From the NCBI GenBank assembly GCA_963720565.1, contig CAVRFW010000007.1, positions 56,404-120,403 of the forward strand: 64,000 bases of DNA. The letters are read 5' to 3'. How positions within the stretch are numbered: position 1 is the first letter of the stretch; each line of letters starts with the position of its first letter. Positions 1 through 64,000 of the stretch are shown one piece after another. The notes under the pieces were generated by a model. That model saw only the letters and a list, made by a program, of their open reading frames with translations. It did no database searches and was not told the DNA's origin. The translations under genes and the position numbers were made by a program. This DNA is from Candidatus Bathyarchaeota archaeon (GTDB taxonomy: Archaea; Thermoproteota; Bathyarchaeia; Bathyarchaeales; Bathycorpusculaceae).

Positions 1-3
1 TAC

Positions 4-243
4 GTGCTAGACGGTATAGGCATGGGACCTATTTCCGGGAATTTGACTTTGACTGGATTGTCCCTTGGTAAACATGAAATAACAGTTATCGTTTGGACTG
101 TGAGGGGAGTTTTTTCTCAAACAGTCTACTTCAGCGTTTCGGAGCCAGAGCCTTTCCCAACCCCGCTGGTCATAAGCTTCGTAATCGCATTGATTGCTGT
201 TGGCTTGGGTTTGCTGGTTTACTTCAAGAAACGCAAGCGTTAA
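4..243 (+). CDS. C-terminal end of a surface protein (Ig-like domain + EPFPT-TM-KKR anchor), truncated by window start
   Basis: LDG...NLTLTGLSLGKHEITV Ig-like motif, then EPEPFPTPLV...GLGLLVYFKKRKR. Confidence 0.85.
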   Translation: MLDGIGMGPISGNLTLTGLSLGKHEITVIVWTVRGVFSQTVYFSVSEPEPFPTPLVISFVIALIAVGLGLLVYFKKRKR

Positions 244-422
244 GCAGAATTGTTGAGTCAATAAAGTTTTACAAAAACGATTTTATCACGCCGTCACCCC
301 GATGTAACTGGGAACAGACATGAACAAGAATGCGGGAGTGTTAATCGTTCCGGTTCTCCTAACTTCGCCTTTCTATGCGCAGCCTAATGCAGCTTTTGCT
401 GCCTCTGGAGGTGAAGAACGCA

Positions 423-1133
423 ATGAGTAAACTCAAAGAGATTGCACTATTCATCGTCATAACTGTAATAATTGCTGTACCCCTCTACTTCCTTACCCTC
501 ACTGGCTACAGCTACGGTACTACTGACAAGTGGATCTTGATTGCGTTGAACGTGGTTTTCCTTGCCCTCTTTCTCCTGTTTCTACCCTTCAAGAAGAAGG
601 TGGCGCGTCTGCCCAACAGCGTCTATCTCGCCTTCATACTAGCTCTCTACGTGGAGATGTATGGCATCCCACTGACAATGTTTCTGTTCGCAGGCTTCTT
701 CGGACAAAACAACATATTCTCGCTCGAGTTCCTCCTCGCAGGCGTGGTAGGTCAAGAAACGTTCTACCGCGTTTTCAACACCTACATCTTTCCCCTGTCC
801 AAAATCATTATGGGCATAGGCATACTGCTGATCATTTACGGTTGGAGGGCAATCTACAAGGGTAGAAAAGAAGGCAAGCTTGTGACCACAGGCCTCTATG
901 GCGTCATCCGCAACCCGCAATACGTAGGCTTCCTGTTGATCACTCTGGGGTTAAATGTGATGTGGCTGACCATAATCACGCTCATACTCTGGCCTATACT
1001 GGCAGTGCTTTACTGGCAGCTCTCAAAAAGAGAAGACAAAGACATGGAGAAACAGTTTGGGCAAGAATTCGTAGATTACAAGAATAGGGTTCCAGGCTTT
1101 TTCCCACGCTTGCGGAAGCGTTCTGCCTCTTAG
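423..1133 (+). CDS. Isoprenylcysteine carboxyl methyltransferase / phospholipid methyltransferase family membrane protein
   Basis: Multiple TM helices; LVTTGLYGVIRNPQYVG and E..M...FGQEF..Y...VP motifs; GGAGGTG RBS before ATG 423. Confidence 0.85.
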   Translation: MSKLKEIALFIVITVIIAVPLYFLTLTGYSYGTTDKWILIALNVVFLALFLLFLPFKKKVARLPNSVYLAFILALYVEMYGIPLTMFLFAGFFGQNNIFSLEFLLAGVVGQETFYRVFNTYIFPLSKIIMGIGILLIIYGWRAIYKGRKEGKLVTTGLYGVIRNPQYVGFLLITLGLNVMWLTIITLILWPILAVLYWQLSKREDKDMEKQFGQEFVDYKNRVPGFFPRLRKRSAS

Positions 1134-1241
1134 GAGAGAAGAGATGCGCTATCTTGCATTTCAATCTCTCCCGGGAAAAACCGCTGGATTATGGAAACCC
1201 CCAGAAATAAGCATGGCGACAAAAGTGGATGGAGACTAGGC

Positions 1242-3428
1242 ATGAAAGTAGTACACGAAATAATGTTAACATTGTTGCTGACCAGCGTGTTAACATTACC
1301 TTTCTCCGTTGAACTCGTTCGATCCGAAGCATTAACCATTGTCATTATGGCTGATGGGACAATTGCCCCTTCAACAGCACCCTTTCTTCGGGATGGAAAC
1401 CGTTACGCGTTTACCGGCAACGTTTTTGGCGAAATTGTGGTGGAGAAAAGCAACGTAACAGTGGATGGAAACGGGTATACTCTTCAGGGTTCAGGAAGCG
1501 GAAGTGGGATCAAACTGGCAGGAGTAAATGGCGTCACGATACAGAACACAAATATCCAAAGCTTCACATCCGGCCTCTGGTTTGACGGTTCTTCTGGAAA
1601 CACAGTCTTTTCAAACACAATAGCAAACTGCAGCTATGATGGAATTCGTCTTGACGGATCTTCTGGCAATACCATCTCCAGCAACACAATTAAAGACAAC
1701 TATCAGAGCATCCGCCTTCATAGCTCTCCAGACAACAACATCTACAGGAATGTTATAACAAACAGCTACCACGCCGTCTTTTTGCACAGTTCCTCTGACA
1801 ACACCATCTCCGAGAACACGATAACAAACATTTACCTTAGAGGCTTCGAACTCTACAGTTCTTCAGACTTCAACACTATATCCAAAAACAACTTGACAAA
1901 CAGCTTCAGAAGCATATGGCTTTCTGTTTCTTTCAATAACACTTTTTTTGGTAACACAATAACAGGAAACAACTACGAGGGTTTCTCCTTCTACGGTGCA
2001 TCCAACAACACCATTTCCGGAAACACCATAACAAACAGCAACTATGACGGCATTTCCCTCTACGGTTCTTCGGAATCTAACACAATAATCCAGAACACCT
2101 TCAGGGACAATTATCACGGAATCAACTTGCATGATCACTCAAGATTCAACGTGATTTCCGAAAACACGATAACGAACAGCAACCGCGGCATCCACCTTCA
2201 TGGATCTTCACAACTCAACACCATCAATGGAAATACCATAACAAACAATTACGAGGGCATTTACCTCGACAGTTCTACAGAGCTTAACACAGTTTCCCAA
2301 AACATTATAACCGACAGTAACCGCGGCATATACCTAGATGGTTCCTCCAAAAATAGTATTTCCAATAACACCTTAACAAGCAACACCGAAGGAATCTCAT
2401 TGTATGGCTCTTCTGAATTAAACGCCATCTCTGGAAACATAATAACAAAGAACGACTATGACGGCATCCACATCTACGATTCCCGATACAACACAGTCTC
2501 TGAAAACATCCTGACTGAAAACTATAATGGCATCTATCTAGATGGTTCCTCCAACAACACTGTTTCCGCAAATTCTATAGAAAATAATGGCAATGATGGC
2601 ATATGCCTAGATGATTATTCTGACTCCAACATTGTATCTGGAAACCTATTGAGAAACAATGGTTACGACGGCATCTATATCTATGGTTACTCAAAATTCA
2701 ATTTCATCTCAGCTAACACGATAAGGGACAATGGCTACGACGGCGTCTTCCTTTATTGTTCTGACAACAACACAATCTCCCAGAGCGTGATAGCGAACAA
2801 CTTCAGAGGGATCTTTTTCTGGAATTCTTCAGGAAACATCATCTCTGGAAACGCAATAGCAGACAACCGCTATGACGGCATGTGCCTCCACGGCGCTTAT
2901 AACAAAATCTTCGGAAATAACATAACAGACAGCAATTACGACGGCATTGGCCTTCACGGTGCATTCAACGTAATATTCGGAAACAACATATCGGGCAGCG
3001 ACTATGACGGCATCCACATCTATGATTCAGTTTACAACACGGTTTTCCATAACAACCTCGTCAACAATACACTTTCTGCTCGCTTATCAGACAGCACCAG
3101 TAGTTTGGACGGAGGCTATCCTTCAGGCGGTAATTATTGGAGCGACTACACAGGAATCGATGAGTATTCTGGCGCTAATCAAGATAAGCCGGGTAGCGAT
3201 GGCATAGGCGACACCCCATATGTTATCGATGAAAACAACCAAGACAATTACCCGCTAATGGCGCCATTTGCAGGCGATAACGACGACATAGTGTTGCCCA
3301 CTGAAGAAGTGTTTCCGTTAGCGCAGGTTGTTGTTGCTTCTCTAATTTTTGCTGCTGCTGGTGTGGTTCTGCTGGTTTATTTCCAGAAACGCCAGAAGGA
3401 CAAGAATTTATGCAGAACAAGGCAATAG
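1242..3428 (+). CDS. NosD/CASH parallel beta-helix repeat surface protein with C-terminal TM anchor
   Basis: Signal peptide, many GIxLxxSSxNTIxxNxI repeats, GGNYWSDY...DGIGDTPY motif, VFP-TM-YFQKR tail. Confidence 0.9.
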   Translation: MKVVHEIMLTLLLTSVLTLPFSVELVRSEALTIVIMADGTIAPSTAPFLRDGNRYAFTGNVFGEIVVEKSNVTVDGNGYTLQGSGSGSGIKLAGVNGVTIQNTNIQSFTSGLWFDGSSGNTVFSNTIANCSYDGIRLDGSSGNTISSNTIKDNYQSIRLHSSPDNNIYRNVITNSYHAVFLHSSSDNTISENTITNIYLRGFELYSSSDFNTISKNNLTNSFRSIWLSVSFNNTFFGNTITGNNYEGFSFYGASNNTISGNTITNSNYDGISLYGSSESNTIIQNTFRDNYHGINLHDHSRFNVISENTITNSNRGIHLHGSSQLNTINGNTITNNYEGIYLDSSTELNTVSQNIITDSNRGIYLDGSSKNSISNNTLTSNTEGISLYGSSELNAISGNIITKNDYDGIHIYDSRYNTVSENILTENYNGIYLDGSSNNTVSANSIENNGNDGICLDDYSDSNIVSGNLLRNNGYDGIYIYGYSKFNFISANTIRDNGYDGVFLYCSDNNTISQSVIANNFRGIFFWNSSGNIISGNAIADNRYDGMCLHGAYNKIFGNNITDSNYDGIGLHGAFNVIFGNNISGSDYDGIHIYDSVYNTVFHNNLVNNTLSARLSDSTSSLDGGYPSGGNYWSDYTGIDEYSGANQDKPGSDGIGDTPYVIDENNQDNYPLMAPFAGDNDDIVLPTEEVFPLAQVVVASLIFAAAGVVLLVYFQKRQKDKNLCRTRQ

Positions 3429-4486
3429 CACTAACACTTATCTTGTCTCTCTTTTGCCTACCGCCTGTTAGAGCTTTTGAGGTAACGGCCACTTTGACTT
3501 TGGAGAATCCAGGCGGTTATTACGGCGTGGCTTATGATTCTGGCAAAGGAGAAGTCTTTTTGACCAATGTGGATTTCGATTTGGTCTACGTAATTTCAGA
3601 CAGTAACAATGCAGTAGTCGCAAGTATACCCGTGGGGAGACAGCCTGTGGGAATAGCTTATGATTCTGCGAAGGGTGAACTATTCGTTGCCAATTATGGT
3701 TCCAATTCGGTTTCGGTTATTTCGGACAGTAACAATACCGTAATTGCAGACATACCCTGTGGGACCGCGCCCTTTGCCGTGGCTTATGATTCCGGTAAGG
3801 GCGAAATCTTCGTGTCCAACTATAATTCTAGTTCTGTCTCGGTGATATCGGATAGCACCTATACCGTAGTCGCAAACATAAGCGTGGGAATTCAACCCTG
3901 TGCTCTAGCCTATGATTCGGGTAAAGGAGAGATATTTGTGGGGCATGCTGGCTGCAATCAGGTTTTGGTGATATCGGACACCACTTACGCCGTTGTCGCA
4001 AACATAACTGTGCAAGATCCCTTGAGTTTGGTTTATGATTCCGGTAAAGGAGAAGTCTTTGTGGCTAACTATAATTCAAGTTCGGTCTCAATTATATCAG
4101 ACGCTACAAACCAGATTGTTGCAACCGTAAATGTGGGAGCAAATCCCGTAGGTATCGCGTATGATTCGGGTAATGGCCAAGTCTATGTGGCAAATTACAA
4201 TTCGAGCTCGGTCTCAGTGATATCCGACAGTAACAATACTGTAATTGCAAATGTAGCTCTGGAAAGCCATCCGCAGGGTATAGGTTTTGATTCTGGTAAG
4301 GGAGAGATATTTGTGACTTATTCTGAAAGCAACAGGATTTCGGTGATATCAATTTCCTCTATCCCACTGCCCGGTCCATCCGTTCCGGAGTATCCAATAT
4401 GGACGATTCTGCCTTTGACTGCCATATTACTAGGGGTCTTGTGTGCTGGCTTGCTGGTTTACGTCAAGAAACGCCACAAGCTCTGA
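3410..4486 (+). CDS. YVTN/YncE-family beta-propeller surface protein with VPEYP-TM-KKR tail
   Basis: Repeated AYDSGKGEIFVANYNSSSVSVISD blades, signal peptide, C-terminal TM. Confidence 0.9.
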   Translation: MQNKAIALTLILSLFCLPPVRAFEVTATLTLENPGGYYGVAYDSGKGEVFLTNVDFDLVYVISDSNNAVVASIPVGRQPVGIAYDSAKGELFVANYGSNSVSVISDSNNTVIADIPCGTAPFAVAYDSGKGEIFVSNYNSSSVSVISDSTYTVVANISVGIQPCALAYDSGKGEIFVGHAGCNQVLVISDTTYAVVANITVQDPLSLVYDSGKGEVFVANYNSSSVSIISDATNQIVATVNVGANPVGIAYDSGNGQVYVANYNSSSVSVISDSNNTVIANVALESHPQGIGFDSGKGEIFVTYSESNRISVISISSIPLPGPSVPEYPIWTILPLTAILLGVLCAGLLVYVKKRHKL

Positions 4487-4561
4487 TTGTATGCTGACTG
4501 CGTTCCTGTGGCGGAACAATGTGTTCCTTGAGTAGAACTATATAGGATCTTTACCAGTGTA

Positions 4562-5434
4562 TTGGAGATGATTGCAGTGCGAAAGACAACAAAGTTTCTA
4601 AGCTTCATTATCTTAGGATTACTTGCTGCTTCATTGCTTGATTTTCAATCTGTAAAAGCACAATATGCTGATGATGGAAGACCATTCCCCCTTGCTTCAC
4701 CAATTGAAATAACTTCACCATCTAACAGCACATATGATTCAGGGTTATTGATGCTCGATATCAGTTTCAAATTGATGCTCAATGTTGAAAAGACAAACAT
4801 AACAGTGCTTTACAGCCTGGATGGAAAAGAAAACACCACTGTCGCAGTATCAACAAAACTCTTTCCAGTAGAAACAACAATAACTTATGCAAACGGCTCA
4901 ACACAAACTGGCATTTCATCACTATTCTCTTATTACATCATCAATGCAAGCGTGGCTTTGCCAGAACTCCCTGAAGGTTTTCACAGCATATCAGTCTATG
5001 GAAGATATGAGCATGTTGGCGGCTCCAATTACAATGTGCATGATAGTAGCAGGGTTTGCTTTACAATCAATAATGGTAAGGCTCCAGTCATATCAAGTCT
5101 AAGTCTTGAAAACATAACTTACAGTCAAGATAATTTGAACTTGAATTTTACGGTTGACGAGTCAACTTCATGGATGGGTTATTGTTTGGATGAACAGGCT
5201 AACGTTACTTTGACTGGGAATTTCACGCTCACACAGCTGCCCTATGGCTCACACACAATAACTATTTACGCAAATGACACGGTTGGAAACATGGGCTCCT
5301 CTGCAACGATCAACTTCAGCATAGCACAACCGTTCCCAACTGCACTTGCCCTGTCATCCGCAGGCGTAGTGGCTATTGTCGGTTTGGGTCTTCTGGTTTA
5401 CCACAAGAAACGCTACAAGCTCAAGATTACATGA
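4562..5434 (+). CDS. Secreted Ig-like-domain surface protein with QPFPT-TM-KKR anchor
   Basis: Signal peptide; ITSPSN..Y, YSLDG and HTITIYANDTVGNMG Ig-like motifs; shared tail. Confidence 0.8.
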   Translation: MEMIAVRKTTKFLSFIILGLLAASLLDFQSVKAQYADDGRPFPLASPIEITSPSNSTYDSGLLMLDISFKLMLNVEKTNITVLYSLDGKENTTVAVSTKLFPVETTITYANGSTQTGISSLFSYYIINASVALPELPEGFHSISVYGRYEHVGGSNYNVHDSSRVCFTINNGKAPVISSLSLENITYSQDNLNLNFTVDESTSWMGYCLDEQANVTLTGNFTLTQLPYGSHTITIYANDTVGNMGSSATINFSIAQPFPTALALSSAGVVAIVGLGLLVYHKKRYKLKIT

Positions 5435-5480
5435 AGATTTGTCTAAACTAAAATCTAAACGACCTCTTGAAAAAGAGACT
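5430..5480 (+). repeat. Element B (array-terminal repeat) copy
   Basis: ATGAAGATTTGTCTAAACTAAAATCTAAACGACCTCTTGAAAAAG; similar to 16691-16755, 21291-21325, 22879-22947, 38310-38375. Confidence 0.75.
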
Positions 5481-5561
5481 TTCAATCAGTCGACCTTTAA
5501 GTTCTACGAGTGAAATGTTCAGTAAAGCGGGGGATTAGGCAACTTTTCCCCAGTAGCAGCG

Positions 5562-6392
5562 TCAATCAACAATGGGAACAAGTGTCCCTGAGCGAATGTA
5601 CCCAGAGGGTTCAGTAACGACTATCTGCCAGACATACTTGTAAACCACACCTTCCCCGTAGACAGGAGAGTAATCTGACGGCGGAACAGTAATCGGACTA
5701 ATATCGACCACAATTGGCCCAGTGAAGTTATGTCCATCAAGGTCAGTAACCTGTTTCAACGTCCTCAGATAGGCCCCCACTCTCATGCCCTGAAGTGAAG
5801 TCTTGTTCCAACCGCCAGCTCGTAACCCTAGCTGCAGAGCACGATACACTGACACAGAAGGTGAGAATGAAGAATTAACGTTTATGTAGGGAATCACTCC
5901 GAATTCATCATAGTACGCCATTGCCTCAACGTCGATTGCTTTCAAACGCTCATTTTCCCTCTGAAGGTCAAGAGCCTGAGTGTACTCGTAAAAAGCGAAT
6001 GCTGTAGTGACTATCAACAAGGCTGAAAGCAACAGAGCCCCTGATTTCAATCCGACTTTCTGGATGGAGAGACGCCGATTAGCTCCTTTAAGATTCCCTG
6101 TCTCTCTGACAGATGACACGTTTTCCACTGTCTGGATTGTGAGCAAAGCATCTTTTCCTTGTTCGGAAAGGCAGTATTTTCCGTATTCGTCGGTCTTTAT
6201 TAGTCCATTGAGCTTGGTCAGGTGATGTTGAAGATGCCCGCTGCTTTCAATGGATACCTTCTTTTTTAAATCAGCAAAGCCGAGTGCTCCTTCACTTAGA
6301 ACCTTCAAGAGAACTATGCGAGTTGGATGCCCTAGTGCGTCAAATACCTCTGCACGCTGGCGGTCTTTTTCGACATCTTCGGGTTTTTCCAT
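5562..6392 (-). CDS. Membrane-anchored ArsR-type winged-helix regulator with extracellular domain (C-terminus probably frameshifted)
   Basis: FDALGHPTRIVLL...LQHHLTKL..LI wHTH, then a TM helix; an alternative frame at the end reads IDAATGEKLP (PepSY-like). Confidence 0.8.
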   Translation of the reverse strand: MEKPEDVEKDRQRAEVFDALGHPTRIVLLKVLSEGALGFADLKKKVSIESSGHLQHHLTKLNGLIKTDEYGKYCLSEQGKDALLTIQTVENVSSVRETGNLKGANRRLSIQKVGLKSGALLLSALLIVTTAFAFYEYTQALDLQRENERLKAIDVEAMAYYDEFGVIPYINVNSSFSPSVSVYRALQLGLRAGGWNKTSLQGMRVGAYLRTLKQVTDLDGHNFTGPIVVDISPITVPPSDYSPVYGEGVVYKYVWQIVVTEPSGYIRSGTLVPIVD

Positions 6393-6693
6393 TTTTAGCA
6401 GCCCTTTATGTAAAGGGCTCATTTTGATATTTAATTCCTCGTTTGTAGACCTGTCTAGAAATAGAGTGAGAGTTAAGTCCAGTTTTGTGGACCAAGACAA
6501 GCTAACCAGTTATTGTCTGTAGTTTTTTGTAAGATGTGATTTTAGGATCTGAATGTTAAGTTTGAAAGCCAATAGAGGAGCGAAAAAGCAGGGATGGAAC
6601 CAAGGTAGCGGCAGCCACGCGCGCCAATAGAGATTTTTTGGAAGACAATTCCGTAAGGCTTAAAGATTGTTGCTGCTGAAAAGATTAGTTTTC

Positions 6694-7119
6694 TCAAGAT
6701 TCCGATTTCTTGCATTGATTGCAATAGGTGTGTATTTCCAAATGTTGCTCAATATGCGAGTGATTCAATTCTGCAGTTATTTGTGACATGAAATCCCGAA
6801 TGGTTAGTGATTCATAATTTTGTATCTTTGCGCAGTTCTTGCAGACGATGTTGATGTGGGGTGAAGTGTCTGGATCATATCTGGTGATTCCGTCACGAAA
6901 GCCCAGTTCTTGTAGCATTCCAATCTCTGTGAGCAAGTGCAGTGTCTGATAGACGGTTGCCAAGCTGAGGGTTGGATATTTCTTCTGCATTGCATGGTGG
7001 ATGTGTTCAACTGTTGGGTGTTCTTTGCTCGAAAGGATCAGTTCGCAAATCGCCAGACGTTGGGGGGTAACCCTGAAGTCTTTCTCATGTAATTTGGCGA
7101 TGAGTTGTTGAGTGTTCAC
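6694..7119 (-). CDS. Fur/PerR family transcriptional repressor
   Basis: RVTPQR, HPT, SLATVYQTL, HINIVCKNC, CNQC motifs; divergent from catalase. Confidence 0.92.
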   Translation of the reverse strand: MNTQQLIAKLHEKDFRVTPQRLAICELILSSKEHPTVEHIHHAMQKKYPTLSLATVYQTLHLLTEIGMLQELGFRDGITRYDPDTSPHINIVCKNCAKIQNYESLTIRDFMSQITAELNHSHIEQHLEIHTYCNQCKKSES

Positions 7120-7178
7120 AGTTACTAACTGTGAACTAGGTTATATAAAATGTTTTGTAAGAAATAAGAATACTTAAA

Positions 7179-7193
7179 TAATAATGATTACAT
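7179..7193. promoter_or_regulatory. Per/Fur-box-like 7-1-7 operator
   Basis: TAATAAT-G-ATTACAT between the divergent Fur/PerR gene and catalase; resembles the Bacillus Per box TTATAATnATTATAA. Confidence 0.5.
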
Positions 7194-7235
7194 CTTTGTT
7201 ATGAGTTAAAGTAATAGGGAATGGAGATAGTGAAA

Positions 7236-8684
7236 ATGGAGAGCAAAAAACACTTGACAACCGACCAAGGCGTGCCGGTCACTGACAATCAAAACTCTTT
7301 AACCGTCGGTGAACGCGGTCCTGTCTTGCTGCAAGATGTTCAATTTATTGAGAAGATGGCTCATTTTGATAGAGAGCGTATCCCCGAACGAGTTGTTCAT
7401 GCCAAGGGGGCAGGAGCGCATGGGCATTTTCAAGTTTATAGAAACATGGCGGCCTACACCAAGGCGAAGTTCCTTCAAGATCCAGAGAAGAAAACCCCTG
7501 TCCTAGTAAGGTTTTCAACCGTGACCGGAGGAAGAGGCTCAGTTGATACTGCGCGAGATCCCCGGGGATTTGCCGTAAAGTTCTACACTGATGAGGGTAA
7601 CTACGACTTGGTCGGAAACAATCTGCCCGTGTTTTTCATCAGAGACGCTATCAAGTTCCCTGATATGGTGCATGCTTTTAAGGGTGAGCCTGATAGCAAC
7701 ATCCCGTCTTCTTCCTCTTCACATAACAACTTTTGGGAATTCATCTCTTTGACTCCTGAATCCACACACATGATCATATGGCTCTTTTCAGACCGAGGAA
7801 CCCCGAAAAGCTACAGGATGACCGAGGGCTTTGGTGTTAACACCTATGTCTGGGTGAATTCAGAAGGAAAGCGGGTTTATGTAAAATATCACTGGAAGCC
7901 GAAATTGGGTGTGCACAATCTTGACCGCCATGAAGCAACTAGGTTGGCGGGTGCCGATCCTGACTATCTGTCTCGTGACCTTTGGGATGCTATCGCCCGG
8001 GGTGAAGAGGTTGAGTATGAACTCTGCGTCCAGCTGATGGAAATTGAGGATGAATTGAAGCAGGATTTTGACCCACTGGATCCGACTAAAACCTGGCCCG
8101 AAAGTAAATTCCCACTCATGCCGGTTGGGAAAATGGTGTTGAATCGGAATCCCAGGAACTTTTTCGCTGAAATTGAGCAGGCGGCTTTCTGTCCAGCCAG
8201 TATTGTTCCAGGAGTAGACTTCTCAGCGGACAAGCTGCTTCAGGGTCGAACGTTCTCATATGCGGATACTCAGCGTCACAGATTGGGACCCAACTACCTG
8301 CAGATCCCTGTGAACCGTCCACTTGTTGAGGTCAACAACAACCGGCGCGATGGAGCCATGCAAATGGAAACTTACAGTGGTCGCGTGAATTATGAGCCCT
8401 CTACACTTGACGGCGGATCCCCCGTGGAAGCTCCGTCAGGAACCGCTTCCGCCTATTCTGTTGAGGGAGAGGTGGCCAAGAAGAAAATCAGTAAAACCAA
8501 CGATTTCCAACAAGCACGTGAGAAATATCTTTCCCTGAGCAAGATGGACCAGGAACATCTCGCCGATAATCTAATAGCCGATCTGACCCCTATCGAGAAA
8601 CAAATCCAGCTGCGAGCCATCGCGAATCTGACTAAGGCGGACCCGGAGCTCGGCAAAGCCGTGGCTGAGGGCTTGAAACTCTAA
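7236..8684 (+). CDS. katA: Monofunctional heme catalase (small subunit)
   Basis: FDRERIPERVVHAKGAG active-site signature and RTFSYADTQRHR heme-ligand signature. Confidence 0.97.
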   Translation: MESKKHLTTDQGVPVTDNQNSLTVGERGPVLLQDVQFIEKMAHFDRERIPERVVHAKGAGAHGHFQVYRNMAAYTKAKFLQDPEKKTPVLVRFSTVTGGRGSVDTARDPRGFAVKFYTDEGNYDLVGNNLPVFFIRDAIKFPDMVHAFKGEPDSNIPSSSSSHNNFWEFISLTPESTHMIIWLFSDRGTPKSYRMTEGFGVNTYVWVNSEGKRVYVKYHWKPKLGVHNLDRHEATRLAGADPDYLSRDLWDAIARGEEVEYELCVQLMEIEDELKQDFDPLDPTKTWPESKFPLMPVGKMVLNRNPRNFFAEIEQAAFCPASIVPGVDFSADKLLQGRTFSYADTQRHRLGPNYLQIPVNRPLVEVNNNRRDGAMQMETYSGRVNYEPSTLDGGSPVEAPSGTASAYSVEGEVAKKKISKTNDFQQAREKYLSLSKMDQEHLADNLIADLTPIEKQIQLRAIANLTKADPELGKAVAEGLKL

Positions 8685-8713
8685 AACTGACAAAAGAAGC
8701 GCACGCTGAAAAG

Positions 8714-8738
8714 ATAGGGCTAAAGTCGCCCTATTTTA
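8714..8738 (+). terminator. Hairpin + T tract after catalase
   Basis: ATAGGGC-TAAAGTC-GCCCTAT-TTT. Confidence 0.5.
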
Positions 8739-8867
8739 TCGCAAAAACCATCGTTAATCAGACGCAACAGGAACATCCTTAAATGAATCAACCTAGTCCA
8801 TCGTTTTTTTGTTTCCGCGCGCCAAGAATAGGACACTAATGCAGAGAAACTGCGGGGTCATTTTATT

Positions 8868-10184
8868 TTATTCAATTTCACGTTCTTTTTCAGCTTCGGA
8901 AATAAGACGTTCTTCATTCTCTTCTGCCGTTTTCGGAAGTAGCCCTTTCTTCTTCACCCACAACCACACCAACATCGTCGTAAAAATTGTAGACCCCACG
9001 ATTAGCGCGAGATACCAGCCCATATCCGCTGGACTGAATAAGAATATGTTAGTTTGAGACATCACAGTGGCTATGGTATTTGGCACGATAAATCCTGCAC
9101 TGAGGATCGCAAGAAATCCGGCGAGAAGCGTGATTCTATTGTTGAGTACAGTCAGTCGGTTGTTAAGCAACGTCAATCGATTGCTGTATTCCTGCATCTT
9201 GTTATTTTTTTCCTGGAGCAAATTATTCTTCTCCTGCAGTTTGTTGTTGAGGTCTGCTAGCTTGTTATTCTTTCCCTGGAGCACGTTATTTCTGTCCTGG
9301 AGCAGGTTATTCCTCTCCTGCAGCTGATTATTGTGTATAGACTGCAAACATTCGAGCCCCGACGCAAGAACATCAGACAGGTGTTCTGCCAAGCTTAGCT
9401 GGTCACGTACTTCTCTTATCAATAGGCTTATCTTATCAAGCACTTGAGGGTCATCAGACACAAGGTCGGCGTCGCCGTAGCGGAGTGAATTTAGCGTATC
9501 CGAAGTTCCCCAGAGGCAGGAGAGATATCTTACGAGTGTGAGCTTTATCTGGTAGATCTGATCGCCGACTGCGCTGCGCACAATGCTTTCGTCCTTGAGG
9601 TCTTTAGTCAAGCCCTCGCTCCATTTGTCAATTTCCTGAAGCTGCTCGAAATTCCTCTCGTTGTTTTCATCTAGGAGTCGGATGAGCAACAGCGTAAGCA
9701 AATCGGTTTTTTTGAGGTCCCGTGGAAGTCGCCTCAAGAAAGCTTCCGCATAACGGTGTAGATTGCGGTAGACGTGAGTTTTGTTGCTGCGTATTGTCGT
9801 TATGAGGTTCTTCTTGAGAAGCATAAGTACTGGATTTATCGTGATGTCAAAACTCTTCGCGCTGATTGCTGGGAGAAGCAAACCCATCTCGGTGTCATAG
9901 TCTTCGTAGCCTCCCTGGAAACGTGTTCCATCCCCCAATCGAGTCAGAAGTTGCTTTATTAGCAATTCTGAAAAGCCGAATTTGACTCCTGTTTCCACAG
10001 CTTCCTTTTCAAAGTCGTCCAGCTTAACATCTACCCACGCGATTGATGCCTGCTCTATTAGAGGGAGGAAATCTTCAAAATTTTTTGAACGTTTGCTCTG
10101 TGTGCCACCACTTGTAAGTGTGAAGCAAAAACTAAGGTTTTTTTCTTCGGAAAGAGTGCCAGTTTTATCCTGCAAGTCAGCCAT
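8868..10184 (-). CDS. CorA-like divalent cation transporter with heptad-repeat expansion
   Basis: WVDV N-terminal domain, long stalk helix, two C-terminal TMs (P-T-I-A-T-V-M-S before loop); canonical GMN absent. Confidence 0.75.
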   Translation of the reverse strand: MADLQDKTGTLSEEKNLSFCFTLTSGGTQSKRSKNFEDFLPLIEQASIAWVDVKLDDFEKEAVETGVKFGFSELLIKQLLTRLGDGTRFQGGYEDYDTEMGLLLPAISAKSFDITINPVLMLLKKNLITTIRSNKTHVYRNLHRYAEAFLRRLPRDLKKTDLLTLLLIRLLDENNERNFEQLQEIDKWSEGLTKDLKDESIVRSAVGDQIYQIKLTLVRYLSCLWGTSDTLNSLRYGDADLVSDDPQVLDKISLLIREVRDQLSLAEHLSDVLASGLECLQSIHNNQLQERNNLLQDRNNVLQGKNNKLADLNNKLQEKNNLLQEKNNKMQEYSNRLTLLNNRLTVLNNRITLLAGFLAILSAGFIVPNTIATVMSQTNIFLFSPADMGWYLALIVGSTIFTTMLVWLWVKKKGLLPKTAEENEERLISEAEKEREIE

Positions 10185-10597
10185 ACGTCTGCCCCCATCA
10201 CGGATTAACGCGTGAATTAATAAGAATTCTCTTTTTGCCAGCAAGTCGCATACTTTTAGATTTCGTTGTTTCTCGCACGCGCAAGGTTAGTTGCAGATAC
10301 AAACTACGGGAAAAAACATCGCGTACGCTACGCTTGTAGCCATACCGAGGTAAGAGGCAATAGATGGTCTATAGAAAAAAGGTCGTCTTAAGCACTGAAG
10401 GTCATGAGGGACTGGTGTTTCAACTTTGCCCTCTTTTAGCGCACGCCTTTTTCCTTCAAATATCAGCTGGAAAGGCTTTGCTGGATGTATTTACTTATTC
10501 TCGACCTCTTGCTTACGGGAATTAGATAGTAGTTTCAGATTGTTAAGAACATATTAATCTGGCGACATAGCAAAGAATTATTTGAGGTAAAGACGGA

Positions 10598-10801
10598 ATG
10601 CCAATAGTTCAAGTTTCTGTTTGGGAAGGAATGACTCTTGAGAACAAGAAGAAAACTGTTGAAGGGATAACCAAGGTTTTTGTAGATTTAGGGGTTCCTA
10701 AGGAAGCAGTTGAGATCGTTATTTATGAAGCTCCGAAGAGAAATTGGGCAACGGGTGGACAATTGCATTCAGAAAGACACGCAAGTACGCCCTCGCTGTA
10801 A
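10598..10801 (+). CDS. 4-oxalocrotonate tautomerase family protein
   Basis: N-terminal Pro (MPIVQV), WATGG, 67 aa. Confidence 0.9.
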   Translation: MPIVQVSVWEGMTLENKKKTVEGITKVFVDLGVPKEAVEIVIYEAPKRNWATGGQLHSERHASTPSL

Positions 10802-10985
10802 ACTTCCCTGAAGTTTCTGCCGGATTATTCTGTTATTTTCTTTTCCGTAAAAATTTCTTGTGTAGCGAGTAATAAGTCTATTGAGAAAGAAACCGCTCAA
10901 TAGTTGTGGTTGTAGTTGAGCATCCACAAACTTTTAAGTTGTCAGAAGGCGTGAATTGTTAAGTAGAGCGTTTGTGAGGTGAGAA

Positions 10986-11252
10986 ATGTTGATTTTTGTT
11001 AATCTAGGGAGATTCCGTAAGAAACCTGACAAGGCAACGGCTGGTGACTCCGCCAAGATTGTTGAAGAGTTCAAGAAGAAGGGAGTGAATGTGCTGAACT
11101 GGTATTGGACATTGGGTCGCTACGATACTGTGTTCATATTTGAAGCTGCGAGTGAAAAAGAAGCGTTGAAAACTGCGACTGATATTTCGGAGTGGGTATC
11201 GAGCGAAACTCTCGTCGCCATACCGAGGCAAGAGGCAATTAGCCTGCTGTAG
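10986..11252 (+). CDS. GYD domain protein
   Basis: YWTLGRYDTVFIFEA and SETLVA motifs; GAGGTGA RBS. Confidence 0.85.
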   Translation: MLIFVNLGRFRKKPDKATAGDSAKIVEEFKKKGVNVLNWYWTLGRYDTVFIFEAASEKEALKTATDISEWVSSETLVAIPRQEAISLL

Positions 11253-11352
11253 GGTTTTGCACGTGCAGCATGCTTAGCGGCGTTAGTTCTTTGCTGTGTT
11301 TGATAGTACGCCTATTCTTGTGGAAAGAGTTACTTTCCTTTTTCTGTGTATT

Positions 11353-11493
11353 CTACAACGCCCAGTTGTTTGTAGAAATCCAAGAAGTTCCATGTTTTTC
11401 GACTTCGGCTTTGAGGTCTACGCCCAGCTTCTCAGCTTCAAGTTTCAACTCTTTCTTGACCCTTACGGATAAGACCCTAGTCACACGCTTCAC
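11353..11493 (-). CDS. Small ribbon-helix-helix antitoxin-like protein (possibly truncated)
   Basis: My translation: MKRVTRVLSVRVKKELKLEAEKLGVDLKAEVEK..., resembling archaeal VapB/CcdA-like RHH proteins; not in ORF track. Confidence 0.45.
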   Translation of the reverse strand: MKRVTRVLSVRVKKELKLEAEKLGVDLKAEVEKHGTSWISTNNWAL

Positions 11494-11570
11494 TCAGTAT
11501 ACATATCGACTTTGTTGTGTACAGGCGTATGTTAGAATTATGGAGAAATAACCTAGATTCACCCAATAAG

Positions 11571-11660
11571 CTTCCTTTGTCAAGAATCCTTGACTTGAGA
11601 AAGCGGTTCCTGGGCGTGTTTAGTCAAGAAACCTTTACAAAAATCCTTTTAGCACAGAAA
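11571..11660 (+). repeat. Element A: paired GTCAAG-N4-CTTKAC palindromes + promoter-like AAAAAYCCTTTTAG
   Basis: GTCAAG-AATC-CTTGAC (11579-11594) and GTCAAG-AAAC-CTTTAC (11623-11638); recurs at about 245, 18379, 21353, 24139, 28725, 31871, 34810. Confidence 0.85.
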
Positions 11661-11686
11661 CAACCCGAATAGTATATCGAACAGAC

Positions 11687-14305
11687 ATGAGAAGAATCAT
11701 TGCAGGGCTACTTGTCCTGCTCTTCTTTATATCCTTCCTCGCCTTGCCAGCTAAGCCTGTTGCAGGAGTTGAGCCAGCTGAGAATTACTGGGTTTCAAAG
11801 GCGCCTATTGTTGATGCGAGAAGCGATTTTGGCATCGCCGTGGTCAACGGTAAAATCTACGCCATTGGGGGCCAGGGATACAACGGCGTCCTCAGTAGTA
11901 ACGAAGAGTACGATCCGGCATCAGACAAATGGATTCGCAAGCAGCCGATGCCTACACCAAGATCGGATTTCGGCATCGCCGTCTACCAGAACAAGATCTA
12001 CTGCATTGGAGGAAGAGCTTACACATATACTGATGTGAATGAAGTCTACGATCCAGCCACTGACACCTGGGAAACCAAGGCTGCATTGCCTAGTCCCGTG
12101 GACCTCCTAAGCGCCAACACCGTGAATGGCGTGATATACGTCGTAAGCGGATACTTCGACTGGGGAGCAAATATGACATCCAACATGAACCTGGCTTACG
12201 ACCCAGCAAACGATTCTTGGACGACGAAGAATTCGCCGCCTCAAAGAATTACTTCCGGCCTAACCGCAGTTGATGGCATGATATATTACGCAGGTTACAG
12301 AATGACTAACGATCCAGAATCTCCGACAGAGGAAGTAGTGGAGGCATATGATACAGAAACGGGCGGGTGGAAGATCAGACCATACCCCTTTTACAGGGTG
12401 AGAGGACCTGCAGGCGCCACAACCGGAGTACACGGTCCAAAGAAAATCTATATTTTTGACCCTGACGAAACTCACGTTTACGACCCAGCCAGTGACAGTT
12501 GGGCGATTGGCTCCCCGTTGCCCACTTCAAGAGCTAGCCCTGGAGTCGCTGTCATCGACGAAACTTTTTATGTTGTAGGAGGCAGTGAATTGCATGAAAC
12601 GTACCCGTTCTGGACGTATACGTATTTCTGGGCAAATGAAATGTACACTCCATTCTTGTTCGGAACTGTTCCAGATGTCTCGTTTGTTTCACCCAGAAAC
12701 ACGACTTATGCTGAACCAGATATATCTTTGAATGTAACCGTGAGCCAAGTCACTTCTTGGATGGGGTTTAGTCTCGACGGGCATTCAAATGTCACCCTGA
12801 CAGGGAACCGTACTGTGGTTGCGCTATCTGAGGGAGAACACTTTTTGTCGGTTTATGCAAGCAATTTTGCAGGAGACGTCATTTCACTCGCTTCGGTGCA
12901 CTTTGCTGTTGATCTTTCTCCTCCGCAAATCCTTGTTTCGTCGCCTGAGAACCGATCTTATCCCGCGACCGATGTACCACTGATTTTTATGGAAAACGAG
13001 TCTGTTGCCCGAGTAGTCTATAGCCTTGATGGGAGAGGAAACCTGACGGTTACTGGCAACACGACTTTATCAGGGTTGTCTCTCGGTCCGCATAACGTGA
13101 CAGTTCATGCTTGGGATGCCGCTGGAAATGTCGGAGCCTCGGAGACAATCAGCTTCAGTGTGGCTGAGCCTTTCCCTACGGTGCTTGTTCTTGCTGTTGC
13201 CGTTGTCGCCATTATCCTGGTTGGTGTTGGATGCCTACTCTACAAGAAACGGGGAAGAGGCAAAACCCAAATGAAGAAAACAACAATCCAAATAACGATC
13301 ATCATAGCACTCTCATTCTCATTGCTGGTTGCCACACAGTCCACGAATTCCGCAGTTGCTCAACCACGCATCGACGTAACCATCAGGACGGACGGAAGCA
13401 TTGACCCTCCAACCGCACCCATAACAAGAATAGGAAACACATACAAATTGACCAGCGACATAACAGGCAGCATAACTGTCGAGAAATTCAATATAATAGT
13501 CGACGGTGCAGGGTATAGCCTTCAAGGAAACGGAACCGGAATAGGCATACAAATTTTCAATCCCTACAATTCAACTGTCGTAAGCAGCTATGACGTTACG
13601 GTCAAGCGTCTTGCCGTTGAAGGTTTCGAAGAAGGCATCGACGTTTTCGGTTATTGGGGGAATGTGATTAGCGGAGTCTCAATCACCGAAAACAACTTGT
13701 CCAATAACGGTGTCGGCGTTCGTTTCTCAAGCTACTTCGCCTTCTCCGACAATAGAATAGTGAACAATAGAATAACAGAAAATGGCATCGGCATCAGCTT
13801 TCAAATGGCTCAGGAAGGCGGAGATGGAAAAGGCAACCTCATCAACCAAAACCTGATTGCAGATAATGATGTAGGTATGCATTTCGTTTGGATGTACTCC
13901 ATAGGCTACGAGACGAATCTAATGAACAATACGATATTCGGCAACGATTTTGTTCATAATTCTCAAAACATTCAAAACGAGCAGATGATCTTCAGCCCTG
14001 AAAGTGTCAACATCTGGGATAATGGTTCCGTTGGAAACTATTGGAGCAACTACAAAGGTGCGGACAGCGATCATGACGGAATAGGTGATACACCGTACGT
14101 TATTGACGAGCATAATCAAGATAACTGCCCGCTTATGATACCGTTTGGTGAATCTCCAACTCCAGCTCCTTCACGAGAACCTACAACAGAGCCAGAGCGT
14201 CTCCCAACAACACTAGTCATCGGTTCCGTAATTGTGGTAGTGGCTGTTCTTGGCTTGGGTTTGCTGGTTTACCTCAAGAAACGCCGGAAAGGTAAGACCC
14301 AATGA
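11687..14305 (+). CDS. Kelch-propeller + Ig surface protein (11687-~13270) read through in frame into a NosD beta-helix surface protein (13271-14305)
   Basis: Kelch repeats (KIYAIGG, YDPATDTW), internal EPFPT-TM-YKKR tail immediately followed by a second signal peptide MKKTTIQ, then NosD motifs and a second tail. Confidence 0.85.
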   Translation: MRRIIAGLLVLLFFISFLALPAKPVAGVEPAENYWVSKAPIVDARSDFGIAVVNGKIYAIGGQGYNGVLSSNEEYDPASDKWIRKQPMPTPRSDFGIAVYQNKIYCIGGRAYTYTDVNEVYDPATDTWETKAALPSPVDLLSANTVNGVIYVVSGYFDWGANMTSNMNLAYDPANDSWTTKNSPPQRITSGLTAVDGMIYYAGYRMTNDPESPTEEVVEAYDTETGGWKIRPYPFYRVRGPAGATTGVHGPKKIYIFDPDETHVYDPASDSWAIGSPLPTSRASPGVAVIDETFYVVGGSELHETYPFWTYTYFWANEMYTPFLFGTVPDVSFVSPRNTTYAEPDISLNVTVSQVTSWMGFSLDGHSNVTLTGNRTVVALSEGEHFLSVYASNFAGDVISLASVHFAVDLSPPQILVSSPENRSYPATDVPLIFMENESVARVVYSLDGRGNLTVTGNTTLSGLSLGPHNVTVHAWDAAGNVGASETISFSVAEPFPTVLVLAVAVVAIILVGVGCLLYKKRGRGKTQMKKTTIQITIIIALSFSLLVATQSTNSAVAQPRIDVTIRTDGSIDPPTAPITRIGNTYKLTSDITGSITVEKFNIIVDGAGYSLQGNGTGIGIQIFNPYNSTVVSSYDVTVKRLAVEGFEEGIDVFGYWGNVISGVSITENNLSNNGVGVRFSSYFAFSDNRIVNNRITENGIGISFQMAQEGGDGKGNLINQNLIADNDVGMHFVWMYSIGYETNLMNNTIFGNDFVHNSQNIQNEQMIFSPESVNIWDNGSVGNYWSNYKGADSDHDGIGDTPYVIDEHNQDNCPLMIPFGESPTPAPSREPTTEPERLPTTLVIGSVIVVVAVLGLGLLVYLKKRRKGKTQ

Positions 14306-15630
14306 AGAACACGGCAAAAGCGATGACCTTGATTCTGCTATGCTTTCTGGCATTTCTAGCCGCAAATGTGCAATCAGCCCATGCCATCACCATCAACAGC
14401 GACGGCACAATAACAGGCACGGACAAAATCAGACAAGAAGGAAACGTCTACACGCTAACAGACAACATAATCTACACCATTAGAGTAGGAAAAAGCAACG
14501 TCGTGATAGACGGTGCAGGCTACACTCTTGAGGGAAACGAGATAGAAGGAAACGGAGCTGGATTGCTTCTGCTTCCTGGAGCAGACAGAGTAACAATAAA
14601 GAACCTCAAAATAACGAATTTCGTAACCGGCATCCGCCTCAAAGGCACCGGAAACCTTGTTACAGACTGCACTATTTCTGACTGTTCTGCGGGCATTGAC
14701 CTTAATGAAGCCGAAGATAACACCATTTCAGACAACAGATTAATCGACACCGATGCTGGAATTGCAATTTCCTATTCTTCAAATAACATATTCAGAGACA
14801 ACAAACTCGAAAATAGCACATTATTCTTCGATGAAGGCTGGCTCAACTCAATCGATACATCAAACAACATCGATGGCAAACCCATATACTACCTAGTAAA
14901 CAAGAAGAACCTAACAATTAGTCCTGCTGATTATCCAAACATCGGATATCTTGCCCTTGTAAACTGCACCAACATGACTGTGCGAAACTTGAGACTCTCA
15001 GGAATCACTTTCTCCTTGGTCTCCACGACCAACTCAATGATAATTCATAATAGCCTAACGAACAGTTGGCACGGGCTCCAGATCCGCGATTCCTACGGCA
15101 ATGTAATAACTGAGAATTACGTGGCACACAACAAAGAGTTCGGCATTCTCATTAGTTCCACTCTCGCTAACACCATAACTGGAAACATTATTGAAAACAA
15201 CAACGTAGGAGTCTATCTTGTGGGATCATCGCAGATAATATTCCACAACAACTTCATCAACAATTCAATGCACGCGGATTCCGCTGATTGGAACCCGCTG
15301 AACTTCTTACCATTGCCGAACGGGATGCACGTGTGGGATAACGGCTATCCCTCCGGCGGCAATTACTGGAGTAGTCTCAACCCCACAGATGCTAACAGCG
15401 ACGGGATAGGCGACACGGCTTATGTGATCAATCAACTCCGAAACAACACAGACCGCTATCCGCTCACGAACCCCGTTGTTATACCAGAAATGCCTAACGG
15501 ATCAAGCGAGGCAGAACCTTTCCCAACAACATTATTCATAAGCTCCGCAATAGCAGTGACTGTGGTTGGTTTGGGTTTGCTGGTTTACCTCAAGAAACGT
15601 CATCCGAAAACAGGAGATAGGAGTCCATGA
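14302..15630 (+). CDS. NosD beta-helix surface protein with EPFPT anchor
   Basis: Signal peptide, beta-helix repeats, WDNGYPSGGNYW, DGIGDT, EPFPTTL-TM-YLKKR. Confidence 0.9.
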   Translation: MKNTAKAMTLILLCFLAFLAANVQSAHAITINSDGTITGTDKIRQEGNVYTLTDNIIYTIRVGKSNVVIDGAGYTLEGNEIEGNGAGLLLLPGADRVTIKNLKITNFVTGIRLKGTGNLVTDCTISDCSAGIDLNEAEDNTISDNRLIDTDAGIAISYSSNNIFRDNKLENSTLFFDEGWLNSIDTSNNIDGKPIYYLVNKKNLTISPADYPNIGYLALVNCTNMTVRNLRLSGITFSLVSTTNSMIIHNSLTNSWHGLQIRDSYGNVITENYVAHNKEFGILISSTLANTITGNIIENNNVGVYLVGSSQIIFHNNFINNSMHADSADWNPLNFLPLPNGMHVWDNGYPSGGNYWSSLNPTDANSDGIGDTAYVINQLRNNTDRYPLTNPVVIPEMPNGSSEAEPFPTTLFISSAIAVTVVGLGLLVYLKKRHPKTGDRSP

Positions 15631-16733
15631 AGAAAACGGCTTTAGCAATCATAATGCTTTTTTCATTGATTCCTCTCGCTCACCCGTCTACTGTAAATGC
15701 GCAAGTCGTTCATGCAACCCCTTCATTTGTTTATTCTCCGCTTACTCCAAGAGTTGGAGACGTTGTCAGTTTCGACGCTTTGTGGTGGGAACAATACTGG
15801 AACGAAAACTACGACCCACGTACCTTCTCTTACAGTTGGAGTTTTGGAGACGGCACCTTCGAAACTGGCGTTACCGTCAACCACACCTACACTAAACCAG
15901 GCACCTATGCCGTCGGCGTTACTGTAGATGATAATCTCGGGACTGGCGGCAGTAGCCAGATGGAAATAGAGGTGAGGGAACGAACACCTGTCACCGTTCA
16001 TGTTTCTTTGAGCAGTGACTCAGTCTACACTGGACAAGAAGTCACAATCAGCGGAAATCTCACCTATAATGGCACAGGCGTGCCAAATGCTTGGATTGTT
16101 CTTTCGAGCAAAACTTACATTGAGAACGCCATGTGGAATGAAATAGCGTCGGTTAAAACTGATGATAATGGCAAATACTTGACTGTCTGGAAGCCACCGC
16201 GTGGGAGTTATCAGGTTAAGGCAACATGGATGGGAAATTCTACCTATCCTGAGACAAGTGTAAGCGTTAACCTTGGTGTGAAATCGTATGGGGATTTTAT
16301 TACCGAGTTTTCTTCAAATTCAACTATTACTGGATTGAATTTTAACGCGAGTACTCGTATTCTCAGTTTTTCTGCTGAGGGTCCAAGTGGAACAAACGGT
16401 TACGTTAGGATTACTCTCGAGAAAGACCCTGAATTCGACCCTGAAGGTGTGAGTGTATTCTTAGATGGCAAGCCAATTGAATACGCCATCGCCTCGACGA
16501 GTCAATCATGGGTTTTGGATATTGCATATTCACACAGTATTCACAACTTGGTTGTGAACTTCAATGGAGCTGCAGAAGCAGACCCTTTCCCAACAACCCT
16601 ACTCATCGGCTCCGTAGTCGCAGTTGTGGCTGCTGTTGTCTGTTTGGGTTTGCTGGTTTACCTCAAGAAAACGTGGCAAGCACAAAAATGCGTGAAGATT
16701 TTATTTAAACTAAACTCTAAAGGATCCTCTTGA
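15627..16733 (+). CDS. PKD + Ig-like domain surface protein with DPFPT anchor
   Basis: YSWSFGDG...HTYTKPGTYAV PKD motif; tail probably extended by an extra A (otherwise KKRGKHKNA*). Confidence 0.88.
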   Translation: MKKTALAIIMLFSLIPLAHPSTVNAQVVHATPSFVYSPLTPRVGDVVSFDALWWEQYWNENYDPRTFSYSWSFGDGTFETGVTVNHTYTKPGTYAVGVTVDDNLGTGGSSQMEIEVRERTPVTVHVSLSSDSVYTGQEVTISGNLTYNGTGVPNAWIVLSSKTYIENAMWNEIASVKTDDNGKYLTVWKPPRGSYQVKATWMGNSTYPETSVSVNLGVKSYGDFITEFSSNSTITGLNFNASTRILSFSAEGPSGTNGYVRITLEKDPEFDPEGVSVFLDGKPIEYAIASTSQSWVLDIAYSHSIHNLVVNFNGAAEADPFPTTLLIGSVVAVVAAVVCLGLLVYLKKTWQAQKCVKILFKLNSKGSS

Positions 16734-16755
16734 CAAAGGAAGGTTTCTCAAGGTG
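16691..16755 (+). repeat. Element B copy containing the inverted core TCTTGACAAAGGAAG
   Basis: Near-identical to 38310-38375; 16728-16742 is the exact reverse complement of 11571-11585. Confidence 0.85.
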
Positions 16756-16924
16756 ATCATTGCGTTGTACGTACCTGTTAACTTGGATGTCTTTATGCAT
16801 ACGCAAATGCACCCGAACTGCCCTGCGCAAGATGGCTCCCAGGCACCGGCTGAGCTAGCAAATGACACTAAGAAGACTTCTGAAAATTACCTTTGTGGTA
16901 GAGGATTATAGTGTAGCGCACGTT

Positions 16925-17389
16925 CTAAGTGGGGAACGTACCTTGCAAACCCGTTACCAATGCATCAGTCCAAACGGGTGTAATAGCCCACCATTCGATT
17001 GGAGAACCAGCATATTCCAATCTGAAATCCAGTCCCAAAGACATCCCACCCGTGATTCCTGTAAAATCGTGAAATGCATCTATGGCATAGCCTCTGACAT
17101 AGCCTTCTGTGTTAGTGGCAATTATGTGGAGAACTGCGTTGTAAGCTATGCTTTGCCCAGTGTTGTTTACGAAACCGTAAATGTGAAGTGTATAGGGGAC
17201 GTGCGTTCTATCGTCTTCCACAGTTAAACCGTCAATAACAATTTTTGGGTTCTTGTCCGTTTCACTTTTTAAGTCAGCTATCTGTCTGTCCTTATCGGCA
17301 ATCACTGATGCGTAATAAGCTGCTAATCCGCCTGTTGTAATGATGAAGACGAGACAAGCTGCAAGTGTTATGGATATTTTTCTGTTCAA
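16925..17389 (-). CDS. Hypothetical single-pass membrane protein (start uncertain)
   Basis: N-terminal TM, short coiled coil and beta-rich domain; ORF track 16925..17485. Confidence 0.65.
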   Translation of the reverse strand: MNRKISITLAACLVFIITTGGLAAYYASVIADKDRQIADLKSETDKNPKIVIDGLTVEDDRTHVPYTLHIYGFVNNTGQSIAYNAVLHIIATNTEGYVRGYAIDAFHDFTGITGGMSLGLDFRLEYAGSPIEWWAITPVWTDALVTGLQGTFPT

Positions 17390-17471
17390 GGCTTTTCCCT
17401 CTTCAAAATCCCTGCTTAATATTGGGGGATTTATTGGTAAAAGTTTTTGCATTAAGGTGAAAGCGCGCGCA

Positions 17472-17567
17472 ATTACCTTATTCATCGGCTCCGTTATCGC
17501 TGTTGTGGCTGTTGTCTGCTTGGGTTTGCTGGTTTACTTCAAGAAATACACGCATCAGGCATCATAA
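17472..17567 (+). pseudogene. Orphan EPFPT-family anchor tail with no upstream gene body
   Basis: TLFIGSVIAVVAVVCLGLLVYFKK encoded by the conserved tail DNA, beginning directly after GCGCGCGC at 17463-17470. Confidence 0.8.
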
Positions 17568-17684
17568 TAATGGTAACGTTTCAATCAACTAACAATTGCT
17601 AAGAAAGCACTTCAATCTTTCAGAATAGTCGGAACTACAAAAAACCTTTTAGACAGCTCAAACCCTTATTCAACTGGTGAGCCG

Positions 17685-18317
17685 GTGCTCAGTTCTAGAA
17701 CGTTTCCAATACCTCTTATTGTAGCAGCACCTTCCCCTATCCCCTACATCCTCCTCTTTCTGGTAGTTCTAATCATTGCCATAGTATTGTTCGTCAAGTT
17801 TCCTTCTTTGAGAATATACCGCAAAACAAGAAACATGCTGTTTTATTCTCTTGTGACAGCAGCGCTTGTTTTAACCTTATTTCAGGCGTATGAAGCGCCC
17901 AGACGGACCGTCTACGAATACTACATCTATGGTTTCCCGAATTATTATCCCGGGAGAACTAACCAGTTTAACCTGACCTGCCAAAATCTTGAATCTGCCC
18001 CAGCCAGTTTCTACATGGTCATAAACAGCGTCAACGCCTCTTTCCCAACCCAGCCACAACTAACCTACATCCCCGTCAACAGCACCGCAATCAAGGTTCT
18101 CTTTACAGTTTCAGAAAACACGTCTCCCCTGGCCGAAGATACAGAGCCAATTTTCTTTGACATCGATGAAAACGTCATAGGCTTCTCTTTCACTGTTCAT
18201 CCACAAATAGTCACTGCTACTTTGTTTCCTGCTGGAAGCATTTATAGTGTGGATTACGTTTGGAATGGGCTGGAAAACTACTATGAATTATCCCAGTTGT
18301 ATCAGGTCATGGCATAA
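17685..18317 (+). CDS. Hypothetical membrane protein
   Basis: Two N-terminal TMs and a soluble C-terminal domain; 210-aa ORF. Confidence 0.65.
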   Translation: MLSSRTFPIPLIVAAPSPIPYILLFLVVLIIAIVLFVKFPSLRIYRKTRNMLFYSLVTAALVLTLFQAYEAPRRTVYEYYIYGFPNYYPGRTNQFNLTCQNLESAPASFYMVINSVNASFPTQPQLTYIPVNSTAIKVLFTVSENTSPLAEDTEPIFFDIDENVIGFSFTVHPQIVTATLFPAGSIYSVDYVWNGLENYYELSQLYQVMA

Positions 18318-18378
18318 ATGATGAAATTCTCATAAGAAAGCAAACGTTTTACTAAACTAACCAATTGCTGAACCTAGA

Positions 18379-18455
18379 CTTTGTCAAGAAATCTTGGCTT
18401 TGACTAGTGACAGGCGTGTTTAGTCAAGAAATCTTTGCAAAAACCCCTTTTAGCT
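18379..18455 (+). repeat. Element A copy
   Basis: CTTTGTCAAGAAATCTTGGC...TTGACTA-N14-TAGTCAAGAAATCTTTGCAAAAACCCCTTTTAG. Confidence 0.85.
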
Positions 18456-18484
18456 GAAATGAGCAAAGATTAATTGGTGCTGAT

Positions 18485-19898
18485 ATGAAAAGAACTGCAT
18501 TCGCGTTGTTGTTAATTCTAATGTTCAGCTTTTCAGCTGTGATTGTAACTTGTCAAATTGTTTCATGCGGTGCATCTTCTGCGGATGATTGGCCAATCTG
18601 TAGGCATGATGCAGCTCAGACTGGCTTTTCAAGCAGTACGGCAACAACATCGGCAGCAGTGCAATTGTGGAATTACACGATTGAGAACTAGCGCCCTATC
18701 TGCGCCTGAGTCACCTGTTGTTGTTAGCGGACGCGTGTATGTGTGTTCTGACGATTACGGTGTCTGCTGTTTTGAATCGTCTGACGGAACAAAGGTTTGG
18801 AGTTTTAAACCTGAAGCTGAAATGGATTATTACTATTCTCCAACCGTTATTGACGGGCGCGTGTATGCAGGTTCAGACAATGGGCAAGTCTACTGCATTG
18901 ATGCTTCTACTGGCAATAAATTGTGGAATTTCTCAGTTGGCTCGTATGACTTGTGGACAACCGTCGGCGTTCCAGTGAGTTCCTCAGTGAATATTGCAGA
19001 AGGCAGAGCTTATGTTGGAGCTCTGAGTGGAACCCTTTACTGTCTGGACGCAGCAAGCGGCGAGAGACTGTGGCAGTTTTCAACTGGGACACGGGAACCG
19101 GAGAATAATTACGTTTCGTATCCAACCTCACCAGCCATTTCTTCCGAAGGCTACTGCTACGTTAATAATGTAAACGGAGACATTTTCTGTCTCAACGCCA
19201 CTTCAGGCGCACTGGTTTGGAATAGCACAGTGGAAGCCGGAGTCAGTGCTGACGTGGTGGTTGACGGATTCATCTATTTTGGATCTAGTGATGGAAACGC
19301 ATACTGCTTTAACGCTTCAAGTGGAACCAAGATCTGGAACTACACAACTTGGTACAACGCTGCGGGTCCATCCCATAATTATCACTGGGGCAATACGGTT
19401 TCAGATCCTGCCGTAGCCTACGGCCACGTGTATGTTGGGTCTACCGATTTTGACGTTTTTTGTTTAGATGCCCTAACGGGTGAAGAAATTTGGAGTTTTT
19501 CAACTGGCGGAATTGTTAATCCTCCATCTGTAGCTGGAGGCTGCGTCTTCGCAGGGTCATATGATGGCAACCTCTATTGTCTGGATGCATATTCTGGGGT
19601 TGAACTTTGGCGTGTTGCAGCAGGTGTGCCTTCTCCTGTTAATGCCGGAGGCAGCGCTGGCTCTCCATCAGTAGCTGCTGGCGTAGTCTATGTTGTTGGC
19701 AATGGAGTTCTCAGTGCTTGGGGTACCTCATCTCCCAATCCACAATCAACACCCACCGCTACTCCGGAACACACACCAGAGCCTATCTCAACGGCATTGG
19801 TCATAGCTATCGTAATACTGGTTGCCATAGGTACCATAGCGTTGATAGTTGTCATAGGTGCGGGTTTGCTGGTTTATTACAAGAAACGCAAACATTGA
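18485..19898 (+). CDS. PQQ-binding-like (BamB-type) beta-propeller surface protein, split by a frameshift near 18690
   Basis: Signal peptide + DWPICRHDAAQTG in the first frame; repeated VYxGSxDGxxYCLDAxTGxxxW blades and TM-YYKKRK tail in the second frame. Confidence 0.85.
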
Positions 19899-20068
19899 GT
19901 AGAAGTTCGGGAAGATTTTAGTTAGATTGCAGTCAAGAGAAAAAAGGAATCTGTGGGAGACATATCTCCACTCCTCTGGAGTCAATTCCCACCATGTTGC
20001 ACTTGAGTAAAACCAGTATGAGTACTGAAAAGAATATTCTAGAAAAAAAATTTGTGGTGGCTGGCTTG

Positions 20069-20386
20069 TTAGTTAGTGGGAAGATTTTTTCTTAGATTTG
20101 GTTTTAGGTTTGGGTGAGGTCTTCTTTTTTGTTTTTCTCTTTGTTTTTGTCTTTGTCGGTTCTGCTTCTGGGGTCTCCACTTTTGCAGGTATAATTCAAC
20201 TTCGATAACTTGGATTGCGCCTTCTGGGCATTGTGATTCGCATGTTCTGCAGAGTATGCATTCTTCAACTCTTACTGGCACAGATTTGCCGTCTTTTATT
20301 TCGTAGACACCGACTGGGCAATTGTTAACGCAGGTTTCACATCCAGTGCATTTAGAGTCAACTATGATTTTAACCACTTTTGCCAT
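20069..20386 (-). CDS. 2x[4Fe-4S] ferredoxin with basic low-complexity tail
   Basis: CTGCETCVNNCP and CILCRTCESQCP motifs. Confidence 0.9.
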   Translation of the reverse strand: MAKVVKIIVDSKCTGCETCVNNCPVGVYEIKDGKSVPVRVEECILCRTCESQCPEGAIQVIEVELYLQKWRPQKQNRQRQKQREKQKRRPHPNLKPNLRKNLPTN

Positions 20387-20687
20387 CCCACAAGTTCCTA
20401 AGAGCACTTGTCTTAAATATTTTTTTGAGGGACACCACGTTAGTATTGTCACAGAAAAGGGGGATTGGGCAAGTGACATCCCGCCTAACAGGGGTTCAAA
20501 CCTGTCTCTCGCTTTCTTCCGTTGGCTTCCTGAAAAGGTTTAAACTGAAATTAGGAAGCACACACTAGCTCAGCCAAAACCTGAAATACAAAGAGAAAGA
20601 AAAGGAGATTGTGCGGGTAGCATCTCCGCCTAATTGGTGGTTGAGATCTCCAGCTTGCAAGTCAAAAGAATTGATAAACAAATAGCC

Positions 20688-21227
20688 TTAGTTTCTTTTT
20701 TGTTCATCCAATTCATTTCTCAGGATTTCCTCAAGTTCTTTAGCCTGTTTTTCGTAACTCATGGTGCTTCCGATTCGATTCTTAACTGAAAGACTGGTCA
20801 TTAGCATATCCAAAGATTGATTAATTTCGGCATTGCCCTTCCTAAGATAGACCAAGACAACTCTACCTTTGACTCTTAATGACAATATTGGTTCTATGAT
20901 ACATTTTGAATTAATTTCTCCATTTGCGTTTCTGTAAACTTCAAACGGAATAATTAGAAAGTAGTCTCTCCCCTTAGTTTCTTTTTCGCAAATACTTACG
21001 CGTTCTTCAATGTTTCTCTTGACTTCATCTGAATGGCAGAAGCTACACAGTTCTTGTGGTGAACTCAGACCAATACCAAGAACATCTTTTCTGTTGAGCT
21101 TTCTTGTTAGGACCTGCATTGGTTTAATTGCGTCACTCAGGTTTACTCGAAAGAAAGTCTTGAGCGTTTTTGTCTTTCCTGAATCGTTGCTCCCGATCAG
21201 AAGCACTACTGTCTTCATGCTAATCAA
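20688..21227 (-). CDS. Hypothetical P-loop-containing protein
   Basis: N-terminal GSNDSGKT Walker A-like motif after a hydrophobic strand. Confidence 0.6.
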   Translation of the reverse strand: MISMKTVVLLIGSNDSGKTKTLKTFFRVNLSDAIKPMQVLTRKLNRKDVLGIGLSSPQELCSFCHSDEVKRNIEERVSICEKETKGRDYFLIIPFEVYRNANGEINSKCIIEPILSLRVKGRVVLVYLRKGNAEINQSLDMLMTSLSVKNRIGSTMSYEKQAKELEEILRNELDEQKRN

Positions 21228-21290
21228 ATACCACTTTGCCCATAAAACACATAAAGCTTTTTCAAAAACGCCACTTATTCAAGAGTGCCT

Positions 21291-21425
21291 GAATATTTTG
21301 TTTGAACTAAAATCTAAACGAACTTGGTTGGTTTAGAAAATCGTTACAGCAAGAATTGTTGACTCAAGAAATCTTTACAAAAACCCCTTTTAGCGCGAAA
21401 CAAGCTAGCTATTGTTGGTGCTGTT
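21291..21425 (+). repeat. Adjacent element B and element A copies
   Basis: GAATATTTTGTTTGAACTAAAATCTAAACG followed by GAATTGTTGACTCAAGAAATCTTTACAAAAACCCCTTTTAGCGCGAAACAAGCTAG (about 90% identical to 24142-24235). Confidence 0.8.
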
Positions 21426-22883
21426 ATGAAGAAAACAACATTAGCACTCTCTCTTATCTTGATTACTCTCTTCTCAATAGCCAATTTCGAACTGAAAGAT
21501 TGCGTTCCGCCCATCACACGGGCTGCCACAGTTTCTAGCTCGTATCCAGAAGGGCCACAATTATTATGGAACAAGACAATCTCAGCGTGGAACGAGACAG
21601 CTGGGCAATACACCCGTTCGTTTGCTGGGGAAATCATTCAAGCAAGCGATGGAGGCTACGTTGTCGCCGGGGGATCCAACGGATCATCCAGCGGGGACTG
21701 GTATGATTGGTGGCTCGTCAAGACCGATTCAAACGCAAACGTAGAGTGGGAGAAGACTTTCGGCGGCCCTTACCGAGATTTTGCCCATTCAGTCATTCAG
21801 ACTAGTGACGGTGGCTATGCGGTCGCAGGCACAATGAATGATAAAGCTACAGTAGTGAAGACAGATTCAGCAGGCAACACCCAGTGGAGCCGAACCTACT
21901 CCAATGGCACCAACGTTAGTAACTACGCTTCAATTATCCAGACAAGCGATGGAGGCTACGCCATAGCGTGTGACGACTGGGACCGTCCCACATACTTCAC
22001 GTACTTTGGCCCCCCATCATATCTCCAACTTATCAAGATCGACGCGTCCGGGAATGTAGAGTGGAACAAGACCTATGGAACGGGAACAACGCGTTCAGTA
22101 ATTCAAACCAGCGACGGCGGCTACGCATTATTCGGCGACGACTCAAGAACAGGTTTAGTGCTAATCAAAACTGATTCGCTAGGCAGACAAGAGTGGACAA
22201 GAACATATGGAACCACAGATGACTACAGTCTTTCAGTGGTTCAAACCAGCGGAGGTGCATTCGTTCTTTTTGGTATGCTAACTGTAGACTGGCGCGGACC
22301 AGGCCTAATCAAGACCGATGCAGAAGGCAACGAATTGTGGGCGAAGAATTACCTGCGCGAGCGCGCAATACCTTCCGATATGGTTGGTACACGGGATGGC
22401 GGCTACATTTTCTGCGCGACTGAAGATTGGACAATAGAAGAGGGAGACGTCTTTTTTGAGATCGTCAAGGTTGACTCCGAAGGCAACATTTCATGGGTAA
22501 TCAGCCTTGCAGAGGGCAGTGCAGGCATGTCCGTGGTTCAGACATTCGACGGAGGATATGCACTGCTGGAAACCCGCACCCTCATTGATTATCAATCTTG
22601 GGAAGACTATTACTCTGCTGTTTGGATCATAAAAACAGAAAAGACTTCCTCCGATCCAGCACCCACCTTTGCTCCAACATCAACTCATTCACCAGAACCC
22701 ACAACAACTCCAACATTAACTGCTTCTCCAGAACCAATGTCAACTCCAAGTCCAGAACCAACACAGGAACCTGATCCTTTCCCAACAACATTAGTCAGCG
22801 GATCCGCAATCGCAGTAGTTACTGTTGTCTGCTTGGGTTTGCTGGTTTACTTCAAGAAACTCCGCAGGCTCAAGAGTGCATGA
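21426..22883 (+). CDS. Beta-propeller (QTSDGGY repeat) surface protein with DPFPT anchor
   Basis: Repeated VIQTSDGGY...KTDSxGNxxWxKTY blades; PT-rich linker; conserved tail. Confidence 0.88.
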   Translation: MKKTTLALSLILITLFSIANFELKDCVPPITRAATVSSSYPEGPQLLWNKTISAWNETAGQYTRSFAGEIIQASDGGYVVAGGSNGSSSGDWYDWWLVKTDSNANVEWEKTFGGPYRDFAHSVIQTSDGGYAVAGTMNDKATVVKTDSAGNTQWSRTYSNGTNVSNYASIIQTSDGGYAIACDDWDRPTYFTYFGPPSYLQLIKIDASGNVEWNKTYGTGTTRSVIQTSDGGYALFGDDSRTGLVLIKTDSLGRQEWTRTYGTTDDYSLSVVQTSGGAFVLFGMLTVDWRGPGLIKTDAEGNELWAKNYLRERAIPSDMVGTRDGGYIFCATEDWTIEEGDVFFEIVKVDSEGNISWVISLAEGSAGMSVVQTFDGGYALLETRTLIDYQSWEDYYSAVWIIKTEKTSSDPAPTFAPTSTHSPEPTTTPTLTASPEPMSTPSPEPTQEPDPFPTTLVSGSAIAVVTVVCLGLLVYFKKLRRLKSA

Positions 22884-23022
22884 AGAATTTGATTAAACCG
22901 AAATCGTAATGAATACTTTGCAAAACTAAAATCTAAAAGGACCTCCCAGAGAACTGTTGAACATGGTGTTCTCTAGGGAGAGCTAAATACAGTTTTCGAA
23001 CATTATTGAACATGGTGCTGTT

Positions 23023-24138
23023 GTGAAGAAAAGAGCATTAGCACTAACGCTTATCATTCCAATTCTATTCTCAGCCCTAATGGTTGGAGGTCAGCTATTT
23101 AATCTAGCAACGGCTAAAACCTTTGCCACTGTAAACATCAAAGGCGACGGAAGCGTCGAAGGTTCAGACAAGATTACCCGCAACGGAAACGTCTATACAT
23201 TAACAGGCAACATCATCAATTCCACGATCACTGTCACATGCAACAACGTGGTTCTTGACGGTTCAGGTTTTACTCTTCAGGGACCAACTGGCTGGGTAGA
23301 CGGACTGGGCGCAATTAACCTCACGTGCAGCAATGTAACAGTTCAGAACTTTAACATAATCGGGTTTTTTGAAGCGGGAATTATAGGTGCATACAACGGC
23401 AACAACGTAGTCAACAACAATATCACGAGAACGGACAGAGCCATTGCAGTGTACGCCGACGACTACCGTATTGAAGGCAACTATTTGTCGGATAACGACA
23501 TAGGCATTCGAATAGTAGGAAAAAACAACAATATAACACAAAACCACATCGTTGACAACGCAAAAGGTTTTTTCATAACCAATAGCTCCGGCAACAATAT
23601 TATAGCCAACATAATCGAAAAAAACATGGAAGCTATTTCCACTGGCACCGGTGGCTTCCAAGTCTACCATAACAACTTCATTAACCAAACGATTGGTTCA
23701 GGAGGAAGCTGGGAGGCAATGATTCTGGGAATAGACTTTTACTCTTTGGGTGTGAATGTGACCTTGAAGCCTGATTGGGACAACGGGTACCCCTCAGGGG
23801 GAAACTACTGGAGCGATTACGCTATTGTGTACCCTAATGCAACTGAAATTGCTGATTCAGGAATCGGAGACACAGCGTACTTCATCGGTTTTTCATGCGC
23901 AATCAACAGCACTCATGTAAACACCTACATCGTTGAGGCGGTTGACAGGTATCCCCTAACGACACCCTTCAACATATCTGAACCAGTTATCCCGATTTCA
24001 TCTCCTACTCCAACTCCTTCCCCGGAACCTACACCGAAACCAGAGCCTTTTCCAGCAACGCTACTCTTTATCGGTTCAGTAGGAATTGCCACAGCCGTCA
24101 TAGGTTTGCTAGTTTACTTCAAGAAAAGCAAGCGTTAA
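23023..24138 (+). CDS. NosD beta-helix surface protein with EPFPA anchor
   Basis: GTG start, signal peptide, WDNGYPSGGNYWSDY, conserved tail. Confidence 0.88.
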   Translation: MKKRALALTLIIPILFSALMVGGQLFNLATAKTFATVNIKGDGSVEGSDKITRNGNVYTLTGNIINSTITVTCNNVVLDGSGFTLQGPTGWVDGLGAINLTCSNVTVQNFNIIGFFEAGIIGAYNGNNVVNNNITRTDRAIAVYADDYRIEGNYLSDNDIGIRIVGKNNNITQNHIVDNAKGFFITNSSGNNIIANIIEKNMEAISTGTGGFQVYHNNFINQTIGSGGSWEAMILGIDFYSLGVNVTLKPDWDNGYPSGGNYWSDYAIVYPNATEIADSGIGDTAYFIGFSCAINSTHVNTYIVEAVDRYPLTTPFNISEPVIPISSPTPTPSPEPTPKPEPFPATLLFIGSVGIATAVIGLLVYFKKSKR

Positions 24139-24213
24139 GCAGAATTGTTGAGTCAAGAAACCTTTACAAAAACTCCTTTTAGCGCGAAACAAGCTAGTAT
24201 TGTTGGTGTTGTT
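24139..24213 (+). repeat. Element A copy fused directly to preceding tail
   Basis: CAAGCGTTAAGCAGAATTGTTGAGTCAA is shared with 234-261. Confidence 0.85.
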
Positions 24214-24846
24214 ATGAAGAGAGCAACATTGGCAATAATGCTCATGTCTGCCCTTCTGTTTTCGGTAGTCGGAGCTCAGTTCGTTAGTTTGGCAGAGGCA
24301 AATCCATATAGCTTCTTTTGGGAATTTGTTGATCCGATTCCGGGAACAATTCCACCCAAAATAACAATCACAAGCCCAAAAAACTACACTACATACACAA
24401 GCGGTGACCTCAACTTCACCATGCATGTAGCGAAGCCAGAAACTCCAACTCCAACGGAGTCATACATAATCTATGTACATTACTATTTAGATGGGATTTA
24501 TCATCGTGTTTTCAATAATTATTTTGAACCCGTCCCTGAAGTGGATAACTCCACAGTTTTACATGACCTTAGTGATGGAAATCACACTTTGGTGGTTCAA
24601 GTAGAAGGAGGTGTTGAGCCTGGACCTTATGAAGTGTTCTTCATAGAAAGTAACTCAACAGTTTTCTTCACCGTAAACAAAACATCCAACCCTTCTTCAG
24701 CACCAAGTCCAACATCAACACAAGAATATGGACTGAAATTGTCTTTGCACCAGCAAACAGCAGTACTCTCTGGAACAATAGCTGTTGCCTGCATAGGTTT
24801 GCTTGCTAATTACTTCAAGAAACGCAGGAGGAGCCGGGGCTCATGA
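24214..24846 (+). CDS. Secreted Ig-like surface protein with TM-FKKR tail
   Basis: Signal peptide ending AEANP; ITITSPKNYT and LSDGNHTLVV motifs. Confidence 0.8.
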   Translation: MKRATLAIMLMSALLFSVVGAQFVSLAEANPYSFFWEFVDPIPGTIPPKITITSPKNYTTYTSGDLNFTMHVAKPETPTPTESYIIYVHYYLDGIYHRVFNNYFEPVPEVDNSTVLHDLSDGNHTLVVQVEGGVEPGPYEVFFIESNSTVFFTVNKTSNPSSAPSPTSTQEYGLKLSLHQQTAVLSGTIAVACIGLLANYFKKRRRSRGS

Positions 24847-25538
24847 AGAAAACAAAATTGGCACTTACAATCGTGTCTGGATTAGTTGTTTCATTAGTTG
24901 CTGGAACGCAGTTTGTTAGTCTGGCAGGGGCAAATCCTTTGTGGTTGTTTGATTTTACAGCTCCTCCGTATATTAGATTAGATTCACCTGTGAACAAGAC
25001 CTATTCTGGAAATGTCCTGCTGAGTTTCACTGTGATTGCAACAAGGGATTGGGTGAAAGGTATTGATGACTTTCCAGAAATTTATCAGATGCTTAACTCT
25101 GTGGATTATTATATAGATGGAAGTTTCCGGGGGTCAATTGTGGCTGACAGTAATTTGTCTCATCCTTTTCGCTTCTCTGCTTATTTGACTGACCTGCATG
25201 ATGGGAGCCACTGCTTGATGGTTGAAACAAACTCAACAGGAGTGAAGGGAGGCTATGCTATGGGAAACAGAGTCTATAGAGTACCAGCAAATAGCTCATC
25301 TGTGACTGTGTACTTCAGTATAGTTGGGGGTGCGTCCCCTTCTCCAACACCTGTATCCGCCCCAACACTTACGACCTCAGCCACTCCAGAACCTACAGCT
25401 ACTCGAGGAATTAAGTCACAACCAGATTCTATCTCAGCAACGCTGGTCATGGCATCTGTAAGTGTAATAGCTGTTTTTGCCTGTGTAGCTTTGTTTTCAA
25501 AAACCCCTTTTAGAGCGAAGCAAAATAGAATCGAGTAA
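24843..25538 (+). CDS. Secreted Ig-like surface protein; tail fused to part of element A
   Basis: Signal peptide AGANP; C-terminus ...ALFSKTPFRAKQ encoded by CAAAAACCCCTTTTAG. Confidence 0.8.
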   Translation: MKKTKLALTIVSGLVVSLVAGTQFVSLAGANPLWLFDFTAPPYIRLDSPVNKTYSGNVLLSFTVIATRDWVKGIDDFPEIYQMLNSVDYYIDGSFRGSIVADSNLSHPFRFSAYLTDLHDGSHCLMVETNSTGVKGGYAMGNRVYRVPANSSSVTVYFSIVGGASPSPTPVSAPTLTTSATPEPTATRGIKSQPDSISATLVMASVSVIAVFACVALFSKTPFRAKQNRIE

Positions 25539-25690
25539 ATAAGCATGAAGAAAACATCACCAGAAGTACTGCTCGGCACGCACTTGCAGAGTTACGGTAT
25601 GAATTCTAAATCGACAATTCCTAATAGTCCGTCTCAACCAGAAACTGAATTGCACGAAGAAAAACTCTGCATATTAGGAAAAGATGAATT

Positions 25691-27439
25691 ATGAAAAAGA
25701 AGAGCCTCGCAATCCTGCTCTTGTCCTTTCTTATCTGCTTTATTGCATTGGGGAGTTTGACTCGTTTTGGTTTGGCTCAAACTGGGCTTGTAGTTTTTAT
25801 AACCTCAGACACAACCTGGACCAAAACGAATAGCCCGATCGCTCTCACTGGTCCCACTGTTGTTAGTTCCGGAGTAACTTTGACGATTGAGGGCGGCGTA
25901 ACTGTAAATCTCAATGACTATCCGTTACTCATTAACGGAACGTTAAAAGCAGTCGGCAGTGTTTCAGAGAATATCCACGTAACAGGTCTCAATGTTACCT
26001 TTGGCGAAAGCGCAAGCTCCTCTTCTGTTTTCCGCAACGTCATAATCGATGCTCCGATTCTAAGCAGCAAACCCCTAGTTCTGAACAATAATACAATCAA
26101 CCAACGCGTTACGATAGGAGATTCTTCAACAATATCCAACAACGTCATCTTTGAAGCGGTTAAGGCTGGAGCTTCATCGACTTTTTCAGACAACACCATC
26201 ACGGGAGAAGTCTGGGTTGGAGACTACTGCGTCTTCCGTGGCAACGAGATCCACGGAGACATCGAGGCGGGAAGATATGCCGTTGTCTCGAACAATTACG
26301 TCGATGGGAGTCACGTTGTTATCGCGCCATTCGGAGGACACAGTTACACTATCGCTCTTACCGTTGGCGCATTTTCCGAAGTCACGAATAATGCAATCTC
26401 AGGCGGCGTCACCGCAACTTCATCCAACATAACGGGCAACACAATCGAAGGTGGAGCCCGCTTCACGGATTGGGCTGGAAGACCAGAAGACGCTACGTCA
26501 GCGCTCACTGTTAAGGGGGAATCCTATGTAACCTCTAACGTCATCTACAGCATAACAGGAGGCTACGGATTGATGATTGACGGTGGATCTTCGCTCGTTT
26601 CAGGAAATCTGGTGAAAAACATGATCAGAGTGGCGGGTAACGCGGTCATAGACGGCAATTACATCACGTCAGGGGGGATACAGGTGGGCCACATCTACAT
26701 TTCAGCTTTCAACGACATCGATTACGGCTACGGCGACTCAATAATTAAGAATAATGTTATCAACGGCAGCAACTTCGGAGTCGGCAGCACATATCCAGAC
26801 GGAATGGCAACCATTCAAGACAATCTGATTCAAAACTGCGAATACGGCATAAGCCTCATGTCCCAAGCGACAATTCAGAACAACACGATATTCAACAGTT
26901 CAACTGCAATCGGACTCGTTAGCGGTGGTGCCATAGACACGTCACAACCGATTAACTACAACAATATCATCACGTATAGCGAAAACAGCGTGCTCTTGGC
27001 AAACTTTCCTTTAGACGTAGATGCTACATACAACTGGTGGGGAGAAACTGACACCCAAGCTATAAACCTGACTATTCACGACTTCAAATACGATTTGAAC
27101 CTTGGAAAAGTGAATTTCCTCCCCATTCTAAATGCCCAAAATCCCCAAGCTCCATCAACAGCATACACGATCCAAACCCCGAATACGCCCGCACTACCCA
27201 CACCACAGCCCACACCCACTCCAACGGCAACTCCAACCCCCACTCCCACATCCCAAACGCCTACTCCGTCGCCATCTCCGTCCCCTTCAACTCCAACTCC
27301 CTCTCCTTCTCCACAACCTACTTTCCAGCCGGAGCTTTTCCAAATAATATTGGTTATTGTTGCCTCAGCGATAGTTGCTGTTGCTGTAATAGGCTTGCTG
27401 TTTTACTTCAAGAAACGCCGCAATCTCAAGAGTGCATAG
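25691..27439 (+). CDS. Right-handed beta-helix surface protein with Pro/Thr/Ser linker and TM-FKKRR tail
   Basis: DTTWT...VTLTIE.GV.V motif, DATYNWWG, (PT/PS)n linker. Confidence 0.85.
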   Translation: MKKKSLAILLLSFLICFIALGSLTRFGLAQTGLVVFITSDTTWTKTNSPIALTGPTVVSSGVTLTIEGGVTVNLNDYPLLINGTLKAVGSVSENIHVTGLNVTFGESASSSSVFRNVIIDAPILSSKPLVLNNNTINQRVTIGDSSTISNNVIFEAVKAGASSTFSDNTITGEVWVGDYCVFRGNEIHGDIEAGRYAVVSNNYVDGSHVVIAPFGGHSYTIALTVGAFSEVTNNAISGGVTATSSNITGNTIEGGARFTDWAGRPEDATSALTVKGESYVTSNVIYSITGGYGLMIDGGSSLVSGNLVKNMIRVAGNAVIDGNYITSGGIQVGHIYISAFNDIDYGYGDSIIKNNVINGSNFGVGSTYPDGMATIQDNLIQNCEYGISLMSQATIQNNTIFNSSTAIGLVSGGAIDTSQPINYNNIITYSENSVLLANFPLDVDATYNWWGETDTQAINLTIHDFKYDLNLGKVNFLPILNAQNPQAPSTAYTIQTPNTPALPTPQPTPTPTATPTPTPTSQTPTPSPSPSPSTPTPSPSPQPTFQPELFQIILVIVASAIVAVAVIGLLFYFKKRRNLKSA

Positions 27440-27556
27440 AGTTATTATTTAGACTAAAGTCTGTAGGATCTCCTTGTTGGCGTGCTTTTAGCGTTAGTCA
27501 AGAAACTTAGATGAGTTAATATATGGAATATCTGTTTGAGTTGGTTCTGATTTGGA

Positions 27557-28486
27557 TTGAGCCATCATTGGGGTTATTTGGGGGCTTTAGGATCAGCCAT
27601 TCTGTTTGGGTTAAGTTCCACTCTCAACAAGATAGCTCTGAATGAAGTTAATCCCATATTGATAGCGGGAACAATCTACTTTGTTGGTGGTCTTCTCCTT
27701 TTGGCAATCCATTTTTCACCTCTTCATGGAGAGCTTCTTGCTCTATTTGAAACAAAAACGGTGACTGAACACAAAATTGCCAAGAAAGACTACAGAAATC
27801 TGGTATTGATTATTCTGTGTGGGTCAGTAATGGCTCCAGTGATGCTTCTACAGGGACTACAAATTACCACAGCCGTAAATGCCTCGCTCCTACTCAGCAC
27901 TGAATCCTTTTTCACAGCATTGATTGCCTTCACCGTTCTTGGAGAGAGAGGTACAAAGAGAGACTACTTCAGCATTATTCTGCTTCTACTAGGAGTATTA
28001 GTTGTGACAACTAATGGGCATTTCCAGGGATTGAGTCTAACAAGTCAAATTACAGGAAATCTGTTGGTTGTTGGAGCATGTCTGTTTTGGGGATTAGACA
28101 ATACCTTTAGCAAATTTCTCAGCAAGAAAACAGAAATCATATACATTACAGGATTGAAATGTGTGATAGGCGGGTCAATTCTTCTATTATTACCCTTACT
28201 TCTCAATATTGAATATAATATTCCGTTGGTTGCTTTGCCATACATTTTCACTGTAGGATCCTTGAGTATTGCACTTTCAATTCTGTTGTTTCTCTTTGCG
28301 TTAAGAGAAATTGGTTCAATGAGGACTGGTTCAGTTTATTCTGTTTCTTCACTTTTTGGAGCATTCTTTGCATTTCTAATACTCGGCGAACCATTCTCTG
28401 TTGTTCAAATAATTGCAGGATTGATAATGTTGCTTGCGGTGTATTTGTTATGCAGAAAATGTGTTGCACCTACAGCTTCTCCTTAG
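27557..28486 (+). CDS. EamA/DMT family transporter
   Basis: About 10 TMs, two EamA repeats with LGE motifs. Confidence 0.9.
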   Translation: MSHHWGYLGALGSAILFGLSSTLNKIALNEVNPILIAGTIYFVGGLLLLAIHFSPLHGELLALFETKTVTEHKIAKKDYRNLVLIILCGSVMAPVMLLQGLQITTAVNASLLLSTESFFTALIAFTVLGERGTKRDYFSIILLLLGVLVVTTNGHFQGLSLTSQITGNLLVVGACLFWGLDNTFSKFLSKKTEIIYITGLKCVIGGSILLLLPLLLNIEYNIPLVALPYIFTVGSLSIALSILLFLFALREIGSMRTGSVYSVSSLFGAFFAFLILGEPFSVVQIIAGLIMLLAVYLLCRKCVAPTASP

Positions 28487-28724
28487 ATTGAGCAAAAACC
28501 ACGTGCATTCATATGTTAAAAAGTCAGGTTAAGATAGCAAGCCCGCCCCGGCAACATCTGAATCTGCTGGGACTTCTACTAATAATTGGAATAAACTTGT
28601 ATTATCTCTTAAAGTATGAATGTTCCTGAAGTATGCCCATACGCTTTGACACCTTTCCGCAGCAGCATTTCGATTGTGATGCTCCGGTCACGCTTGGAGC
28701 ACTCACTGTCTTCAGTTGCAAGGC

Positions 28725-28800
28725 TTAGTCAAGGAATCTTGACTGGCATAAGGGCGCGTCCAGTCAAGAAACCTTTACAAAAACCCCTTTTAGCGTGCAA
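28725..28800 (+). repeat. Element A copy with perfect palindromes
   Basis: AGTCAAG-GAAT-CTTGACT; CTTGACTGG-N13-CCAGTCAAG with GGCGCGT in the spacer. Confidence 0.88.
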
Positions 28801-28824
28801 ACACCACATAAAACAGGAACGAGC

Positions 28825-30222
28825 ATGAGTAGAACTGCAGCAGTACTGATAGTTCTGGTTTTCCTTGCGTCAATTCTCGCCATACCAGTTAACCCCGTTT
28901 CTGCAGCATCTCCGGACTCATGGACAGCAAAAACGCCGATGCGGGAAGCAAGAGGCGGCTTAGGCGTTGCCGTAGTAAATGGCAAAATCTACGCAATAGG
29001 AGGCTCCACAGCAAGCGGACCATATCGCCCAGATGCTTTCGCCGGTGACTTTGTTGGAACAAACGAGGAATACGACCCAACAACAGACACGTGGACCACC
29101 AAAGCTTCAATGCCAACTCCAAGAGACTACTTCGCCATAGCCGCTTACAAAAACAAAATATACTGCATAGGTGGAGCTGTGGGTTTTAGCGTGGATGAAG
29201 TATCTGGATTTCACTCATACGTTACTTCTGGAGTGACAGAGGTGTATGATACAATCACGAACACTTGGGTTGCCAAGAAATCCATGCCCGATGACGGAAT
29301 GCAGATTCAAGCCCATGTGGTAGACGGAAAAATCTTCGTTATGGATTGGTCTTTGGTGTATGTTTATGATCCTGAAAAGGATTCGTGGTCTGAGAAGACA
29401 CGGATGCCTCCGCCTTATCCTTGGTCTTCGCCGGTCTCCGCTGTCGTAGGCAAGAAAATTGTTGTCACTGGTGAGTTTAGAGTCGGATGGAATTACACTT
29501 CAGCCCAGAAAGTCATGGTTTACGACACGGAAACAGACGGCTGGAGCGAAGGCGAGACTGGTCCAGTCCTTGTTGTTAATGATGCGGCTGTGGCTACAGC
29601 TGGTGTTAACGCTCTTCAAAGGATTTACGTTTTAGGCTTAAACGCTGGACAGTATCCTGCGCCTTCTACTAATCAGGTTTATGATCCAGAGGCTAACGCT
29701 TGGACAGCAGCCACTGCGATGCCTACGTTTCGTGTTGATTTTGGTGTTGCAGAGGTTAATGATGTCTTGTACGCAATCGGAGGGTACTCTTACACATCAG
29801 GCATACACGGTACTGTGACACCAACCGCGGTGAACGAGCAGTACTTCCCCCTCGGTTATGGGGTTCCGCCTGAAATCAATGTTGTTTCGCCAGTGAATCA
29901 GAAATACAATGGGTCCAGTGTTTCCCTGATTTTCACCGTGGGCAAGCAGGTTAGTTGGGTGGGTTATAGTCTCGATTGGGTGGAAAACGTGACGGTTGCT
30001 GGAAATGCCACTCTTGCTGGATTGTCGAATGGTTTGCACAGCGTGGTGGTTTATGCCAATGACACCTTCGGAAACATGGGAGCATCAGAAATTGTGTCTT
30101 TCACGGTAGCTGTTCCAGAGCCTTTCCCAACAACCCTTGTCATCGTCTCCGCAATCGCAGTAGTCTTGGTTGGTTTGGGGTTGCTGATTTACTTCAAGAA
30201 AGCAAGAAAAAACTTCGCTTAG
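28825..30222 (+). CDS. Kelch-propeller + Ig surface protein with EPFPT anchor
   Basis: Kelch repeats, Ig-like C-terminal domain, conserved tail. Confidence 0.9.
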   Translation: MSRTAAVLIVLVFLASILAIPVNPVSAASPDSWTAKTPMREARGGLGVAVVNGKIYAIGGSTASGPYRPDAFAGDFVGTNEEYDPTTDTWTTKASMPTPRDYFAIAAYKNKIYCIGGAVGFSVDEVSGFHSYVTSGVTEVYDTITNTWVAKKSMPDDGMQIQAHVVDGKIFVMDWSLVYVYDPEKDSWSEKTRMPPPYPWSSPVSAVVGKKIVVTGEFRVGWNYTSAQKVMVYDTETDGWSEGETGPVLVVNDAAVATAGVNALQRIYVLGLNAGQYPAPSTNQVYDPEANAWTAATAMPTFRVDFGVAEVNDVLYAIGGYSYTSGIHGTVTPTAVNEQYFPLGYGVPPEINVVSPVNQKYNGSSVSLIFTVGKQVSWVGYSLDWVENVTVAGNATLAGLSNGLHSVVVYANDTFGNMGASEIVSFTVAVPEPFPTTLVIVSAIAVVLVGLGLLIYFKKARKNFA

Positions 30223-30443
30223 ACCACTTTAGAGCTACGCAAATACTCAAACCTGCGTTTTAACGAATTATAGGATTCTTTCCAAAACAGCTGGAGTTTT
30301 ATCTGCAGTAGTATCCCAACTTTTCTGATTAGCTTTCTATCTCGCGGGTACCCGCTTTACCAGCGCTGGCGAAACACATGGGTAGTGGAGACGTCTCCCG
30401 CCACACCCTTTTTCCGATACAAAACGCGCGCTTCTTGTTTTCT

Positions 30444-31754
30444 CTATAGGTTTCCAGTATCACTGGGTTGTTTTCGTCTTCTAACAATTACCGCGATAAT
30501 CAGCAACGCTGCTATTGTGATGACGAGGGCAGACAGTACTATTGCAGTTGGGAAATTCCAAGGTTGAATGTTTTCAGGGAGCCCGCCGAGTATGTAGCCA
30601 ACGTAGACAGGGTCATGTTGAATCTGCATGCCATCCCACACTGGAAAACAGATCCTGTAAATCAGCGAGGACGATTGGTAATCCATGTTGAAGTCTTGCC
30701 ATGAACCTCCGAATAGTGCTTCAAGTTGTAGTTGGTCTCTGAAGAACTCCATCCCATTAACGGGGTTTACCCGGATTAATGGCGGGACATCGGAGAATGC
30801 AGCGGCTTCTGCTTTCGTCTCGTAGGTTTCAACGTGTGTTTGATGAGTCTGGTTGGCTTCGCCACGGTTGAGCGTGTAGTTTCCGCCGAAGACGAAGTCA
30901 TAGGCTTTGGCGCCGTCGACTTCCACCTGAGCCAGTTCAGCATCAATTGCTGAGTCTTCTGCAGTTGCCGAATTGAATTCCTCACCGTCCACGTAGGTCG
31001 TGTACGGCTTCGAGGTGTACGTGGCTGTCGCGTACAGCAGGGCCAAGCTTAAACCTTCCAGCGAGAGCTGCGAAGAATCATGAATCAACAGGCTAGTTAT
31101 TGGTCCGATGTCGAAGCTGGTCTTTAGGTTTGAGACGTTTCCGTTAACGGTGAAATCGTAGCTCAGGGTTATGTGGCCAAAGACTAATGAAGCTACGACG
31201 CCGACGCGATGGCTTGCGTTTTGAAGGTATCCGTGGGTGTTCTCATACGTGAAGCTCCAACGGTAATGCGGATCCGAGCCTTCCATGGCCTTCTGGATCG
31301 GGGTCATGCTGTAGCTGTCGCTCATGTTAACGTACATGTAATATACTATTTCGCTTTCGCCCGAAGTTTGCGGGACTCCATCACCGTTAAAGTCCCGGTA
31401 GACTTCCAGTTCGGAGAGGGCGCTTGCGATGAAGACTTGAGTGCCGTCTGCCATGAAGAAGTGTTGCCCCAAAAGATTAGCCACGGGAACGGGATAGCCA
31501 TAGTCTGGAGTAGTGTAAATCGCAAAGTTGATCACCTGAGTGCCGGAAACGCTGACCCAATCGTACCATATGAGCAGAGGCGAATTTTCAGGAACAACAG
31601 TGCCATTCGTGTATTCGACACCACTAACAGGTATTGTAGTGGACGCTTCCGCCAAACCAATGATTGGGGATTCCGGAACCACAGCAAAACACGAAGTCAC
31701 CAACAGCACCGCAGCAACCACTAAGACAGAAAACCTCAAATTTCGCTTAGCCAT
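30444..31754 (-). CDS. Hypothetical secreted protein with C-terminal TM anchor (NFPT-TM-RRRK)
   Basis: Signal peptide, C-terminal HDP motif, TM and basic stop-transfer. Confidence 0.75.
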   Translation of the reverse strand: MAKRNLRFSVLVVAAVLLVTSCFAVVPESPIIGLAEASTTIPVSGVEYTNGTVVPENSPLLIWYDWVSVSGTQVINFAIYTTPDYGYPVPVANLLGQHFFMADGTQVFIASALSELEVYRDFNGDGVPQTSGESEIVYYMYVNMSDSYSMTPIQKAMEGSDPHYRWSFTYENTHGYLQNASHRVGVVASLVFGHITLSYDFTVNGNVSNLKTSFDIGPITSLLIHDSSQLSLEGLSLALLYATATYTSKPYTTYVDGEEFNSATAEDSAIDAELAQVEVDGAKAYDFVFGGNYTLNRGEANQTHQTHVETYETKAEAAAFSDVPPLIRVNPVNGMEFFRDQLQLEALFGGSWQDFNMDYQSSSLIYRICFPVWDGMQIQHDPVYVGYILGGLPENIQPWNFPTAIVLSALVITIAALLIIAVIVRRRKQPSDTGNL

Positions 31755-31857
31755 TTCTGTCCCCAAAATAAAATAGGTAACTGAACATTTAGGGTTTTCT
31801 GGCTAAAACAAAATCAGAAGACAAAAGAAAGTACAGTAGTCCCAGTTAAAAAATCCT

Positions 31858-31925
31858 ACGCGCAGGAAATTTGACTATAAAATGGGCGTGTTTAGTCAAG
31901 AAACCTTTACAAAAACCCCTTTAAA
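31858..31925 (+). repeat. Element A copy
   Basis: TTGACTA-N15-TAGTCAAGAAACCTTTACAAAAACCCCTTT. Confidence 0.85.
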
Positions 31926-31959
31926 ACACAGCCACCAAACAATACATGGCGAAAAAAAC

Positions 31960-33444
31960 ATGAGCAAACACGCTGCAATTCTCCTTGCACTAATCTTACT
32001 CACTCCACTACTTGTAGCGCCGGTTCGGCCTGTCTCTGCTGCTACGTCGGATTCTTGGACGACTATGGCTCCTATGCAGGTTGCGAGATGCGATTTGGGC
32101 GTCGTCACGTTAGGCGGCAGAATATACGCAATAGGCGGAAGCACAGAAAGCGGATACATACCGAACACCGTTGGAAACAACTACACAGCCAAAGGATGGA
32201 TATCGAACTTCAATGAAGAATACAATCCGGCAATAGGCACATGGGCTTTCAAGAAGCCAATGCCCACTCCCAGATACGAGTTTGCGGCAGCTGCTTGCCA
32301 GAACAAGATCTACTGCATAGGCGGTGTGGTTGACTGGCATGTTGGATACTATATTAACCGCACAAAGATCAATGAAGTTTACAACCCGGCGGCTGATATA
32401 TGGGAGAAGAGAGCATCTGTGCCTTTTAGCCCAGAGGGTCAGGCAAACGTTGTTGGTGGCAAAATCTATTTGGTCGGAGGAGGCGAAACAGGAACGTTAA
32501 ACCAAGTCTATGACCCTGCAGCCGACTCTTGGACCCTCGGAGCTTCCTTGCCGGAGAAAGTCTCATTTCAGGTATCTGTTGTCCTCGACGGCAGAATATA
32601 CGTCAGCGGATTCCTTCAATCCTTGGGAAACGAGTTCCTTGATTCTAAGAATTATGTCTACGACCCGCCAACTGACACTTGGGCCTCGTGTGCCGCTCTT
32701 CCAGCCGACACTTTCAGCGGCGAAGGTGTCCCATGGAGGGGGAACTGGTCGTCGGAAGCTGCCGGTGCAACAACAGGAACGTTGTCTTTAAAACGGATCT
32801 ACGTTTTTTTCACGCAGTATGTTTATTCAGGTCCACTTCCGAATCTGGTCTACAACCCGGTTAACGACTCTTGGTCTCGTGGCGCTGATGTCCCCACAAA
32901 CCGTGAAGATTTCGGCGTTGCTGTCTTAGATGACATGGTGTATCTGGTTGGAGGAAAATATCTTGAGTATCCGTTTCCTGATGACAATTACTTCACAGTA
33001 ACACCATTATCGACTAATGAGAGGTATACTCCGTTTGGTTATGGGGTGCCAGACCCCTCTCCCGTGAAATTCTTTGACAGCATTGCCCCAAAAATCACAA
33101 TTACGTCACCAGAGAACAAAACGTACAACACGGACAGTGTCCTCTTGAACTTCACAACTAGTGAACACGCCGCCCAAATACTGTATAGTCTTGACGGATT
33201 GGAAAACGCGACGTTAAGCGGGAACATCACTCTTTCTGGATTGTCAAACGGTGTGCATGACTTGATTGTCTACGCCAATGACACTTCTGGAAACACTGGA
33301 GCCTCAGAAACGCTATTCTTCACGATCGCAAAGCCAGAGCCTTTCCCAACAACACTACTCCTCGGCTCCGCAATTGCAGCAGTGGCTGTGGTTGGCGTTG
33401 GTTTGCTGTTTTACCTCAAGAAACGCCGGGCAATTCCTCATTGA
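31960..33444 (+). CDS. Kelch-propeller + Ig surface protein with EPFPT anchor
   Basis: Kelch repeats; paralogue of 11687 and 28825. Confidence 0.9.
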   Translation: MSKHAAILLALILLTPLLVAPVRPVSAATSDSWTTMAPMQVARCDLGVVTLGGRIYAIGGSTESGYIPNTVGNNYTAKGWISNFNEEYNPAIGTWAFKKPMPTPRYEFAAAACQNKIYCIGGVVDWHVGYYINRTKINEVYNPAADIWEKRASVPFSPEGQANVVGGKIYLVGGGETGTLNQVYDPAADSWTLGASLPEKVSFQVSVVLDGRIYVSGFLQSLGNEFLDSKNYVYDPPTDTWASCAALPADTFSGEGVPWRGNWSSEAAGATTGTLSLKRIYVFFTQYVYSGPLPNLVYNPVNDSWSRGADVPTNREDFGVAVLDDMVYLVGGKYLEYPFPDDNYFTVTPLSTNERYTPFGYGVPDPSPVKFFDSIAPKITITSPENKTYNTDSVLLNFTTSEHAAQILYSLDGLENATLSGNITLSGLSNGVHDLIVYANDTSGNTGASETLFFTIAKPEPFPTTLLLGSAIAAVAVVGVGLLFYLKKRRAIPH

Positions 33445-33536
33445 GGATGTTCCATCCGTGGAACGTTTTGTTCCAAAGATAGAGCGAAATACCAGTCACA
33501 AGCCATTATCATATAGCGAGGAAGAGGAAATACCCC

Positions 33537-34823
33537 GTGAAGAATACAGCGTTAGTAATGACACTAATACTGGCACTCCTAACGTCACTAATGTTTGGAG
33601 TGCAGCCTGTTAAGTCAAGTCCTAAAACCATTGTTGTCCCTGAAGATTATTCCACAATTCAGGAGGCTGTCAGTCACGCTGCTGACGGCGACACAGTGCT
33701 GGTGAAAAACGGAATCTATCCAATGGATGAAAACACTACAATTGTTATAAGCAAAACTCTGCACCTAGTCGGAGAAGACCCTGCAAAAACAGTGATTCTT
33801 GGAGTCTCCAGCAATCAATATGACAGGGGTGTCGCAATTAGGCTTGCAGCCCCAAACATAACAGTCTCAGGATTCACTATAACAGACTTCAGGGTGGCGA
33901 TTGCGTTGGTAAACTATTTTGGAGAGCCAAATCCCTTAGGATGCAGAATAATCAATAACAACATCGTAAACAATTCTGAGGGCATCAGACCTCAAAGAAA
34001 CGACCTGCTTATTTCGGAAAACAACATCACCAAGAACGGCATCGGAATAGCAGGTTACAATACAGAAAACGTCTTTGTCACTCGAAATAACATAAGCGAA
34101 AACGGGTATGGCGTAAATATTGGAATATGCAGAAACATCACGATCAGCGAAAACCAAATTTCTGATAACACGGGCGCAATAAATCTAGCCTATTATGGAC
34201 CTTACTTTGTCTATGGCAATAAAATAACAGACAACAGTTGGGGAATCAGATTTGCAGAAGCCTGCAGCAACGCAACCGTCTATGGCAATAACATCACGCA
34301 AAACGGTGTTGGAGTCGCGTTGCTTAATTTCCCAAACGCTGGAGACATAGTTGTCAGCGGAGTCGGAAACACAGTTTTTGGCAATCTGTTCCTTAATAAC
34401 ACTAGGCAAGTAGCCAAGGAAGAAAGCAATTACAACTATCCAAACACGACGAGAATGGGCACAGACATTGTCTCATGGGATAACAGCACCGTAGGCAACT
34501 ACTGGAGTGACTATTCTGGACTGGACTATAACAATGACGGAATAGGCGATACAGCATACATCATAGACGAAAACAACAAAGACAACTACCCGTTAATTTC
34601 GCCATCTGAGATGTCTCCAATTCCAAATTCCAATTCGCCTCCTTCACCAACACCCATACCTACACTGGCTCCAACACCGACTACAAGTCCAGAACCCACA
34701 CCGGAACCGGAGCCTTTCCCAACAACCTTCGTCATCGGTTCCGTAGTCGCTGTGGTGGCTGATGGTTGGTTTGGGTCTGCTGGTTTACCTCAAGAAACGC
34801 CGTCGTTAAGCAGAAACCTTTAG
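33537..34823 (+). CDS. NosD beta-helix surface protein; anchor frameshifted near 34762
   Basis: IVVPEDYSTIQEAV, GNYWSDY, EPFPTT; GLGLLVYLKKRRR* lies in another frame. Confidence 0.88.
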   Translation: MKNTALVMTLILALLTSLMFGVQPVKSSPKTIVVPEDYSTIQEAVSHAADGDTVLVKNGIYPMDENTTIVISKTLHLVGEDPAKTVILGVSSNQYDRGVAIRLAAPNITVSGFTITDFRVAIALVNYFGEPNPLGCRIINNNIVNNSEGIRPQRNDLLISENNITKNGIGIAGYNTENVFVTRNNISENGYGVNIGICRNITISENQISDNTGAINLAYYGPYFVYGNKITDNSWGIRFAEACSNATVYGNNITQNGVGVALLNFPNAGDIVVSGVGNTVFGNLFLNNTRQVAKEESNYNYPNTTRMGTDIVSWDNSTVGNYWSDYSGLDYNNDGIGDTAYIIDENNKDNYPLISPSEMSPIPNSNSPPSPTPIPTLAPTPTTSPEPTPEPEPFPTTFVIGSVVAVVADGWFGSAGLPQETPSLSRNL

Positions 34824-34885
34824 TCAATAATTCTTTACAAAAACTCCTTTTAGACTGAGGCTGCCCATTAATGGATGGTAATGCC

Positions 34886-35839
34886 ATGAAGAAAACTGCA
34901 TTGGCATTGGCTGCAATAATGGGGTTTGTAGTCATTGCTCGTCCAACGGTTGCGATTGCAGCTGCTAATCCTATCCCTTACCCAAATACACCCAGCACAG
35001 AATTGCCAACTCTGACTATTAGAACCCCAAAAAATTATTCTGATTACTATGCAAATAACACCTTCAAATTAGAGTTTATTATTATACAACCTGAGTCTTG
35101 GAATTCATACTACAGGGGATTTATCCCCATCATAGGATCTTACGGCACGCGCGTGTATTTGGATGGCAATGCTAACTGGAATCTTCAAAGGTCTCCAAGA
35201 AGTAACACTGTAACAGACTATGCAGCCATTTTCAGCAACCTGACTGACACTGAACATGCAGTGCACATAGTGGTTGAGGCAAGTGCATCTTACAGGGCAT
35301 ATTATACGAAAGATGGTGAAACTATCACAACTGGAAGAACAAACAACACCTACATCACCCAAACCGTGCATTTTCAACTAGAACCTGCTTCCAAAACAGT
35401 ATCATTCCAAAAGGATCCCCAGGTAGTGAGCAAAGACCCCTATCCAGACCCCCCAACACCTGTTCCCACTACGATTTCGCCTCAAAACACAAGCTACACC
35501 ACAGACAACATAGCCCAATTCACGCTGCCACTATGCTTCACAATCAACGCAACTGCTTCATGGATAGGTTACTGCTTGGATAATCAATCAAGAATTACCA
35601 TTCATGGAAACAGCACTCTATCAGAATTAAGTGCAGGTCCACATAACATGACATTGTTTGCCAGCGGCACTTTTGGCAATATGGGTATTTCAAACACCAC
35701 TTACTTCAGCATAGAGCCTGCGACAGAACCAGGATCCCTCCCTGGAATTCCTGTCACGGCATATGTGAGTGTGGCAGCCACTCTCAGCATTGGCTTGCTT
35801 GTCTACCTCAAGAAACGCCGTGGGGAAAAGAGTCCATGA
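34886..35839 (+). CDS. Secreted Ig-like surface protein with TM-YLKKR tail
   Basis: MKKTALALA...AANP signal; WIGYCLD and HNMTLFA Ig motifs. Confidence 0.8.
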   Translation: MKKTALALAAIMGFVVIARPTVAIAAANPIPYPNTPSTELPTLTIRTPKNYSDYYANNTFKLEFIIIQPESWNSYYRGFIPIIGSYGTRVYLDGNANWNLQRSPRSNTVTDYAAIFSNLTDTEHAVHIVVEASASYRAYYTKDGETITTGRTNNTYITQTVHFQLEPASKTVSFQKDPQVVSKDPYPDPPTPVPTTISPQNTSYTTDNIAQFTLPLCFTINATASWIGYCLDNQSRITIHGNSTLSELSAGPHNMTLFASGTFGNMGISNTTYFSIEPATEPGSLPGIPVTAYVSVAATLSIGLLVYLKKRRGEKSP

Positions 35840-37590
35840 AGAAGGCAGCAGTATTGTTGGCATTTAGCGTGGCGATTCTAATCTCAACACTTTCCGTCAT
35901 TCAGGCTAAAGCCGAGCAGTGGAGCTCACCAGCACAAATCGTGACCCCTTGGTTGGCTAGGCAAGTTGCTCTCTCGATGAGTGCTGATGGAAGCAAAATA
36001 TTGTATTCCGCCTGGGAGGGAGAAGGAGACTGCGACATTTTCATCATCAACTCTGACGGTACCGGGGAGAAGCAGTTAACGGATAGTTCAAGGCTGGAAG
36101 GGTATGCATCAATCAGCGCTGATGGGAGCAAAATTGCCTTCTTGTCCTTCAAATGGTGGGACACTGGTGCGGGCGAACCTCTTCAGGTTGATTATCAGCT
36201 TTTCGTGGTGAATTCAGACGGCACGGGACTTAGTCGGCTGACCGATATGGAAGCGGGCATCCCGTCTATCAATGGCGATGGCAGCAAAGTGGCATTTTGC
36301 TCTGAGGGACTTCTCTATGTGGTTAACTCAGATGGAACGGGACTCAAGCAGCTAACCAACACTAGCACTGCCCTAGACCCTGTTATTAGCGGGGACGGAA
36401 GCAAGATAGCGTTTATCTACAAAGTATACGATTCTGACCCCAATGAGGAAACCAACGATCCCTATTCTGACGATTACGAGTTGCTGGTCATAAACTCTGA
36501 TGGAACGGGACTGAGACAGCTGACTTTCAACCGTTACATTTACTATTTTGACACCTATCCCTCAATCAGCGCTGACGGCAACAGAATAGCTTTCTCAGAT
36601 GGCCCACTTTTCGTGGTTAACTCTGACGGAACAGGACTCAAACAACTGACCAGCAATGGAACAACGAGTATACTCTTCCCCTCTATAAACGGGGATGGAA
36701 CCAGGATAGTTTATTCCTCGTCTCAGTACCTGTATGGGGATAGCACTGTGACCTTTTTCTTGACTAGTACCGATGGGTCAGAATTGACCAACTTGGGATC
36801 TTGGGGTTTTGGCGAGGTGGCTGGGGGACCTTGCATTAGTATAGACGGAAGCACTATAGCCCTCCCATTTTATCGTGAGGGAATCTATGTTAGTTATAAC
36901 ATGGACAGATACAAAGATTTGAGCCCGCCCACCTCAGCTGCAGCCTATGACGGGCAGTGGCATGCCTCTGACTTCAACATCAACCTCACGGCTTCTGACG
37001 ACTTGCTAGTAGCTGCGACTTTCTACAAGATCAATAACGGTGAGACAAAAAACGTCGCTGAAGATGGGCAACCGCTCATCATTACAGAAGGTGCAAACAA
37101 CACGCTAGAATACTGGAGCAGAGATATCTCGGGAAAAATTGAACAGCACAGGCTCTTAACCGACATAAAGCTTGATAAATCAGACCCCACAGGATCGATA
37201 ACCATAAACGACGATGCCAACTCCACCTATTCCACTTCGGTCACACTTTCAATAATCGCCAGTGATGTCTCAGGCATAGCAGAAATGCGTTTCAGCCACA
37301 ATGGAACAGACTGGACAACTTGGGAAAAGTACACTGAATCCAAGAGCTGGACGCTACTTGCGGGAGCAGGAAGCAAGACCGCGTATGCCCAGTTTAAAGA
37401 CAACTCTGGGATGGTTTCCCAAATCTACTTCGACTCCATCGAATTAGTCGTTTTTGAACCCACATCCACGCCACAGCCAGAGAATTCTACTGCATCACTC
37501 GTTGCAGCTTCAGTTGGTATCGCAACAGCTCTCACAGGAACATGTCTGTTCGTTTATTTGAAGAAATTCTGCAGGAATAAGAATCCATGA
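35836..37590 (+). CDS. TolB-like (PD40) propeller + Ig-like surface protein
   Basis: Repeated PSISADGSKIAF...VVNSDGTGLKQLT; C-terminal TM-YLKK. Confidence 0.88.
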   Translation: MKKAAVLLAFSVAILISTLSVIQAKAEQWSSPAQIVTPWLARQVALSMSADGSKILYSAWEGEGDCDIFIINSDGTGEKQLTDSSRLEGYASISADGSKIAFLSFKWWDTGAGEPLQVDYQLFVVNSDGTGLSRLTDMEAGIPSINGDGSKVAFCSEGLLYVVNSDGTGLKQLTNTSTALDPVISGDGSKIAFIYKVYDSDPNEETNDPYSDDYELLVINSDGTGLRQLTFNRYIYYFDTYPSISADGNRIAFSDGPLFVVNSDGTGLKQLTSNGTTSILFPSINGDGTRIVYSSSQYLYGDSTVTFFLTSTDGSELTNLGSWGFGEVAGGPCISIDGSTIALPFYREGIYVSYNMDRYKDLSPPTSAAAYDGQWHASDFNINLTASDDLLVAATFYKINNGETKNVAEDGQPLIITEGANNTLEYWSRDISGKIEQHRLLTDIKLDKSDPTGSITINDDANSTYSTSVTLSIIASDVSGIAEMRFSHNGTDWTTWEKYTESKSWTLLAGAGSKTAYAQFKDNSGMVSQIYFDSIELVVFEPTSTPQPENSTASLVAASVGIATALTGTCLFVYLKKFCRNKNP

Positions 37591-38315
37591 AGAAAACAGC
37601 CTTATTCCTCGTACTCATTCTTGGAATTATCTTAGCTCCAGCTGTCACACAAAAAGTCAACTTGACAGGAGCAAATCCCATCAACTATTCACCACCTGAG
37701 CCAGCAATTCCAGAGTTCACTTTAAAATATTCAGATAATTCCTATAATGTGGTTGGCAACTTCGTACAGAATAAATCAATAGAGATCACAATCAAGAATC
37801 AGCCAACAGCTTATGTCCTTTGCTATAATGCTAAAGCAAAAAGTCACTCTTCTGAAAATTGGACATCCTATGAGTATTATAATAACAGTAGCTATCTTAC
37901 TCCCCAGTTCTTTCTTCCAAATAGACTGTTAGCTTGGAATTCTACCATGACTGTTCTTGCTTTCGGCTTTCAGGGAAACAATGGTTCCGACAACTACAAT
38001 TTGATGTTGGGAAAAGTCAACGATGGTGACAAGATAGATTTTCAAGTTCAAGCATACATAGGGAATTGGTTTCCCGGCAGAGTAGTCAATGCCACTGCCA
38101 GCATTGATTATTGGTCATTAAATATTGATGCAACAGGCGATTGGAGCCCCACACAAACTATAACCATTCAAGAAAGTTCTATTCCAGAACCTACACCCCT
38201 ACTAGAGCCTTTCCCAACAACCCTAGCCATAGTGTCTGCAATTGCAGTGGCTGCTGTGTTCGGTTTGGGTTTGCTGGTTTACCTCAAAAAACGCCAAAAG
38301 ACTACGAACGCATGA
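37587..38315 (+). CDS. Secreted surface protein with EPFPT anchor
   Basis: Signal peptide, P.IPEFTLK, FQVQA.IG, GDWSPTQTITI, conserved tail. Confidence 0.82.
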   Translation: MKKTALFLVLILGIILAPAVTQKVNLTGANPINYSPPEPAIPEFTLKYSDNSYNVVGNFVQNKSIEITIKNQPTAYVLCYNAKAKSHSSENWTSYEYYNNSSYLTPQFFLPNRLLAWNSTMTVLAFGFQGNNGSDNYNLMLGKVNDGDKIDFQVQAYIGNWFPGRVVNATASIDYWSLNIDATGDWSPTQTITIQESSIPEPTPLLEPFPTTLAIVSAIAVAAVFGLGLLVYLKKRQKTTNA

Positions 38316-38375
38316 AGATTTCATTTAAACTAAACTCTAAAGGATCCCCTTGATAAAGGAAGGCTATTCAAGGTG
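38310..38375 (+). repeat. Element B copy closing the surface-protein array
   Basis: ATGAAGATTTCATTTAAACTAAACTCTAAAGGATCCCCTTGATAAAGGAAGG...TCAAGGTG. Confidence 0.85.
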
Positions 38376-38608
38376 TTTCCAGTTTTGAATGCTGCTGCTT
38401 CTTTTGGCGGTGAACACGCGCTAAATTGATGAAACAATAACAGCTGTCAAGCGCACCACAAAGCCTCTTCCTAACCTACTTTCAACCTCCTATTTTGATA
38501 CAATTTGCTTGGATAGTGCGCTATAGGGAATGGACTTTTAAAGCCTGATTTACAGGAAGACAGGATTAATAGCAGTCGTAGCCATTTTTAAGAACACGCA
38601 TGACTTGC

Positions 38609-39439
38609 TTATTTGACTAGTTTTCTTCTCATTAGGAAGATGGATAGGAAAAAGAAAGTCAATGCCGCAGCCAGCATCCAAACAATACTCAAGGCAGTCA
38701 GTACCTCTGGGCTGAGCCCTAGGAGTGGCTCCATTTTTCCAAGTGCAAGTGCTCTTGTTAAACCAACCAGGTGTGTTAGTGGCAGGAGGGTGAAAGCTAT
38801 GGTTTGGATTGCTTCCGGCAAGACTGTTAGTGGGAAGAAGGTTCCGCTGAGTAGGAACATGGGTGTGATGTAGAGGAATGATGGAAAATTGAAGAAGTCA
38901 ATGTTTGAGGCGAGTGCAGTGAAGCACATGCCTATGGAGGCAAACAGTAGCCCGCCGAGGAATGCGAGCGCTGGGATTAGGAGTGCAAGTGGGCTGGAGA
39001 TTAAGCCGAAAGCTGCAACTATTGTTAGGACGATTGTGCCGTTTATTGTTGCGCGTGTTGCGCCCCATAAGAGTTCGCCTGCTATGACTTCGTCTAGGTT
39101 GATGGGTGTGGCGATGATGGCGTCGAAAGTTTTCTGAAAGTACATGCGTACAAAAGAAGCGTAGGTGCATTCGAAGAAGGCGCCGTACATTACTGCGATG
39201 GAGATTAGGCCTGGACCGATGAATTGAATGTATGAGGTTCCTTCAATCGTTCCTGTGATGAGAGATCCTAAGCCGACTCCGAATGCTGCAAGGTACAAGA
39301 TTGGCTCTAGGAGTGCGGGCAAGAAGTTGACGAATATTGTTTTGGTGAAAACGTCGAAGTCCCTCTGCCAGACCCTCCAGACGCGGTAGGTGAGCTTCGG
39401 GAAAAAGGAAGAGCCTGGCTTTTTGTTGTCTGTTGTCAT
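38609..39439 (-). CDS. ABC-2 type permease (NodJ-like)
   Basis: EPILYL, FECTY.SF.RM, TPMFLLSGTFFP motifs. Confidence 0.9.
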   Translation of the reverse strand: MTTDNKKPGSSFFPKLTYRVWRVWQRDFDVFTKTIFVNFLPALLEPILYLAAFGVGLGSLITGTIEGTSYIQFIGPGLISIAVMYGAFFECTYASFVRMYFQKTFDAIIATPINLDEVIAGELLWGATRATINGTIVLTIVAAFGLISSPLALLIPALAFLGGLLFASIGMCFTALASNIDFFNFPSFLYITPMFLLSGTFFPLTVLPEAIQTIAFTLLPLTHLVGLTRALALGKMEPLLGLSPEVLTALSIVWMLAAALTFFFLSIFLMRRKLVK

Positions 39440-40359
39440 TCTCGCAGTTTTCTCCCGGTTAGCTTTAGGAAGACGTCTTCCAGGTTGGCGACGCGAATGC
39501 TCATTGGCATTCCTGGAAATTTGCGGGTTATTCTCTCGAAGCTGCCATGCGGTTGATTGGTGAATATTCGGATTTGGTCATTGTAGATTTCGATGTGTGC
39601 GTCGGGCAATTCTTCTTTTAGCAGTTTCAGTGTTGTTTCGTCAAATTGGAGTTCTAAAACTTCTTCGCCCGCGTGTTTCTTTACGAGGTTTTGAGGTGAG
39701 CCTTTTTCGATTATTTTGCCGTTGTCTATGATTAGGACTCTGTCGCATAGGGCGGCTGCTTCTTCCATGTAATGAGTGGTTAGGATTATTGTTACGCCTT
39801 TTTTCTTTAGGGTTCGGATTTGGTCCCATACGATGTGTCGGCCTTGCGGGTCTAATCCCGTGGTTGGTTCGTCTAGGAGAAGAAGTTGGGGCTCGTTAAT
39901 CAGTGCTCGTGCCATGATTAGGCGTCGTTTCATGCCTGTGGACAGCTGCTCTATTGACTTGGTTTGTTTTTCTTCGAGTTGAAAGAACTTCAGCAGGTCC
40001 AGGGCTCTTCTTGTAGCTTCAGTCTTTGGCATGTCAAAGTAGCGCGCGTAGACCTGTAGGTTTTTGATGACGTTGAAGTCTGGATCGAGGTTGTCCTCTT
40101 GAGGAGCGACGCCCACGATTTTCTTTATGTCTCGAGACTGTGTGGAAGCGTCCATCCCGGCTACGCTCAGTGAACCTTCAGTGATGGGTAAGAAGCAGTA
40201 GATCATTCGCACGGTGGTGGTTTTTCCTGCACCGTTTGGTCCTAAGAATCCCACGCATTCTCCCCTATAGACTTCAAAATTTATGTGGTCCACGGCCACG
40301 AAATCATTGAATTTCTTTGTGAGATTCTGAGCGGCTATAACGACTTCTGAAGAATTCAT
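39436..40359 (-). CDS. ABC transporter ATP-binding protein (NodI/DrrA-like)
   Basis: GPNGAGKTT, LSTGMKRR, LLDEPTTGLD, TTHYMEEA. Confidence 0.93.
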   Translation of the reverse strand: MNSSEVVIAAQNLTKKFNDFVAVDHINFEVYRGECVGFLGPNGAGKTTTVRMIYCFLPITEGSLSVAGMDASTQSRDIKKIVGVAPQEDNLDPDFNVIKNLQVYARYFDMPKTEATRRALDLLKFFQLEEKQTKSIEQLSTGMKRRLIMARALINEPQLLLLDEPTTGLDPQGRHIVWDQIRTLKKKGVTIILTTHYMEEAAALCDRVLIIDNGKIIEKGSPQNLVKKHAGEEVLELQFDETTLKLLKEELPDAHIEIYNDQIRIFTNQPHGSFERITRKFPGMPMSIRVANLEDVFLKLTGRKLRE

Positions 40360-40540
40360 TTCCGTTCACATGGGCAATGCTGGAGACAACTTGAACTTAC
40401 TCTCTTGCCGAAGGCTGATTTATAGGTTTTTGAGACGACACCTTTGAGTGTTTCGGGCACGGCGAGTGATAATCGTCACAAAGCCTTGGGCTAGCCAAGA
40501 GTAGCATGCGCGCGCTCTTGATTGGTTGGGTTAGAGTCTG

Positions 40541-41173
40541 TTACGTGATCGACGCAATCAGATATGCCATACCCTTTGCAAAATGTCTTTCTGAAGATTT
40601 CAACTTGAAGGCTTTCGAAAAGAGGGGGCACTCAAGAACTAAAGTGTGAAACTCCCCATTCTCTCCCAAAGGGTCGAGGCTTCCAATTCTTGACAGGAAA
40701 TCAGCGCTCGTATCTTTGTCGATGACGTATCCCAGCAATTCCTGTCCCGTATACTTCAGGTTCACTCCAGTAACCAAAGCCTTGAATCCTAAACTGAATA
40801 TTTCATGAAAAAGCTCCAGAGTATCTCGTCCATAAAGCGGTTCAAGCAATTTCAAACCGGTCTTACTGCAAACATCTTCAAGACCCAGACGATGCGCCTC
40901 AACATTAACGTCTCCAGCCACCAAAGCATCAACCTCGAGGCTCTCAAGCTTTTCAATAAACGCTCCTTCCTTCTGAAAATCCACGATTGACAAATGTTTT
41001 CCCATGGATACCGCCAGAACTTTCAGGGCTTCAATATTTTCAGCGTGAGGCGAAGGCCAAGGAAGAGTAGGAAGCACAGTAACAAGATGATTAACATTGA
41101 CGCCCTGTTTCTCGACAAGGTACTCAGCGTAAAGCGAATCTTTGCCGCCAGAAAATAGAGCCGCCGCCTTCAT
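40541..41173 (-). CDS. Diphthine-ammonia ligase (Dph6)-like PP-loop ATPase
   Basis: FSGGKDS and GENGEFHTLV motifs. Confidence 0.88.
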   Translation of the reverse strand: MKAAALFSGGKDSLYAEYLVEKQGVNVNHLVTVLPTLPWPSPHAENIEALKVLAVSMGKHLSIVDFQKEGAFIEKLESLEVDALVAGDVNVEAHRLGLEDVCSKTGLKLLEPLYGRDTLELFHEIFSLGFKALVTGVNLKYTGQELLGYVIDKDTSADFLSRIGSLDPLGENGEFHTLVLECPLFSKAFKLKSSERHFAKGMAYLIASIT

Positions 41174-41453
41174 TGATCAAACATCCCAGGAGAGCAATTT
41201 CAACCACAGATTTAAGAAAGTTGCCCTGCAAACGCCGCCAAACTCTACCTTCGTCGGCGAGTTGGCCTTGCCAGCGAAAGGTTTTGATAAAAAGGAAGAG
41301 GCGAAAAACAAAATCGCAGAGTGGTGCAACACCCTCAAAATAACGTAAAGCGCTGACTTTTTCATAGCGCGCGTTTCCAACACTTGTTATTGTAGTAGTA
41401 CAACCACATTTGCTTAATACCGAGAATACCCCTAAGCCTATCGGTGAAGAAAG

Positions 41454-41798
41454 TTGGTTCTACAAAAGAAGAATTTTCAGAATCCTGATGAAACTCAGAC
41501 TCCTCCGAATGCAAAGGTAGACACAATCAGAATAGGAGACATGACGGTATTGAAGGTAACTTATCAACCCGGATGGCAATGGTCAAAACACCAGAAAGCC
41601 CTTGCTGGAACAAATTCCTGTCAAGTGCACCATTTCGGAGTCCTAGTCTCAGGTAGATTGCGTGTGAGAGCGGACGATGGTCAAGAAATGGAATTCAGCC
41701 CGGGAGATGTAGCTGACATTCCACCAGGACATGACGGCTGGACCATCGGAAACGAACCTGCAATCTTCTATTGGTTCAGCAAAACAAACCCAAAGTAA
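41454..41798 (+). CDS. Cupin domain protein
   Basis: PGWQWS, CQVHHFG, IPPGHDGW. Confidence 0.88.
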   Translation: MVLQKKNFQNPDETQTPPNAKVDTIRIGDMTVLKVTYQPGWQWSKHQKALAGTNSCQVHHFGVLVSGRLRVRADDGQEMEFSPGDVADIPPGHDGWTIGNEPAIFYWFSKTNPK

Positions 41799-41800
41799 AC

Positions 41801-41832
41801 TACTCGCCCCTTGCTGGGCGAGTATCTTTTTC
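41801..41832 (+). terminator. Hairpin + T tract after cupin gene
   Basis: TACTCGCCC-CTTGCT-GGGCGAGTA-TCTTTTTT. Confidence 0.65.
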
Positions 41833-41976
41833 TGGAATTTTAGAATTTTTTGACTAAATTTTAGTCCAACCCAACCAACCAACCAACTCTCTACGTGCCC
41901 GCAGCAGTGTTATGCTGAAATGTAATGAAACCATTATTAACTGACAGCTTGATAGAATCTATCTGGTGTCTTCAGA

Positions 41977-42501
41977 ATGAGAGTGGCGGTCGGCGACTCG
42001 GAACTGCAGGCGTTGAGAGAGTGGTATGCGTACAACATTTTCGTTAGGAAACGCTACTTGCGTTTTTTGAATAAGCTTCCCAGAAGTGTCACAACAGAGG
42101 ATAAAGGTGCTTCATTTCCTTCTGTTCTTGATATTTTCACGCATGTTCTGGATGTCTACAAGGCATGGCTTATAGGTCGCTATGAGACTGGGAGACGCAC
42201 TAAACTTCTTGAGCACCTTTCTTTCGAGGATATTATGCGGGAGGAGAAGGAGATTGATGCTTACCTCTCTGGACTCATGCAAAGATTAGTTCCCTCTGAC
42301 CTTGAGAAGTCATTTGAGTTCTCTTTTTTGCAGGCCAAGAAAGAGCGAAAAGACAAGGGGATACTCGTGGACTTGCTGTGGCATCTTGTTGAAGAAGAGC
42401 TCCAGCATCGTGGAGAAATCAACGCGCTTCTCTTTCAAGAGAGCATTGACCCACCAATAACGGATTGGTTCGACTGGAAAAAGCACAAGGCTCTATCCTG
42501 A
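41977..42501 (+). CDS. DinB family protein
   Basis: YN...R, IFTH, HLVEEELQHRGEI motifs. Confidence 0.88.
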   Translation: MRVAVGDSELQALREWYAYNIFVRKRYLRFLNKLPRSVTTEDKGASFPSVLDIFTHVLDVYKAWLIGRYETGRRTKLLEHLSFEDIMREEKEIDAYLSGLMQRLVPSDLEKSFEFSFLQAKKERKDKGILVDLLWHLVEEELQHRGEINALLFQESIDPPITDWFDWKKHKALS

Positions 42502-42552
42502 TTCAAGAGATTAGCACGCACAGATGATTGGTTTCAGCAGCAGCATTAAACT

Positions 42553-42702
42553 TTAATCTTCAACTTTTCTCACTTCAACACTTGTGCCTTTCCCTTGTAA
42601 AATCGGGCAACCCTTTGCAACATTAACCGCTTCGTTAAAGTTCGTTGCTTTAATAATGATATATCCTGCGATTGATTCTTTTTTTTCAGTGTAAGGTTCG
42701 TC
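42553..42702 (-). pseudogene. 3' half of a YciI/DGPF-family gene
   Basis: My translation DEPYTEKKESIAGYIIIKATNFNEAVNVAKGCPILQGKGTSVEVRKVED*; no start, cut at GCGCGC 42709. Confidence 0.75.
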
Positions 42703-42722
42703 TGCTAGGCGCGCTAAAATCC

Positions 42723-43088
42723 TCACCAATCAGGTTTTCTCTTCCAAATATTATATGTACATTGACCCCAACAATAAGACCCAGCTTTAAACTGACAGCC
42801 GTTACAGCTAATACCCGAGAATTTAGAAACAAACTCTTGTTTTGAATGAACCCGAACAAAGGTTTTTTTCGGTTCTTCACTTTGATTCGCAGACACACCG
42901 TCTTTTTGGTACTTCAAACGCTGTGGACATTTTTCGTAGATTAACGGATTAGAAAAAATAGATTGAGGACAAGTTTGATTTGCACACTTACGACCACTTA
43001 ATTCAAATTCCCCAAAACCAAGCTCAATTTTAGCGTATTCACAACAAACGGCGTTTCCAAAGTCTTTCCCATTGTCAGCAACGGTCAT
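42723..43088 (-). CDS. Hypothetical Cys-rich protein
   Basis: 121-aa ORF with several Cys pairs; AGGA RBS-like sequence upstream. Confidence 0.55.
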   Translation of the reverse strand: MTVADNGKDFGNAVCCEYAKIELGFGEFELSGRKCANQTCPQSIFSNPLIYEKCPQRLKYQKDGVSANQSEEPKKTFVRVHSKQEFVSKFSGISCNGCQFKAGSYCWGQCTYNIWKRKPDW

Positions 43089-43815
43089 AACTGTTTCCTT
43101 CGGACCAATGTTTTACGGCTTCCGCCAACTGTGTAAGGTAAGACGGACCTAAAGACTTTTACTATGCCGTCCATGATGAAGACCACACATTGCATTTCTA
43201 AGAACGAGCAACTAAGCGCGCGCGCCAAACGTGCATATCACCTGTCCAATTGCTTTTTTGCATTTATCAACAAGAAGTGAACTCATACATTTGATTTCCA
43301 TGTTTAATTATAAAGAATTTTCTATAATGATTAGTATTTGGAATTATCGCCATGAATAATGCGTATCCCTTCCCTCGCAGGGAAAGGGTAGTGCGTATCA
43401 TCTGATACGGGATAGGGTATGACGCACCTTCTGGAACGCATACCCTTGCGTCATCGCTATGCCCTCTGAATTATAGCAAGGGCACCTTTTTCCATACCAT
43501 AGTGAGTTTTGTGTGTGTGTGCACTAAAATTTAGTCCAACCAACCAATTTCAGACCAGTAAACGCGCGCCAGAAAGCACAATGAAAAGCGTATACAGGGT
43601 TCAGAGCATAGGTATTTTCAGTGTCTCAGGAAAAGGGTAGGGTAACTATTCTCAGATCAGTATAGGGATATAGTATATAGTCGGAATCGAGTATACGGCT
43701 ACATTTTGCAGAAGATAGATATTAAAGCGCGTGTTAAGTCGCAGAATAAACTTCTTTTTTGCCAGGTGTTCGATTCCAAAATCCCTTAAATAATGGAGTC
43801 AACAAAATAATTCAC

Positions 43816-43959
43816 ATGCCCCAACTCAGGGCGAGATGCCCAAACTGCGGAACTGCAGCAAAAGCGAAAAGAAGTACCCGATGGAGAATGTGCGCAGAAG
43901 GGGACTGCGATTCCTGTGGTGTTAACTTCACCACAGCAGCTTTCTGGCAATCAAAGTAG
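43816..43959 (+). CDS. Small zinc-ribbon protein
   Basis: CPNCG...CDSCG. Confidence 0.55.
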   Translation: MPQLRARCPNCGTAAKAKRSTRWRMCAEGDCDSCGVNFTTAAFWQSK

Positions 43960-44181
43960 CCCCTTGACCTTTGAGGCGTTCTTCTTTCTCTTTGCTATGC
44001 TATTCAATGTCCTAAGCCACACCTTTTTCTCCATAGGCACAAACCCTCTCCCGTTAGTTTGGTTGTTGGATTAAATCTTAGTCAAACCAACCAACGAAAG
44101 ACGGTGAGGAGCGACCAATGTTCCTGCCTGCAGTATGACAAAGCTTTTGAAGTAAGGTCTCAATACTCTTGCTGTCTGGAA

Positions 44182-44791
44182 ATGTTTAGGGATTCGCCAA
44201 TTGGGATATTGACAGAAGCTGTTTTCGGCTTTGCGCTTGCCGTAGGTGCTCTTTCTCTTACTGCAGCAAACCCCCAGACCGTGGTGGAGATTGTCGGAGG
44301 GCTTTTGCTGTTCAGTCTCAGTTTCGTTATACTTGTGGTTATTTGGTGGGGAACTAGTCGACCTCATATCAAAACTCGACCAAGGAAGGTCGACAACAAT
44401 ATTCCTTAATATTGCGCTATTGTTTTTTGTGGCGATTGAACCCTACCTTCTGAATATTCTAAGCACCAGCCAAGACCTCTTTCCTTTTACGTCGACTCTC
44501 TACGCTATTGACATGTCTTTCCTGATGGGAATTTCAGCCGCGTTATGTCATATTCTGCTGAAAGAGAAAAAAGAAACCCTCGCGGCACACCAGCTGAAAT
44601 TCTACACGATGAACAGAAACGGACAGTTTGTTTTCGCTGGTCTTTTCTTGCTGTCTATTGTTCCCCAATTCGCTGAATGGATTTTGGCTGGATTCTCGGT
44701 TCGCGTTCTCATATGGTTTGCCACACTTGCGCTCTCAATTTCAGTATCCGCTCGGAACAGAAAGAAGCAAGCTCAGAACACAGGCTCATGA
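44182..44791 (+). pseudogene. TMEM175-family (DUF1211) K+ channel, frameshifted near 44355
   Basis: LTEAVFGFALAV helix 1, SF.IL...W, then LNIALLFFV..P in a second frame. Confidence 0.7.
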
Positions 44792-44886
44792 GGCGCTCGA
44801 AACGAGTATGTGCTCTTCAGAAACGGTGTTTCATCACAAGTGATTTAAGCCGAGAGCAAGGAAATAGTATTTTTGCGTTTTAGCCT

Positions 44887-45135
44887 GTGAGGAGGTGTAC
44901 GTATTTGTCGACAAGAAAGAACAGCAAATACAGGGTGTTTGTAGGTTTCCTAGTCTCTGGCGCGATTATTACTGCAATTGGATTGTACGCGGCTTCGGGA
45001 GGCTATGCAGAATCATGGGAAATTATGGGTAGGATAATACCGTCAACTGAATGGTGCTGGTACATGTCAGCTCTTGGCATAATACTGCTACTCATTGGAG
45101 CAATTCTCGCCTACTTATACTTCAAGAAAAAGTGA
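44887..45135 (+). CDS. Small two-TM membrane protein
   Basis: Two hydrophobic helices, GAGGAGGTG RBS, ends YLYFKKK. Confidence 0.6.
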   Translation: MRRCTYLSTRKNSKYRVFVGFLVSGAIITAIGLYAASGGYAESWEIMGRIIPSTEWCWYMSALGIILLLIGAILAYLYFKKK

Positions 45136-45199
45136 CTAAATGCGGTTCACGCAAAGAACTGTATGGAAATATCGCCGAATGGGGAGGTGAAAACTATTT

Positions 45200-45385
45200 A
45201 TGAAAATCGATAATATCGTAGTTGGAATAATCATCATATGTTTCGCTGCACTCTTGCTTGGTGATGCTTATCTGTCAACCTACAACCCAGCAGGTCAGAT
45301 ACTGTCGCCTAATGATGTTAAGGGCATAGTGGGCATGATTTGCGTAGTGACTGCTGGATTCATTTTTTGGAAAGCAAGGAAATAG
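45200..45385 (+). CDS. Small two-TM membrane protein
   Basis: GGAGGTG RBS; two TMs. Confidence 0.6.
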   Translation: MKIDNIVVGIIIICFAALLLGDAYLSTYNPAGQILSPNDVKGIVGMICVVTAGFIFWKARK

Positions 45386-45838
45386 AACCAAAAATCCCCC
45401 TCTCTTTTATGTGTGCATTAGAATCTGTCCAACCCCAACCAAGGTTTGCTGGGTTCACTTCATGCTTGAGCTCTTGACAGCATAGATGACGGACAATACT
45501 ATGCTTGCTCCAAGGAATGAGTATCCAATCAGAGGGGCGTCACTGAAGGTTATGCCAACTACTGCAAGGGCCCTATCGGAACAAACGCTGAGACAAAAAA
45601 CAGCAACCTAAAAACTACCCCAATAACGCAGGTTAGCCCCATACCAAAGTTCGCCACACTCTGATAGCGTTTACATCGATTTAGCATTTCTCAGTAGCAG
45701 ACACTAATGGATAGTGCGTTGAATAATGCCTTCGCCTGTCTCCGCTTCGGTTTTGCCATAATCCAAGCTTTGAAGCCGAAAGGTTTGACCTATTTGAAAA
45801 TAGAGGGAAACATGCCAAAAAAAATTGCTATTTGGGGA

Positions 45839-46666
45839 CTACTCTTGTTTTATGGCTGAAACACTGATGCTTACGATCGAGTTAGCGGCGTCTTTTACTT
45901 CTTCTTGTGTCATGCCAAGGTTGTTTATGGCTTCTTTGGTTTCAGGTTCGCTTACTATGTATTCTATCGGGTAGTTTTTTTCTTGCAGGATCTTCACTTC
46001 TTTGAATCCAACTCTGTTGATCAGGTCAAGATATTTGTCTTTGATTTCTGCTCCGGATATACAGCTGGAGTAGGCTTCAGCGTTCTTCTGTACTGATTCT
46101 GGCAGCTTTTTCAAGAGAACAATATCGGAAACCATTAGTCTGCCTTTTGGGGCAAGGACTCTGAAGGCTTCTTCGAATACTCTCTTCTTGTTTGGTGCTA
46201 GATTGATTACGCAGTTTGATATTATGACGTCTACTGAGTTGTCTGCGACAGGTAGGTTTTCGATTTCTCCGAGCCTGAACTCGATGTTGGTGTACTTGCC
46301 TTTTCTGGCGTTTGAACGTGCCTTTTCCAGCATTTCAGGAGTCATGTCCACTCCGATTACTTTTCCTTTCTTGCCAACTTTCTTGGCGGCTAGGAAACAG
46401 TCAAAGCCGGCACCTGATCCTAAATCTAGGACTCTTTCGCCCTCTTTTAGAGACGCTAGGGCAGTGGGGTTACCGCAGCCTAGGCCGAGATTGGCGCCTT
46501 CGGGAACATTGTTCATCTCGTTTTCACTGTAGCCTATCATTTTGCTTATCTGAGCGTCGGTCGGAGCTGAGCAGCAGCTGGCGTTCGATGAGCAGCAAGA
46601 GCCATTTGTTTTGGCAATTTTGGCGTAGCGTTTTCTGACTATTTTTTTGACTTTTTCTTCTTTCAC
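45839..46666 (-). CDS. arsM: Arsenite S-adenosylmethionine methyltransferase
   Basis: N-terminal SCC, LGLGCGNP, LDLGSGAGFD, GVDMTPEML, ISNCVINL, CISGA. Confidence 0.95.
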   Translation of the reverse strand: MKEEKVKKIVRKRYAKIAKTNGSCCSSNASCCSAPTDAQISKMIGYSENEMNNVPEGANLGLGCGNPTALASLKEGERVLDLGSGAGFDCFLAAKKVGKKGKVIGVDMTPEMLEKARSNARKGKYTNIEFRLGEIENLPVADNSVDVIISNCVINLAPNKKRVFEEAFRVLAPKGRLMVSDIVLLKKLPESVQKNAEAYSSCISGAEIKDKYLDLINRVGFKEVKILQEKNYPIEYIVSEPETKEAINNLGMTQEEVKDAANSIVSISVSAIKQE

Positions 46667-46668
46667 AT

Positions 46669-46917
46669 TCAAGTCTCCTGTTTTGTTACTCCTTTGAGTA
46701 ATGGGCCAAGCGTTTTTGTTACTGCACCAACCAGTCTTTCTGCTTTTAGTATCATGATGCAGCATACCTCACCATTCTTCTCAGACGCTACTAAGGCTAT
46801 CTTGTCGTTTGGTTTGATGTTAGCCTTTTCACGTAAATCTTTGGGAAGAACTATTTGGCCTTTGGCATCCATCGTTACAACTGCATCGATTCTGCAGGTG
46901 TCACTTTCACAACTCAC
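46669..46917 (-). CDS. AbrB/MazE/SpoVT-fold DNA-binding protein with vicinal Cys (resembles the HgcAB-associated HgcC-like family)
   Basis: VTMDAKGQIVLPKDLR AbrB motif plus GEVCCI; directly upstream of arsM. Confidence 0.8.
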   Translation of the reverse strand: MSCESDTCRIDAVVTMDAKGQIVLPKDLREKANIKPNDKIALVASEKNGEVCCIMILKAERLVGAVTKTLGPLLKGVTKQET

Positions 46918-47090
46918 GTTTGACCACCAAGGTCAAAGCAAATCACTCCCGAATACTTAAACTTTTCTTAAAAATCAGAAAAATCTGAATATTCTCCATT
47001 GTGTTGACCTAATCGATGACCACAGACAGGATGAGGAGACAATCCCGAAGCTGAACGTGCGCGCTAAATCAATCCTCTCGTGTGAGAAAG

Positions 47091-48065
47091 CTACTTCTTG
47101 GTTGCGACGTATATGTCTGCTTCCAGCATTTTGCCTGCGTTGTTGAAGAAGTGATGAACAAAATAGAGGTTTCCTTCCTCGTCGAGCGTTGGCTCACCTG
47201 CGAACTGGGAGACAACAAGCTCTGCCTCTTGCCAGACACCGTTAAGTTTAGTGCTTCTGTATATGCCTGGGGAACCTTTGTATGTGCGTGTGAACCACAA
47301 CTCTGTTCCATCCTGGCTTACAAAGGGCCAGCCCTCGTCTTCAGGGGTGTTTACTGTCTCCACATGTTGGGGTGTTTGCCATTCACCGTTGATCTTTTCG
47401 GTTGTCCAAATGTCGAGTCCGTCTAATCCGCCAGCGCGGTCCGAATGGAAGTACATGGTGTTTCCGTCGGCTGTTATGTGCATCTCTCCCACCTGATAAT
47501 CCTTCATCAGTTTGTCCCCGACGTATTGCCAGTTCACCCATTTGTCGCCCACGAGCTGCGCGGTGAAAAGGTTGACTCCCGTGTAGCCTTCGCGGGCAGA
47601 TGCAAACCACATAGTATCGTCCTGGACGAACTGGGCTCCGTCCAACGCCAGTTTCCCAGCGTCTTGCAATTTTACTCTTTCCGCGGGCATCCATTCACCG
47701 TTCTCTTTTGTCGAGACGTATATGCCTGTTACGCCGTCAAGCAGCTGTTTTTCGGCTGGGACGGTGACGTTTGGGGTGAAAAAGAAGTACAGCGTGTTAC
47801 CATCCGGCAGTATGAAGGGGGAGTCTTCGCCGCCCGCAGTGTTGACTGCATCAGCCAAGGGTATAGGCTGATTCCACTTTCCCGAATTTAGGATGGGCGG
47901 GTAGATGTCGGTTTCAGGAGTAGATTTGACTGCGCCAGGGGGTATTGCGTTTTCCCTTGTCGGGGGCTCCGGGTTTTCTTGTGGAGTGTTGAGGATTATT
48001 CCTGCGAAAATCACGGCTGCGACAGCAAGTACGCAGACCACGGCTAATCGCGTAGGGTTTGACAT
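47091..48065 (-). CDS. Membrane-anchored PD40/TolB-like beta-propeller protein
   Basis: N-terminal TM; VNT...E..PF...DG..L.F repeats. Confidence 0.82.
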   Translation of the reverse strand: MSNPTRLAVVCVLAVAAVIFAGIILNTPQENPEPPTRENAIPPGAVKSTPETDIYPPILNSGKWNQPIPLADAVNTAGGEDSPFILPDGNTLYFFFTPNVTVPAEKQLLDGVTGIYVSTKENGEWMPAERVKLQDAGKLALDGAQFVQDDTMWFASAREGYTGVNLFTAQLVGDKWVNWQYVGDKLMKDYQVGEMHITADGNTMYFHSDRAGGLDGLDIWTTEKINGEWQTPQHVETVNTPEDEGWPFVSQDGTELWFTRTYKGSPGIYRSTKLNGVWQEAELVVSQFAGEPTLDEEGNLYFVHHFFNNAGKMLEADIYVATKK

Positions 48066-48230
48066 TGCCTTTGGCAGAGTGCAAGGTTTCTCGCTGTTTG
48101 GATTTAGCCTGTTGGGCTTTATGCTTTGTTAACTGCGGATTCAGTTTCTGGGGCGTTTAGACTCGATATTAAAAGCTACTTAGCGCGCACTTAGCACTTG
48201 GCGACCGTTACGTCGGATAGAAAAATTGAG

Positions 48231-48356
48231 CTATACCAGTCTTGCTACCGCGTAATTGTTGGACCAAGCGTCAGGGTTTGAGTAGTTTGTTCTCGGTCCA
48301 CTTTGCCAGATTGCCTTGTAGAATATGTCAAAGTCTTCTTGCGACATTCTTTTCAT
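48231..48356 (-). CDS. Putative 41-aa small protein
   Basis: My translation MKRMSQEDFDIFYKAIWQSGPRTNYSNPDAWSNNYAVARLV*; TATA-like sequence upstream; lies between two GCGC sites. Confidence 0.4.
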   Translation of the reverse strand: MKRMSQEDFDIFYKAIWQSGPRTNYSNPDAWSNNYAVARLV

Positions 48357-48707
48357 TTTTCTAAACCCTAAATTATTACGTCGCGAGAGTTAATATAAGC
48401 GAAATTTCTAAATGAGAACATATCAAAAATCGAAAGCTTGTTTTTGAGACTTTTTTCCATGGCGCACGCGAGTGTTGGTGTAAAAAGTAATGCGTGCTTA
48501 TTTCATGCTGGAAAACCTTTTATTCTAAGCCTTCTTCAAGGTATAATGGGGAGAAGAAGGGGTGGAGAGCTCGCCAATTCTTCGCGGGATTTGGCTCGCG
48601 ACGCGTTGCACCCTTTCTTTTTTCCACTTTTGACGCGCTTGCTTTTCTAAGCCGGTTATCCAGAATTCATAAGTGTTTTAGAATCGAACCCTTGAAGCTA
48701 TCATGTT

Positions 48708-49190
48708 GTGACAGTGAGGCGAATGTTGACCAGAGCACATGCAGCAGTCGTTGTGGCGGTCCTGGCGTTTGTGGGGTTCGCGGTGTTTTTCAGTGCGTGG
48801 CTGGGCGCGTTGACAGTGGGTGTGCCAAATACTCTTCCCTTTTGGGGAGAGGGTCTCTTGATTAAAGATGTCTCTTTGGATACTGTTGACCCGCTTGTTC
48901 TCACGGTTAACCTCCAGTCATCCATTAATCGCGATGTTGAGTTTGACCACGGATACATTCAAGATGAAAGCCTGACTGTTGTTGCCCAGTGTCTACGTAC
49001 TGTGCCTTTTGGTTCTGTTTCGGATGGACGGGGACATTGGGTGCAATACTTTGTTGTGTGTGTTTTGCCGGCGAATTCAGAGGAAACAATGTTTCTTAAT
49101 TTTGACGCTTCATTGCCTTCGGGAAATTATCGCTTGACGCTCAACAGGAACGATTATGCCTTGTACTCTGATTACTTCGCTATACCGTAG
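48708..49190 (+). CDS. Hypothetical N-terminally anchored protein
   Basis: N-terminal TM and beta-rich domain. Confidence 0.6.
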   Translation: MTVRRMLTRAHAAVVVAVLAFVGFAVFFSAWLGALTVGVPNTLPFWGEGLLIKDVSLDTVDPLVLTVNLQSSINRDVEFDHGYIQDESLTVVAQCLRTVPFGSVSDGRGHWVQYFVVCVLPANSEETMFLNFDASLPSGNYRLTLNRNDYALYSDYFAIP

Positions 49191-49310
49191 CTTCCACCGC
49201 TCATATCACGTGCAGAAGATGGGGGAATAGGATTCTGGAATATTGTTTCTCCGTTAAGAAATTTTATATTTTTATGAAGAATAGCACTTTTCTGAATCGC
49301 TTGTGATACC

Positions 49311-49472
49311 ATGGTTGAATATGTCAGGGGAAGCGAGATTGACAATTGGCACCGATGCAAGAACTGCACCCAATACCCGCGCTATATTTATCAGAAGACC
49401 ACTGCTAAGCCGCCTTCTAGGCTCTGCGAACAGTGTGAATTGAAAGTTAAAAACGGAACTGGCAAATTCTAG
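49311..49472 (+). CDS. Small zinc-finger-like protein (53 aa)
   Basis: My translation MVEYVRGSEIDNWHRCKNCTQYP...LCEQCELK...; TTTATAT promoter-like sequence upstream. Confidence 0.6.
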   Translation: MVEYVRGSEIDNWHRCKNCTQYPRYIYQKTTAKPPSRLCEQCELKVKNGTGKF

Positions 49473-49548
49473 TTGACTCTGGAAAAGTGCGCTTTAGGAT
49501 GATTCCGGTTTACTAGGCGCGCGCCCTCCAAGCGGTTCTTACTATTGT

Positions 49549-49959
49549 CTAAAACCCGTATTCAATTCCCATCAATTTCAAGACAGTCAAGGGTCTGAAA
49601 AAGAAGACTACAAAGTAGGGAGTAACCATGATTTCCGTGCAGTCTCCCCAATCACTTCCCCAATAGACGCCTCCTACATTCGGGGGGAAGCTGCTGCTTC
49701 CAGGCGTGCCCACTGTATTGGTAGTTACCATGTTTGAAATCGGGTCGTATTTGAAATTAAGGGTCTTACCACTGATGGTTACGCTTGCCGTTTGTCCAGC
49801 AAGAACTACCAGCACCCTACAGTAAGGAAGTGCCCAAACCGGAGGAATTGACAAAACCAGAGGAAGTGCCCAAACCGGGATTCCAGATGCGGAAAACAGC
49901 ATCGAAACCGTGAGTCCTGCGAAAAGTCCAAGACTGAGGGATCTCTGGTTAGGCTTCAT
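49549..49959 (-). CDS. Hypothetical secreted/membrane protein
   Basis: 136-aa ORF with hydrophobic N-terminus and an internal 18-bp direct repeat. Confidence 0.5.
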   Translation of the reverse strand: MKPNQRSLSLGLFAGLTVSMLFSASGIPVWALPLVLSIPPVWALPYCRVLVVLAGQTASVTISGKTLNFKYDPISNMVTTNTVGTPGSSSFPPNVGGVYWGSDWGDCTEIMVTPYFVVFFFRPLTVLKLMGIEYGF

Positions 49960-50268
49960 TGAAGATCACTGGTTGAAGTTGGCAGGTTTGCATAAGAATT
50001 TTCTGAAGCACAAGTACAGAATGCTGTCTGAGGTCTCAATATGGACTAATAGTTTAGTTTGAATCGAGTATACGGTTTTTTGATGGTTGTTTCTGTTCTA
50101 TTTTCTCAGCTTTAACGAGTAGTTCTTGTTGTTGGCAATTTCGTTCAAGAACGAATGCATAACTTCAGGCTTTTTTTTAATAAGCATAAGTCTTAAATTG
50201 TGTTTGATTTCATTATTTGAATGTACACTGTGATGTGTACTATACTTGTAGGAGAAGGAAATTAGCAA

Positions 50269-52848
50269 ATGCTAAGAAACAAAATGACTTTAGCGATTGC
50301 TTTGTTTCTGATGGTTACATTGTCTGTTACTATTGTTGCTTTTCCCTTTGCGAATGCCCAGGCGAGGCAAATCACTTCTTACTGCTATCTTAGCGTTGAG
50401 CCCAACCCAGTTGGAGTCGGTCAAGCCACATTCATTTCCGTGTGGGTTGACGCGGTGTTCCCCGATGCAAATTTCGATAATCAAGTTAGGCGGCATGACT
50501 ACAAGATCACTGTCACCGAGCCTGACGGATCCGTGGCTATGACGAAAACGTGGGCCGTTGTAGAGGACACGACGGGAGTTGCCTTTACCAGTTTCACGCC
50601 TGATCAGGTCGGAACGTACACCGTGTTGTTCGAGTACGCTGGACAAACCTACATTTGGAACGGTACAGCTGCTCAGCGTCAATGGACTGGGACAGTTTTT
50701 CTGCCGGACTCTAGAACGTTGCCTTTGGTAGTGCAGGCGGAACCGCTGCCTGAACCCATCTTTAGTTATCCTCTTCCGGCTGAGTATTGGACGCGACCGA
50801 TAGAAGGACAGAACCTTGACTGGTACAGTATCTCGTCGCATTGGCTGCGTGAGGCATATTTCGGGACTTATGCGACTCCGGGAGGTCGTCTCAATCTTTG
50901 GCAGACTGACGGCGTTGGGCCGAACAGCGGGCACATTGTTTGGACGAGGCCTGTCGAGTTCGGAGGTGTCGTGGGCGGAACCTATCTTCCCTCTAATGGC
51001 AGTACGTACTATTCGGGTGGCTCGTACGAAGGCAGGCTGGGAGACGCGATGATCATGCAGGGAAGACTTTACTTCACCATGCCTCTTGGCCATTCCGGCG
51101 GCAGCGGCGGGTACATCTGTGTTGACTTGCGCACTGGTGAGCAGTTATGGTATCGAGCGGACATCGGAAGCGGAGGCGGATACAGCTCGAGCAAAGGAGA
51201 ATTATACGACTATGACTCTCAGAATCAGCATGGTGTAGGAGGAGGCATTGCTTGGCAGATTTCTGGTACCACTTGGAGCGCTTTCGACGGGTTCTCTGGA
51301 AAGTGGATGTATAACCTAACTGATGTTCCTTCAGGAACCGAAGTTTACAATGACAAGGGCGAAATTGTGCGGTACGTTTTCAACTATGCGAACCGCTGGA
51401 TGGCCTTGTGGAACTGGACTGAGGCGCTCGGAACTCGTCTTGGCCCGACGGATACGAATTATGGTCAGTGGAGACCTTTAAACAAGGTTATCAATACTTC
51501 ATCTGCCTATTCTTGGAATGTTACCCTGCCGAATTTGCCGGGGTCTGCTAACCCCTCGATTATCTACATTTTGCCTGGCGATAGAATAATCGGCACGAGC
51601 TCTTCGGTGACGACGGGTACTTATGGAATGGCGAACAGGGGCATGTCGAATCCGTGGACGGTGTGGGCGATAAGCGATAAGCCGGAATCTCGAGGTCAAA
51701 TTTTATGGCTCAAGGATTACCCGGCTCCTGCTGGCGACATTGGCTTGACGTTTGGTCCTTTGGATCCCGTGAATCGGGTTTGGACTATAGCTGAGGCAGA
51801 GACGTTCCAATGGTTAGGGTACAGCGTTGAGAATGGTGAAAAACTGTGGGGTCCAACGAGCATTGCTATGCGTGATATGCAGTACTTCAGCAGCGGCTCC
51901 GGTGCAGGACAGAGAGCCGTAACCGCTTACGGCAACATTTACACGCAGGGTTACGGTGGAGAAATGTTCTGCATTAACACAAAGACAGGCAATCTGGTTT
52001 GGAAATATAATGACACGTACAGTGGTCTTCAGTCGCCTTGGGGATACCTGCCGATTCTCTTGGCTGCGGTGGCTGACGGAAAAGTCTATGCTTTCAACAA
52101 TGAGCATTCGCCTAACTCGCCGCTCTATAGAGGTTACCAGGTTCACTGCATCGACGCTTATACTGGAGAAGGAATTTGGAAGATGAACGGCTGGGCCGGC
52201 ACCATAGGCGGTCACGGCGTATCAACTTGCGTTCTTGCAGACGGCTATTTTGTGTACTACAATTTCTATGATAACTCGGTGTACTCTGTGGGCAAGGGTC
52301 CAAGTGAGACAGCGGTCACTGTGTCCCCGGAAATCACGGTTGAGGGCAGCAGCGTGCTGATAAAAGGCTCGGTCACGGACATTTCTGCTGGAACACAGCA
52401 AGCAGAACAGATTGCTCGCTTTCCGAAAGGCGTACCGGCAGTAGCTGATGAAAGCATGAGCAACTGGATGGAGTACGTTTACATGCAGAAACCCCGCCCG
52501 ACCGACGCAGTTGGAGTTCCAGTGCAGATATACGTCCTTGACGCCAACGGCAACTACCGAAACATCGGCACAGCCACAGCGAACTCGGACGGATTCTTCA
52601 GCTATCAATGGAAACCCGATATTCCAGGCAAATACTCTGTTTACGCCTACTTCGAAGGTTCTGATTCCTACTGGCCTTCGCACGCTGTTTCAGCGTTCGC
52701 GGTCGATGAAGCGGCCGACGCTACACCTGAACCGACACGGGCACCAACATCTTTGGCTGATCAATATCTGCTGCCTGCAACAGGCGGAATAATCGCGGCA
52801 ATCGCAATAGTCGGCGCAGCAATACTGCTGATGCTTAGAAAAAAGTAG
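50269..52848 (+). CDS. Large PQQ-binding-like beta-propeller surface protein with C-terminal TM anchor
   Basis: PNPVGVGQ, EYWTRPIEGQN, ADGKVY, YDNSVYSVGKGPS, GVPAV.DESM..WMEY motifs; TM-LRKK; AGGAG RBS. Confidence 0.9.
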   Translation: MLRNKMTLAIALFLMVTLSVTIVAFPFANAQARQITSYCYLSVEPNPVGVGQATFISVWVDAVFPDANFDNQVRRHDYKITVTEPDGSVAMTKTWAVVEDTTGVAFTSFTPDQVGTYTVLFEYAGQTYIWNGTAAQRQWTGTVFLPDSRTLPLVVQAEPLPEPIFSYPLPAEYWTRPIEGQNLDWYSISSHWLREAYFGTYATPGGRLNLWQTDGVGPNSGHIVWTRPVEFGGVVGGTYLPSNGSTYYSGGSYEGRLGDAMIMQGRLYFTMPLGHSGGSGGYICVDLRTGEQLWYRADIGSGGGYSSSKGELYDYDSQNQHGVGGGIAWQISGTTWSAFDGFSGKWMYNLTDVPSGTEVYNDKGEIVRYVFNYANRWMALWNWTEALGTRLGPTDTNYGQWRPLNKVINTSSAYSWNVTLPNLPGSANPSIIYILPGDRIIGTSSSVTTGTYGMANRGMSNPWTVWAISDKPESRGQILWLKDYPAPAGDIGLTFGPLDPVNRVWTIAEAETFQWLGYSVENGEKLWGPTSIAMRDMQYFSSGSGAGQRAVTAYGNIYTQGYGGEMFCINTKTGNLVWKYNDTYSGLQSPWGYLPILLAAVADGKVYAFNNEHSPNSPLYRGYQVHCIDAYTGEGIWKMNGWAGTIGGHGVSTCVLADGYFVYYNFYDNSVYSVGKGPSETAVTVSPEITVEGSSVLIKGSVTDISAGTQQAEQIARFPKGVPAVADESMSNWMEYVYMQKPRPTDAVGVPVQIYVLDANGNYRNIGTATANSDGFFSYQWKPDIPGKYSVYAYFEGSDSYWPSHAVSAFAVDEAADATPEPTRAPTSLADQYLLPATGGIIAAIAIVGAAILLMLRKK

Positions 52849-53157
52849 AAGCTTGAGAAGACACAGATCTTCTCTTTCCCCTTTTTTAGTACGCAATAAA
52901 TCAGTCAGTTGTAGTCGTCTTCTGATTTTTTTGCGGGACGACTACTTCCAGTTAACGTTGTGCCTATCGAAACAGCAGCTGCGGAAAAACGAAGGCGTTC
53001 TTGAAGAGCTCAGGCATTAAACAGACAAGTAGAAGAAAAACGGTAGAAAACAGTTGTTGCTCTTGTTTTTCTTCTTCTATTCTAGCGGGCGAATATAGGT
53101 AGGAAAACCTTAGTACTTTAGATGCCTATCTGTTGACATTCAGGATGGTTAGTTGAA

Positions 53158-54006
53158 GTGCAGAAGCTTGAGCTCCGGGAATTGAGTGCTGGGTACGGAT
53201 CGGAAGAGGTTATTCATAAAATTAGCCTTAAGATAACTGAGCCGTCGATCTATGTTGTCCTTGGACCCAATGGGGCGGGGAAAACTACTCTTTTTAGGAC
53301 AATATGCGGTATTCTGAAGCCGTTTTCTGGTCAGGCAACGTTTGATGATGCTGATCTTTTCGAGTCCAAAGAGGCGCGTAGAAGGTTGGCTTATCTTTCG
53401 CATCTGAATGCGCTCCCGGAGGAGATGACTGTGTTCAAAGCGTTGAAGTATTATGCTGATATCGAGGGCGGAGACGTTGAACATGTCCTTGATGTTCTCA
53501 ACTTGAACGATCTTAGGGACAAAAAGTTTTCGTCGCTTTCGCAGGGACAAAAGAAGAGGGTTTCAGTTGGCAAGATCCTCCTCAGGGAAAGAGATATGTA
53601 TCTTCTTGATGAGCCAACTTCTAATGTTGATCCGAAGATTTCCAGAGAACTCAGAGAAATACTCGTCAAGCTTAGTATGGACAAGTTCGTTCTTTATTCG
53701 TCGCATAATCTCTATGAGGCAAGAGAGATTGGCAAGTACCTGATATTGATCAAGAATGGGGAGCTCAGGTTTTTTGACAAGATGGAGAATTTGAGAACGG
53801 GACAGTATCGTGTAGGCATCAAGACTCTCAATGACGTATCAAAGTTGATGCCGGAAGCCGTGTTTGAAAATGGGTATTACGTTAAGACTGTTAATGGCCC
53901 GCAAGAGGTTGCAAAGATTGTTCGCGATCTTGTGCAGGAAGGCGCTGAAATCGTGGAGCTGCGCGAGTTGGATAATCCGTTGCAGGAGTTTTTTGAGGAG
54001 GAGTAA
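53158..54006 (+). CDS. ABC transporter ATP-binding protein
   Basis: GPNGAGKTT, LSQGQKKR, LLDEP, SSH. Confidence 0.92.
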   Translation: MQKLELRELSAGYGSEEVIHKISLKITEPSIYVVLGPNGAGKTTLFRTICGILKPFSGQATFDDADLFESKEARRRLAYLSHLNALPEEMTVFKALKYYADIEGGDVEHVLDVLNLNDLRDKKFSSLSQGQKKRVSVGKILLRERDMYLLDEPTSNVDPKISRELREILVKLSMDKFVLYSSHNLYEAREIGKYLILIKNGELRFFDKMENLRTGQYRVGIKTLNDVSKLMPEAVFENGYYVKTVNGPQEVAKIVRDLVQEGAEIVELRELDNPLQEFFEEE

Positions 54007-54008
54007 AG

Positions 54009-54713
54009 ATGAGTTTTTCGCAAGTTACGAGAAAGAGAAGTGTGGGACTCAGCAAAACCTACTTCATTTTAGGCCTAGTAATGACTGTCTACGGCGTCAT
54101 CTTGTCGAATGTCTTAACGTTGATTCCTGAGGATGCTGGAAACATGGGAGGCACTCCTGTTGAATTGCTGAATAGTTTTCCTTTCTTGTCAGTGGCTTTC
54201 CTATCGCTTTCTGCCCTGCTTTTTTCGCTGCCTGTGGTGATGCTGTTTGTTTACGACAAGAACAATGGAGTGCTGGAGTACCTTCTTTCGACCGGCCTTG
54301 ACCAGCTTGACATCTTTAAGGGATATGTTAAGGCTGCATTGTCGCTGGCGGCTTACCTGCTGGTCTTCGCGGTTGTGTTTAACACGGTTTTCGGAGTTTT
54401 TCTGGGAACCAGTTTGACGTTGTTGGCTGTGATGGCTGTTCTCACGTTTGTTATTGGCATGTCAGAGGTTTTTCTGGTTACTATTTCGATGATGGCTTTT
54501 AGTTCGCTTCAGAAAACGCCGATGGGTGCGAATCAGCCCTTGGGAATCATAGTCGGGATTGTTCCGATGTTTCCCGCGTTGATACTGCCGATGATATTTC
54601 CATTATACGCCGTGCTCATCGATAGCCTGATTGCAGCGATAACCTTACTGATTTCGCTAGCATTACTCATGTCCGTTGGTCGCCTCATCCTAAGAGAAAA
54701 ACTACTGCCTTAA
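54009..54713 (+). CDS. ABC-2 type permease
   Basis: Six TMs; DK.NGVLEYLLSTG motif; adjacent to ATPase. Confidence 0.8.
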   Translation: MSFSQVTRKRSVGLSKTYFILGLVMTVYGVILSNVLTLIPEDAGNMGGTPVELLNSFPFLSVAFLSLSALLFSLPVVMLFVYDKNNGVLEYLLSTGLDQLDIFKGYVKAALSLAAYLLVFAVVFNTVFGVFLGTSLTLLAVMAVLTFVIGMSEVFLVTISMMAFSSLQKTPMGANQPLGIIVGIVPMFPALILPMIFPLYAVLIDSLIAAITLLISLALLMSVGRLILREKLLP

Positions 54714-54857
54714 GAGGCGCGCGCCGCTGCAGACGATCTTCTTAGTCTTAGCAAAAGGAGTAAAGGTGGCGCAGAATAGAATAGCAAAATCTTTTGAGGA
54801 TTTCTGTTAAAAGTTGTTGTTACGGGTGAAAATTGCTTGTAACAACAACTACTTGTT

Positions 54858-55620
54858 TTAGGAGCTATGCGTGGTTTCCCATTTTGTTTGGCAGTCTTCG
54901 CACAGCCACACTGTTTCGTTCTTGAAGGTTTCGGCTTGACAGCAGGTCAGCTTGGTTTGACCGCAGACTCCGCACTGGGTGCCATCCATAGCCGGTGTTG
55001 CTCCAGTGGACACTTGCGAAGTCGTCAATTTTGTTTAGGTTTGATTCTTGGGTTTTTTCTGTTTTAGGCTCCTTGCATGTGGACATTTCGGTTTTTATCA
55101 TTTGGTTGTTGCTGTTTTCGTTTTCTAATCTTGAATTGGGCTGTGATGGCATCGGGACATGGGACCTTGTTGAGGTGTCGTTTCGAAAATTCGTGTCAGA
55201 GCGTTGTTCCGGTTGGGCTGCTGTGTCCTTTTCGTCCTTAGGGGGTTCTTGTTTTGGTGGGTAGTTGAATTTCAAGGGTATGCCTTTTGCTTGGGCGGCT
55301 GTCTCGACCGTGTTTATCCATGTTTCGAGGGCTTTTTGGTGAAACAGTCGCAGTAGTTGGATGTTTTGGAGGAGGTCCAGGTTCTCGGGTTCCTTCTGCA
55401 TCAGTTGGTACTGGTAGGTCTTGCTTTGGGTTTCCTCTTTGAGGTAGCCTGCGTTGGCTAGTGTTTTGAGCATGCGGTATGCGGTTTTGGTCGCGACTTT
55501 AAGTTTGGCGGCTACGTCGTTCTTGTTTAGCGATACGTCTGTATTTGTGAAGAGCCTGAGGGCTTCTTGCTGTCGTTTTTCGATGCGTGAAACAGTTTCC
55601 AGGAAAACAACGGTGAGATC
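54858..55620 (-). pseudogene. 5'-truncated gene with winged-helix and C-terminal zinc finger (frameshift near 54980)
   Basis: NDVAAKLKVATKTAYRMLKTLANAGYL wHTH; alternative frame CGVCG...LCEDC. Confidence 0.6.
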
Positions 55621-55626
55621 AGTCTT

Positions 55627-56064
55627 ATGTGGAGGTCCCAGTTCTACAACGGTCTAATAGCGTTGCTGGTTGACCAGGGACTGAATGATCCAGAAGAGGA
55701 AGAGAGAATTATTCCGGAAGGAAAAGTTCCCTTCATGACGGTTCACCAGGCTAAAGGATTGGAGTTCCCGGTGGTTTTTGTGGCAAGAATGGATGAAAAA
55801 GCGGACCCAGGAGGAGAACACCTTGTTGAGGACGAACTGAACCAATTTAGAAAGAACAAACTGGCTGTTTCAGATGTTCATCAGAAGGCACGTGAAGACC
55901 TTATTCGATTCTACTACGTTGCGTACTCGCGAGCCAGATATGCCTTGGTGTTGCTTCTTAAAGCTGACAAAATTGCTCCGGGAGAAGCGGAGGGCGAACA
56001 CATTAGTTTGGGCGGAAAAAATCTGAATTGGCTAAGACAGGAGCTAAAAATAACGGAGATATAA
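55627..56064 (+). pseudogene. C-terminal fragment of a UvrD/PcrA-type SF1 helicase
   Basis: MTVHQAKGLEFPVVFV (motif V) and R.YYVAYSRAR (motif VI); no N-terminal Walker motifs. Confidence 0.85.
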
Positions 56065-56066
56065 CA

Positions 56067-56990
56067 ATGTGGCAAGAATACTCCAAAATGAAGGTGTCTT
56101 CCAAACCAGAAGTGGAGACTCTCCCCAGATTCAGCTTAACCGGCGACATAGTAGCCCACAGGAGATGCCCACGGCAGTACGGTTTCTTCTCCGTTCGAGG
56201 CTTTGTACCAGCACACACCGTACAAATATTTTATGGGACGATAATTCACGAAGTCCTCGATAGAACACATCACCACTTCCAAGGTCTGAAACGACCCCCG
56301 GACTAAAGGAGAGATACCCACAAGCGAACACATAGAGGGCTATTTTGATGAAGTAGACAATGCGCTTAAGGCGCGTGGGATAAAGGCAATAACTAGAGAC
56401 CTGAAACAGAAAGCCCTTGAGACCTTGATACTCTTCAACCAGATTGAAGGACCTACGCTTTATCCTTTGGTTGTAGATACCGAACACCGAGTTAGAGGAA
56501 CTCGAGAGGTTGGGTACATAATGGAAGGAGTAGTTGATGTACTAGTCGGCCGAACACTAACGTTGAAAAAGGGTTTTCCGATCCATCCCAACTATAAATT
56601 TGGGACTACAAAGGTCAAAAAAGGCCCAAAAACGAAGCAGGTCTTGAATCATACATTTATCAAATGCAAGTCTACTGTGCACTATTCAAAATCAGAAATG
56701 GATGCTTGCCCAAAGCTGCTAAACTCTACTTCCTCAATGAGCTCCAAAACGAAAACCAAAGACCGAAAACCGCAATCTTAGAAGTGGAAATGTCGGATGA
56801 AAAAATAGCAAAAGCTCTCAGCGAATTCGACGATACAGCCGGAAAAATAATCCGAGACCGCGAAAGTCAGATATGGCAGGCGCCCACATGGCAACGCGCA
56901 AAAGACATGGTTGACACCTGCACAATATGCGACATAAGATGGAGCTGCAAGGCATGGCTGACAAAACCTTTCCCTATGCAATATCCGTAA
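56067..56990 (+). pseudogene. PD-(D/E)XK RecB/AddB/Cas4-like nuclease, multiply frameshifted
   Basis: CPRQY, GTIIHEVL, GVVDVL, Q...Y, C-terminal C..C.....C spread across several frames. Confidence 0.75.
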
Positions 56991-57028
56991 AAAAGAGGGC
57001 ACACTAAGACCTAAGTCTGGTTCCGGCG

Positions 57029-57166
57029 CTACTGAGTTTCATGGTCTAAATCGTCTACTTCAATCTGGTAGCATTCTTCACACAAACCGCCAAACGTACA
57101 GTAGTCCTCTTCAGTGATGGTCTTTCCACAACTGCCGTATTCATAAACCTCAGGTTTGGCACTCAT
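57029..57166 (-). CDS. Small acidic Cys-rich (zinc-finger-like) protein, 45 aa
   Basis: My translation MSAKPEVYEYGSCGKTITEEDYCTFGGLCEECYQIEVDDLDHETQ*. Confidence 0.5.
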   Translation of the reverse strand: MSAKPEVYEYGSCGKTITEEDYCTFGGLCEECYQIEVDDLDHETQ

Positions 57167-57313
57167 CTACATCAGGTCTCCGAACATGCTGTCGGATTCC
57201 TCGGTTAGCTGATCGTCCCAGCATTCCCAGCACATGCCCTCATGTTCTTCATGCTCTTCTCTGGTGATTTCCATTCCGCAAACTTCGCAGTGATAACTTT
57301 TCTCGCGACTCAC
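57167..57313 (-). CDS. Small acidic zinc-finger protein, 48 aa
   Basis: My translation MSREKSYHCEVCGMEITREEHEEHEGMCWECWDDQLTEESDSMFGDLM*. Confidence 0.55.
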   Translation of the reverse strand: MSREKSYHCEVCGMEITREEHEEHEGMCWECWDDQLTEESDSMFGDLM

Positions 57314-57601
57314 TTCCACGTTATACCTCGACCCGGGTTATTATGCACCAATTTTAACATGATATATCATAATCTTTTTAGTTTTATGAAAGACTGCTCA
57401 ATCACATATCGAGAATTTCTAAATGAGGACTCCCCGTTTATCCTGCTTGCCAATTGGCCGACGTTGATTTGGGATTCATAAAGTCTTTTTCGTCAAAACT
57501 CCTTAGTCCATATGAAGTGTTCCATATAGCTTCTCCAGGGAACCTGCGGCGTATACTATCTCAGTTAGTTACGCTTTCAAATAGTATGGGACGATTGAGC
57601 G

Positions 57602-58123
57602 TTGAGGGACTATACAACTGCATGTAGCGCTTGTGGAGAGAAAGTGCTACTTCCTTACAAATGTTGGAGCTGCGAAGGTTCGTATTGTTTCCAGCACAGT
57701 CTACATGAAAACCACAGCAACATGAAACCTACCGCGCGTGTAGGAATCAGCACAATTCCGAAAGAAATCAGGGCAAAAGAAACCAAGACTATTCCCCATA
57801 AAGACAGAGACAAAGCGGAAAAAACTATGAGACTGGGTCTTACACCTGTGCAGCCAACAAAGGGGAGAGAAAGGATTAAGGTTTGTCCTTGGTGCAGTCA
57901 TTCTTTGGAGAAGGTAAGAGTCAGAACGCGAGGAAAACTTTCCACATTCTGGACATGCCCTAATCGTAAAACCCACAAGAACATGGTTCGACTGAGCTTC
58001 AGAAAGAGCATTAATCAAACAGGTTCTGATTTGGAGGTTGTTTCAGACACCGAGAGAGATATTTACCGTGAAATAGAGAAAAACGCCAAAAAGGAATTAG
58101 CCAGCAAACGAGATCAATGGTAG
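57602..58123 (+). CDS. AN1-like zinc-finger protein
   Basis: CSACG...LPYKCWSC...YCFQH..ENH plus CPWC...WTCP. Confidence 0.65.
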   Translation: MRDYTTACSACGEKVLLPYKCWSCEGSYCFQHSLHENHSNMKPTARVGISTIPKEIRAKETKTIPHKDRDKAEKTMRLGLTPVQPTKGRERIKVCPWCSHSLEKVRVRTRGKLSTFWTCPNRKTHKNMVRLSFRKSINQTGSDLEVVSDTERDIYREIEKNAKKELASKRDQW

Positions 58124-58349
58124 ATATCCTCTGCAAAAGCACACACTTTAGCAACAGCTTGAAGAGGCCAATTGTGCTAAGTATAATTTTCATAATACAA
58201 CAGATTCGGTTAGCCCTTTCTCTTATTCCGGACCTCACTTTCTCAGTTATTCGCGCAGGCAAATTCTCGTTACAAGAAAAAATTGACCACAGAGCAGGAA
58301 AAACATAACTGCATCGCAATCCCAGTTGCATTCAGGACGCAAGAAGTAT

Positions 58350-59009
58350 ATGGCTTCAAAATACAACCTTAAGAATACTCGGAAAGAAGCCTTCCAAAAA
58401 GCAGTTATCGCGTTTTATGCTAACCGTGGGCGAATATATCCTTGGAGGCAATCAGTTGATCCTTACGAAATCCTGGTTGCGGAAGTGCTCATCAAACTTA
58501 CAGGAGCAGGCAAGGCGGAACCCGTTTACAGAAAACTCATTGCCATATATGGAGATCCAAAATTAATGTCCGAAGCAGATATCGGGGAACTGGAAGAGAT
58601 GATACGTCCACTAGGACTTATTAACAGGGCAAAAATGCTGGTTGACCTGTCTAAAACATTAGTCGAAAACTTCGAAGGGCATGTTCCGGAAGATTATTCT
58701 GCGTTGACAAGCCTGAAAGGTGTTGGGCGCTACACGGCAAACGCGGTCCTCTGCCTCGCATACGGAATCAGGGTTCCACTGGTAGACGAGAGCGTGAAGC
58801 GCGTTTTTGCAAGATGCTTGAATTTTCCATCTAAGAAACCAGCTCATATGGATGAAGGCCTTTGGTCTTTTGCCACGGGTCTTCTCCCGAAAAGAAAGGT
58901 CAAAGAGTACAACTTGGGGCTGATTGACTTGGGAGCATTGTTTTGCAAGCACTCCAAATCATCTTGCGTAGAATGCCCAGTAAATCTCAGTCCAAAGGCA
59001 TCCAGCTAG
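58350..59009 (+). CDS. HhH-GPD DNA glycosylase (MutY/Mig/endonuclease III family)
   Basis: PWR...PY.ILVAE, LKGVGRYTANAV, VD..V.R, C......C..CP (Fe-S motif missing its last Cys). Confidence 0.88.
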   Translation: MASKYNLKNTRKEAFQKAVIAFYANRGRIYPWRQSVDPYEILVAEVLIKLTGAGKAEPVYRKLIAIYGDPKLMSEADIGELEEMIRPLGLINRAKMLVDLSKTLVENFEGHVPEDYSALTSLKGVGRYTANAVLCLAYGIRVPLVDESVKRVFARCLNFPSKKPAHMDEGLWSFATGLLPKRKVKEYNLGLIDLGALFCKHSKSSCVECPVNLSPKASS

Positions 59010-59073
59010 TGGTTATCAAACGGATAGAGCATAAAATTTAAACTCGTTTCTTAATAGAATTAAAGTGACAGTG

Positions 59074-59592
59074 ATGACGCCAGAAAGCCATTCAATACAC
59101 AAGAAAATAGGCGACATATTCGAAAAGATGGTTTCCTGTAACTGATGCTGAACTCTGCTGCGAGACACAACATGCGGTGGAAAACAACGTATCCCGCTGT
59201 TTTGTTCACCCACGAAGTCACGAGCGACAAAATATTCCAACGTTGACATGCTCCTCCTGAAAAATGGCAAAATCAAGGTCATCGTGGAAATCGAAGAGTC
59301 TGATGTTAAGCCAACCCAAATATGTGGAAAACTTCTCACCTCAGCGCTAAGCAACTTTTACATCTATGAATCCAACGCAAATCAATCTATAGGGATGGCT
59401 GACTCCATTCTATTCATACAGATAGTTGATACTTCAAAGACCTTCAGAACCGAAGCCAAGCGTTCACAGTGGAAAACTCTGGAGAAATCAATAAACCACA
59501 TATTGCCAATAAAAGGCAGCAAGATAACGATGTATAGACTACTGACAACCGACGAATTGAATGAACTTGAGAACATAATCGAGAGAGCTTAA
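59074..59592 (+). pseudogene. Possible restriction-endonuclease-fold protein with two in-frame TGA codons
   Basis: VDMLLL...VIVEIEES resembles a PD-(D/E)xK core; reading frame continues upstream of ORF 59248 to ATG 59074. Confidence 0.45.
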
Positions 59593-59970
59593 CCCCTTAT
59601 AAGAACAATAACCAACTATTTCCACAAAACTCCAAATATCGTTCTGCCATAGAAAAAACAGAAACACCTCAGTCTCATGCACTGCTGTCGCGATTGCACC
59701 CATACATTCTGCGCGCACACTAGCTGAATTCAGAGGATTATGCGAAGCTTAGATGCGTAAGATAATTAGAAGTAGTAGACCCGGTGATATTTCTCGGGGT
59801 GACTACTTCTCGTAGCTCCAGAAAGCTGCTACCAGACGAGAGTATCCATGGCACCTACATTTTCTAAGCGCGCGTTCTTAAACGGCCTATAGTGAAAAAT
59901 GTTATAGCTGTACTTCAGAAATATACTTACCAACTTACAGGAGACACCCTAGCTGAAGACTCCTTGGATA

Positions 59971-60977
59971 TTGGTTGTTGTGATGCTCCTTGTCGGAATC
60001 TGCATTGTCACGATTTATTTTTATCATAAACCAGCTGAAAGCGAAGTTAATGTTTGCTTGCACTTATCGGACTATAACAATCAGACTATTTCGTTTCTTC
60101 TTGATCTGAGGGTTAGCTGGGTTAGAACTGACTGGACAACTCCTGACGAATCGATGAGAAATTACTCACAGGACCTTCAAGACAACAACATCAACCTCCT
60201 CGCCATCATAGACCACAAAACATTCGGATACCGAATCCCCACATTGGAAGAATGGAACAGAACCATAACGGAACTCGTAACTTCCGAGGACTTCAGAAAC
60301 ACAGACGCAGTTGAGATATGGAACGAACCAAACAGTGACTCGTTTGAATCATCCATTGAACCAGAAGTCTACTATGAAATGCTAAAGAGTGCATACGCAA
60401 TAATCAAAAACTACACAACAATTCCTGTTGTTTTCGCCGGAGTCTCACCAAATGTTCCTGGCTGGAAGACTTACTTGAGCACAGTCTTTGCTTTTGATGA
60501 CACGCAGGACTACTTTGATTACATGGGCATTCACTTGTATGATGACACGACAACAAATCTGGAACATTTGCAGTTTGTTAAGGCTCTAACGTCGAAGCCA
60601 ATTTGGCTGACTGAAACAGGGCAGCCGTCAGAAACAGATGGCTATACTGAAGCAACACAGGCCGAATATCTGAGGTCTGTGTACTCCACTCTTGAACCGT
60701 AGTTGACAAGATATTCATTTATGAGTTAAGAGACGGCAGGTGGGCACCCTTGAACAAGGAAAACTACTTCGGACTACTGACCCTCGAAGGAGCCAAAAAG
60801 GAAGCATACGACATAGTCTGGAAAATTAGTAGAAACCAAGAGAAAAGTGATCACTCCGTCATGTCTAATGTCTCGATGACGTTTAGACTCTTCCTGAGCC
60901 TGTTTCGGCGAAATAGAATGAACAATCGGATATTTTTAAGAAGGGCACGATCATTAAGCCCCTTTTTCATCAGCTGA
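59971..60977 (+). CDS. Clan GH-A glycoside hydrolase (GH5/GH39-like), frameshift near 60700
   Basis: EIWNEPN acid/base, GIHLY, IWLTETG nucleophile; ENYFGLL...K.AY in the next frame. Confidence 0.8.
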
Positions 60978-61107
60978 TCCTAGAAAGGTTCCACACATCT
61001 TTGAAAGCTATTGCAACAGAAGTATCTATAATCAAGTGTCAGACGAAATCGTATGCGTTCAACTTTTAAGCGTGTTTTGTGCATTATTGTGTCTTGGCGA
61101 ATAAGAC

Positions 61108-61626
61108 ATGTTTGAGGGTTCTTCGGAGTTTAGTCCGATTAACGCTAGTTTGCTGGTTGTTGTTCCTGGTGGCCAAACGAAGATCTGGAAGTTTGATCCG
61201 AAGCATGGTCCAGTTAAGGCTATGGACGCGTATGCGGGTTCGCCGTTCCAGGTTAACAAGGCTTTCGCCCAGCTTTTCAGTGACAGGTGGGTGATCTTGT
61301 CTGCAAAACACGGCTTCATGGACCCAGACTATATGATTCCCGGAGACTACGACGCGGCCTTCAAGAAGCCCCAGACAAACCCGATAAGCCTCGACGAGCT
61401 CGAAAAACAGGTGCAGGAGAAGAACCTGCGCGAATGCAACTTTGTCGTCGTGCTCGGCGGAGAAGAATACGTAGACATAGTAACCCGCCTCTTCCAGGGA
61501 CACAGCAAAGTACTAACTCCAACGAAGGATCCTGCGATGGGAACGGGAATGCAACGCGTAAAATCCCTCCTGAACATGTCAAGAGAAACAATGCTCAAAA
61601 CACTCACAACCCAAAACGAACCCTAG
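61108..61626 (+). CDS. DUF6884-like protein
   Basis: K.W...A.DAY.G..F, ILSAKHG...PD..I..YD motifs. Confidence 0.6.
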   Translation: MFEGSSEFSPINASLLVVVPGGQTKIWKFDPKHGPVKAMDAYAGSPFQVNKAFAQLFSDRWVILSAKHGFMDPDYMIPGDYDAAFKKPQTNPISLDELEKQVQEKNLRECNFVVVLGGEEYVDIVTRLFQGHSKVLTPTKDPAMGTGMQRVKSLLNMSRETMLKTLTTQNEP

Positions 61627-61850
61627 GAGAAAAAGCGCGTTCTTCCAGATCTCTTCAAGGTAGTCTTGGGCAAAATTCACAAAATTAGGAATCAAACTCG
61701 CTGCTTATCAGATATTCAGCCCAAGCTCACGCGTCTATGACGTATTTACTCAAGCGTTTTCAACTCGTCCTCAACAAAGAACGCATTCATGCCTTTCAGA
61801 ACGCCGAAGCCATCACTTTTCAACAAAGCCGCGCACTTTCTGGTGGAAAT

Positions 61851-62849
61851 TCAATCAGCCTTACCATGGTAAGGGGACATCTTCACAAGCCTCCTCATAA
61901 TAACTCTTTGGAACAATACGATCAGAAATCTGAAACCTCCGAATTCCTTCTTCATTCTTCTGAGGTAATCCTCAACGGAATTGTTCTGAAAACTGAATTC
62001 TCGCTGAGCCTCTTCAGTGTCATACCAGTCTAAATGATAGCAGTTGATGTCTTGCGTGAAATACTTTTGATCCGGCAAAGGAAGCGACAAGACGCCGAAG
62101 AAACGAGACAGAAACTCGCCGCCTCTTAGCCTCCACCCGTTCTTTTCTCCGCCTCCAAGAATATACGCCTGATTCCTCCGAGTTAACCCGGATTTCAGCT
62201 TCTCAACTCCGGCAACCAAGGCAGTAGCAACATCCGCATCTGTTATCATTTCAAGCCGCATATCCCGATGCATATCAAAAATCTCTTCCAATAAAGGAAG
62301 AATTCGACCCAATGACAAAATTGAGAGAGTCGGAAGCACACCCGCAAGCCTAAAAATAAGATAGTTATCCGCATTTTCCCTCAGGAATTCTTCACACTTA
62401 ATTTTTGACTCTTCATAATTTCCAGTAACAACCAAAGGATCATTGCGATCAACCAGTTCATCCCGCAGCTGGGTAGGCCCCATCACACTCGCCGACGAAG
62501 TGAGAACAAAGGGAATCACTCGCCCCGTCTCTCTGATCGCATTGACAAGGTTCACGGTGCCTCCATAATTGACATCCATCGTCAATTCCCGGCGAGTTTT
62601 TGAGGCCGGAGGAATTATCGCCGCAAGATGAATCACCGCGTCGCAACCCCGAACCGCCTCTCTAACATCTTCAAAATGTCGGACATCTCCAAACACTACA
62701 CGCTGGATCTTTTCTCGATACTTACGAGCATCTCTGCGGGTCTTCTTACTCTCAACATCGAACACGACTATTTCGTGACCACGCTTATGAGACTCTTCAA
62801 CTACCGATTTTCCAATGTTCCCAAAAGCGCCCGTAATCAGTATTCTCAT
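61851..62849 (-). CDS. NAD-dependent epimerase/dehydratase (extended SDR)
   Basis: ILITGAFGNIG, VIHLAA, YEESK. Confidence 0.92.
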   Translation of the reverse strand: MRILITGAFGNIGKSVVEESHKRGHEIVVFDVESKKTRRDARKYREKIQRVVFGDVRHFEDVREAVRGCDAVIHLAAIIPPASKTRRELTMDVNYGGTVNLVNAIRETGRVIPFVLTSSASVMGPTQLRDELVDRNDPLVVTGNYEESKIKCEEFLRENADNYLIFRLAGVLPTLSILSLGRILPLLEEIFDMHRDMRLEMITDADVATALVAGVEKLKSGLTRRNQAYILGGGEKNGWRLRGGEFLSRFFGVLSLPLPDQKYFTQDINCYHLDWYDTEEAQREFSFQNNSVEDYLRRMKKEFGGFRFLIVLFQRVIMRRLVKMSPYHGKAD

Positions 62850-63140
62850 CCTTTGTTTATCTTCCAGCAATTTTCAACAATCACATAATCAGTGAAGTTA
62901 CTACCAAAAGCCCCCACTGCAATACAAGCCTTTCTAGCTCCGAAGAATAAACTCCACGAAATTTTTAGCGCACACTTGAGAACCGCTCTCCAGTAGTATT
63001 AACGGTTCACCGCACGCTTCATGTTTTCTTGATCTGGTCCACAAGCTGACGATCCCCTTCTGAACTCGCGCTGTAAAACAACTTTCCAAAACACGGCGCG
63101 TAGAAAGATAATATTTTAAGTCTGGATGCACAATAACTAG

Positions 63141-63458
63141 TTGGAGAAGCTTCGATTGAGTCTCATTCCAGTAATCAGCCAACTCGGGCTGGGAGCCATC
63201 GGCGGTTTCGCAATAGGCTTCGCACTAAAGAAACTCGCTAAACTCGCGCTTGTCCTGCTGGGCATATTCATCATCGCACTGCTTTTCCTGGCGAAGGACA
63301 GCGTAATCAGCATAAACTACGAGGCGCTCTGGGCCTGGCTAGCAAACACGCTAGCGGTTGCCACTCAAGCTTTGTCCTCGGTCTTCGGCGCCATCTCGGT
63401 CCTCCCCTTCATCGGCAGCCTAGGCTTGGGCTTCCTGCTCGGCCTAAAGCTTGGCTAG
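63141..63458 (+). CDS. FUN14 family membrane protein
   Basis: LG.GAIGGFAIGFALKK...ISINY...PF.GS...GF.LG. Confidence 0.85.
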   Translation: MEKLRLSLIPVISQLGLGAIGGFAIGFALKKLAKLALVLLGIFIIALLFLAKDSVISINYEALWAWLANTLAVATQALSSVFGAISVLPFIGSLGLGFLLGLKLG

Positions 63459-63523
63459 CAATCAACAAGCGCTCATGGCGAATACTCGGTGCAGCTATTT
63501 AATAGCCCCGTAACCATAATAGT

Positions 63524-63742
63524 TTGCGAGAGAGCATAACTTCTGAAGCTCAAATGAAAAAGAGCTTACTTCTAAAACTGAACAGGAATGTCGATGGATT
63601 AAACGAGCTGGTGGAAGAGAGGCTGATCGGCTTTGAGGATCCAACTCGTGAAGACGTTGAAGCAATAAGAGAATATGAAGCTGCAAAGAAGAATGGAAAG
63701 CTGACTTTAGTGCCTCTCTCAGACTTGCTTAAAGGGACATAG
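63524..63742 (+). CDS. Putative antitoxin
   Basis: Small acidic ORF (EDPTREDVEAIREYE) directly upstream of a RelE-like gene. Confidence 0.6.
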   Translation: MRESITSEAQMKKSLLLKLNRNVDGLNELVEERLIGFEDPTREDVEAIREYEAAKKNGKLTLVPLSDLLKGT

Positions 63743-63745
63743 CGC

Positions 63746-64000
63746 TTGGCAAAATAGTCGCTTTTTGTTGAAGCCAAAGCGCAGAAACAGTTCAGTAGAC
63801 TTCCCAAAAAAATCCAAGAAAGAATGCTTGATGTTTTGAGTGGCTAGAGGAAGATGGGCTATCAGCAAGGATGGACTTGAAGAAGCTTCGAGGCTATCAG
63901 AAGCATTACCGCGTAAGATTAGGTGACTATAGGATAAGATTCGAGCTTTCTGGAGACTAAACGATCGTGGTTTATTCGATTTCACAACGAGAAAAAGCAT
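63746..64000 (+). pseudogene. RelE/ParE-family toxin, interrupted
   Basis: AQKQFSRLPKKIQERML and KKLRGY..HYRVRLGDYRI motifs, with stops and a frameshift. Confidence 0.75.

Follow-up and report, generated by a model that had tools for sequence, protein, structure and literature searches.

Crossover in the tandem lpl cluster of S. aureus is described as occurring at a conserved nucleotide block inside each ORF, so that the moving unit runs from the last part of one ORF through the intergenic DNA into the first part of the following one (PMC2568036). The esaG and tipC immunity clusters are likewise described as losing genes, expanding and becoming mosaic through homologous recombination, which acts at short blocks conserved among the tandem genes (PMC9484751). 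In T4-type phages, the PeSL cassettes, small repeated regulatory elements between unrelated genes, drive shuffling and can form mini-circles (PMC2839356), and for the H. pylori Type III mod genes, motif-encoding DNA is reported as a recombination arm between non-orthologous genes that underlies movement of target-recognition domains (PMC3467074).

We compared these systems with a row of about 20 mostly unrelated surface-protein genes in a sediment archaeon of the Bathyarchaeia. As in the lpl cluster, homology switches at a conserved nucleotide block within the ORF, but the lpl genes are described as all paralogous with a central block, whereas this array is archaeal and joins mostly non-homologous bodies to a block of ~27-35 bp in the C-terminal anchor. 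As in the esaG and tipC clusters, tandem genes are lost, gained and mixed at short conserved blocks; those clusters are depicted as single-family paralogues, whereas unrelated folds with only the anchor in common are found here. Unrelated genes are shuffled both here and by PeSLs, whose promoter part the U module (below) resembles, but PeSLs are presented as non-coding with known mini-circles, while the array is known from contigs and its main crossover word is coding. The DNA of a conserved protein motif is the recombination arm here as in the mod genes, where, by that account, a domain moves within one enzyme family at separate loci; whole cassettes move in the array. Integrons and CALINs, archaeal ones included, share co-oriented cassettes, order polymorphism and enrichment in secreted proteins, as outlined in bioRxiv 10.1101/2022.02.06.479319, but the array has neither an integron integrase nor a folding attC-like site, its site is coding, and many of its cassettes have promoters of their own. 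It also differs from tRNA-anchored integration arrays in having no tRNA or tRNA-tail repeats at its junctions. No published description of such an array was found in a search that covered few subscription journals.

The stretch of DNA analysed (the window; 64,000 nucleotides) contains 21 anchor-tail copies between 139 and 38308, detected with a DNA model of the tail and carried by 19 ORFs (Table 1); the array itself starts ~2 kb upstream of the window, at C7:54301. The tail consists of a Pro-Phe-Pro motif, a membrane helix and a basic stop. The ORF bodies match Kelch, NosD/beta-helix, YVTN/NHL, PQQ, PD40, PKD or Ig models, with some matching none, and the profile matches comprise at least six unrelated folds. 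An Ig-like domain adjoins the tail in many cassettes, and the row is broken by unrelated passenger genes (catalase, Fur, CorA, EamA, ferredoxin). An earlier note on this DNA had described about 20 unrelated surface genes with a common tail, which holds except that some bodies are paralogous (three Kelch, several NosD); body homology was absent in 164 pairs and present in 24. Its 16-mer was recovered exactly at 207, 14257, 15573, 16646, 17522, 22835 and 38267, all on the + strand, as are all 21 tails, again as claimed; the 2.09-Mb genome has nine copies, eight on this contig. The description of the tail as near-identical over 90 bp did not stand: mean column identity is 64% (17 copies), with peaks at the 27-bp core and EPFP. 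Nor does every tail close a surface gene. The 17522 copy is an orphan over the start of an antisense gene, and the 13160 tail is internal to an 872-aa ORF holding two cassettes in one frame. A one-base assembly error could account for this fusion; as the assembly has split genes in many places, neither it nor the frameshifts were taken as biology. An apparent 15-bp inverted repeat around 11575-16745 was dropped, as it is absent at other blocks.

Table 1. Parts of the array (window coordinates; U, promoter module; D, downstream element).
Feature	Position	Strand	Remarks
Anchor tail of first cassette	139..251	+	gene begins upstream of window; core 208-234
U right behind tail (tail-U junction)	235..304	+	
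Passenger, PEMT/ICMT-like membrane protein	375..1133	+	accompanies next NosD gene in relatives
NosD/beta-helix cassette	1191..3428	+	tail 3297-3408
YVTN beta-propeller cassette	3410..4486	+	PEY-type tail 4375-4485
Ig-like cassette	4562..5434	+	tail 5320-5429
D behind tail	5429..5494	+	in L066/L101 (relatives) moves with the HTH gene behind it
D-to-U passenger block (ArsR-like HTH, Fur, catalase, CorA, GYD protein)	5562..11252		
U	11575..11670	+	two GTCAAG-N4-CTT(G/T)AC palindromes 44 bp apart, then BRE/TATA-like word; putative promoter with operators
Two cassettes, one frame	11687..14305	+	Kelch+Ig, internal tail 13160-13266; then NosD, tail 14181-14297
NosD cassette, ATGA-overlap junction	14302..15630	+	tail 15502-15614
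PKD/Ig cassette	15627..16733	+	tail 16570-16690, one-base shift past core; core-to-core bounds in L067
D	16689..16755	+	
Orphan tail, exact core	17454..17561	+	meets foreign DNA at CG run; overlaps start of antisense ORF 16925-17485
U	18405..18470	+	
PQQ-type propeller cassette	18485..19898	+	tail 19774-19907; one-base shift near 18686, absent from a relative's contig
D then U	21286..21410	+	
Surface cassette with Pro/Thr linker	21426..22883	+	tail 22761-22878, then D 22877-22945
NosD cassette	23023..24138	+	tail 24029-24147, then U 24131-24200
Ig-like cassette	24214..24846	+	tail 24769-24837
Cassette with shortened tail	24843..25538	+	tail 25417-25493, fused to U fragment 25494-25523
Surface cassette	25691..27439	+	tail 27320-27435, then D 27433-27505
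Passenger, EamA transporter (D-to-U interval)	27557..28486	+	
U	28715..28809	+	two palindromes 35 bp apart
Kelch+Ig cassette	28825..30222	+	tail 30106-30212
U and Kelch+Ig cassette	31878..33444	+	tail 33325-33431; U-to-core bounds in L053, L078
NosD cassette	33537..34823	+	tail 34697-34816, frameshifted, then U 34802-34870
Ig-like cassette	34886..35839	+	tail 35719-35834, unlike the tails in four relatives whose bodies are 87-88% identical
PD40/TolB-like propeller+Ig cassette	35836..37590	+	divergent tail 37468-37585
Last cassette	37587..38315	+	tail 38191-38308
Terminal D	38310..38376	+	

The core lies inside the tail and encodes GLLVYxKKR. At 32 genome sites, a count that includes one mis-anchored row and a few non-coding remnants, 190 of 216 same-residue codons equal the consensus, versus ~35% expected; the consensus codons have frequencies of 0.16-0.61 genome-wide and in TM segments, whose codon usage equals that of the genome. 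The fixed synonymous codon choice proposed earlier is thus borne out for the core, beyond chance. Agreement with this consensus is 0.88 here, 0.76 over 68 tails whose loci were found by DNA pattern, and 0.46-0.64 when tails of six other genomes are picked by protein (71/118 in G006). The cross-genus test used 60 protein-picked tails, with 13 lacking the anchor motif dropped; a test on pattern-found loci was set aside as circular, since the DNA pattern itself had found them. Other genera remain above the expected 0.35, which leaves room for DNA-level constraint. The core sequence drifts among lineages, and one locus (L032) has its own homogenised junction in seven copies. Synonymous identity was also higher in tails than in paralogue bodies (4-fold sites, 115/270 vs 217/666), although over the whole tail the gap is modest (0.43 vs 0.33); the 4-fold tail value is 0.43 for paralogues and unrelated bodies alike. 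For signal peptides it is 0.35, with starts so poorly aligned that they were left out of the argument. The core codons point to homogenisation by concerted evolution.

Two further repeats mark the junctions, the palindromic module U and the downstream element D. From its palindromes and BRE/TATA-like word, U is probably a promoter with operators; it folds (z -3.7), owing only to the repeated palindromes. The core and the U palindromes have TCAAGAAAC in common. The core might be conserved as a regulator binding site for the promoter of the next gene, with shuffling as a by-product. In 8 of 10 tail-U junctions the tail TCAAG is placed 34 bp ahead of the U box, like the 34-35-bp operator spacing of two-operator U modules (10 of 24), and the U palindrome is kept in 9 of 41 genomes, another family among them. 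However, the tail has a half-site only, which does not cover the fixed codons upstream (G, L, L, V, Y). What follows most tails is D or an ATGA-coupled gene, not U, and descent from one shared junction type could account for the equal spacing. We regard this account of the core as very improbable.

Array order differs across relatives, and neither this nor the synonymous identity of tails against paralogue bodies gave the outcome that the earlier note had named as a refutation. Among 138 non-redundant junctions, each of the 17 upstream cassette families with two or more occurrences is joined to differing downstream neighbours, and conversely 12 of 14 downstream families have more than one upstream neighbour. 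Junction pairs with both flanks in common are all ~99% identical, and no G000 junction has both flanks in common with a relative. In shared-upstream pairs homology stops at core +24 to +32 in 20/36, and in shared-downstream pairs it begins at -12 to +2 in 9/18, although gathering the junctions through the core favours breakpoints there and the pairs are interdependent. In one case a 100%-identical cassette is followed by three different partners, all of which begin just past the core. L037 combines the upstream part of L090 (100%, 2,365 bp) with the downstream part of L035 (99.5%, 3,164 bp), joined within 35 bp, and the join reappears in L095 at 93-95% identity. L070 corresponds to L048 without a ~700-bp cassette, its join falling in a 14-bp start-codon word. 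Crossover words are several: the core, the start-codon word at the signal-peptide start, in which one clean join falls outside the core, and the EPEP/EPFP block. The TM-coding part mostly stays with the body it belongs to, and the downstream gene often brings along the preceding stop and last few codons as well as its own start. The earlier proposal of a tail spread or homogenised by recombination is supported by breakpoints at the tail, with the working arm being the 27-35-bp core, not the 90-bp tail; its further suggestion, an arm that swaps new domains into the array, would go beyond the shuffling, gain and loss of whole cassettes seen here.

All joins were read from assembled contigs, most near-identical switches from short metagenome contigs, and joins in 35-bp perfect repeats could be assembly chimeras. 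Short contigs of runs X1-X5 have joints mostly at tails and U modules, with short sides and weak support. The array could have arisen by plain paralogue expansion and domain accretion under protein selection, the switches being chimeras across the repeat. The modest synonymous gap would suit this explanation, as would the sorting-signal-like nature of the tail peptide, which 24 of 61 related genomes carry, often at dispersed sites. Yet protein selection does not fix synonymous codons, order differs between G000 and G002 on genome contigs of 92-120 kb, and joins recur in separate assemblies (L066/L101, L090/L093, L037/L095). At 14 bp, the L070 join is below the usual length of assembly words, and an ordinary chimera would need a longer stretch. 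We consider this explanation unlikely. Against shuffling, the order of the first two cassettes of one array is kept in G001 and G003, as read from protein ends.

Every core crossover mapped could have taken place at a single shared 5-bp point at the core end, as a site-specific enzyme would give. A recombinase encoded elsewhere might bind the core and cut at its 3' end, in an integron-like system with an att site in anchor codons. Homology ends clustering within 8 bp, co-oriented cassettes and the word shared by core and U palindromes are in keeping with this, as are bare intergenic cores: the one at C7:36430 lacks the upstream helix code, and the downstream remnants differ in L052/L081. Against it, no recombinase was found in or beside the array (54 window ORFs scanned), and recombinase searches of this genome gave no match tied to it. 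Three PF00589 hits, all on other contigs, correspond to tyrosine recombinases, one intact-looking and two in fragments, and every one adjoins a tRNA or tRNA-like end. Neither the window nor the 37 kb upstream has a tRNA. Resolvase, Y1 transposase and reverse transcriptase were not found in the genome (89% complete), and its one IS110-type gene is broken and far from the array. In relatives, a tRNA adjoins the integrase in 7 of 14 integrase- or array-bearing regions. An integrase match within the L036/L038 arrays was rejected, being a 137-bp passenger fragment from the end of the tRNA-type integrase gene; the metagenome loci were checked for relatives of that one integrase and through the starts of 85 ORF clusters. 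The core lacks a dyad, and as attC-like hairpins eight folds of tails or junctions, computed for both strands, were no better than shuffles (z -1.57 to +0.67); no Rfam match occurs in 1-40000. We hold a site-specific system to be doubtful.

Crossovers outside the core, together with core drift, therefore favour short-homology recombination with concerted evolution over one fixed recombinase site. We think it reasonably probable that the junction words, chiefly the core, re-join cassettes by general short-homology recombination, with no dedicated recombinase. Protein constraint on the anchor (GLLVY, then a basic cluster) would give the initial DNA similarity, and crossovers and gene conversion would homogenise anchor codons within the gene pool, keeping the anchor recombinogenic. 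If the DNA from one junction to another were deleted, a cassette would be excised, possibly in circular form, and could re-enter at another core; alternatively, incoming DNA could replace the stretch between two junctions. Either route would give gain and new order. Each product would retain a signal peptide, a full anchor and an ATGA-coupled start or promoter, and so stay expressed, because the cut falls within coding DNA common to all cassettes. The genome has a RadA gene; tracts no longer than 35 bp are short for exchange of the RadA type, and a literature search on short homology for such exchange found nothing.

The anchor probably is an archaeosortase-type sorting signal: a motif-helix-basic C-terminus occurs in the same genome as two exosortase/archaeosortase-family genes (TIGR04178, 53 and 40 bits, cut-off 23), neither passing the archaeosortase C cut-off. 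As in the descriptions of PEF-CTERM (TIGR03024; PMC5244752), motif, membrane helix, basic C-terminal cluster and archaeosortase-family genes occur together, but no window protein or isolated tail matches TIGR03024 above cut-off, whereas the PEFP tail of a relative (G020) does (24.8, cut-off 23). Because of this, and since their best match is a below-cut-off Loki-CTERM, the EPFP tails look like an unnamed subtype of archaeosortase signal.

Sediments harbour abundant Bathyarchaeia, whose cell surfaces are poorly known. The array supplies mapped junctions, a candidate unnamed archaeosortase signal and a putative surface-gene promoter module. Were a recombinase acting in trans, any entering cassette would be expressed and anchored at once. 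With a shared anchor that doubles as a recombination word, unrelated surface modules could be reordered, gained or lost in one step, leaving secretion, anchoring and expression intact, and a protein motif could thus turn into a genome-shuffling site without a dedicated enzyme.

A DNA model search located 21 copies of the tail, the C-terminal anchor code (EPFP motif, membrane helix, basic stop) shared by the surface-protein cassettes, all on the same strand. The earlier note had assigned this tail to about 20 unrelated genes; this holds for 19 ORFs with Kelch, NosD, YVTN, PQQ, PKD, PD40, Ig-like or unassigned bodies, but one further copy is an orphan and one is internal to an ORF. The 16-mer reported at seven positions is exact at all of them and occurs nine times across the source genome (G000; 2.09 Mb, 89% complete), in which the window is contig C7, 56404-120403. 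The row begins ~2 kb upstream of the window start, is broken up by passengers, unrelated genes among which are catalase, Fur, CorA, EamA and ferredoxin, and is accompanied by smaller tail-gene clusters on contigs C9 and C10. Exact matches to the core, a 27-bp word inside the tail, were found in 12 stretches among 185,579 species genomes, all 12 titled Bathyarchaeia or Bathyarchaeota. Within the array, a Fur-family regulator and catalase form a divergent pair, likely a peroxide-stress module, and a small ORF of ~60 codons, shorter than the cut-off used for ORF calling, which presumably resembles a 4-oxalocrotonate tautomerase family protein, was well covered in several sequencing runs.

Near-identity of the tail over its full length was not borne out, per-column identity being only 64% (17 copies). 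The strong conservation signal is the core, coding GLLVYxKKR, with a second peak at EPFP. The consensus codon was used at 190/216 same-residue core codons (32 sites, source genome), and the same codons occurred at ordinary rates in transmembrane segments. Core codons matched at 317/417 in 68 tails lacking the search pattern, from loci that had themselves been found with it. Where a protein model was used to select tails from other genomes (47/60 usable), matches were 71/118 (G006), 36/64 (G003), 30/47 (G001), 10/21 (G033), 9/15 (G020) and 6/13 (G014), with ~0.35 expected; G017 had one usable codon, a mismatch. Fourfold sites in the last 60 residues matched at 115/270 in paralogues and 588/1,365 in unrelated genes. 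In paralogue bodies the figure was 217/666 (chance ~0.26), so that paralogue tails exceed bodies (Fisher p = 0.004, pairs non-independent), as the earlier note had anticipated. The peptide tail is present in 24/61 genomes, and one related locus (L032) has seven junctions with its own, different shared sequence. The exact DNA word is lineage-specific and the peptide tail widespread, the pattern of concerted evolution.

When array order was compared across relatives, the same cassettes were found at 83-93% identity in other orders. In loci L066 and L101, a C9-cluster cassette is joined through the core to the D element/HTH gene of window position 5375; in L078, cassette 31882 is joined to the start of 4562; in L035, cassette 23023 is joined to 34886; and one array in G002, a related genome, combines cassettes of C7, C9 and C4. 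Junction sites collected via the core numbered 187 core-like sites, 157 with both flanks and 138 once near-identical copies were collapsed. More than one downstream neighbour was seen for all 17 upstream families observed at least twice, and more than one upstream neighbour for 12 of the 14 such downstream families; the 25 pairs sharing both flanks were ~99% identical throughout. We conclude that the cassette-shuffling array is real. Joins within 35-bp repeats could be assembly chimeras, and public sequencing runs gave fragmentary contigs only. However, the same joins recur in separate assemblies (L066/L101, L090/L093, L037/L095) and order differs between genome contigs of 92-120 kb; together with a 14-bp join, these sequence comparisons speak against explaining all the joins by chimeras.

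Of 36 non-independent junction pairs with shared upstream homology, 20 lost it at +24 to +32 bp relative to the core, 11 before reaching the core, one within it and four further downstream; shared downstream homology started at -12 to +2 in 9/18. Clean crossovers were mapped in three recombinants. In two of them the exchange falls in a 35-bp word that includes the core; in the third it falls in a word of 14 bp at the start codon, and the join deletes a ~700-bp cassette. A fourth, weaker case places the crossover within 5 bp at the end of the core. Directly after the core, one cassette that is 100% identical across its helix code and core continues into three different partners, and cassette 34886 has its tail swapped at the EPEP block compared with four relatives. 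The proposal that the tail is a homology arm for exchange therefore stands in part: homology does break in the tail, but mostly at the core end rather than along the whole tail, and also at the start-codon word and EPEP. From these breakpoints and recombinants, the moving unit usually runs from core to core, taking in the previous protein's last codons, junction, signal peptide, body and helix.

Three junction types lie 3´ of the core. The first passes through a few codons and an ATGA overlap to the signal peptide of the next gene. The second has a stop codon and then the U module, which comprises one or two GTCAAG-N4-CTT(G/T)AC palindromes (paired copies mostly 34-35 or 43-44 bp apart) with a BRE/TATA-like word after them, suggestive of a regulated promoter. 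The U box was found in 9/41 genomes; G052, from another family, has 17 palindrome copies. The third has, after the tail, the D element, which opens with ATGAAGA, as signal peptides do; passengers sit between D and U. In relatives, D also occurs in longer forms, and these hold a perfect palindrome of 18 bp. GCGCGC is the most enriched non-coding 6-mer of the source genome (5.4-fold; 275/468 copies outside called ORFs), and CG runs stand at 16/65 homology-block ends versus ~9% background.

Features of the array and related loci (bare coordinates count from the window start; C, contigs of the source genome; L, loci of relatives)
Feature	Position	Strand	Remark
Tail copies	139 to 38308	+	DNA model
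Internal tail copy	inside 872-aa ORF	+	DNA model
Orphan tail copy	17454-17561	+	DNA model
U module	11575-11670, 28715-28809; also C3, C9, C10, C12, C13		also upstream of tail-less genes
D element	5429-5494, 16689-16755, 38310-38376; also L036, L038, L089		inverted repeat, 10-bp arms
Orphan core, decayed signal-peptide start	C7:36424-36501		behind histone-like gene; other remnants at same core in relatives
Orphan core, decayed signal-peptide start	C9:386790-386850		at C9 cluster end
CG runs	17460; C7:36424; C9:377480; C10:842		often at the border between a junction fragment and foreign DNA
137-bp passenger between D and U	L036:3846-3982, L038:3425-3561		95.6% identical to end of source-genome tRNA-type integrase gene
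Fur-family regulator, catalase	6694-8684		divergent
Small ORF	~10630-10820
Accessory region without tails	38609-64000		ABC transporters, methyltransferase, DinB, cupin, HhH-GPD glycosylase, UvrD fragment
Second large PQQ-propeller surface family	50269-52848, C3:164074, C13:52395-57678		own conserved C-terminal anchor; dispersed in genome
Ku gene	C3:159757-162586		between LigD-type ligase-like and polymerase-like ORFs (read from sequence)

An ORF scan showed no recombinase in the array, tRNA and Rfam searches gave no hit there, folding gave no hairpin, and searches of the 89% complete genome gave no match to a resolvase, Y1 transposase or reverse transcriptase. Its tyrosine recombinases lie on other contigs, adjoining tRNAs or tRNA-like ends. 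A recombinase acting in trans seems unlikely: the crossovers at the core may all lie at a single point, and intergenic DNA holds bare cores with variable contents, but there are several crossover words and the core drifts. Because of these last two features, general short-homology recombination is probably the best fit. RadA and Ku genes are present, and Ku with its LigD-like neighbours forms a putative end-joining cluster, of a type uncommon in archaea. Since some tail genes in relatives (L193-L195) directly adjoin integrase genes or lie behind a tRNA, cassettes may travel from cell to cell on integrative elements.

The array operates in the manner of the S. aureus lpl cluster (PMC2568036) and esaG/tipC clusters (PMC9484751), except that its members are not one family. 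Further parallels are the shuffling of PeSL cassettes in T4-type phages (PMC2839356) and the movement of domains in H. pylori (PMC3467074). The array departs from integrons on both the integrase and hairpin tests; the main-text portions of an archaeal integron preprint (bioRxiv 10.1101/2022.02.06.479319) do not mention Bathyarchaeia. The tail is built like PEF-CTERM-type signals (PMC5244752); a profile search of the window proteins gave no TIGR03024 match, and the genome has two sortase-family genes. Under short-homology recombination, the sorting signal would supply the similarity between cassettes, exchange would then homogenise the DNA of that signal, and every recombination product would keep a signal peptide, an anchor and expression.

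Follow-up and report, generated by a model that had tools for sequence, protein, structure and literature searches.

The question raised by this locus is what the alternating G/C hexamers between its genes are, and whether they join these genes into cassettes. The 64,000-nucleotide stretch that was analysed (the window) belongs to a genome, G000, that was compared with the congeneric genome G002. The initial annotation had listed GCGCGC sites, two of them inside genes, together with 13 close variants. All the listed sites exist and their excess was borne out: the window holds 23 overlapping matches in 17 clusters, as against 7.06 +/- 2.93 expected from 100 dinucleotide-preserving shuffles, none of which reached 23. 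Independent new gene calls also placed two of the 17 clusters in genes (22361, 40042) and 14 between genes; the remaining one (17463) falls in the 22 nt at the 5' end of ORF 16925-17485, taken at its longest. The variants were recovered at, or a few bases from, the positions given for them, all outside gene calls (13 out of 13). The window is moderately enriched in comparison to the rest, i.e. it has 15 intergenic runs versus 7.3 expected at the genome-wide intergenic rate (Poisson p = 0.008). The sites are the following.

6619..6624, (GC)3 run between the start of a DUF7347 gene (6500) and the stop of a Fur-family gene (6694)
8817..8822, (GC)3 run between convergent genes for catalase (stop 8684) and a CorA-like protein (stop 8868)
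17463..17470, (GC)4 run at the 5' border of ORF 16925-17485 (-), whose true start is probably downstream of the run
22361..22366, GCGCGC in a coding region
30426..30431, (GC)3 run, 13 nt past the stop codon of gene 30444-31766 (-)
40042..40047, GCGCGC in an ABC ATPase gene
40508..40515, (GC)4 run, 26 nt behind the stop of a diphthamide-synthase-like gene and 149 nt upstream of an ABC operon
41367..41372, (GC)3 run between divergent genes (starts 41173 and 41454)
42709..42714, (GC)3 run, 9 nt past the stop codon of ORF 42723-43088 (-)
43216..43225, (GC)5 run, the longest of the window, ungapped in a near-identical metagenome contig (X2 record 12)
43564..43569, (GC)3 run in a region without a called gene
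47059..47064, (GC)3 run, 27 nt behind the stop of a PD40-repeat gene and 294 nt upstream of a methyltransferase gene
48183..48188, (GC)3 run, 118 nt upstream of the start of a PD40-repeat gene
49517..49524, (GC)4 run, 25 nt past the stop codon of gene 49549-49959 (-)
54717..54724, (GC)4 run, 4 nt past the stop codon of gene 54009-54713 (+), missing at the G002 orthologue
59711..59873, single-copy 163-bp segment with GCGCGC at both ends, one of 28 such pairs in the genome at most 200 nt apart

The 163-bp segment has neither a terminal inverted repeat nor an unusual RNA fold, and no Rfam family reached its gathering score in the window.

The excess is genome-wide and not a feature of the island, GCGCGC being the hexamer with the strongest intergenic enrichment in the genome. 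Intergenic alternating G/C runs of length 7, 8, 9 and 10 occur 69, 45, 20 and 6 times, versus 11.4, 2.8, 0.6 and 0 in a Markov simulation. AC, AG, GT and CT runs are at expectation, i.e. alternating G/C runs alone are in excess and in intergenic DNA alone; G002 shows the same restriction. In coding DNA as a whole GCGCGC runs are at or below chance. The runs vary in length (6-11 nt) and their outer bases depend on the lineage: A...T in that of the window (A at position -1 in 57%), T...A in the genome G018. The 6-10 nt core has no conserved arm next to it, and conservation ends at position +/-1. Flank complementarity is 0.42 at +/-1 and at background (0.17-0.32) farther out.

A full-text literature search found no description of this pattern. 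REP/BIME elements are similar in that they are hundreds of short palindromes confined to spacers, often behind stops, and are landing sites for insertion sequences. REPs, however, are imperfect palindromes of 20-40 nt with conserved sequence, found in the core genome and linked to RAYT transposases, whereas the unit here is an alternating G/C run of 6-11 nt that lacks conserved arms and is limited to non-syntenic DNA; as no conserved hairpin-forming imperfect palindrome of 20-40 nt was found, REP-like elements were rejected. HIP1 of the cyanobacteria is also a lineage-specific, short, G/C-rich and strongly over-represented palindrome, but its length is fixed at eight bases and it abounds in genes and throughout the genome, and the runs seen here avoid coding DNA and core spacers. 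A GCGCGC-type restriction-modification site with a cytosine-5 methyltransferase was discarded, the domain of that enzyme (PF00145) having no match in G000 and a match in only one of 20 relatives. A structured RNA closed by a GCGCGC stem was not supported, since segments between paired runs fold no better than controls (mean best-strand z -0.57 versus -0.59 in 50 controls, p = 0.56).

It is conspicuous how the runs are distributed among spacers. Core spacers, i.e. those of conserved adjacency between G000 and the congener, contain 15 runs in 96.2 kb (0.16/kb), which equals the Markov expectation. The flexible (non-syntenic) spacers contain 232 runs in 345.1 kb (0.67/kb), a ratio of 4.3 (p = 1e-11). 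The flexible density is the higher one in every length class, and the reverse comparison, with G002 as base, gives the same restriction. In other words, in both congeneric genomes the excess is confined to non-coding, non-syntenic DNA. The tie to the variable genome that had been proposed from the window alone is thus upheld, and equal enrichment in syntenic core spacers, named at the time as the finding that would speak against it, did not occur. Since the coding density of runs is the same in orthologous (0.144/kb) and non-orthologous genes (0.149/kb), the excess is not a compositional signature of foreign DNA. The decayed forms GCACGC, GCGCAC and CGCACG are 2.1-2.6 times enriched in flexible versus core spacers.

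The closeness to stop codons that had been noted in the window also holds genome-wide: the density of runs is 0.96/kb at 10-49 nt behind stops versus 0.33/kb at 50-119 nt. The 0-19 nt before starts are depleted (0.19/kb). This placement fits tolerance of insertion.

The runs are thus real and far above chance, and they resemble soft spots and scars at landing places of mobile DNA in the variable part of the genome. The best reading takes them for short palindromic soft spots in flexible DNA rather than recombinase sites; more specifically, we tentatively regard them as palindromic landing pads that are duplicated by insertion sequences and persist as scars. A(GC)nT tracts (n = 3-5) would serve palindrome-seeking insertion sequences, of which at least one family, an IS5/IS1182-like DDE element with its MITEs, is present here; other small modules adjoin runs as well. 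Insertion would put a copy of the tract on either side of the element, and tracts would multiply where mobile DNA is tolerated, i.e. between genes of the variable genome. Solo tracts would be the scars that outlast a lost or decayed element, to be eroded later by CpG transitions. We infer both that the tract is duplicated on insertion and that solo tracts mostly stem from insertions of this kind.

The mobile agents seen at runs are all ordinary insertion sequences or MITEs. A 1.08-kb element of G002 (G002:C13:164-1241) with DUF772 and DDE_Tnp_1 transposase pieces and terminal inverted repeats lies directly between two GCGCGC copies, and a MITE of 164 nt has 13 full copies in G002 and 2 in G000. 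Both are flanked as A-GCGCGC ... GCGCGC-T, with the same outer A...T bases as the solo tracts. Related transposases of other Bathyarchaeia are bracketed by two runs 1,052-1,131 nt apart at 6 out of 10 loci, and the inverted repeats of the bracketed loci differ in sequence. At a hot spot (G000:C9:329,976-338,000), 11 run clusters, MITE copies and fragments of IS110-like and IS5-like transposases occur together.

A precedent exists in the IS1182 family. One study (PMC5678879) describes IS1272, a member of this family, as targeting palindromic or stem-loop DNA, and some IS1182 members as targeting palindromes; the model given there includes a pathway that duplicates the whole palindrome at both ends. 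The likeness lies in a DDE transposase (here with DUF772 and DDE_Tnp_1 domains) whose copies sit at palindromic targets. According to the same study IS1272 replaces varied stem-loops and leaves no duplication, whereas here one fixed hexamer is found at both ends in several genomes. Moreover, solo tracts here outnumber elements by more than ten to one.

Landing pads are favoured by the G/C-only excess, the restriction to flexible spacers, the flanked element and MITEs, the IS1272 precedent, the position relative to genes, the decayed forms and the hot spot. Several observations stand against them. First, few flanks bear repeats: in G000 and G002 taken together, 26 of 800 flanks carry the transposon inverted repeat and 722 (about 90%) are unique, and 2 of 193 run pairs in G000 enclose inverted-repeat ends scoring at least 12 (0.41 expected). 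Second, the repeat pattern does not follow run abundance in the 21 genomes compared: its matches and the GCGCGCGC counts are 1 and 88 in G000, 0 and 53 in G018, 0 and 30 in G003, and 13 and 39 in G002. Similarly, across 151 genomes, the 17 that are richest in GCGCGCGC include 4 with a related transposase (E <= 1e-10), versus 24 among the other 134, and at this threshold G000, which has the highest run load in its genus, has no intact copy but only broken pieces; the negative counts are weakened by the fact that MAG assemblies often lose repeated elements. Third, the inner segments of run pairs at most 200 nt apart are mostly single-copy (22 out of 28) and are not recognisable element remnants. 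Fourth, protein fragments are no more frequent in spacers with runs (38 out of 167) than in those without (134 out of 628). No clean empty site was obtained: at the loci of G000 that are orthologous to five G002 MITE copies, the sequence had diverged too far or the place was taken up by something else.

The main rival, possible but doubtful, is an undescribed break-and-rejoin activity, independent of transposons, that writes the alternating G/C tract at the joint, e.g. through self-complementary tails that anneal any ends. On this view runs would be marks of deletions, insertions and rearrangements, used only later by insertion sequences. The restriction to non-syntenic DNA, the unique flanks on both sides in about 90% of the runs, the variable length with outer A...T bases and the top load of G000 without an intact transposase of the family all agree with this. 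So do the chains of runs with short unique pieces in between (five runs in 385 nt at G000:C13:20,688-21,073; the 28 close pairs) and the poor conservation of runs between congeners. Some homology blocks, too, end exactly at a run, and ends of paralogue HSPs fall at most 6 nt from a run in 17 out of 575 cases versus a baseline of 1.04%, a threefold enrichment. HSP ends against G002, however, are weakly enriched (13 out of 762, p = 0.059), and small indels within syntenic blocks are run-marked in just 3 out of 64 and 6 out of 96 cases. Gene fragments, two of which had been said to end at the motif, do so no more often than by chance genome-wide (10 out of 60 within 15 nt of a run, null 0.157).

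No enzyme has been identified for such an activity. End-joining fillers, or N-type additions, are comparable in that they leave short, non-templated-looking tracts at joints, and the genus encodes Ku, LigD polymerase and ligase in an operon present in G000 and all four congeners. We know of no end-joining filler that is a fixed alternating copolymer as found here, and Ku does not track the motif: in 151 genomes it is present in 2 of the 17 run-richest versus 35 of the 134 others. G018 is run-rich without Ku, and G010 has Ku and few runs. A Ku/LigD filler was therefore rejected, even though Ku and LigD polymerase are encoded throughout the genus (five genomes out of five) and also by G010. A Ku-independent joining activity in some Bathyarchaeia lineages might write the tracts de novo, with self-complementary (GC)n tails following one untemplated base to give A(GC)nT and allowing any pair of ends to be annealed and sealed, but this, too, is doubtful.

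It is improbable that the runs are a functional cis element, i.e. a Z-DNA-prone or protein-bound boundary or insulator selected between accessory transcription units. Their position relative to genes is non-random, and runs occur upstream of orthologues in both genomes more often than expected (10 versus 3.96). (GC)n is the strongest Z-DNA former, which lends such a role some appeal. As GC6 and GC8 patterns are, according to PMC4060949, generally suppressed in prokaryotes, the excess in G000 is unusual. However, core spacers of any length show no excess, and convergent, divergent and tandem spacers have equal run densities; run length, moreover, varies. The runs are not kept at aligned positions, their flanks differ by lineage (T...A in G018) and RNA structure between paired runs is absent. 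General purine-pyrimidine runs that lack (GC)3 show just a mild excess, which core and flexible DNA share.

We give as little credence to a mutational by-product, i.e. G/C-specific slippage or hairpin-primed expansion tolerated in unconstrained DNA only. The ratio of observed to expected runs climbs steeply with run length, as expansion would give, coding DNA has no excess and decay products are common. Yet core spacers of at least 401 nt are at chance level (7 runs in 42.4 kb) and flexible spacers of equal length reach 0.67-0.71/kb, other dinucleotide repeats are not expanded, and the lineage distribution is patchy.

The least probable explanation is the one first proposed, namely a site-specific recombination system that builds islands out of one-gene cassettes and has the tract as its crossover core. 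The locus shares with an integron attC array a variable order of functionally unrelated accessory genes and sites close behind stop codons. Here, by contrast, no integrase (in the window and at the hot spot on C9), attC-like imperfect palindrome or array-wide orientation is seen, and promoters lie inside the 'modules'. The part of the proposal that puts the motif in the variable genome stands, and a 250-nt module of promoter and small ORF lies at different loci in the two genomes (93.6% identity between G000 and G002) and has a run exactly at its start in each. The single-gene brackets are real in the window but not significant genome-wide (33 bracketed genes versus 25.4 +/- 4.5 under random placement in flexible spacers, p = 0.06), and only 181 of 1184 flexible spacers (15%) contain a run. 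In the five closest metagenome loci with a homologue of the window's methyltransferase gene, no run lies within 150 nt of the ends of that homologue. The expected recombinase was not found either: a Pfam scan of the 59 window proteins revealed none, and the hot spot on C9 has only IS110-like and IS5-like transposase fragments. Known recombinase sites (integron attC, Xer/dif) are far larger than a 6-bp site of variable length without a conserved arm, and the runs do not look like the joints of an integron-like cassette system.

A word of 6-10 nt that is the most over-represented one between genes and at chance in conserved spacers is a ready marker of genome plasticity in these archaea. Should the landing-pad reading hold, the runs show how safe sites can be found by insertion sequences, which build their own habitat by duplicating them. 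If they are written scars, they hint at a DNA-joining chemistry not yet known in a major uncultured sediment lineage; written de novo at joints, each run would date, as a scar, one deletion, capture or rearrangement, and runs would literally stitch the flexible genome together. Under either reading the runs could serve to map and date gene flux in Bathyarchaeia metagenomes.

The hexamer GCGCGC occurs 23 times in the window when overlaps are counted, in 17 clusters, and none of 100 dinucleotide-preserving shuffles reached this number (7.06 ± 2.93). By our own gene calls, 14 clusters are intergenic, two are coding (22361 and 40042) and one lies within the first 22 nt of a longest-ORF call. The 13 "close variants" listed in the initial annotation were all found, each in non-coding DNA. 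The calls were made with a simple codon-bias ORF caller (2064 genes, 78% coding in G000, the genome holding the window), on which all "intergenic" labels depend. The window corresponds to G000:C7:56404-120403. In this genome (2.09 Mb, 13 contigs, 45% G+C) GCGCGC has the highest ratio of intergenic to coding density among hexamers (5.9; 288 intergenic vs. 177 coding occurrences), CGCGCG is second, and TATA-like words all rank below GCGCGC. It is also the most over-represented intergenic word relative to a first-order Markov model (observed/expected 5.07).

Alternating G/C tracts of at least 6 nt, here called runs, number 493 in G000 (250 intergenic, 240 coding, 3 at contig edges), and the intergenic excess rises with run length.

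Intergenic runs in G000, observed numbers and Markov simulation
Length 6: 109 observed, 60.6 expected
Length 7: 69 observed, 11.4 expected
Length 8: 45 observed, 2.8 expected
Length 9: 20 observed, 0.6 expected
Length 10: 6 observed, 0 expected

In the same simulation intergenic AC, AG, GT and CT runs equal expectation and AT runs are slightly raised, while G/C runs in coding DNA are at or under expectation. The pattern does not amount to general microsatellite slippage. The congeneric genome G002 (1.497 of 1.513 Mb used) repeats both the intergenic excess (length 8: 25 vs. 2.0) and the coding depletion. No extended flank motif was found beside the runs; the bias is limited to the adjoining base, with A at position -1 in 57% of runs, i.e. 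the form is A(GC)nT, and complementarity between the two flanks ends at ±1. The density per 64-kb bin is uneven across G000 (χ² = 67.8, 32 d.f., p = 2e-4), and the window holds 15 intergenic runs vs. 7.3 expected. A survey describes GC6 and GC8 patterns as generally suppressed in prokaryotes (PMC4060949), which makes the excess unusual. Full-text literature searches gave no account of the pattern.

The run excess belongs to the non-syntenic genome. The spacers of G000 were classed by 1084 reciprocal best hits against G002 (median 79% amino-acid identity).

Run density in G000 spacers by class
Neighbouring orthologues also adjacent in G002: 10 runs in 64.9 kb, 0.15/kb
Orthologues 2-3 genes apart in G002: 5 runs in 31.1 kb, 0.16/kb
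Both orthologues present, non-adjacent in G002: 24 runs in 41.8 kb, 0.57/kb
One orthologue in G002: 77 runs in 133.0 kb, 0.58/kb
No orthologue in G002: 131 runs in 170.3 kb, 0.77/kb

Since the Markov expectation is about 0.17/kb, there is no run excess whatever in conserved spacers. The contrast between core (syntenic, 0.16-0.17/kb) and flexible (non-syntenic, 0.66-1.0/kb) spacers is kept in each spacer-length class, and the pooled ratio is 4.3 (232 runs in 345.1 kb vs. 15 in 96.2 kb; binomial p = 1e-11). Several "core intergenic" runs are really in missed genes, rRNA or tRNA, so the true core density is lower still. From the side of G002 the densities are 0.16/kb in syntenic spacers, 0.56/kb at breaks, 0.55/kb with one orthologue and 0.66/kb with none. 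In coding DNA, orthologous and non-orthologous genes have 0.144 and 0.149 runs per kb, respectively. The initial annotation, which had read GCGCGC as the crossover core or scar of a recombination process, named equal enrichment in core spacers as a refutation; this was not seen (0.16 vs. 0.67/kb), and the claim is left unrefuted on this point.

GCGCGC (z = 9.7) and CGCGCG (z = 8.4) are also the best separators of flexible from core spacers among all hexamers. The transition-decay forms GCACGC, GCGCAC and CGCACG come next (2.1-2.6× in flexible vs. core), and for this reason the "close variants" belong to the same phenomenon. Other 6-bp palindromes differ between the two compartments too, as intergenic counts in G000 indicate: AGGCCT (66 flexible vs. 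2 core, 7.3x), TGGCCA (86 vs. 8) and, with the opposite trend, GCCGGC (28 vs. 20).

Homology around the runs was compared with genomes that are, at the closest, about 77% identical in DNA. In a BLAST search of 248 intergenic runs against G002, 14 runs lie inside a homologous stretch and 16 have the end of homology within 8 nt, compared with 181 and 32 of 744 intergenic positions picked at random. Most of the 14 runs crossed by homology fall in missed genes, in rRNA or in tRNA, and the run is usually not conserved there. Clear examples of similarity that ends exactly at a run are:

G000:C9:329,976, 95.6% identity up to the run
C4:26,641-26,750, 101-bp piece between two runs
C9:331,904, 250-nt module that begins at the run

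The 250-nt module (G000:C9:331916-332165), a promoter with four short iterons followed by a small ORF of about 52 aa, is 93.6% identical to G002:C15:13482-13731 at an unrelated locus, with a run at the start in both. Genes of the two species average about 77% DNA identity, which is below this value, and the module looks recently mobile. In G002 the 3' end of a tRNA is about 25 nt ahead of the module.

Genome-wide, the breakpoint effect at runs is modest: 17 of 575 paralogue HSP ends in spacers lie within 6 nt of a run (baseline 1.04%, p = 1.5e-4), as do 13 of 762 HSP ends against G002 (p = 0.059). G000 and G002 share only 9 blocks of at least 90% identity, and 1 of their 18 ends is at a run. 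Metagenome contigs matching window 40000-59999, mostly 200-700 nt long, gave no decisive breakpoints. Two short ones (X3 records 17 and 21) stop 1-4 nt before a (GC)n run, at window 40506 and 48179, which may be an assembly break at the palindrome or strain branching at the run.

A survey of 800 flanks of 400 runs from G000 and G002 gave 722 singletons and a single flank family (26 flanks), which reads (A/T)TGCyTGTTCC... inward from the run. The family was traced to two elements, the second being a MITE. They are listed here with a hot spot of runs:

G002:C13:164-1241, 1.08-kb transposon, broken frames with DUF772 and DDE_Tnp_1 (IS5/IS1182-type transposase)
164-nt MITE, 13 full copies in G002 and 2 in G000
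G000:C9:329976-338000 (locus L191:4976-13000), mobile-element graveyard with 11 run clusters and MITE copies

The element copies read A-GCGCGC-element-GCGCGC-T, with the same outer bases as solo runs. Among related transposase loci of other Bathyarchaeia, 6 of 10 show two runs 1,052-1,131 nt apart, and their inner ends are inverted-repeat-like (13-16 of 18 matches) with a repeat sequence that differs from that of the G002/G000 element. At the C9 hot spot, fragments of an IS110-like transposase (DEDD_Tnp_IS110, Transposase_20) lie beside IS5-like ones (DUF772, DDE_Tnp_1), and 15 kb contain 20 GCGCGC matches vs. 2.6 expected. IS1272, a member of the IS1182 family, is documented to seek out palindromes for insertion; in one path of the model in that paper the palindrome is duplicated whole (PMC5678879).

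Our preferred reading, offered tentatively, is that the A(GC)nT tracts act as palindromic landing pads. Such tracts would receive insertion sequences and MITEs, the insertion would duplicate the tract on the two sides of the element, and the tracts would stay as solo scars where the DNA tolerates insertions. This model explains why runs are restricted to non-coding and non-syntenic DNA, why they are biased in position and why solo tracts share their outer bases with those that flank elements; it also covers the decay products and the run clusters in element graveyards. The search for empty MITE sites gave no clean site that decides whether the tract precedes the element.

The main alternative, which we regard as less likely, has the tracts written at DNA joints by an unknown joining process that does not involve Ku; insertion sequences would merely exploit them. 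Flanks that are unique, series of short unique pieces and the high run load of G000, which lacks an intact transposase, are better explained in this way than by landing pads. Several results do not agree with all runs stemming from transposons. Run pairs peak at a spacing of 100-200 nt (19 pairs, vs. 1 at 200-300 nt); within the 28 pairs at most 200 nt apart, among them window 59711-59873, 22 inner segments are single-copy in G000 and 1 matches G002. Segments between paired runs have no unusual folding and no RNA structure. Inverted-repeat ends scoring at least 12 were found in 2 of 193 G000 run pairs 40-3000 nt apart (0.41 expected). The inverted-repeat pattern was counted 13 times in G002, 3 in G004, once each in G000 and G012, and not in G001, G003 or G018; GCGCGCGC occurs 39, 34, 88, 4, 16, 30 and 53 times in these genomes, respectively. 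Counting genomes with 38 or more GCGCGCGC and a ratio of at least 1.6 to the reversed control word as run-rich, a criterion that is crude because G+C content was not given, gives 17 among 151 sampled Bathyarchaeia genomes. A related transposase (E ≤ 1e-10) does not track run load: 4 of the 17 genomes have one, as do 24 of the 134 others.

G000 also has a complete end-joining operon:

G000:C3:159757-162586 (locus L189:4757-7586), LigD-type primase-polymerase, Ku and ATP-dependent ligase

The ligase carries the start of the LigD phosphoesterase domain; the operon is kept in all four congeners searched, and Ku and the polymerase are also found in G010. Ku occurs in 37 of the 151 genomes, yet just 2 of these are among the 17 run-rich ones, and G018 is run-rich without it. 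Ku-dependent end joining is thus neither necessary nor sufficient, and this class-wide count rejects Ku/LigD as the general cause. In G018, a member of another family, the runs are again intergenic (42 in 50.8 kb vs. 0.14/kb coding), a density biased by the choice of its 238 kb for holding GCGCGCGC; the run flanks are T...A, with no shared family among 138 flanks.

With respect to genes, run density has its peak 10-49 nt past the stop codon (0.96/kb, 47 runs in 48.8 kb), against 0.33/kb at 50-119 nt. Upstream of starts it is low at 0-19 nt (0.19/kb) and recovers to 0.90/kb at 60-89 nt. Tandem, divergent and convergent spacers of G000 have much the same run density (0.47-0.61/kb), which argues against a promoter-only or terminator-only role; such roles were rejected on this ground and for lack of a fixed-distance composition signal within 25 nt. 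That the runs are functional boundary elements of some kind seems improbable, and we give as little weight to an expansion specific to G/C tracts in unconstrained DNA. General Z-DNA selection was rejected, as alternating purine-pyrimidine tracts that lack (GC)3 show only a mild excess, and show it in both core and flexible spacers, and so was a C5 methyltransferase/BssHII-like restriction-modification system, with no match in G000 and a match in 1 of 20 relatives.

From the one-gene, integron-like cassette model of the initial annotation, the tie to non-syntenic DNA stood; bracketing, insertions, gene fragments and a recombinase found no support. Only 181 of 1184 flexible spacers have a run. 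Runs bracket single genes 33 times, vs. 25.4 ± 4.5 expected when runs are dealt by spacer length (p = 0.06). At putative insertions of 1-3 genes in syntenic blocks, many of the "clean" ones probably being ORF-caller artefacts, a run lies at the junction in 3 of 64 (G000) and 6 of 96 (G002), and the matching "empty" spacers show no run enrichment either. Protein fragments in spacers end at runs at chance level (10 of 60 sites within 15 nt, null 0.157), and fragment-bearing spacers make up 38 of 167 with runs vs. 134 of 628 without, no difference in favour of runs. The window methyltransferase, taken as a test cassette, has no consistent run across 80 metagenome loci, and the five closest homologues (78-81% identity) have none within 150 nt of the gene ends. 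The 59 window proteins, a mixture of secreted β-propeller/Kelch/NosD-type proteins, transporters, Fur-catalase and small enzymes, include no recombinase, and scans of the window for tRNA genes and for Rfam families at gathering score found nothing. The runs do not look like a cassette system, and the recombinase-driven form of that idea is the least credible of the explanations.

Some further features of the window were recorded, and no RNA datasets are listed for window 40300-50000:

Window 43759-43959 (+), uncalled 66-aa ORF with two CxxC pairs, zinc-ribbon-like small protein, probably a conserved small gene; stacked related metagenome contigs reach a depth of 20-44 there (bin 43335-44001)
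Window 55627-56064 (+), 145-aa ORF matching only the C-terminal part of a UvrD-like helicase (profile 264-345 of 350), probably a gene fragment
Window 43364-43399, one copy of a weak CRISPR repeat model match (21.5 bits, gathering score 39, E = 0.07), most likely due to chance

The motif itself is real, lineage-specific and linked to genome plasticity.
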